Origin: Helicobacter saguini | GTDB lineage: Bacteria > Campylobacterota > Campylobacteria > Campylobacterales > Helicobacteraceae | Direction of reading: 5' to 3' | Assembly: GCF_000762875.2 (NCBI RefSeq) | Contig: NZ_JRMP02000005.1 | Coordinates: forward strand, 164,626-188,625 | Length of the DNA stretch: 24,000 bases | Shown: positions 1-24,000 of the stretch, piece by piece | How the letters are laid out: each line of letters opens with the position of its first letter | How positions within the stretch are numbered: the stretch's first letter is position 1 | Made by a program: the position numbers and the translations under genes | Notes under the pieces: model-generated | Told to the model about the DNA's origin: nothing | The model's input: the letters and a program-made list of their open reading frames with translations, nothing else | The model's database searches: none

Positions 1-1770
1 GTTTTAGCTGGGGCTGGCGTAGATGCTTTTGAGGAAGTTTTTAAACTGATTTTTATAAAGTTGTATGATGAATTAAATACATATAGAAAAGATGAAAGAT
101 TAATAGAAAAATATGAAACTATAAAAAAATATAATGATAAAAATGAACTAGAAAAGCTATATAAACAAATGCACAATTTAGAATTTAGAAATTATGAGGG
201 CACAGGTGACAAGACTTTTAAAGACAGAATTGAAAATCTTTTTAGCGAGGCTAAGAATAAATGGAAAGGGATTTTTGAGAGTGATTCTACTATAAGTCTT
301 ACTCCATCGCATTTAGAAGTGTGCGTGAGTGAATTGCAAGAATGCAAATTTTTTAATTCAAACTTAGATATTATCGATGATGCCTTTGAATATCTAATGA
401 AAAAAGAAAGTAAAGGAGAAAAAGGGCAGTATTTTACCCCACGTTATGTGATAGATATGTGTGTAAAAATGCTAAATCCAAAAGATAGCGAAACTATGAT
501 AGATACAGCAAGTGGGAGTTGTGGCTTTCCTATTCATACTTGCTTTTATGTGTGGAAAAATATTTATAAACAAAAGGGTTTAAAAGCTAGTCATTTATTT
601 ACCGCTGAAAAAAAGATTAGTGAGTGTGAAGATTATGTTAGAAATAATGTTTTTGCCATTGATTTTGATAAAAAAGTCGTGCGTATAGCAAGGACTCTAA
701 ATATCATAGCAGGAGATGGGCATACTAATGTTTTTAGACTAAATTCACTAAATTTTCCTAAATGGGATAGTGAAAAAGATATTGATAAAGAAACAAAAAT
801 TTTTAATAAAAATATAGATGACTTAATTGATAAAAGCCTTGAAACAAACGATTATTCACATTTTAATTTTGATATTTTAATGGCAAATCCACCCTTTGCA
901 GGAAATATAAAAGAGCATTCTATCCTTAAACATTATGACTTAAGAAATACTATAAATTTTGAAAAGATTAAGGCAAATGAAATAGAAAAGTATAAAACAA
1001 TTTTAGAAAATCCAACCTTTGATGATTGTTTAAATAATCCACAAGCACTAGTAAGAACAAATGAAGGTTATAAAAAAATAAAGATTAAAGAACAGCCTGT
1101 TGTCACAAGAGATGTGCTTTTTATCGAGCGAAATTTAAATATGTTGCGTCCTGGTGGGCGAATGGCTATTGTTTTACCACAAGGCAGATTCAATAACTCA
1201 AGTGATAAATATATAAGAGAATTTATAGCAAAAAGAGCTAGAATCTTAGCAGTAGTAGGACTTCATCAAAATGTCTTTAAGCCTCACACAGGCACAAAAA
1301 CAAGTGTGTTGTTTTTACAAAAATGGGATGATAATCTTTGCCCTTTTAAAGAAAATTACAATATCTTTTTTGCTACGATGAATGAACCTAGCAAGGATAA
1401 CTCAGGGGATAAAATCTATGTGAAAGAAAAAGTAGCGCTACTAAGACAAACTATAAATAATAAAAGTAATGAGCAAACTTTAAGCCTAAAAGAATTTAAC
1501 GAAAAATATGAAAGTGTGGAAAAAGCAAGTTTTTTACAATATGAAGATTCTATCATTTCTTTAGAATCTTATAAGAAATTAGATTCTAAAGAAAAGCAAA
1601 AAGTGCTAAAACAAGAAGCTTTTATCATAGAGCAACCATTGCGTGATACTCACGGACATTTAATTGTCAAACACGATTTATTTAACCACGATGGCTTAAC
1701 GCAAGATGGTATCGCCGAAGCCTTTATAGACTTTGCAAAAATGGAAAATTTAAGCTTTTGGAGAGAATAG
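1..1770 (+). CDS. hsdM: Type I R-M N6-adenine DNA methyltransferase subunit (HsdM-like), 5' end truncated by the window edge
   Basis: The frame is open from nt 1: VLAGAGVDAFEEVFKLIFIKLYDEL precedes the tracked start at 61. Contains GQYFTPRYV, DTASGSCGF (AdoMet motif I-like) and NPPF (motif IV). An HsdS-type gene lies downstream. Confidence 0.85.
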   Translation, partial: VLAGAGVDAFEEVFKLIFIKLYDELNTYRKDERLIEKYETIKKYNDKNELEKLYKQMHNLEFRNYEGTGDKTFKDRIENLFSEAKNKWKGIFESDSTISLTPSHLEVCVSELQECKFFNSNLDIIDDAFEYLMKKESKGEKGQYFTPRYVIDMCVKMLNPKDSETMIDTASGSCGFPIHTCFYVWKNIYKQKGLKASHLFTAEKKISECEDYVRNNVFAIDFDKKVVRIARTLNIIAGDGHTNVFRLNSLNFPKWDSEKDIDKETKIFNKNIDDLIDKSLETNDYSHFNFDILMANPPFAGNIKEHSILKHYDLRNTINFEKIKANEIEKYKTILENPTFDDCLNNPQALVRTNEGYKKIKIKEQPVVTRDVLFIERNLNMLRPGGRMAIVLPQGRFNNSSDKYIREFIAKRARILAVVGLHQNVFKPHTGTKTSVLFLQKWDDNLCPFKENYNIFFATMNEPSKDNSGDKIYVKEKVALLRQTINNKSNEQTLSLKEFNEKYESVEKASFLQYEDSIISLESYKKLDSKEKQKVLKQEAFIIEQPLRDTHGHLIVKHDLFNHDGLTQDGIAEAFIDFAKMENLSFWRE

Positions 1771-1926
1771 ATTTATAGAATCTAAATTAAGAATTTAAAA
1801 TGATTATTTTTAAAAAGAACCCAAAGTAGCCTTCTCATTTAAGAGTTGCCCGCACCGCTGGCAGGCTAGCCCTTTGGATTAAAAGAATTATAGTATAATT
1901 TTTCTTAATGTTTAATAAGGATAAAT

Positions 1927-2214
1927 ATGAAAAAAGCCTATATTTATATCATTACAAATAAGAAAAATGGCACACTTTACACAGGCGTTACAAGTGATTT
2001 AATAAAAAGAATTTATGAACATAAAAATAAAATAGTTAAAGGCTTTTCAAGTAAATATGATTTAAAAAATCTAGTGTATTATGAAATGTTTGAAAATATA
2101 GAATCTGCGATTATAAGAGAAAAGCAAATAAAAGCTGGGAGTAGAAAGAAAAAGCTAGAGTTGATTAATAATTTTAATCCAACTTGGAAAGATTTATATG
2201 AAGATTTATTGTAA
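1927..2214 (+). CDS. GIY-YIG nuclease family protein (small UPF0213/YhbQ-like)
   Basis: 95 aa containing YIYIITNKKNGTLYTGVTSDL..RIYEHK..GFSSKY..LVYYE...AIIREKQIKAGSRKKK. AAGGA RBS at 1917-1921 and a TATAAT at 1894-1899. Confidence 0.85.
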   Translation: MKKAYIYIITNKKNGTLYTGVTSDLIKRIYEHKNKIVKGFSSKYDLKNLVYYEMFENIESAIIREKQIKAGSRKKKLELINNFNPTWKDLYEDLL

Positions 2215-2245
2215 ATTAATTCGCTATTGTTTGCGATGACACTTT

Positions 2246-2496
2246 GGATTGCCACGAAGTCGCGCTGACTTCTCGCAATGACGCAAAAAGTCGTCATTGC
2301 GAGCGCAGCGTTGCAATCCACACAAACGAAAGCCAAAACGCAACAAATGGATTGCTTCGCCTTTCGCTTCGCAAAAGTCTCGCAATGACGTATAGATTGC
2401 CACGCCAAGCCTTGTAGCTTATCTCGCAATAACACAACACACCGCTTTATCATAAGACGACTATCCTACGTCATTGTGAGCGTAGCGTTGCAATCT
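2246..2496. repeat. Array of five GC-rich hairpin repeat units, family GTCATTGCGAG-N(8-20)-GCAATC(C/T), in mixed orientation
   Basis: Units at 2246-2283(-), 2292-2319(+), 2349-2390(-), 2394-2434(-) and 2469-2496(+). A perfect 12-bp inverted repeat joins 2272-2283 and 2292-2303. Unit 1 has an internal 6-bp stem, 2256-2261 with 2267-2272. GC content is far above the flanks. Confidence 0.8.
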
Positions 2497-2558
2497 ATAA
2501 AATCTTAAAAAAATATAAAAATATTCTATAATTTCACTATGAAAATTAAGGAGAAAAA

Positions 2559-3959
2559 ATGAGTGATTTAAATCAAAGATTACAAAGCAAATATCCACAT
2601 TTAGAAATTAGCGTTTTGTCTTTAGATTCTGTAAAAAAGGATAATGAGAGTTTTAGAATTGATAGTGAGCCATTTAAAAAATCTAATCTTATTTATGGTG
2701 ATAACTTCGAATACTTACCATTAAATAAAATAGCAATTATAAATCCATCAAAAACAGAAATTTCAAATTTAAATAAAAATTTAGAAATAACATTTTTATC
2801 AATGCAAAATTTAGGAAGCGGAGTGATAAACGAACAAGAAACGGGAACAATAAAAGAATATTTATCTGGTTATACTTATTTTAGAGAAAATGATATTTTG
2901 ATAGCAAAAATTACGCCTTGTATGGAACATGGAAAATGTGCCGTAGCTTATGATTTAAAAAACAAAATAGGCTTTGGTAGCACAGAATTTAATGTATTTC
3001 GTGTAGTAGATTCTAGATTTACAACAGAATTTATTTTTTGCTTTTTAAATCGAGAATCTATAAGAAAAATTGCAGTAGATAATATGGTCGGCACAAGTGG
3101 CAGACAAAGAGTGCCTACTGCATTTTATGAGAAACTAAAAATCCCCATTTTTTCTAAAGAATTTCAGTTGGAAATAGAAAAACTTGTAAAAGATTCACAC
3201 AAAGCTTTAGAATCTAGCAAAGCCCTTTATAAAGAAGCAGAAGAGATTCTATATAATGAATTAAATTTAGATTCTGTATCTTTAGAATCTAATTCTTTAA
3301 ACATCACTATAAAAACCCTAAAAGAGAGCTTTCTAAAAACAAGTAGGCTAGATAGCGAATACTACCAAAGCAAGTATGAAAATATAGAATCTAAAATTAA
3401 AAATTACCCCAAAGGATATGTCAAATTAGAAATAAACGAAATAAAAGATTCTAATTTCACACCAAAAAAAGAGCAAAAATACCGCTATATAGAACTAGCA
3501 AATATTAGTAGTAACGGCGTGATTAACGAGCCTTTAGAAGAGCTAGGCAAAGATTTACCCACAAGGGCAAGAAGGCTAGTAAAAGAGGGCGATTTGATAG
3601 TTTCTAGCATAGAGGGGAGCTTGTCAAGCTGTGCTTTAATCACAAAAGAATACGATAATTGTATTGTCTCAACAGGCTTTTATGTTCTAAAGACAAAAGA
3701 AATAAATAGCGAAACTTTGCTAGTGCTTTTTAAATCGCAGTTTTTTCAAAATTATTTAAAGAAATTCCCAAGCGGCACTATACTAACGGCTATATCAAAA
3801 GATGAATTACAAAACATCCTAATCCCAAAAATAGATTCTAAGATTCAAGCAAATATAGAATCTAAAATCAAAGAAAGCTTTAAACTACGCACTAAAAGCA
3901 AAGAATTGCTAAATCTTGCAAAGCAAAAGGTAGAATCTGCCTTGCAAACTAAAAACTAA
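2559..3959 (+). CDS. hsdS: Type I R-M specificity subunit (HsdS), two target-recognition domains
   Basis: 466 aa with a duplicated architecture: SFRIDSEPF near the N-terminus and SRLDSEYYQ mid-protein. Each half has a GTSGRQRV / PSGTILTAI-type TRD end followed by helical conserved regions. AAGGAG RBS at 2548-2553 and a TATAAT at 2527-2532. Confidence 0.8.
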   Translation: MSDLNQRLQSKYPHLEISVLSLDSVKKDNESFRIDSEPFKKSNLIYGDNFEYLPLNKIAIINPSKTEISNLNKNLEITFLSMQNLGSGVINEQETGTIKEYLSGYTYFRENDILIAKITPCMEHGKCAVAYDLKNKIGFGSTEFNVFRVVDSRFTTEFIFCFLNRESIRKIAVDNMVGTSGRQRVPTAFYEKLKIPIFSKEFQLEIEKLVKDSHKALESSKALYKEAEEILYNELNLDSVSLESNSLNITIKTLKESFLKTSRLDSEYYQSKYENIESKIKNYPKGYVKLEINEIKDSNFTPKKEQKYRYIELANISSNGVINEPLEELGKDLPTRARRLVKEGDLIVSSIEGSLSSCALITKEYDNCIVSTGFYVLKTKEINSETLLVLFKSQFFQNYLKKFPSGTILTAISKDELQNILIPKIDSKIQANIESKIKESFKLRTKSKELLNLAKQKVESALQTKN

Positions 3960-3975
3960 GATTCTATAGAATCTT
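3958..3975. repeat. Perfect 18-bp palindrome AAGATTCTATAGAATCTT, made of two abutting AGAWTCT motifs, filling the gap between convergent hsdS and acetyltransferase stops
   Basis: Read directly from the sequence. The hsdS stop is at 3957-3959 and the acetyltransferase stop at 3976-3978. Confidence 0.7.
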
Positions 3976-4767
3976 TTAAGAATCTTTTATCCTTTTTAGA
4001 ATCCGCGCTGGGTTGCCGCCGACTATTACATTTGTAGGGACATCTTTTGTCACCACAGCCCCTGCGGCGATTATCGCGTTATCACCGATATTTACGCCCG
4101 GGCAAATCGTGGCATTCATCCCTATCCACACGCGATTGCCGATATTTATGGGCTTGCAAAATGTGGCTTTGCGGCGGCGCGGATGAAAGTCGTGATTAAT
4201 AGTCGTAAGGCACACACGCGGCGCGATAAACACATCATCGCCGATATTTATGCCGCCCCTGTCCATAAAAGTGCAGCCTTGATTCATAAAAAAGTTGCGT
4301 CCTACGCGGATATTTCGCCCGTAATCGACATAAAAAGGCGGAATTATCCACGCAGATTCATCAAGCGGGACGCCGATAATTTCGCTAAAAATCTCTCGCA
4401 CCTTTTGCGGCGTGTGCCACTTTTCATTCAATTTAAAAGTTAGGCTCATTGTGTGATTTATCACATTGATAATTTTGTCGCATTCTTTATCATTCATATC
4501 GACTAGCTCGCCTTCAATATCTCGTGTGAAAACATCTCTATTTGTCGTGGGTGCTGGAGTTCGCCGCCACTCTTTGTGGTTTCTATCAAGCCCTATTTTG
4601 CTAGGGATAGATTCTACAAATTCTATAGAATCTAGCGACTTAGATTCTATATTTTTCACGCTTTTTTTAGAATCTTTTTTGGTTTTTTGCATTTTAGATT
4701 CTATATTAGAATCTTTTTTTAAATCTCGCGTTTTAGATTCTATAGAATCTTTAGAAATTTTTTTCAT
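3976..4767 (-). CDS. Sugar O-acetyltransferase, left-handed beta-helix hexapeptide family (Maa/LacA-like), with a motif-built N-terminal extension
   Basis: C-terminal 180 aa contain [34 protein letters not shown]...INH......R.....[52 protein letters not shown]. The start is moved from the tracked TTG (4794) to ATG 4767, which has an AAGGAG RBS 6 nt upstream. Confidence 0.8.
4609..4750. repeat. Dense cluster of 8 AGAWTCT motifs inside the acetyltransferase 5' coding extension
   Basis: Copies counted by eye from 4609-4615 to 4744-4750. Translated as DSIES/KNIES/LDSIE repeats. Confidence 0.8.
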
Positions 4768-4785
4768 AACTCTCTCCTTAAAAAT

Positions 4786-4825
4786 AAAACGCAATTATAA
4801 AAGATGATACTTGCTCTAAGTCAAG
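4786..4825 (-). promoter_or_regulatory. Sigma70-like promoter cassette, copy 1 of a 40-bp duplicated element, driving the acetyltransferase
   Basis: The minus strand reads CTTGACTTAGAGCAAGTATCATCTTTTATAATTGC. This gives TTGACT (4819-4824), a 19-nt spacer and TATAAT (4794-4799). It matches 12415-12454 at 38 of 40 positions. Confidence 0.5.
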
Positions 4826-4841
4826 GGCTTTTTATAAAAAT

Positions 4842-6725
4842 TTATAAAGTTTTAACCATTTCCCTAACATCATTTTGATACCACGCACTGCCGTGCAAAG
4901 TCTCGCTTTTAAAGGCGTTATAGAATCTAGTTTGCAAAGTTTTAAAATCAATGTTAGATTCTAAAATCAAAGCTAAATCATTTACGCTAAGTGGCAAAAT
5001 ATTCATCCCTTTTATACATTCAACATCATTTTCAAAGTAGCACAAAATGCGGATTCTAAAATCATTTAGCACATTTTTATCCAAATGTGGCGCGATAAAA
5101 ATCGCATAAGTTTTCGCCCTAAAATTAGATTGCAAACTCAAAAGCAAATTTCCTAAATGGCGGCTCACGCTTTCCATTTCAGCTCTGCGTTGGTTTGTTT
5201 TATCAGTCAAGGTCGCTTCTATCATAACGCAGTGGCTTTCATATTGATAAATTATATCTGCGTTTCCGCCTATTGCGTGGCTTTTTGGCAGCATATTAGA
5301 ATCTAAGCTCAAGCCAGCTTGCAAGATTCTATCCACATTTTCATCATCGATATAATGAAAGCAAATCGCTATAATATACTCAAAAATAGTTGGCACACTC
5401 GCTTGTTCGCTCACCTTTTGTGCGATTAAAAAATCATTTTTTCTATCATTAAAAAGTTTTAGAATCTTAATAATTTCGCCCTTGCTAAAACGTTCTTTCA
5501 AAAGATTTTTAAGGCGGATTTTATCTTGCTTTTGTTTATAGTTTTTTAAATCTTGCAATGTTTTTATATCATATTTTTTAAAAGATTCTAAGATTTCATT
5601 ATCATTAAAATATTCTTTTAAAAGCGTTTGTGAAACCTTACTAGATTCTATAATTTTTAGAATCTTTTCAAAGTGTGAATGTTTTATTAGAATCTTAAAA
5701 ATTTCATTTATGCTAACTTTATCGCTAAAAAATTCAAAAATACCTGTAAGATTCAAATACCTAGCATTTAAATCATAATAATCTTTTAGATTCGCTAAAA
5801 TCCTAGCCTTAAAAATAAGTCTAAAAAAACGTTTTCCAAATTCGCTTAAATCGCCACTGCAAAAATCTTGCAAATCTTTTAGCTTTTGCTCTTTTTTATT
5901 TGATTTTGTAATGTAGGGCAAATATAGCTTTTTAAAATCTAAGTATTTAGAATCTTTTGTAGTTATTAAAGATTCTAAAAAGGCAGCATTTTTAGATTCT
6001 ATAAATGGTAATAAAATATCTTTTAAAGTTGCAATTATACTAAGTGCGCTTTTTTCTCCCTTAGCAGTTTTGAAATATTGTGTTTTTAGATTTTTAGAAT
6101 CTAAGTCGCTTAAAAACATTTTTAAATTACTAGATTCTAATATGCTTTTTTGCAATAAAGATTCTATAACATTTTTTCTTTTTATAGAATCTATAAAAGA
6201 TTCTACACTTTTAAAATTATTTATTAATGGTAAAAACATAAATTCATCTTTGCTTAAAGTCCCATCAAATGCCTTAAATACGCATAAATATTTTTGTAAT
6301 AAATCTTTGCTTTTTGTGAAATTTAAACTAGCTTTTAAGAAAAATAATGAAATTAAGTCAATTTGTAAAAATTCATTATTGATTTTATAACTTTGCGTTT
6401 TTATTAGATTTAATAATTCATAACCTTGCGGTGTGATTAGCTTTTCTTTTCTAATGATTAGATTATAATCTTCAAGGGGCGCGGACTTTACCCTTGCATC
6501 TTTTGTGCCTAAATTTGTCGTTGTATTTTTAGAATCTAGCAAATTATGAGTTTGCAACATTTCTAAATATTTTATTTGCAAAGTTGAATCATTTGCCCAA
6601 ATTTCATTTGCATTCGCATTTTTAAAAAGTTCATCAAATAATAAAATTTGAGATTCAAAATTATAAAGTAGATTTTTAACCCTAAGGCTTGTATTACCAA
6701 AATAGCTATAATGTGGGAAAGTCAT
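4842..6725 (-). CDS. Type II restriction endonuclease, AlwI-family-like (type IIS/nicking-enzyme family)
   Basis: 627 aa sitting 7 bp downstream of two m6A methyltransferases. N-terminal LGTKDARVKSAPLEDYNLI....LITPQGYELL is remembered as AlwI-family-like. C-terminal GGNADIIY...CVMIEATLT..TNQRRAEMESVSRHL fits a PD-(D/E)XK core. No helicase or Walker A motifs, so it is not HsdR. Confidence 0.6.
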   Translation of the reverse strand: MTFPHYSYFGNTSLRVKNLLYNFESQILLFDELFKNANANEIWANDSTLQIKYLEMLQTHNLLDSKNTTTNLGTKDARVKSAPLEDYNLIIRKEKLITPQGYELLNLIKTQSYKINNEFLQIDLISLFFLKASLNFTKSKDLLQKYLCVFKAFDGTLSKDEFMFLPLINNFKSVESFIDSIKRKNVIESLLQKSILESSNLKMFLSDLDSKNLKTQYFKTAKGEKSALSIIATLKDILLPFIESKNAAFLESLITTKDSKYLDFKKLYLPYITKSNKKEQKLKDLQDFCSGDLSEFGKRFFRLIFKARILANLKDYYDLNARYLNLTGIFEFFSDKVSINEIFKILIKHSHFEKILKIIESSKVSQTLLKEYFNDNEILESFKKYDIKTLQDLKNYKQKQDKIRLKNLLKERFSKGEIIKILKLFNDRKNDFLIAQKVSEQASVPTIFEYIIAICFHYIDDENVDRILQAGLSLDSNMLPKSHAIGGNADIIYQYESHCVMIEATLTDKTNQRRAEMESVSRHLGNLLLSLQSNFRAKTYAIFIAPHLDKNVLNDFRIRILCYFENDVECIKGMNILPLSVNDLALILESNIDFKTLQTRFYNAFKSETLHGSAWYQNDVREMVKTL

Positions 6726-6732
6726 AATATTC

Positions 6733-7710
6733 CTAATAATTTGTGATTAAAACTTCTTTAGATTCTAAGTTTTTGCTTTGATAGTTGCAATTTTTGTAGT
6801 TAAAGTTTAGATTGTGGATTTTAAATTTTGTGTGTTTTTTTAAGAAAGATTCTAGAATCTTATGCGTTTTATTTTTATGAAAAAGCACATTTGACAACGC
6901 AAATTTTATATCTTTAGAATCTAGATTGAGTAAAAAATCAAGCAAGTCATTTTCATCATTTTCCCCCCACGCATTATTTTCATTATAACTTGCATTTGCT
7001 AGGAAATAGGGCGGGTCAATATAAATAAAATCATTAGAATCTAAATTAGAAATATCAAAATTTCTAAAATCTTTATTTTGCAATTCTATATTTTTTGTCT
7101 GCAAAATTTGCATAAAATTTTTAAGTTTTTCTTGCATATTTGCGTTAAAATCGCGTTTTCCACAAGGCAGATTAAACTCGCCTTTAGCATTAAATCTTAT
7201 TTGATTATTAAAGCTAAAAATAATAAGTGTGAAAAGATAAAGGGCATCTTTATTTTTATTATACGCATTACGCAAATTTAAAAAGTTATTTTTATTGAAA
7301 CTTGATAAACCTTTAGAACTATCACATTTATAATATAAATATCCAAAATATTGGCTTTTTGATAACTCAAAAGATTCTATAAGTTTATTAATTTGCATAA
7401 AAATATGTTGCATTTTAGATTCTTTAAAAAGCTTAAAAATTTGCATTAATTCACTCATTTTATCATTTAAAATAATCTTTTTTGCATTTAAATTTATCCC
7501 AACATTTGCGCCACCGCAAAATAAATCAATGGCAATATTTATATTTTTTGGGAAAAGTGGCATAATTTGTGGCAATAATTTATACTTACCACCGATGTAA
7601 TTTAGCGGACTTTGCACGGGTTTAGAATCTATGTTGAAAAGATTAGATTTTTGCGTGTTAGATTCTAAAGATTCTATAACATTAGATTCTATCAATGCGA
7701 GATTTGACAT
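6733..7710 (-). CDS. D12-class (Dam-like) N6-adenine DNA methyltransferase
   Basis: Contains NYIGGKYKLLPQI, DLFCGGANVG (motif I) and IYIDPPY (motif IV). Overlaps the upstream methyltransferase gene by 19 nt. Confidence 0.85.
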   Translation of the reverse strand: MSNLALIESNVIESLESNTQKSNLFNIDSKPVQSPLNYIGGKYKLLPQIMPLFPKNINIAIDLFCGGANVGINLNAKKIILNDKMSELMQIFKLFKESKMQHIFMQINKLIESFELSKSQYFGYLYYKCDSSKGLSSFNKNNFLNLRNAYNKNKDALYLFTLIIFSFNNQIRFNAKGEFNLPCGKRDFNANMQEKLKNFMQILQTKNIELQNKDFRNFDISNLDSNDFIYIDPPYFLANASYNENNAWGENDENDLLDFLLNLDSKDIKFALSNVLFHKNKTHKILESFLKKHTKFKIHNLNFNYKNCNYQSKNLESKEVLITNY

Positions 7711-8936
7711 ACAAAAATCCTTTCTTTATGCTCTTTAAATGTTGTTTTTTTATCTGTTTTACCGCTATTAAATGGAGTGAAATCCACTTCAAAAAGCCTA
7801 ATTTTACCAAAAGTTTGCAGAATCTCTTTAATATCATTTTCTTTTAATATTGCGTTGCTTCGCGTGTTTGCAGATTCTGTGTTATTATAAGTAACGATTA
7901 TAAATTTGCTAATTTTTGCTAGATTTTGTATTAAATCTTTGAAAGTATTTTTTGCTTCTTTTGTGCAGTATTTGCTTAAGTTTTGTGGCTTTGGTTTTTT
8001 TGCTACGCCAAAAAGTTGTGGCTTATTATTTAAAGTTAGCGTTTCTAAAAAGTGATAGAATCTGCTATATTGCCTTGAATTATACGGCGGGTCTAAAAAG
8101 GCTATGTCTATTTTAGATTCCAAAATTTCACGCGCCAAAATATTAGAATCTTCCCTAAAAATTTCTATTTTTTTATCACTTTTAAGTGGCTTTATAAGCT
8201 CAAAATTAAAACGATTTTTAAGTGCCACATTTTTACGAAAGGCATCATAATGCCCAACCGTATTTGCAATTTTATCAACGCTATAAAGCAAACTTGCAAG
8301 TAAAATGTAAAACTCTTTTTGATTAATACTTTTAGATTCTAATCTCATATCCAAATCATCGCGAATAAAGCCTATCATTCTAGAATCTAGTTTGCTAAAA
8401 AACTTATTTCCAAAGTGCAGTTCGTAGTAATTAGATTCTACATTTTTATCTAATGAGCTAGATTCTAAAAGCCTAAAATACATTGAGTTATACTCATTTT
8501 TTATAGAATCTAGCTTATTAAAATCAAAACTCTCTTGCCAAAAAAACGCCTTATAAATCACAAAATTTGAATGCAAAAAATCATTAATATAGATTCTATC
8601 AAAAGCCTTATTTTGCAATATCATTTCGCTAACCACGCCACTCCCAGCAAACACATCAAAAAAGCTAAGTTTTTTGCAATCTTTTTTGCCCTTTTTCACA
8701 CATTCATTTTTAGAATCTAAAGTGCCTTTAGAATCTTTTTTGCAATCTCTCCCACATTTGTTCTTAGAATCTAAAGCGACATTTTTAAAATCTAATTTAA
8801 TATTTATAGAATCTTTTATAATGTTAGAATCTAAAGCAACATTTTTAGATTCTAAAACAGATTTAATAACAAAATTTATAGAATCTAAAAGCCTACTTTT
8901 ATTCCCTAGAAATCGCCTATTTGCTAGATTAAACAC
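7692..8936 (-). CDS. D12-class N6-adenine DNA methyltransferase with a motif-derived insertion of roughly 60 aa near the N-terminus
   Basis: Contains RRFLGNKSRLL, FDVFAGSGVVS (motif I) and FLDPPYNSRQYSRFYHFLE (motif IV). The low-complexity stretch between the first two motifs is encoded at about 8670-8858. Confidence 0.8.
   Translation of the reverse strand: MFNLANRRFLGNKSRLLDSINFVIKSVLESKNVALDSNIIKDSINIKLDFKNVALDSKNKCGRDCKKDSKGTLDSKNECVKKGKKDCKKLSFFDVFAGSGVVSEMILQNKAFDRIYINDFLHSNFVIYKAFFWQESFDFNKLDSIKNEYNSMYFRLLESSSLDKNVESNYYELHFGNKFFSKLDSRMIGFIRDDLDMRLESKSINQKEFYILLASLLYSVDKIANTVGHYDAFRKNVALKNRFNFELIKPLKSDKKIEIFREDSNILAREILESKIDIAFLDPPYNSRQYSRFYHFLETLTLNNKPQLFGVAKKPKPQNLSKYCTKEAKNTFKDLIQNLAKISKFIIVTYNNTESANTRSNAILKENDIKEILQTFGKIRLFEVDFTPFNSGKTDKKTTFKEHKERIFVCQISH
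8712..8886. repeat. Cluster of 7 AGAWTCT motifs with internal direct repeats (TAGAATCTAAAGCRACATTTTTA occurs twice) inside the methyltransferase gene
   Basis: Counted by eye. The peptide KNVALDS is encoded twice. Confidence 0.75.
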
Positions 8937-8948
8937 AGCTAAAAAACC

Positions 8949-9779
8949 CTAAAACTCAATCACTTGTGGTTTTATATCTACGTCATGAGATGCAAATGAT
9001 TTTATACAATTAGAATCTTTACTCATTTTAGCTATCCATTCTAGCGATTTATAGGCGAGATTTTTATCTAGGGCAGTGCCTGGGGCTATCATTTCTTTCC
9101 ATGATTTAGTCGCATATCCACCATCAAAATATAGCAAAATATATTTAGATTCTATAAAAATTACCGCCGCAAACATCCCATTTGTATGCCCAGGGATATT
9201 CACCAAAATAAGACTGCCATCACCAAAAAAATCCCTACTTTTCCCCACAGGACCAAAGCCATTTTCTTCAAAGCTAAAAGTCTCAATATCCACGTCATCC
9301 CACATACTAGGCACATATCTATACGCATATTTACGCGTATCATTTAGCTCGATGTCGCTACATAGAATCTGCCTTGCCCCACGCACACTTTTTAGCCCGC
9401 TAGTATGGTCACTATGCAAGTGTGAAAGTAGCAAATAATCAATATCGCTTTGACGTACCCCTAAAGATTCTAACTGCTCTATTATAGCCTCGCCACTTGG
9501 CACGTAGGCTTTATTTAGCATATAGTGCATAAGCCCTAAATGGCGGATTTGCGCGAGTGCGTCATACTTTCCATTTGGAGAATTTTCCCTACCCCAGCCT
9601 GTATCAAAAAGTATCAATCCCTTTTTATGCTCTAGTAAAAATGCAAAAACAGGTAACCAAACTTGATATTTTTTCGCGCGAAATAACCCTGTGTAGCTAA
9701 ATGGATGGCTAGATTCATTACTAAAAGGAAGCGAAATATCCACTCTTACTTCCCCACATTTTAAAATATGTAGTTTCAT
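8949..9779 (-). CDS. MBL-fold metallo-hydrolase (AHL-lactonase-like subfamily)
   Basis: Contains HLHSDHTSG (HxHxDH), NIPGHTNG and FASHD. GGAG RBS present. The start lies 4 nt after the upstream gene's stop, and the stop lies 12 nt before the methyltransferase start. Confidence 0.75.
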   Translation of the reverse strand: MKLHILKCGEVRVDISLPFSNESSHPFSYTGLFRAKKYQVWLPVFAFLLEHKKGLILFDTGWGRENSPNGKYDALAQIRHLGLMHYMLNKAYVPSGEAIIEQLESLGVRQSDIDYLLLSHLHSDHTSGLKSVRGARQILCSDIELNDTRKYAYRYVPSMWDDVDIETFSFEENGFGPVGKSRDFFGDGSLILVNIPGHTNGMFAAVIFIESKYILLYFDGGYATKSWKEMIAPGTALDKNLAYKSLEWIAKMSKDSNCIKSFASHDVDIKPQVIEF

Positions 9780-9783
9780 TTTT

Positions 9784-10566
9784 TTACTCCATTATGTCCT
9801 GATACTCATATTTTTCATTCATCTGTAAGGCGGAAGTGGCATCACAGGCACTCTTGCATTCATTACTAAAGTTAGAATCTACACTCAAAATTATATCGCC
9901 CTTAACTCGAGTCACATTGACCCTGCAAATATTGCTCCTATCAAATCGCTCACCCGGGCTAAACTCAAGTAGCCCTTGCGTATCATTAGTAAAGCTAAAT
10001 CGCATATAATTATCATAGCATCCATCTTCCCCACTTATACCAAAATAAGCCGCCTTGCAAGATTCTATCGAACACGCGATGGTGATTGTGCCTTTATATT
10101 GCGGAGTTTGCGGATTTTGCGGATTTTGTGACGTTGGTGAATTTTGCGGATTTTGCGGCTTAGTAAGGGCATACACGCCCTCCCAGTTATAAGTCTCACA
10201 CAGGATTTTTGGTGCGATATTTTCGATATAGCCGCTACATTTTAGCAATTTTAGCGGGTCTTGCAAATCATAAATGCGTTCATCTAGCATTCTTTCCGCG
10301 CATTGCTTACTTGTTTCTACCGCCTTTCGCACACTTCGTGGCTTACTACAGGTGAAAAGCTGGTCTTTGAAAGCCTTTTCATTCTCATAAAGGGCGCGTT
10401 TTTGGCTCTTATTTAGGCTTAATTTTGCTTTTTCATAAGCCTTTTTTTCATCATCATAATACTCTTTTAAATACCAATCACCACAATTATATGAAATGTT
10501 AGAATCTGTGCAATTTGCGGCATTTAGCAGGTTTATCATTGCTATTAGTAAGAGTATTCTTAGCAT
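9784..10566 (-). CDS. Secreted cysteine-rich protein with an N-terminal DUF1311/LprI-like domain and a PQN repeat
   Basis: Signal peptide MLRILLLIAMINLLNAANC. Spacing of the C....C...Y..AEK..Y...L...L......L...E.AF......C........C...R...L type. Contains PQNPQNSPTSQNPQNPQTPQ. Confidence 0.45.
   Translation of the reverse strand: MLRILLLIAMINLLNAANCTDSNISYNCGDWYLKEYYDDEKKAYEKAKLSLNKSQKRALYENEKAFKDQLFTCSKPRSVRKAVETSKQCAERMLDERIYDLQDPLKLLKCSGYIENIAPKILCETYNWEGVYALTKPQNPQNSPTSQNPQNPQTPQYKGTITIACSIESCKAAYFGISGEDGCYDNYMRFSFTNDTQGLLEFSPGERFDRSNICRVNVTRVKGDIILSVDSNFSNECKSACDATSALQMNEKYEYQDIME
10107..10160. repeat. Imperfect 9-bp tandem repeat (TTTGCGGAT-like, 6 units) encoding the Q-N-P repeat
   Basis: Read directly: tttgcggat tttgcggat tttgtgacg ttggtgaat tttgcggat tttgcggct. 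Confidence 0.7.
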
Positions 10567-10668
10567 TTTTTACCTTTGAAATTTTAGAAATTATAGCTTA
10601 GATTCTATGGATTTTTGGAATGTTTTTTGGTAGAATTATGAAATGTGGAAGCCGAGCTAGTATCTAAG

Positions 10669-11259
10669 TTATTCGCGGTCTTTGAACCTGCAGGGGTAAC
10701 GGCTTTTTAAGCTTACTACGCCTTCCGCATTTTGAAAGGCTTTTGAATCTACATTTAATATTCCATTTTCTTTATATTGTGTTTTTAATGATAGTTCGTT
10801 TTTCTTGTTGCTTATCACTACGACTACGATGTGGTAGCCATTAATTTGTTTGCCTAAGGTGATTGCTTTTTGATTATCTCTTGTGCGTGTGATGGCAAAC
10901 ATTTCTGCGTCATTTATGATTAAATCAATCGTTTTGAAATCGTTTAAATCAATGGGCGGCTGTCCCCTAAATTGTGCGTGTTTAGAATCTGCTCCGTGTT
11001 GTTTTAGCACGTGTAGCATCGCACTCCCACTCATTGTAATTTTAATAGGCTTTGTTGAATCTAGATTCAGTGCTTTTATTAATTGCATATTTTCTAAGTT
11101 TCCTATCCAAAGTTTAGAATCTAATCTAATTGCTTCTTTTAGTAAATCATCGCTTAATTCATCTTTCCTTGCCAAACGCAAAGTCTTGCTTTTGTCTAAT
11201 AAACTTTTAGAATCTAATTTAGAATCTTTTTTGCAATCTGTTTTACAATCTTCGCTCAA
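10669..11259 (-). CDS. Hypothetical protein, possibly a barnase/EndoU/colicin-E5/RelE-like (PBECR-type) nuclease domain
   Basis: 196 aa. The pattern MLHVLKQHG....H...........DF..I..II.....A......N.....LGK.INGYHIVVVVIS...NELSLKTQY is recalled as PBECR-like. The tracked start is a TTG. The N-terminal 20 aa are motif-derived (DCKKDSKLDSK). Confidence 0.35.
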   Translation of the reverse strand: MSEDCKTDCKKDSKLDSKSLLDKSKTLRLARKDELSDDLLKEAIRLDSKLWIGNLENMQLIKALNLDSTKPIKITMSGSAMLHVLKQHGADSKHAQFRGQPPIDLNDFKTIDLIINDAEMFAITRTRDNQKAITLGKQINGYHIVVVVISNKKNELSLKTQYKENGILNVDSKAFQNAEGVVSLKSRYPCRFKDRE

Positions 11260-11324
11260 ATCCTGCCCTTAAATCTTAGAATCTAAACTTAGATTCTAAC
11301 ATTTTTAGAGTCTGTTTATAGAAT

Positions 11325-12389
11325 CTATTTTATAGAATCTAGCGCTGCTAGTGCGTTTAAACTACGCGGATAGCCAACATAAGGGATTAACGCCGTGATA
11401 ACAGCGATTAGCTTTTCTCTATCATTTCCCATATTTAGATTGCCCTGAATGTGTGCTTTTACCTGCGAATCCGCCCCGCCAAAACTAAGCAAATACACAA
11501 ATGTTAATAGCTCTCTAAACTGCAAAGATAGCACACCACGCGTATAATAATCCCCAAAGCAATTGCTACTTAAAAACTCGCGGATATGCTTTATATCGTT
11601 TGGTGCGGCAGCGTTTCCTTTATCGATTGCCTCGCCAAAAATCTCTCTTTGTGCGTTTAAGCCTAACTCGCGGCGATTTTCCCTTGTCGTTGTGCCTTGC
11701 GGTTTTAGCGGGACTTTTATGCCATTTTGTTTAAAAATCTCATTGCAAGTTGTGATAAAATCAAGGGTTCTAGGTAGCCCGATATAAGGCGTGGCTTGAT
11801 AAATCATCTCTTTTATTTCTTCTGGTGTCGTTTTAATATTTAGTGCGCCTTTTAGAAAAAAGCCAAATTCGCTTAGGCTGTGAGATGCGATAAGACTTGC
11901 AAGCGTGATTAGCACGCGTTCATTTTGGGTTAGAATCTTGCTTTTTTCATACACCTCATCAAAGGCGAAATTGACATAATTTGTAAAAAACTCTGGGTCG
12001 CTCTTTTTAAGTGGCGTATCCACGCTTTTAAAAAGCTTTTTGAAATTATTTTCCGCATTTTTGGTAAGTTTCATTATTTGCTCCTTGTTTGTGGTTTTAG
12101 AATCTTTTTGACGATTTTGCGTGTTAGATTCTATGATTTTAGAATCTAGGGTGTTAGATTCTTTAAGTTTAGAATCTTTTACGTTTTTAGATTCTATAAT
12201 GTTAGAATCTTTTGCCATATTTTTAGAATCTAGTTTAGAATCTTTATAATTTTTCGTGTGATTTTGTGTGTTAGATTCTATAAAATGTTTAGAATCTTTA
12301 CTAGTTTCCCCAAATGTTTTAGTGCCACTAAATGCCAAAACACCGCTAATTAAAGCCGATTTTTTGATAAAATCCCTACGATTTTTCAT
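11325..12389 (-). CDS. Tat-exported carboxymuconolactone decarboxylase (CMD/AhpD-like) family protein with a long motif-built linker
   Basis: Twin-arginine signal MKNRRDFIKKSALISGVLAFSG. CMD-like repeats follow: ERVLITLASLIASHS...EIKEMIYQATPYIGLPR and RELLTFVYLLSFGGADSQVKAHI...LIAVITALIPYVGYPR. Confidence 0.75.
   Translation of the reverse strand: MKNRRDFIKKSALISGVLAFSGTKTFGETSKDSKHFIESNTQNHTKNYKDSKLDSKNMAKDSNIIESKNVKDSKLKESNTLDSKIIESNTQNRQKDSKTTNKEQIMKLTKNAENNFKKLFKSVDTPLKKSDPEFFTNYVNFAFDEVYEKSKILTQNERVLITLASLIASHSLSEFGFFLKGALNIKTTPEEIKEMIYQATPYIGLPRTLDFITTCNEIFKQNGIKVPLKPQGTTTRENRRELGLNAQREIFGEAIDKGNAAAPNDIKHIREFLSSNCFGDYYTRGVLSLQFRELLTFVYLLSFGGADSQVKAHIQGNLNMGNDREKLIAVITALIPYVGYPRSLNALAALDSIK
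12099..12297. repeat. Densest AGAWTCT cluster in the window (11 copies in about 200 bp), encoding the linker between the Tat signal and the CMD domain
   Basis: Counted by eye. Translated as KDSKHFIESN...KDSKLDSKN..KDSNIIESKNVKDSKLKESNTLDSKIIESN. Confidence 0.8.
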
Positions 12390-12414
12390 AATATATCCTT
12401 AAAATTTAGAATCC

Positions 12415-12454
12415 AAAATGCAATTATAAAAGATGATACTTACTCTAAGTCAAG
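12415..12454 (-). promoter_or_regulatory. Sigma70-like promoter cassette, copy 2 of the 40-bp duplicated element, driving the CMD-family gene
   Basis: TTGACT at 12448-12453, a 19-nt spacer and TATAAT at 12423-12428 on the minus strand. The downstream leader and RBS (TAAGGA) also resemble copy 1. Confidence 0.5.
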
Positions 12455-12458
12455 CCTT

Positions 12459-14294
12459 TCACAAATTTATAGAATCTTTTATCATTTCTTTCATTTTTTT
12501 GCGTTGTTTTATCTTGCGATAGTTAAAAATTAGTGTGAAAATATGCAGTGGATTTTGGTAGATTTTGACTAGATTTTCACATAATTTATATTCGTAGCTT
12601 TGCGTTATTTCGCAACTTTCAAGGCTTTTAGATTCTATAATATTTTTATTGCGAAAATAAATTTTTGCCAAGCTAATAGGCAGTAAAATGCTAGATTTCA
12701 CGCCCTTTAGGCGACTTAAAAAAATTGCTTGATAGAATCTAAATGGCAAGGTTTTGCTCACATTTTCAAAGCCCTTAATCACGCTAGAATACAGCATTTC
12801 CTTGCAATTTTGGCTATCACTAAGCAAATTAGATTCCAAAGAATAAAGCCCTAAATCATGGCTACTTGGATAATACACAAAGGTTTTTGAATTAGCCGCA
12901 ATCAAGTCAAAAAGCCCAGAGCGAATGCCGCGAACTTGCGTTACGTGCGAGCTTAAAGCCACCGCATCACGCAAGGTTAAATCCACATTTATCGCATTTT
13001 TGTGCGTATAAATTTTTTGCGTGGAATTTACAAAAACCACATAACCTTTTTGGGATAAAAGCTCAATTTCAGCCTCAAAAATGCAAGGCAAAATGCTACT
13101 AATGCTATTTGCCTGCGGGAGATAAAAAATGCAACTTTTTACTAGAAAAGATTCTATAAATTGATTAGAATCTTGCTTTATTGTAGATTTTTTGTTATCA
13201 TTTTTGGCGTTAGTTTCTACAATATTGTCGGGTGGGTCGTGCGGCGCACCCTTAGGATACTGAGTAGATTCTACTGCATCTGCTTTATCCGCACGAAAGC
13301 TTAAAGATGTAGGATTTATTAGCTCCAAAGTGTAGATTTTATTATTTCCTTTACGCATTTCAAATGTCGTTATTTTAGCTATTGTTTTTTTATTATTTAT
13401 TATTAGTTCACATTCAAATCGCAAGGTGCTAGAGATTTCTCTGCGATTTTTCGTATCTGTGTGTGTTTGGACTAAGTGCGCATTTTCAAAAAGATTTTGT
13501 ATATTTTTTATAGCCTTAAAATGCTCATCTTTGCTAAATCCATTTGCAATGCTTTTGTTTGTGGCTTTTTGTGATTGCATTTTGTTTGCTTCTTTTGATG
13601 AGATTCTAGCGATTAATCCTGTTTGTTTGTTTTTTATATCTTTATTGAGTATTGTTTTAAAAAAAACTTTTATGTTACTACGCAGTTTTTCAAAGGTTTC
13701 ATTATCCTGTGTTTGCAAAGTTAAAAGATTTTTAGAATCTTGTAGTTTAGATTCTATAATTTTTAAGGTTTTAGAATCTAAATTTAACCTTTTTGGTTTT
13801 GACATTTTAGAATCTAGCGAGAGTTTAAAAATAGCCTGAAACAATGCTAAATACGAGCTTTGCAAGGTCTCCCTCATACAATCCATTCGCTTTAAATGAT
13901 GGAAATGAAAGGGCAAGATTTTACCTTTTTGTGGGCTTAAAACACATTTAGATTCTATAACTTTCCCTATTTTCCAACGCCGCAAATTATTAGCAATAAT
14001 ATAATTTTTTATATCAAAAAGTTCGGCTATCACACCTTGATTTTTTTGTAAAATTAGCGTGATTTTAGAATCTTTAGAATCTAAATTAGAATCTAAAATA
14101 CTGCTAGATTCCATATTTTTAGAATCTTTAACTCCCAAATTAAAATCCAAATTAGATTCCAAAAACGCCCCCAAAGCCCTAAAATACGCACAAATAAAAT
14201 ATGTATCCCCTAGCCCAGCAGGACATAAAATATAATATGTATTAGAATCTAAATTCCCCACAATTTCTTCTACACTAAAAGTTCTAGATTCCAT
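12459..14294 (-). CDS. Large hypothetical protein, apparently chimeric: GT-B/heptosyltransferase-like N- and C-terminal halves interrupted by an unrelated module of about 185 aa
   Basis: The N-terminus YYILCPAGLGDTYFICAYFRAL resembles the GT9 IGD motif. The C-terminal half DLTLRDAVALSSHVTQVRGIRSGLFDLIA resembles the GT9 donor-binding region. The middle (aa about 190-375) matches neither half. Confidence 0.35.
   Translation of the reverse strand: MESRTFSVEEIVGNLDSNTYYILCPAGLGDTYFICAYFRALGAFLESNLDFNLGVKDSKNMESSSILDSNLDSKDSKITLILQKNQGVIAELFDIKNYIIANNLRRWKIGKVIESKCVLSPQKGKILPFHFHHLKRMDCMRETLQSSYLALFQAIFKLSLDSKMSKPKRLNLDSKTLKIIESKLQDSKNLLTLQTQDNETFEKLRSNIKVFFKTILNKDIKNKQTGLIARISSKEANKMQSQKATNKSIANGFSKDEHFKAIKNIQNLFENAHLVQTHTDTKNRREISSTLRFECELIINNKKTIAKITTFEMRKGNNKIYTLELINPTSLSFRADKADAVESTQYPKGAPHDPPDNIVETNAKNDNKKSTIKQDSNQFIESFLVKSCIFYLPQANSISSILPCIFEAEIELLSQKGYVVFVNSTQKIYTHKNAINVDLTLRDAVALSSHVTQVRGIRSGLFDLIAANSKTFVYYPSSHDLGLYSLESNLLSDSQNCKEMLYSSVIKGFENVSKTLPFRFYQAIFLSRLKGVKSSILLPISLAKIYFRNKNIIESKSLESCEITQSYEYKLCENLVKIYQNPLHIFTLIFNYRKIKQRKKMKEMIKDSINL
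14067..14127. repeat. Tandem-like AGAATCT cluster (4 copies in 61 bp) in the 5' part of the 611-aa ORF
   Basis: Sequence ttagaatctttagaatctaaattagaatctaaa, with one more copy at 14121. Encodes ILDSNLDSKDSK. Confidence 0.75.
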
Positions 14295-14497
14295 AACTTT
14301 ACCCTATCTATAAATAAACATTAAAAATGCAATTTTACTTAAATATTGATATTTTTCTTTAATATATTAAGTCTTGCATATATAATGGGCAATATTTACA
14401 CACTTAGTTTTGATTATCTAGTCCCTTTTGTTAAATAATGTTAAGTTAAAGTAAAATTTCTATATAATTCCATAAAGATTTGTGTAAGGAAGATTCT

Positions 14498-16600
14498 ATG
14501 TCGTTTTATTCTCGTTTAAGTATCGGGGCGAAAGTCTCGCTAATGGTCGCACTACTCGTTATTTTAGGCATTTCTATTTTGTCGGCTTTCATTCTTATTA
14601 TAAGCAAAAACACGGTTGAAGAAGAAGGACACAAAATCGTAAATCAAGCAAGTTGGCGATACATTAACCGCGTTGAGGGCGTAGCAACTAAAATCATAGA
14701 ATCTATGCTAATTGGCGCAACCACGATAAACTCGCACTTAGAACGCACCGATATTGAAATAATCGACTTAAAAGACGTCATACAAGCCATTCCAAACAAT
14801 GTTAGCGCCCTAACTCACGTCTATTTATACCTGCCAAATTACCACGTGCCTGATGGCAGGGAGTTTGACGACTTTCGCGTAGCAAATGGGCTAGTGATTT
14901 TAGCCGAGCAAAACGCGCAGGGAAATAGCGGTATGGGGACAAAGGCACAGATTATAAAAGCAGAGCCTGGCATTGCAAATTTTATGTCGATAAGACGTAC
15001 CATTGAGAGTAATAAGCCTAGCCTTTCACCGCCGATAAGTATCGATTTTAAAGGGCAAAAGCAATTCGTGCAAGGCTTTGCAGTGCCGATACATAATCGC
15101 AATGGGCAAGTTATCGGCGCACTTGGCGGCTTTGTGAATTTCGAAGTAATCGGTGCGCCCTTTGTGGCAGAACGCGCTAGAATCTTTGAAAATGACCAGC
15201 GATTTATGATTGATGAAAATGGCGTGATTTTGATAAATCAAAATAAGAATTTTATCGGTAAAAAGCTAACTGAAGTAGCCCCCGGTGCGCTAACTGAAGC
15301 CCTTGTGGCTAAGGCTAAAAATGGTGAAGCCGCGATTTTACCTTATAAGACTGCCGCTGGAATTGAAGGCTTGGCTGGTATGCGTAGCGTATCGCCTATT
15401 GAGGGCAGTGGTGCGCAGTGGAATGTTGTCGCGTATATCCCAAATGAGAGCATTTTTGAGCCGCTGCGTGAGCTACTTTGGACGATTGCTGTGTGTTCGC
15501 TAATTGCTACGATTTGTATTATTGTTGGCACTATGCTTTATATTAAATCAAGCGTTGCGTTGCGTATAAAGCTTATTTTGACCACGCTAACCGAAGCCTT
15601 TAAATACATAAATCACGAGACAAACACAAAGCCAAAACTGCTAAAAATCCGCGCACAAGATGAGCTAGGCACAATGGGATTAGAAATCAATGATAATATC
15701 GAGCATACACAGCAAGGAATCGACAAAGATTCTAAAGCGGTGGCTCAAAGTGTGGAAACGGCTAAACGTATAGAATCTGGCGACTTAAGTGCGAGAATTA
15801 GCGAGGAGCCGGCAAATCCGCAGCTTATCCAGCTAAAAAATGTGCTAAATTCTATGCTTGATGTGCTGCAGGGCAAAATCGGTAAGGACACGAATGAAAT
15901 CGCGCGGGTGTTTGATAGCTACACGCGTCTTGATTTTACAACTGAGGTGCGTGACGCACAGGGTCGCGTGGAGGTTGTCACGAATACTTTGGGTGGCGTA
16001 ATCCGCGAAATGCTTACTACGAGCGCTAAGTTTGCAAATGATTTGAGCGAAAAATCTAAAGACTTAGAATCTGCGGTGCATACACTAAAAGAATCAGCCG
16101 ATAAACAGGCGTCTAACCTAGAGCAGACCGCCACTGCAGTAGAGCAAATCACAAGCTCAATGCAAAGCGTGAGCGGTAGGACAAGCGAAGTTATCGGGCA
16201 AAGCGAAGATATAAAAAATGTAATCGGCATAATTAGGGACATCGCAGACCAAACGAATTTGTTGGCACTAAATGCGGCTATTGAAGCAGCGCGTGCGGGC
16301 GAACATGGTCGCGGCTTTGCTGTGGTCGCTGATGAAGTGCGGAAACTAGCAGAGCGAACGCAAAAGTCACTTGGCGAAATTGAAGCCAACACAAACGTGC
16401 TGGTGCAGTCAATCAATGATATGGCTGAATCTATCAAGGAACAAGCCACAGGCATCGAGCAAATCAATAACTCAATCTCGCAATTAGAATCTGTAACGCA
16501 GCAAAATACCCAAATCGCCGCCAACTCACAAGAAATCTCCACCGCCGTAGAAACCATAGCAAAGGAAATCTTGGATGATGTGAATAAAAAGAAATTTTAG
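14498..16600 (+). CDS. Methyl-accepting chemotaxis protein (N-terminal TM, periplasmic Cache-like sensor, HAMP, MCP signalling domain)
   Basis: Highly conserved signalling hairpin [40 protein letters not shown], with two TM segments. The start is moved to ATG 14498, which has an AAGGA RBS, from the tracked TTG at 14480. Confidence 0.9.
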
Positions 16601-16738
16601 AATCTAAAAAATATTCTGCGTTCAATCTAATATTGCAACTCTTGCCAACTATTCAACAAAGGTTTCTTTACAAAGTTATACACCGATTAACAACTATCAT
16701 ACAAAGAACTATAAACAAGATTCTATAAAGTTTGGGAG

Positions 16739-17290
16739 TTAAAAGGCGATGTTAAGTGGGATGTTAATATTGCCATGATAGTTCTTAAATATCGCACTGC
16801 AAAGGTTTGAAGTCACCGCACGATTGAAATTTATCTGCAAAAAATTCACCCCATCAAAGCGAATACTAAGGCAGTCATTTGCGCTATCTAGCACGCCATT
16901 ATTTGCAATTTTCAGGCTATCGCCACTTGCAATCCAGCGTTGTGGCGAAAGATTTAGATGCGAAATTAGCCACTGCGGACTTGCGTTTTGGACGGCAAAA
17001 GCGTTTGTGATGGCGTATTCTTGCGTGCTTGAAATGATGGTTTGAATGTCATTTTGGATGGCGACTGCAAGGGCATTTGTGCGAGAAAAGCTAATGCGTG
17101 GCAGGGCAAGACTAGCCAAGATTCCCAAAATCACAAGGACAAATAAAAGCTCCATCATACTAAAAGCATTTGAATACTTATGATTTATAGAATCTTTTGT
17201 AGTTTTTTTTAGGATTTTAGTAATATTAGATTCTATAATATTATAAATTTTGGATATTTTGCGATATAAAATTTGTTTAATTTTTTGCAT
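16739..17290 (-). CDS. Prepilin-type N-terminal cleavage/methylation domain protein (type IV pilin / pseudopilin-like)
   Basis: NA|FSMMELLFVLVILGILASLALP has Glu at +5 and a hydrophobic helix, plus a C-terminal Cys pair (DCLSIRF...NLCSAIF). The leader is unusually long (about 42 aa) and carries two AGAWTCT copies, so the true start is uncertain. Confidence 0.7.
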   Translation of the reverse strand: MQKIKQILYRKISKIYNIIESNITKILKKTTKDSINHKYSNAFSMMELLFVLVILGILASLALPRISFSRTNALAVAIQNDIQTIISSTQEYAITNAFAVQNASPQWLISHLNLSPQRWIASGDSLKIANNGVLDSANDCLSIRFDGVNFLQINFNRAVTSNLCSAIFKNYHGNINIPLNIAF

Positions 17291-17404
17291 TTTTAGCCTT
17301 GTTTTAACAGAAAATAACTAAGATTCTATCATATTTGGTAATATTTCATTAAAGATTTCATTAAAAATATTATAAATTTATATTTGAAAGTAACCATTTA
17401 TACC

Positions 17405-18097
17405 CTACTTAGAATCTAATCTCACATTTAGTTTGTAGTTATCATCTCCAACGCGCACATGCAAGATAAAATCGCCCTCTTTCAAAAGCGAATATGGGAA
17501 CAAAACAAAGCCGCTTTTTGGCTCATTTTTTTTCAAGGAATTTTGCCGCAAATAATGCGCCATCAAAATGCGTCTGCCACGCCGCTCACGCTCTTGGATA
17601 GCATACATATTCGCCCTTGAAAATGAATAATCATAAAATCCATAGCCATAACCAAAGCCATAGTAAAATGGGTAGTAGAATGGATAATACGCCGCTGGGC
17701 TAAAAAATGTGTTTTCCACGCGCACATTTGGGCTAGGCACTTCGATTCCAAAGTCGCCCAAAGCTGAAGTCACGCTAATATCGCTATTTTTAAGCTGCTT
17801 AAAACTTAGCGGACGCACAGCCACGCCATTCATATCGCCGCTCACATCGTGGTCGCTAAACATCACCTCGCCATCAGTCAAATTTTCCACGATGATATAC
17901 ACCAAAAGCGGATTATTATCCATCCCGCCGATGTCATCTTGGGCGATTTCAAATTGAATCTTGCTATTTTGCGTTTTATCTTTTATAATCGCAATGCCAT
18001 TGTTGTAGCCACCGACCTTTTCAGGCTTTACAATGAGCTTAGAACACCCACTCAAAACAATCGCAAACACGATAAAAATATAGAATCTAATAAACAT
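17405..18097 (-). CDS. Lipoprotein of unknown function with a Tyr/Gly/Phe-rich repeat
   Basis: MFIRFYIFIVFAIVLSGC lipobox. AAGGGGTGG RBS upstream of ATG 18097, and the tracked start at 18154 is rejected. The segment YYPFYYPFYYGFGYGYGFYDY is encoded at 17627-17689. Confidence 0.6.
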   Translation of the reverse strand: MFIRFYIFIVFAIVLSGCSKLIVKPEKVGGYNNGIAIIKDKTQNSKIQFEIAQDDIGGMDNNPLLVYIIVENLTDGEVMFSDHDVSGDMNGVAVRPLSFKQLKNSDISVTSALGDFGIEVPSPNVRVENTFFSPAAYYPFYYPFYYGFGYGYGFYDYSFSRANMYAIQERERRGRRILMAHYLRQNSLKKNEPKSGFVLFPYSLLKEGDFILHVRVGDDNYKLNVRLDSK

Positions 18098-18441
18098 TTT
18101 CCACCCCTTTTTTGAATTAGATTCTATAATTTTAGCTGAAAAGCTATTTAACATTTGTTAGTTTAAAAATATGGTTTAAATAAAGATGTTATAAGATTAC
18201 TTAAAATCTAAGCACTAATTTTATACGCAAAATAAAGCTATATTGAAAAACTTAAAAACACATTGCAAAAAGCAGATTTTACTTGGAATCTTTTTTGCTT
18301 TTTTACCTGAAACTTTAAGTAAGCTTTAATAAAACTGCAATAAATAGGTAAAAAATTAGAAATATTACAATATAATTTCATTGTAATAACTTTTTATCTA
18401 TTCTCAAAGTTTTAAAATTTATAACTTTTATGGAGATTTTT

Positions 18442-19071
18442 ATGAATCTTAAGTTTTCTTTAAGGTGCGTTGTGTTGCCTTACGCACTCATTTTAGGATT
18501 TTTGCCCCCCCATTTGTACGCTGATGACGCGGCTACTAATAGCGCCGGAAATAGCGGTAATAGCGATGTTTCTAAGCTTGAGCTGGCTGGAAATGACTCC
18601 TTTGGCTATGACATCGGCAATAAGATTCGCGCGGCAAAATCAAGCTTTAACATCGGTATCGGCGCAAATTTGCTACACGAAAATAACAAAGTGCATTTCA
18701 ACGCAAGCGTGATAGCTGGCTATAGCTACTTTTGGCATAAGACCTTTGGACTGCGTGGCTATGGGCTTTTTGACAATCGCTACAATGGATTTTATGGTGC
18801 GGCTGGCGTGGATGTTATGTGGGATTTTCTGCAGTTTGAGCCTTTTGGGGTTGGGGTTATTGTTGGGAGTTCGCTAGGCTATTCTGGGCTTTATGGCGAT
18901 GGTGTGGGTGGCTTTTTAGCCCAAGCTCATCTTGGTTTTAGCCTTATTTTTGATAGTGGAAAGTCGCGTTTAGAGGCACTCGCGCGTCTGCCATACAACA
19001 AAGTGCATATGCTAAATGACTTTAAAAATGTCGGCGTAACTTATGTAATTATGTATTCTTATACATTCTAG
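18442..19071 (+). CDS. Small outer-membrane beta-barrel protein
   Basis: Signal peptide MNLKFSLRCVVLPYALILGFLPPHLYA. Alternating aromatic/Gly beta-strand pattern. C-terminal YSYTF ends in a terminal Phe. GGAG RBS before ATG 18442. Confidence 0.65.
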   Translation: MNLKFSLRCVVLPYALILGFLPPHLYADDAATNSAGNSGNSDVSKLELAGNDSFGYDIGNKIRAAKSSFNIGIGANLLHENNKVHFNASVIAGYSYFWHKTFGLRGYGLFDNRYNGFYGAAGVDVMWDFLQFEPFGVGVIVGSSLGYSGLYGDGVGGFLAQAHLGFSLIFDSGKSRLEALARLPYNKVHMLNDFKNVGVTYVIMYSYTF

Positions 19072-19119
19072 ATTCTGTAATTTTTAGGCTTAAAAGTTAT
19101 AAATTTTAAAAGGGCAAAA

Positions 19120-19812
19120 ATGAAAACAATCGCGGCAAATTTAAAGGCAAATCACACTCCAAAAAGCATAATCACTTATTTGAATAACTTAGAATCTAAA
19201 GTTAGTAAAATCGATACTAAAAATGTAGAAATTATCATTTTTCCTAACCAAGCCTGCTTACAAGATAACACATTTCCTAACTTTAATCTAGGCGCACAAA
19301 ACGCATATCCAGCCAAAAATGGCGCATTTAGCGGTGAGATAGGCTTAGAAGTTTTGCAGAGCCTAAACATTAATCACATTATGCTAGGGCATAGCGAGAG
19401 ACGCGGTATTTTGGGCGAAAGCGATGAGTTTATTTGCCAAAAGTTTGAGTTTTTTGCGGCGGCGAATATGCGGATAATGCTATGCGTGGGCGAAGATTCT
19501 AATATCAAAAAGCAGGGCAAAATCGCGCAGTTTTTAGAATCTCAACTAGCAAAAATTGATACAAGCTATCCGCTTTTAACCATTGCTTATGAGCCGCTGT
19601 GGGCGATAGGAAGTGGCGTGACGCCGACTTTAAGCGAGATTGAAAGCGTGGTAAAAATTTTACAGAATCTAAATTGCAAAAAGATTCTATATGGCGGCAG
19701 CGTGAGTGAAAAAAATATGCGTGAAATATGTTCTGTGGCTGATGGCGTTTTGGTTGGGAGCGCGAGTTTAGATTCTAATAATTTTGCGAATATGATAAGT
19801 AAGGTGGTTTAG
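19120..19812 (+). CDS. tpiA: Triosephosphate isomerase
   Basis: Contains GHSERR, AYEPLWAIGSG and YGGSV, and is 230 aa long. Confidence 0.9.
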   Translation: MKTIAANLKANHTPKSIITYLNNLESKVSKIDTKNVEIIIFPNQACLQDNTFPNFNLGAQNAYPAKNGAFSGEIGLEVLQSLNINHIMLGHSERRGILGESDEFICQKFEFFAAANMRIMLCVGEDSNIKKQGKIAQFLESQLAKIDTSYPLLTIAYEPLWAIGSGVTPTLSEIESVVKILQNLNCKKILYGGSVSEKNMREICSVADGVLVGSASLDSNNFANMISKVV

Positions 19813-20035
19813 AATACACCTTAAAGGCTTTTTATATAATCTAAATTATCTCTTATAATTAGTTAAATTCATGTTTTTTTAATAAAAGTTTTAGATTTTT
19901 TTAGAATCTAGAAGCTGATTTTATAAATTTTTTAGATTCTAAGAATGTATAGAATCTAAAAACTAAACTTTAGTGTTTAATAAAGTTTAAATATTTTTAG
20001 AACTTTAATTTTTATAAAGATGGTATATATTCTAT

Positions 20036-20124
20036 GTCATTGCGTTGGCATTGCCTAAGTATTCCATACGTTAATAGAAAAATAGATTGCTACGAAATTT
20101 CTTGCGAAAAATCCATTAATGACG
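20036..20124. repeat. Degenerate copies of the GTCATTGCG...GCAATC / GATTGC...ATGACG hairpin repeat family
   Basis: GTCATTGCGTTGGCATTGCC at 20036-20055 and AGATTGCTACG...CCATTAATGACG at 20084-20124. The following GACGTGTT matches 23261-23268. Confidence 0.5.
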
Positions 20125-20334
20125 TGTTTATAGAATCTAGATTCTATGTGAATGCGAGAGCAGAATGGTTTTAAGCATTTCTGTGGCAATTTTTAAGCTT
20201 TCTTTAAGATTTTGAAAGTATAACATAAAAAAAGCTATATGTATATAAAAAATTGAAAATTTTTACATATATATATCATTTTTTCTAAAATTTATGATAT
20301 AGTTTTGTCTATGAAAAACATTAAGGCATTTTGA

Positions 20335-20454
20335 ATGATTGGTAATTGGATTTTTCTAGGCATTTCATTTGGTGCTTTGGTGTTTAGTTTTGTGTATTTG
20401 GCTGTTGCTCTTGAGAAGTCAAATAGCAAAAGTGTGAAAAATAAGAATGATTAA
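20335..20454 (+). CDS. Candidate small membrane protein (39 aa), absent from the supplied ORF track
   Basis: ATG..TAA ORF encoding MIGNWIFLGISFGALVFSFVYLAVALEKSNSKSVKNKND: one TM helix plus a basic tail. It ends 10 nt before the next gene's ATG. Confidence 0.35.
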   Translation: MIGNWIFLGISFGALVFSFVYLAVALEKSNSKSVKNKND

Positions 20455-20464
20455 AGGGTATTGT

Positions 20465-20848
20465 ATGTTTAGGATTTCAAATGTTTCTAAGAAAATGGTG
20501 GGGGTTTGTGCTTTATTTTCTACTTTATTTATTTTTAATGCGTGTGGGGATAGTGAAAGTGATTTGAAAAATTTAGCACTTGAGAAATGTAAAGAAAAAG
20601 CCGAATCTTTATTAAACAATAAATATTTCCCTTATGAAAAAGTTACAAATACTGAAATAATATCTTTTGAAAAAAACGATAAAAGAAAAGACGAATTTTA
20701 TAAAGCTGAATGCAAAATAGGCTATGTTTTGAATAAGGATTATGGCGAGAGTAAAAAAGGGGATAATTATTTTCAAAAAAGTTCTATTTTTGTTAAAAAA
20801 TCGTTTGATAATGCCACAGGTAAAGATAAATGGGTAGCTTATTATTAA
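20465..20848 (+). CDS. Lipoprotein of unknown function
   Basis: MFRISNVSKKMVGVCALFSTLFIFNAC lipobox-like signal. AAAGGG lies 6 nt upstream of ATG 20465. Confidence 0.5.
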   Translation: MFRISNVSKKMVGVCALFSTLFIFNACGDSESDLKNLALEKCKEKAESLLNNKYFPYEKVTNTEIISFEKNDKRKDEFYKAECKIGYVLNKDYGESKKGDNYFQKSSIFVKKSFDNATGKDKWVAYY

Positions 20849-20869
20849 TGCTATAAGTCAATACAAATT

Positions 20870-21997
20870 TTATTTTTGTTTTCCTTTGCTATTATCCATG
20901 TGCGGTGTAGCAGAAGCTGTAAAAGCTCCGCTCATTAATTGCTCTCGTCTTGCGTTTTTAGCTCCTTCGTTTTGTCCAGCCATTTTTTGAGCCATACCTT
21001 CCATTCCCACCATAGCCAAACCTGCTGAAGCCATTCTCCTACCTAAGCCATTCTTTTGACCTGTATTGTGATTTATATCGCTACCTGATTTGCTAAATTG
21101 CTTCATTCCTTTCATAGCCATTCCACCAGCTCCAGCCACTGCTCCTGCGACTCCTGTTTTATGGTCTCCACTAGCACTTCCTACGATTGCTTGACACCAC
21201 GCTGGAATCTTGCTAAGTAATGCTATTCCTATTAAAGTTACTATAATTGGCGTTAAACATATAACTGCAACTTGTGTATCTGGCGTATTTTCATTTAATT
21301 GCATATTCCTTGAAGATTCTAAACCTAACATTATAGCTCCACCTACTAACCAAGCTAAAGGAGCTTGTAAAGCAGTGCTAACATATAATTTAAACCACGA
21401 CCAAAAATATCCACGCAAAGGCTGAATCACTAAGCAAGGTAACATAATAGGACAAAGTGATAAAATAAGCAATGCCGCAAATTTTATAAGTATTGTAAAT
21501 ATAACTATAAAGACAATAAACAACATCATAACCACCCACAAAAGCATCGCCATTAATGCGTAAATATATGTTGAAGCTTCATCCCAAGTCCATTTTTGTA
21601 ACATTCCACCTACTACTTCATTTAACCAAGTTATTAAAGTATCTACGCCATTTGCTAGATTCATACTACTACCACTACCTTTTATAGCACCATAAAACCA
21701 TTCTAAAGGTGTAACTAAAATATTTAATGCTTCCTTAAAAACTTCAAATGAGCTATAAATTGCACAAATTATTGCATAAGTAACAAGCCATACGCCCATT
21801 TTATAAAAGTCTTCTTTGTTCCATTCCTTGCCTATTTTTGTGTAAATAAATACGCATAAAGTTATTGTTAAAATAGCTATTGATAAGTAGCTTGTAAATA
21901 AATCTTTAGCCCATGTAAATAATGTTTCTTGCATTGTTACTGCTACATTACCTACTGCGGATTCCACGCTATGATAAAGTCCTTGATTTTGTGCCAT
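20870..21997 (-). CDS. Type IV secretion inner-membrane protein, VirB6/TrbL-like
   Basis: 375 aa with multiple TM helices and a Gly/Ala/Met-rich C-terminal tail as in TrbL. Located downstream of VirB11 and a VirB5/TrbJ-like gene. AAGGA RBS present. Confidence 0.55.
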   Translation of the reverse strand: MAQNQGLYHSVESAVGNVAVTMQETLFTWAKDLFTSYLSIAILTITLCVFIYTKIGKEWNKEDFYKMGVWLVTYAIICAIYSSFEVFKEALNILVTPLEWFYGAIKGSGSSMNLANGVDTLITWLNEVVGGMLQKWTWDEASTYIYALMAMLLWVVMMLFIVFIVIFTILIKFAALLILSLCPIMLPCLVIQPLRGYFWSWFKLYVSTALQAPLAWLVGGAIMLGLESSRNMQLNENTPDTQVAVICLTPIIVTLIGIALLSKIPAWCQAIVGSASGDHKTGVAGAVAGAGGMAMKGMKQFSKSGSDINHNTGQKNGLGRRMASAGLAMVGMEGMAQKMAGQNEGAKNARREQLMSGAFTASATPHMDNSKGKQK

Positions 21998-22008
21998 TTT
22001 TTATCCTT

Positions 22009-22140
22009 TTATCCTAAGATTTTTAGAATCAATCTAATAAGAGTCCATACCCAACCGCATTTTACTATTAGCAATACGAATAATATAACTAATACTACTA
22101 ATGCTATTTCATCGCTATAAAACCATTCAACAAGAAACAT
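22009..22140 (-). CDS. Candidate small T4SS-associated membrane protein (43 aa), absent from the supplied ORF track
   Basis: ORF encoding MFLVEWFYSDEIALVVLVILFVLLIVKCGWVWTLIRLILKILG. AAGGA RBS 7 nt upstream. It exactly fills the gap between the TrbJ-like and TrbL-like genes, the position of TrbK or other small subunits. Confidence 0.45.
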   Translation of the reverse strand: MFLVEWFYSDEIALVVLVILFVLLIVKCGWVWTLIRLILKILG

Positions 22141-22151
22141 TTAAAATCCTT

Positions 22152-23129
22152 TTAAAAATCACAATATTTGCTTTTAGCGGTCATATAATTTGGAAAACCA
22201 AAGGCATCTCGTTCTACTTCCTTACAATTCTCCATTGCTCTATTAAACTTAGAATCTAATTTTAAATCATCGTTATTTTCTTTCTTTTCTATCTTTGTAT
22301 CATAGATTTGATTAGTTTGTTGCATAATTGTCGCCATCATATTGCTCGTATTTTGCATTAAATCATATTGTTTTATCAAAATATCAAGCATCATTTGTTG
22401 GACTTTTACTGCTATTTCTCTTTGTTCTTTTTCGGTTTTACCCGACATATTTTCTACCTCTTTTTCTAAATTTTCGCCTTGCTCTTTTAGCTTTTTCCTT
22501 TCACCCTCTTGCGAATTATCATAAGCTTTATATCCGCTACTTATCTTTGCAATCGTTGCGTATTGCGTTTGTATTTGATTGTTTTTGATTTTTTTTCTAT
22601 TGTCTTGGATTTCTTTCATTTTGTTATTAAAGCAAGTATCATCGCCATCAATCAAGCATTGCTGGGCTTCAGTTAGGCTTTTTTGCTCTAAATGCTGTTG
22701 CACTTTTTTATCACCTATTAGTTCGGCACAGGCTTGAATCTCGGCAAATTTATTTTCGACTAAGCCTTTATAATCTTTTGCTTTTTCTTTGATAAGGTTT
22801 GCAAATTGTTGATTATCCTTAAGAATGTTGCAATCATTTTGCAATTTATTCCACAAATTATCAAGGTTTGTCATTTGCTCGACTTGCTCTTTCATTTGAT
22901 TTATTTCATCCCAGCCCTGCTTTAACTGATTAACAAAAGCGTTTATTTTTGTTAAATCAATACCTGCGGCGGCTAGTTGCTTTTCAAACATCATCATTTC
23001 TTTTATTTGGTCGACGTAGCTTGTGATTTGCTGTGTTAAGCCTGTGAAGTCGAATACAGGTAAGTTTGCATGTGCTGTTTGTATGCTTAAGCTTATGCTT
23101 AAAATTGAACTTATTAGAATCTTTTTCAT
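22152..23129 (-). CDS. Type IV secretion periplasmic/pilus-associated protein, VirB5/TrbJ-like
   Basis: Signal peptide MKKILISSILSISLSIQTAHA followed by NLPVFDFTGLTQQITSYVDQIK, which resembles the TrbJ/VirB5 N-terminal motif, then long coiled-coil sequence. GGAGA RBS present. Confidence 0.5.
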   Translation of the reverse strand: MKKILISSILSISLSIQTAHANLPVFDFTGLTQQITSYVDQIKEMMMFEKQLAAAGIDLTKINAFVNQLKQGWDEINQMKEQVEQMTNLDNLWNKLQNDCNILKDNQQFANLIKEKAKDYKGLVENKFAEIQACAELIGDKKVQQHLEQKSLTEAQQCLIDGDDTCFNNKMKEIQDNRKKIKNNQIQTQYATIAKISSGYKAYDNSQEGERKKLKEQGENLEKEVENMSGKTEKEQREIAVKVQQMMLDILIKQYDLMQNTSNMMATIMQQTNQIYDTKIEKKENNDDLKLDSKFNRAMENCKEVERDAFGFPNYMTAKSKYCDF

Positions 23130-23139
23130 GGTTGTCTCC

Positions 23140-24000
23140 TTAAATAAAGTTAAATATTTTTGTGCTTGGACTTGTGATATTTATCACATTTAAGTCGCTA
23201 AAGTGTTTAGAATCTTGTTTAGATTCTATGTTTTTTTGGATTGCTTCTTTTGTTTGCAATGACGTGTTGTCTTGGATTGCCACGCCTTTAGCTTCGCTAG
23301 AGTCTCGCAATGACAAATTAGATTCTAAAAGCCTTAAAACACTCTCATTTATAGAATCTTTTGAGTTGCCCTGTCCTGCTTTTATATGTGCTTTTACATC
23401 TAGGATTTCTAGAATCTTACGCTGTTTTCCCACACGCTCGATTTGCACGATATAATCAATGGCACTACGAATATAATCACGCAGGGCTTCTCTATCATTC
23501 ATTCCACCAAACATCGCATTAGTAATAATCGCATTGATAGCATCTTCGCTATTATTAGCGTGTAGCGTGGATAGATTCCCACTATGCCCTGTGTTATTCA
23601 CACGCAAAAATGTCAAAGTATTGCGAATGTCAATCTCGCCTAAGAATAATCTATCAGGTCGCAAACGCATTGCATTATTTATCGCAGTAGTGTAGGTATA
23701 TACGCTATTTTCATCCTTTGGCACGGCGATTTGTGTTTTATTTGGATTTGCGACAAATAGTTCTTGTGAATCTTCAATCGTAACAACCCTATCATTTATA
23801 GGGATTTCTTGCATTAGCGAGTTTAGAAAGCTAGTCTTACCACTACCTGTGCCACCACTAACTAGGACATTTTTCTTATCTTTGATAAAGTCTTTAATGC
23901 GTTGGTGTGTCCAGCCTTGCTTAATTAGATTCTCACTCAAAACAAAAGATTCTAAATTAAAGCGACTTTTACTTGGAATACGAATACAAATACACACATC
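23140..24000 (-). CDS. virB11: Type IV secretion ATPase VirB11/TrbB family; N-terminus lies beyond the window, C-terminus extended by about 80 aa of repeat-derived sequence
   Basis: Walker A VSGGTGSGKT, RPDRLFLGEI (Walker B/Asp box) and His box TGHSGNLSTLHA. The frame stays open to nt 24000. Confidence 0.9.
   Translation of the reverse strand, partial: DVCICIRIPSKSRFNLESFVLSENLIKQGWTHQRIKDFIKDKKNVLVSGGTGSGKTSFLNSLMQEIPINDRVVTIEDSQELFVANPNKTQIAVPKDENSVYTYTTAINNAMRLRPDRLFLGEIDIRNTLTFLRVNNTGHSGNLSTLHANNSEDAINAIITNAMFGGMNDREALRDYIRSAIDYIVQIERVGKQRKILEILDVKAHIKAGQGNSKDSINESVLRLLESNLSLRDSSEAKGVAIQDNTSLQTKEAIQKNIESKQDSKHFSDLNVINITSPSTKIFNFI
23237..23314. repeat. Two tandem units of the GC-rich hairpin repeat family embedded in the virB11 3' coding extension
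   Basis: GGATTGCTTC...TTTGCAATGACG at 23237-23264 and TTGGATTGCCACGCC...GTCTCGCAATGAC at 23273-23314, near-identical in design to units at 2246-2434. Translated as SLRDSSEAKGVAIQ / TSLQTKEAIQ. Confidence 0.75.

Follow-up and report, generated by a model that had tools for sequence, protein, structure and literature searches.

TAGAWTCTA, a highly iterated palindrome of an enterohepatic Helicobacter clade, and the forces that may amplify it

What keeps one short palindrome at a copy every 153 bp in the DNA of Helicobacter saguini? In the window, by which we mean the whole 24-kb stretch analyzed (1-24000), an exact count gave 157 copies of AGAWTCT (90 AGAATCT and 67 AGATTCT; 6.5/kb). This makes it the top-ranking 7-mer, compared with 4.33±2.12 copies (maximum 9) in dinucleotide-preserving shuffles and about 2.7 per orientation under an order-2 Markov model trained on the motif-masked window. 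The initial annotation had put the count at about 157 against some 5 expected, and the exact figures (157 versus 4.3±2.1) bear this out, lying far from compositional expectation. The next 5.8 kb of the same contig carries 44 copies (7.6/kb), and 6.5/kb over a 2.75-Mb genome extrapolates to about 18,000 copies per genome. We know of no denser iterated bacterial DNA word, and we found no earlier description in the literature of a TAGAWTCTA-type word in Helicobacter.

The full palindromic 9-mer TAGAWTCTA accounts for 79 of the 157 copies, and 55 more are AAGATTCTA or the complement TAGAATCTT. With the central base oriented as A, T precedes 146 copies, while A follows 87 and T follows 56, a flank bias already apparent to the initial annotation. 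Conservation across copies is confined to 9 bp, ending 2 bases beyond the core. The exact word stands at 57 times expectation and single-base variants at about 1 time, except those at the outermost positions, which reach about 5 times. Bare GAWTC, the TfiI site and a subset of the HinfI site GANTC, is depleted (7 versus about 22 expected), whereas fully flanked GAWTC is enriched (157 versus about 5 expected). GATC is wholly absent from the H. saguini DNA examined, and GASTC is depleted. The perfect two-fold symmetry around the central W, as type II restriction-modification specificities typically show it, points to a symmetric, dimeric reader, which would be of the methyltransferase or restriction-enzyme kind and would have GAWTC as its core.

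Coding and non-coding DNA both carry the word. Although 141 copies lie within ORFs and 16 outside ORFs or across ORF ends, strictly intergenic DNA holds 12 copies in 2,212 bp (5.4/kb versus 6.5/kb for the window). Purely intergenic copies at 19903-20145, with a trio at 19903-19957 (31 and 17 bp apart) and the overlapping pair AGAATCTAGATTCT at 20132-20145, show enrichment of the word in untranslated DNA. Within ORFs, 119 of the 141 copies are read xxA GAW TCT, which gives the E/D-S bias that had been noticed by eye, 13 are read xAG AWT CTx and 9 AGA WTC, so that all three reading frames exceed expectation. The favored outcome is the sole stop-free frame, xTA GAW TCT Axx, giving L/I/K-E/D-S-K/N. 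Short spacings in genes are multiples of 3 in 62 of 79 cases; those in intergenic clusters are not. GAW-TCT encodes 130 of the 168 D/E-S dipeptides and is the context of 130 of the 179 TCT codons, and ES and DS dipeptides, but not SE and SD, occur at about 2.5 times expectation. Shuffling synonymous codons, with proteins fixed and with a fixed codon usage that is itself raised by the motif, yielded 22.5±4.3 copies (maximum 35) versus 141 coding copies, and shuffling codon order within genes yielded 7.2±2.8. These results show that the word is a property of double-stranded DNA, not of codons, peptides or RNA, as the initial annotation had held, and the palindrome has reshaped H. saguini protein sequences.

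Could the word nevertheless be a by-product? Preference for certain codons or dipeptides might produce it, or avoidance of restriction sites might purge GATC and GASTC and leave GAWTC. Both dipeptides, ES and DS, are indeed common, as is the TCT codon, and GATC is missing and GASTC scarce in the same DNA. However, intergenic density equals genic density, the excess stays once codons and dipeptides are modeled, and outside the motif just 49 of 452 serine codons are TCT. If every missing GASTC were converted, some 18 sites would be gained and not 150, and GATC cannot turn into GAWTC by substitution. Furthermore, H. canis carries the word at 15-20 times expectation despite normal GATC (59 versus 60 expected). 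We regard such an origin as scarcely credible: intergenic density, the codon-aware null and H. canis GATC refute codon bias or site avoidance as the main cause.

Copies occur in clumps (median spacing 60 bp, coefficient of variation 1.37) and, as had been proposed by likeness to USS, sit in poorly constrained parts of proteins. The densest cluster, 11 copies in 199 bp in a single reading phase (12099-12297, minus strand), encodes a K/D/S/E/N-rich linker of about 55-60 residues that joins a Tat signal peptide to a carboxymuconolactone-decarboxylase (CMD) domain in ORF 11325-12389; CMD homologs have the Tat signal and the domain and lack the motif-built insert. Its tandem periods of 15, 30 and 33 bp (61-80% matches) show local duplication. 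Eight copies form the N-terminal extension of a hexapeptide acetyltransferase (4609-4750, minus strand; ORF 3976-4794), with a 39-bp tandem duplication at 4667-4744; none lies between 3985 and 4609, and the conserved core (3990-4600) has zero. Seven occupy the N-terminal region of the second D12-class methyltransferase (8712-8886, minus strand; ORF 7692-8936), with a 60-bp tandem duplication at 8764-8880. Six extend from the 5' end of a PBECR3 nuclease gene across a 65-bp intergenic spacer into the 3' end of the CMD gene (11209-11340), the spacer copies being 13, 29 and 14 bp apart and so not multiples of 3, and five lie in the C-terminal tail of a VirB11-like ATPase (23209-23417, minus strand).

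Other tracts are motif-poor. Positions 1-1500, the body of an N6-adenine methyltransferase gene (61-1770, plus strand), contain 1 copy, at 1240, and the gene for a 213-aa glycine/aromatic-rich putative outer-membrane protein (18430-19071, plus strand; 44% GC) contains none, as in the sister lineage. A 133-aa ORF, a VirB6/TrbL gene and a VirB5-like coiled-coil gene (20447-23129) hold 3 copies in 2.7 kb, with per-gene densities of 0-2/kb. The patchy spread first described, with one copy before 1500, none at 3990-4600 and dense clusters, thus stands, except that the VirB5/VirB6-like genes (20870-23129) have three copies (21314, 22251 and 23116) and not two. In the sister lineage, an AhpC gene follows the triosephosphate isomerase (TIM) gene in place of the 20447-23129 block; we looked for a plasmid match to this block and found none. 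The block is likely a later acquisition, and accumulation of the word is likely time-dependent, such probable latecomers being motif-poor.

The TIM gene (19120-19812, plus strand; six copies) served as a test case for the origin of copies. In a codon alignment of nine species, the kind of comparison proposed at the outset for telling insertion from substitution, no indel falls at any copy site and differences from orthologs are substitutions. Gains include amino-acid changes (LQT to LES or LDS), and flips of the central W swap E and D. One site reads GAATCT in H. saguini versus GAGAGC, also LES, in the sister lineage, amounting to 4 changes in 6 bases with the serine codon family switched. Of the six H. 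saguini sites, 4, 4 and 3 are common to the three closest lineages; to judge from this alignment, TIM sites turn over and their positions are not fixed. Across the window, contexts of at least 16 nt are shared by 64 pairs versus about 17 expected, much of this being local tandem duplication inside clusters, and for most copy pairs flank sharing is no greater than in column-shuffled controls. These results show that nucleotide substitution on the spot is the main source of copies, often with amino-acid changes as the price, and that the word is not a mobile element. Local tandem duplication then multiplies copies where proteins tolerate low-complexity linkers or tails.

A 22-mer is identical at 8727-8748, in the D12 methyltransferase cluster, and at 11218-11239, and GTGTTAGATTCTA is present at both 7660 and 12126, so both recurring blocks had been correctly identified. 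The sharing of the 22-mer between two unrelated genes and the excess of longer shared contexts would suit a self-propagating mini-palindrome or cassette, a 9-22 bp unit copied by insertion or templated patch conversion, as would the CMD insert absent from homologs, the tandem periods of 30, 33, 39 and 60 bp in clusters and the TIM site changed at 4 of 6 bases at once. But sequence conservation does not reach beyond 9 bp, target duplications are absent, no TIM site coincides with an indel in the nine species, and most flanks are no more alike than shuffled controls. Local tandem duplication and subsequent divergence account for the inserts, and with a 4-bp stem and a 1-nt loop the word is unable to fold into the hairpins that serve REP or IS200-type machineries. 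This origin is therefore quite improbable. As a general mode it is disfavored by the 9-bp limit, the substitution-only TIM record, the flank controls and the modest extent of shared contexts, and the initial suggestions of spread as small cassettes and of a self-propagating mini-palindrome do not hold generally.

Partial genomes were compared, with about 30 kb sampled from H. saguini and 1-20 kb from each relative. H. saguini has 6.5 copies/kb, three uncultured relatives have 5.2-8.9/kb, and contigs from the brown-bear gut have 7.5-8.7/kb. Values of 1.5-3.5/kb are seen in H. canis, H. aurati, H. didelphidarum, an H. trogontum-like strain and contigs from slow loris; H. winghamensis has 0.5/kb, and Campylobacterales outside Helicobacter, at 0.05-0.7/kb, are near expectation. 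As density rises, A at position -1 goes from 38 to 60, 72 and 88%, and T at position -2 from 40 to 60 and 69%. These results show that (T)AGAWTCT(A) is a highly iterated palindrome of an enterohepatic Helicobacter clade and a graded lineage trait. Abundance and flank sharpness climb together along the lineage, which is the signature of a long-acting directional force on the exact word.

One such force, possible if on balance doubtful, is a methylation-dependent repair ratchet as in Elhai's HIP model. A methyltransferase would recognize the word or its GAWTC core, the methyl mark would pick the template strand, site-creating errors would be fixed and site-destroying errors reverted, and copies would build up without a cellular function of their own. 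The sharp cliff from the exact word to all but its outermost variants follows Elhai's methyltransferase-core argument (PMC4390886). Equal coding and non-coding densities, the gradual lineage rise with flanks sharpening alongside, the opposite fates of bare and flanked GAWTC, the multi-base patch at one TIM site and the several adenine methyltransferases in the window are likewise consistent with a ratchet. However, one-step precursors are not depleted (AGAATTT 12 versus 10.3 and AAAATCT 32 versus 20.2 expected, low-powered counts from 24 kb), as very-short-patch-type single-base conversion would make them. To our knowledge, Campylobacterota are without MutS1, MutL and MutH, and we know of no methyl-directed repair there. 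For HIP1 itself, Xu et al. favored selection over repair bias (PMC5861425).

Xu, Lawrence and Durand proposed that HIP1 is a selected binding site of an abundant nucleoid-associated or chromosome-organizing protein; here, selection on chromosome structure would keep density high. A 9-bp site with two-fold symmetry would fit a DNA-binding protein that acts as a dimer, about 18,000 copies per genome falls within the range of abundant architectural proteins, many species retain the trait, and HIP1 sites are reported to be conserved and periodic (PMC5861425). Yet positional turnover is fast, with 3-4 of 6 TIM sites common to close lineages, identity of TIM sites to the sister lineage (37 of 42 bases by hand count) is not above the 90% mean column identity of the same alignment, and copies, instead of being spaced out, crowd at 9-30 bp intervals into dispensable linkers. 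We know of no candidate protein of this type for the word, and consider the proposal unlikely.

With a probability of roughly 0.4, we favor the reading that the word is a duplex signal on GAWTC, probably read when methylated and amplified by a transformation-linked directional drive; this would combine two initial candidates, an uptake or recombination signal and an epigenetic GAWTC site. Word-bearing DNA, probably with N6-methyladenine in GAWTC, would be preferentially taken up or recombined, and copy-gaining alleles would then spread through the population by gene conversion, as with DUS and USS. The recombination tracts of Helicobacter, reported to be very short in work on H. pylori, would favor an equilibrium density far above that of Neisseria or Haemophilus.

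Among the products of the window are a prepilin-type protein and three adenine methyltransferases, which we counted for the transformation and methylation reading. A restriction-modification cluster (4842-8936, minus strand), with the highest gene-wide motif densities (9.6-13.7/kb), comprises an AlwI/BspD6I-family endonuclease (4842-6725), a T4-Dam-like methyltransferase (6733-7710) and the second D12 methyltransferase (7692-8936), and is a candidate source of adenine methylation. The prepilin-type protein (16739-17290, minus strand) has an N-terminal methylation motif (Pfam N_methyl), matches NCBIfam IV_pilin_GFxxxE above cut-off and has weak GspG/ComGC-type matches; its relevance to the motif is speculative.

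Several points run against a transformation-linked drive. A density of 6.5/kb and the clumping exceed the needs of an uptake tag, and the 4-of-6-base TIM replacement is not the simplest outcome of stepwise mutation and recombination. The best-characterized relative of one window methyltransferase, T4 Dam, is GATC-specific. Known uptake sequences are asymmetric, whereas the Helicobacter word is a perfect palindrome, and H. pylori shows no sequence preference when it takes up lambda DNA (PMC10046745).

Two experimental precedents support, by analogy, a transformation-linked drive. Campylobacter jejuni, of the same order, reportedly imports only DNA with methylated RAATTY. In Synechococcus, methylated HIP1 raises natural transformation >100-fold (bioRxiv 10.1101/2024.09.10.611283). 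Across cyanobacteria, HIP1 abundance tracks DNA-uptake genes (bioRxiv 10.64898/2026.06.24.733823). HIP1 (GCGATCGC) of cyanobacteria is the most similar known system and a close precedent (PMC4390886, PMC5861425), and the initial statement that no such system had been described is wrong. For HIP1, too, single-base variants are reported to have this same bias toward the outer positions (PMC4390886). In its anatomy the Helicobacter word matches HIP1; what is new is the phylum, the AT-rich word and a density that, at 6.5/kb, is about six-fold higher than that of DUS, USS or HIP1.

Exact counting gave 90 copies of AGAATCT and 67 of AGATTCT in the window, the total of 157 that the initial annotation had reached by manual count. 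Dinucleotide-preserving shuffles of the window contained 4.33±2.12 copies, with a maximum of 9, and the ratio of observed to expected copies is 29-57 depending on the model; AGAWTCT is the commonest 7-mer of the window. The word forms a short perfect palindrome, TAGA-W-TCTA. The full TAGAWTCTA is present at 79 of the 157 copies and a further 55 carry A in place of T on one side, and in the symmetrised flanks A stands at -1 in 88% and T at -2 in 69%. Approximately 90% of copies (141/157) lie within ORFs, and strictly intergenic DNA holds 12 copies in 2.2 kb, a density of 5.4/kb compared to 6.5/kb overall. The next 5.8 kb of the same contig contain another 44 copies (7.6/kb). The uneven placement noticed by eye was borne out by the exact positions, with an acetyltransferase core free of copies, just one copy before nt 1500 and clusters of 8 and 11 copies; the tally of 2 copies for the VirB5/VirB6-like genes had to be raised to 3.

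Inside genes, the word is read predominantly in one frame. Of the 141 ORF copies, 119 are read xxA-GAW-TCT, encoding E/D-S, and the two minor frames, xAG-AWT-CTx (13/141) and AGA-WTC (9/141), are both well over the ~1.4 copies expected per frame. TAGAWTCTAA is stop-free only in the dominant frame, TAG or TAA being met in the other two. Short intragenic spacings are divisible by three in 62 of 79 cases, whereas spacings in the intergenic clusters are 13, 29, 14, 31, 17 and 7 bp. Translation thus imposes the phase-locking upon a frame-blind process.

The initial annotation had named local codon or dipeptide usage as the explanation that could undo its claim. We modelled that usage in two ways, and the enrichment persisted: shuffling synonymous codons, with proteins and overall codon usage fixed, left 22.5±4.3 copies, and shuffling codon order within genes left 7.2±2.8, against 141 observed, so this test failed to refute the claim. 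The dipeptides ES (84 vs 36 expected) and DS (84 vs 31) are ~2.5 times over-represented, SE and SD being at or below expectation, and 130 of 168 D/E-S dipeptides are encoded GAW-TCT. This context accounts for 130 of 179 TCT codons; outside it, TCT makes up 49 of 452 serine codons. These results show that the enrichment of AGAWTCT lies at the DNA level. The word dictates ~1 in 25 residues of the window, a DNA-level force that overrides protein sequence and yields linkers of 50-60 residues made from the word. Direct tests disfavour the idea that it is a by-product of codon usage or of restriction, and we give that idea almost no credence.

To an order-2 Markov model trained on motif-masked sequence, the expectation for AGAATCT on both strands is 2.7, compared to 157 found. 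Among 20 single-base variants besides the W alternative, those with the first base changed to G or T (GGAATCT, TGAATCT) occur at ~5 times expectation and inner-position variants at 0-2.5 times, with inner-variant counts of 3 or fewer except for AAAATCT, ATAATCT, AGAATAT and AGAATTT. The core GAWTC is depleted when it has neither flank (7 vs ~22 expected), mildly enriched with one flank (34 vs ~22) and present 157 times, against ~5 expected, with both. These results show that specificity for the exact word is sharp. Single-base conversion resembling very-short-patch repair was considered as a source of copies and rejected, as its precursors are not depleted (AGAATTT 12 vs 10.3 expected, AAAATCT 32 vs 20.2).

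How copies arise was examined in a codon alignment of the triosephosphate isomerase gene (TIM; 19120-19812, + strand) from nine species; the TIM gene of the window is identical to the H. saguini one, and the window maps to contig QBIX01000001.1 of GCA_003546705.2. None of the motif sites coincides with an indel. Copies have come about by substitution, including amino-acid changes: CAA ACA (QT) in distant species corresponds to GAA TCT or GAT TCT (ES/DS) in the saguini group. Lineages agree in the arms of the word and differ in its central W, which swaps E for D or the reverse. One site encodes LES both in H. saguini, as GAA TCT, and in its sister lineage, as GAG AGC; four of the six bases differ and the serine codon belongs to the other family, although mean column identity in this alignment is 90%. 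Across the six H. saguini sites, a very small sample, identity to the sister lineage is 37/42 bases by hand count against that same 90%. The three closest lineages have 4, 4 and 3 of the six sites in common with H. saguini and carry private sites of their own. On the evidence of this alignment, motif positions turn over between lineages. Among the variant strings for H. saguini isolates in the portion of Table S3 covered (PMC7096620), none contained the word.

This alignment bears on two rivals. In the first, a methylation-dependent repair ratchet would keep changes that create the word and undo those that destroy it; it fits both the cliff-like specificity profile and the multi-base patch at the LES site, and no repair pathway of that kind is known in Campylobacterota. 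To our knowledge these bacteria lack MutHLS. We rank the ratchet second and consider it unlikely, if less so than the remaining rivals. In the second, the word would be kept by selection for a role in nucleoid binding, against which stand the rapid positional turnover and the clumping of copies (median spacing 60 bp, coefficient of variation 1.37); this role is ranked third and seems to us improbable.

Outside TIM, the gene for a carboxymuconolactone decarboxylase (CMD; ORF 11325-12389, - strand) illustrates how linkers are built. Its protein retains the Tat signal and enzyme domain of its homologues, with 55-60 extra residues between them made of KDSK, LDSK and IESN units. A protein search with the motif-encoded linker peptide gave no usable match. 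Tandem Repeats Finder detected diverged repeats, their periods being 15, 30 and 33 bp for the linker cluster (12121-12213), 39 bp for the acetyltransferase cluster and 60 bp for the D12 methyltransferase cluster. The NCBI annotation of CMD, 249 aa, starts after the motif-built linker, and the 354-aa ORF opens with RRDFIKKS, a Tat-type signal matched in alignment by that of homologues. Start positions called by different programs conflict near such extensions, which may cause systematic start-codon errors in this genome.

A small mobile palindromic element would also place palindromic repeats in frame inside genes and add peptide segments, as Rickettsia palindromic elements (RPE), REP/RAYT and MITEs do. 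Those elements, however, are inserted as units of 20-150 bp with a conserved interior and hairpin potential. Conservation here spans 9 bp and nothing outside the word, flanks are near the column-shuffled null and orthologues show substitution in place, so we rejected elements of the REP/RAYT, MITE or RPE kind. The 22-mer that the initial annotation had found common to 8727 and 11218 is indeed at both positions, and 64 pairs of copies have at least 16 nt in common compared to ~17 in column-shuffled controls. This modest excess is consistent with local duplications and codon context and does not indicate a mobile cassette; with direct tests against it, a mobile mini-element is very improbable. 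Taken from alignments and repeat periods, these results show that copies originate through substitution and, in tolerant places, are multiplied by local duplication.

Several blocks of the window carry few copies. An N6-adenine methyltransferase and a specificity-subunit-like protein (61-3959, + strand) have as best NCBIfam matches MAD2 and MAD5 of a 'methylation-associated defense system', both far under the curated cut-offs (261 bits vs 720; 92 vs 400), and the methyltransferase body has 1 copy in 1.5 kb. Downstream of TIM (19813-23997), a 634-bp spacer is followed by a partial type IV secretion block comprising a 133-aa ORF, VirB6/TrbL, a VirB5-like coiled-coil protein and a VirB11-like ATPase; the block is motif-poor except for the ATPase tail, and past the window end, separated from it by several small ORFs, is a gene for a YafQ-family toxin. 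In the sister lineage an AhpC/Redoxin gene directly follows TIM (2963-3517 of its TIM locus compared). The secretion block is a probable island insertion; because blastn of this motif-poor block against plasmids gave no match, its foreign origin rests on sister-lineage synteny and low motif density. These results show that blocks with the look of recent acquisition are depleted of the word.

Three neighbouring genes on the - strand encode domains of the type found in mobile-element or defence and counter-defence cargo, and all are motif-heavy: a metallo-beta-lactamase-fold protein with a weak precomputed match to Anti-Pycsar Apyc1 (8949-9779), a PBECR3 nuclease-like protein (10669-11259) and a 611-aa protein with an LPD3 domain (12459-14294). 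A 260-aa secreted-looking protein with no Pfam match (ORF 9784-10566, - strand) contains a 9-bp tandem repeat of 6.7 copies (10099-10158), which encodes a PQN-rich stretch (…PQNPQNSPTSQNPQNPQTPQ…) and has no relation to AGAWTCT. Scanning the window for Rfam families and tRNAs gave no matches.

We compared relatives at loci around TIM and CMD orthologues, plus contigs from a pattern scan; densities are based on 1-30 kb per genome. AGAWTCT occurs at 6.5/kb in H. saguini, at 5.2, 6.2 and 8.9/kb in uncultured relatives whose TIM proteins are 87%, 74% and 70% identical to that of H. saguini, and at 7.5-8.7/kb in three brown-bear gut contigs from a co-assembly. Intermediate densities were found in H. 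canis (2.2-3.5/kb; assigned by exact protein look-up), a pygmy slow loris gut contig (2.8/kb), H. aurati (2.4/kb) and three contigs reached via CMD homologues (2.1-2.4/kb), and lower ones in H. didelphidarum, an H. trogontum-like strain and Helicobacter sp. GCA_029264775 (1.5-1.8/kb), H. winghamensis (0.5/kb) and non-Helicobacter Campylobacterales (0.05-0.7/kb). Over-representation among living species thus grades from ~2-fold to ~40-fold. In H. winghamensis, GAWTC is still found 81 times against 44 expected, with R instead of A at -1. Flanks sharpen with density, A at -1 rising through 38, 60, 72 and 88% and T at -2 through 40, 60 and 69%, so that lineages differ along a gradient, one core with sharpening flanks, rather than by discrete dialects; relatives prefer the same reading frame as H. 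saguini. Together, densities and flanks imply that the trait is old, graded and not confined to one genomic region. In the brown-bear and slow-loris contigs the word is dispersed over nearly all 500-bp bins, and the brown-bear contig proteins had no named relatives in a cluster look-up. Viral contigs were scanned for three consecutive motifs, which gave 107 stretches, many from giant-virus bins; each was a local tandem array, and dispersed saturation was seen in none.

Other short sites are avoided. In the 29.8 kb formed by the window and the sequence that follows it, GATC is absent (~92 expected from composition), as are GGCC (18.6 expected), GAATTC (8.2) and GATATC (8.2), and GTAC (3 vs 74 expected) and CATG (12 vs 74) are strongly depleted. 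A restriction-modification cluster (4842-8936, - strand) sits in this GATC-free stretch; it encodes an AlwI/BspD6I-family endonuclease adjoining a methyltransferase that resembles T4 Dam (E-value 4e-37 to PDB 1YFJ), as well as a second methyltransferase of the D12 class. GASTC (GAGTC/GACTC), the specificity of PleI, MlyI and BspD6I, is strongly depleted (7 vs 25 expected), and GAGTC/GACTC depletion was seen in every Helicobacter locus examined and not in other Campylobacterales. GATC is nearly absent from saguini-like lineages, the three CMD-homologue contigs and the brown-bear contigs, and only halved in H. aurati, H. didelphidarum and the H. trogontum-like strain. An orphan Dam-family methyltransferase common to GATC-free genomes was considered and rejected: the D12 enzyme on one compared contig (L205) is only 23% identical to the enzymes of the window and hence not an orthologue.

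Over twelve loci, motif density and the depletion of GATC are correlated (Spearman rho -0.75, uncorrected for kinship). In H. canis, however, the word reaches 15-20 times expectation with normal GATC (59 vs 60 expected), so motif abundance and GATC loss are separable. Restriction avoidance as the cause of the word is contradicted by H. canis and is also quantitatively insufficient.

We propose that a directional force favours the exact word and that its reader would be a protein with two-fold symmetry, of the type seen in restriction-modification enzymes or methyltransferases, centred on GAWTC. GAWTC is the specificity of TfiI, a subset of HinfI's GANTC. The word would serve as a methylation-read 'self' signal, the GAWTC core extended to TAGAWTCTA, and preferential uptake or recombination during natural transformation would raise it to ~18,000 copies per genome. 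That over-representation is genome-wide is an extrapolation, based on 30 kb of H. saguini together with unrelated loci of its relatives. Such a drive would force thousands of amino-acid changes and build new protein linkers. We rank this transformation-linked drive on a probably methylated signal first, at a probability of about 0.4, because two experimental precedents exist and the genus is naturally competent. Against a word acting purely as an uptake tag stand its clumping and extreme density.

In the open-access literature on GAWTC, on uptake sequences in Helicobacter and on H. saguini we found no account of the word. Saturation by AGAWTCT is real and large, is undescribed as far as we found, and is a variant of a known but unexplained genome feature. 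At somewhat less than even odds, enterohepatic Helicobacter would have either a second, independently evolved system of the HIP (Highly Iterated Palindrome) type, methylation-read and transformation-driven, or an unknown methyl-directed repair pathway. If true, AGAWTCT would exceed in density every functional DNA word so far known from bacterial genomes, and the HIP problem would become experimentally testable in a culturable, naturally competent genus. Cultured species span the gradient (H. saguini, H. canis, H. aurati), which makes uptake and repair models directly testable and permits comparison of the graded series with the presence of methyltransferases and uptake genes. PacBio RS II reads of H. 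saguini, this strain included, exist under BioProject PRJNA449717, with ~200-fold coverage of isolate F2 by Table S1, and they allow the question of methylation to be answered with no further laboratory work. The word is also a possible lineage marker in gut metagenomes, and if it gates transformation, methylated copies on constructs could open poorly tractable Helicobacter to genetics.

Several known systems share features with AGAWTCT. The DNA uptake sequences of Neisseriaceae (DUS) and Pasteurellaceae (USS) are hyper-abundant short words of naturally competent bacteria that accumulate through point mutation and recombination (PMC3630211, PMC2397512, PMC3458573). As with AGAWTCT, they occupy permissive frames and poorly constrained parts of proteins and are depleted from recently acquired DNA; DUS and USS have lineage-specific variants. 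Unlike AGAWTCT, they are asymmetric 9-12-mers at ~1 per kb, DUS often being paired in inverted orientation in terminators, and their uptake bias and receptor ComP, a minor pilin, have been demonstrated. A palindrome at 6.5/kb with 141 of 157 copies inside ORFs is not a typical DUS or USS. Chi-type hotspots, which are asymmetric and orientation-dependent with strand skew, were likewise rejected, because AGAWTCT equals its own reverse complement and can have no orientation.

Closer in phylogeny, RAm6ATTY, associated with CtsM, is a self-mark for DNA uptake in Campylobacter jejuni (Beauchamp et al. 2017, cited by PMC10046745); H. pylori, by contrast, imports lambda DNA (PMC10046745). The C. jejuni mark belongs to the same bacterial order and is, like AGAWTCT, a short AT-rich palindrome containing an adenine-methylation target; the window encodes three adenine methyltransferases and a 183-aa prepilin-type protein (16739-17290, - strand) with an N-terminal cleavage/methylation motif and weak GspG/ComGC-type matches. 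The Campylobacter DNA-uptake machine includes pseudopilins. We know of no report of RAATTY driven to extreme over-representation.

In anatomy, AGAWTCT to our reading most resembles HIP1, the Highly Iterated Palindrome reportedly found in cyanobacteria by Robinson et al. in 1995. The puzzle of one palindrome saturating genomes has stood for ~thirty years, and a methylation-dependent function in transformation has only now been proposed. HIP1 has the sequence GCGATCGC (Elhai 2015, PMC4390886; Xu, Lawrence and Durand 2018, PMC5861425). Genes and intergenic DNA alike hold it at 15-300 times the expected frequency (PMC5861425), and its sites are reported to be conserved between genomes over background (Xu et al. 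2018, PMC5861425). Its single-base variants are found mostly at the two terminal positions, and a link to methyltransferases that recognise its core has been proposed (Elhai 2015, PMC4390886). In preprints, methylated HIP1 increased natural transformation of Synechococcus >100-fold (bioRxiv 10.1101/2024.09.10.611283) and HIP1 abundance tracked DNA-uptake genes across cyanobacteria (bioRxiv 10.64898/2026.06.24.733823); a function unexplained for decades is now linked to methylation-dependent natural transformation. Both words are short perfect palindromes of the restriction-site type with a preferred reading frame, at least 15-fold in excess in coding and non-coding DNA alike. HIP1 is reported to spread by substitution and not transposition, as AGAWTCT does at TIM; in both, single-base deviations are biased to the outermost positions and related lineages have alternative or sharpened versions. 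AGAWTCT differs in belonging to Campylobacterota, in being AT-rich and of odd length with a degenerate centre, in being ~six times denser (6.5/kb vs roughly one per gene) and in visibly remodelling the proteome, with low-complexity linkers made from the word. If the same phenomenon arose independently in another phylum, it would be shown to be a general one. The word itself differs from GCGATCGC and the organism is Helicobacter saguini; AGAWTCT is HIP-like, not HIP1.
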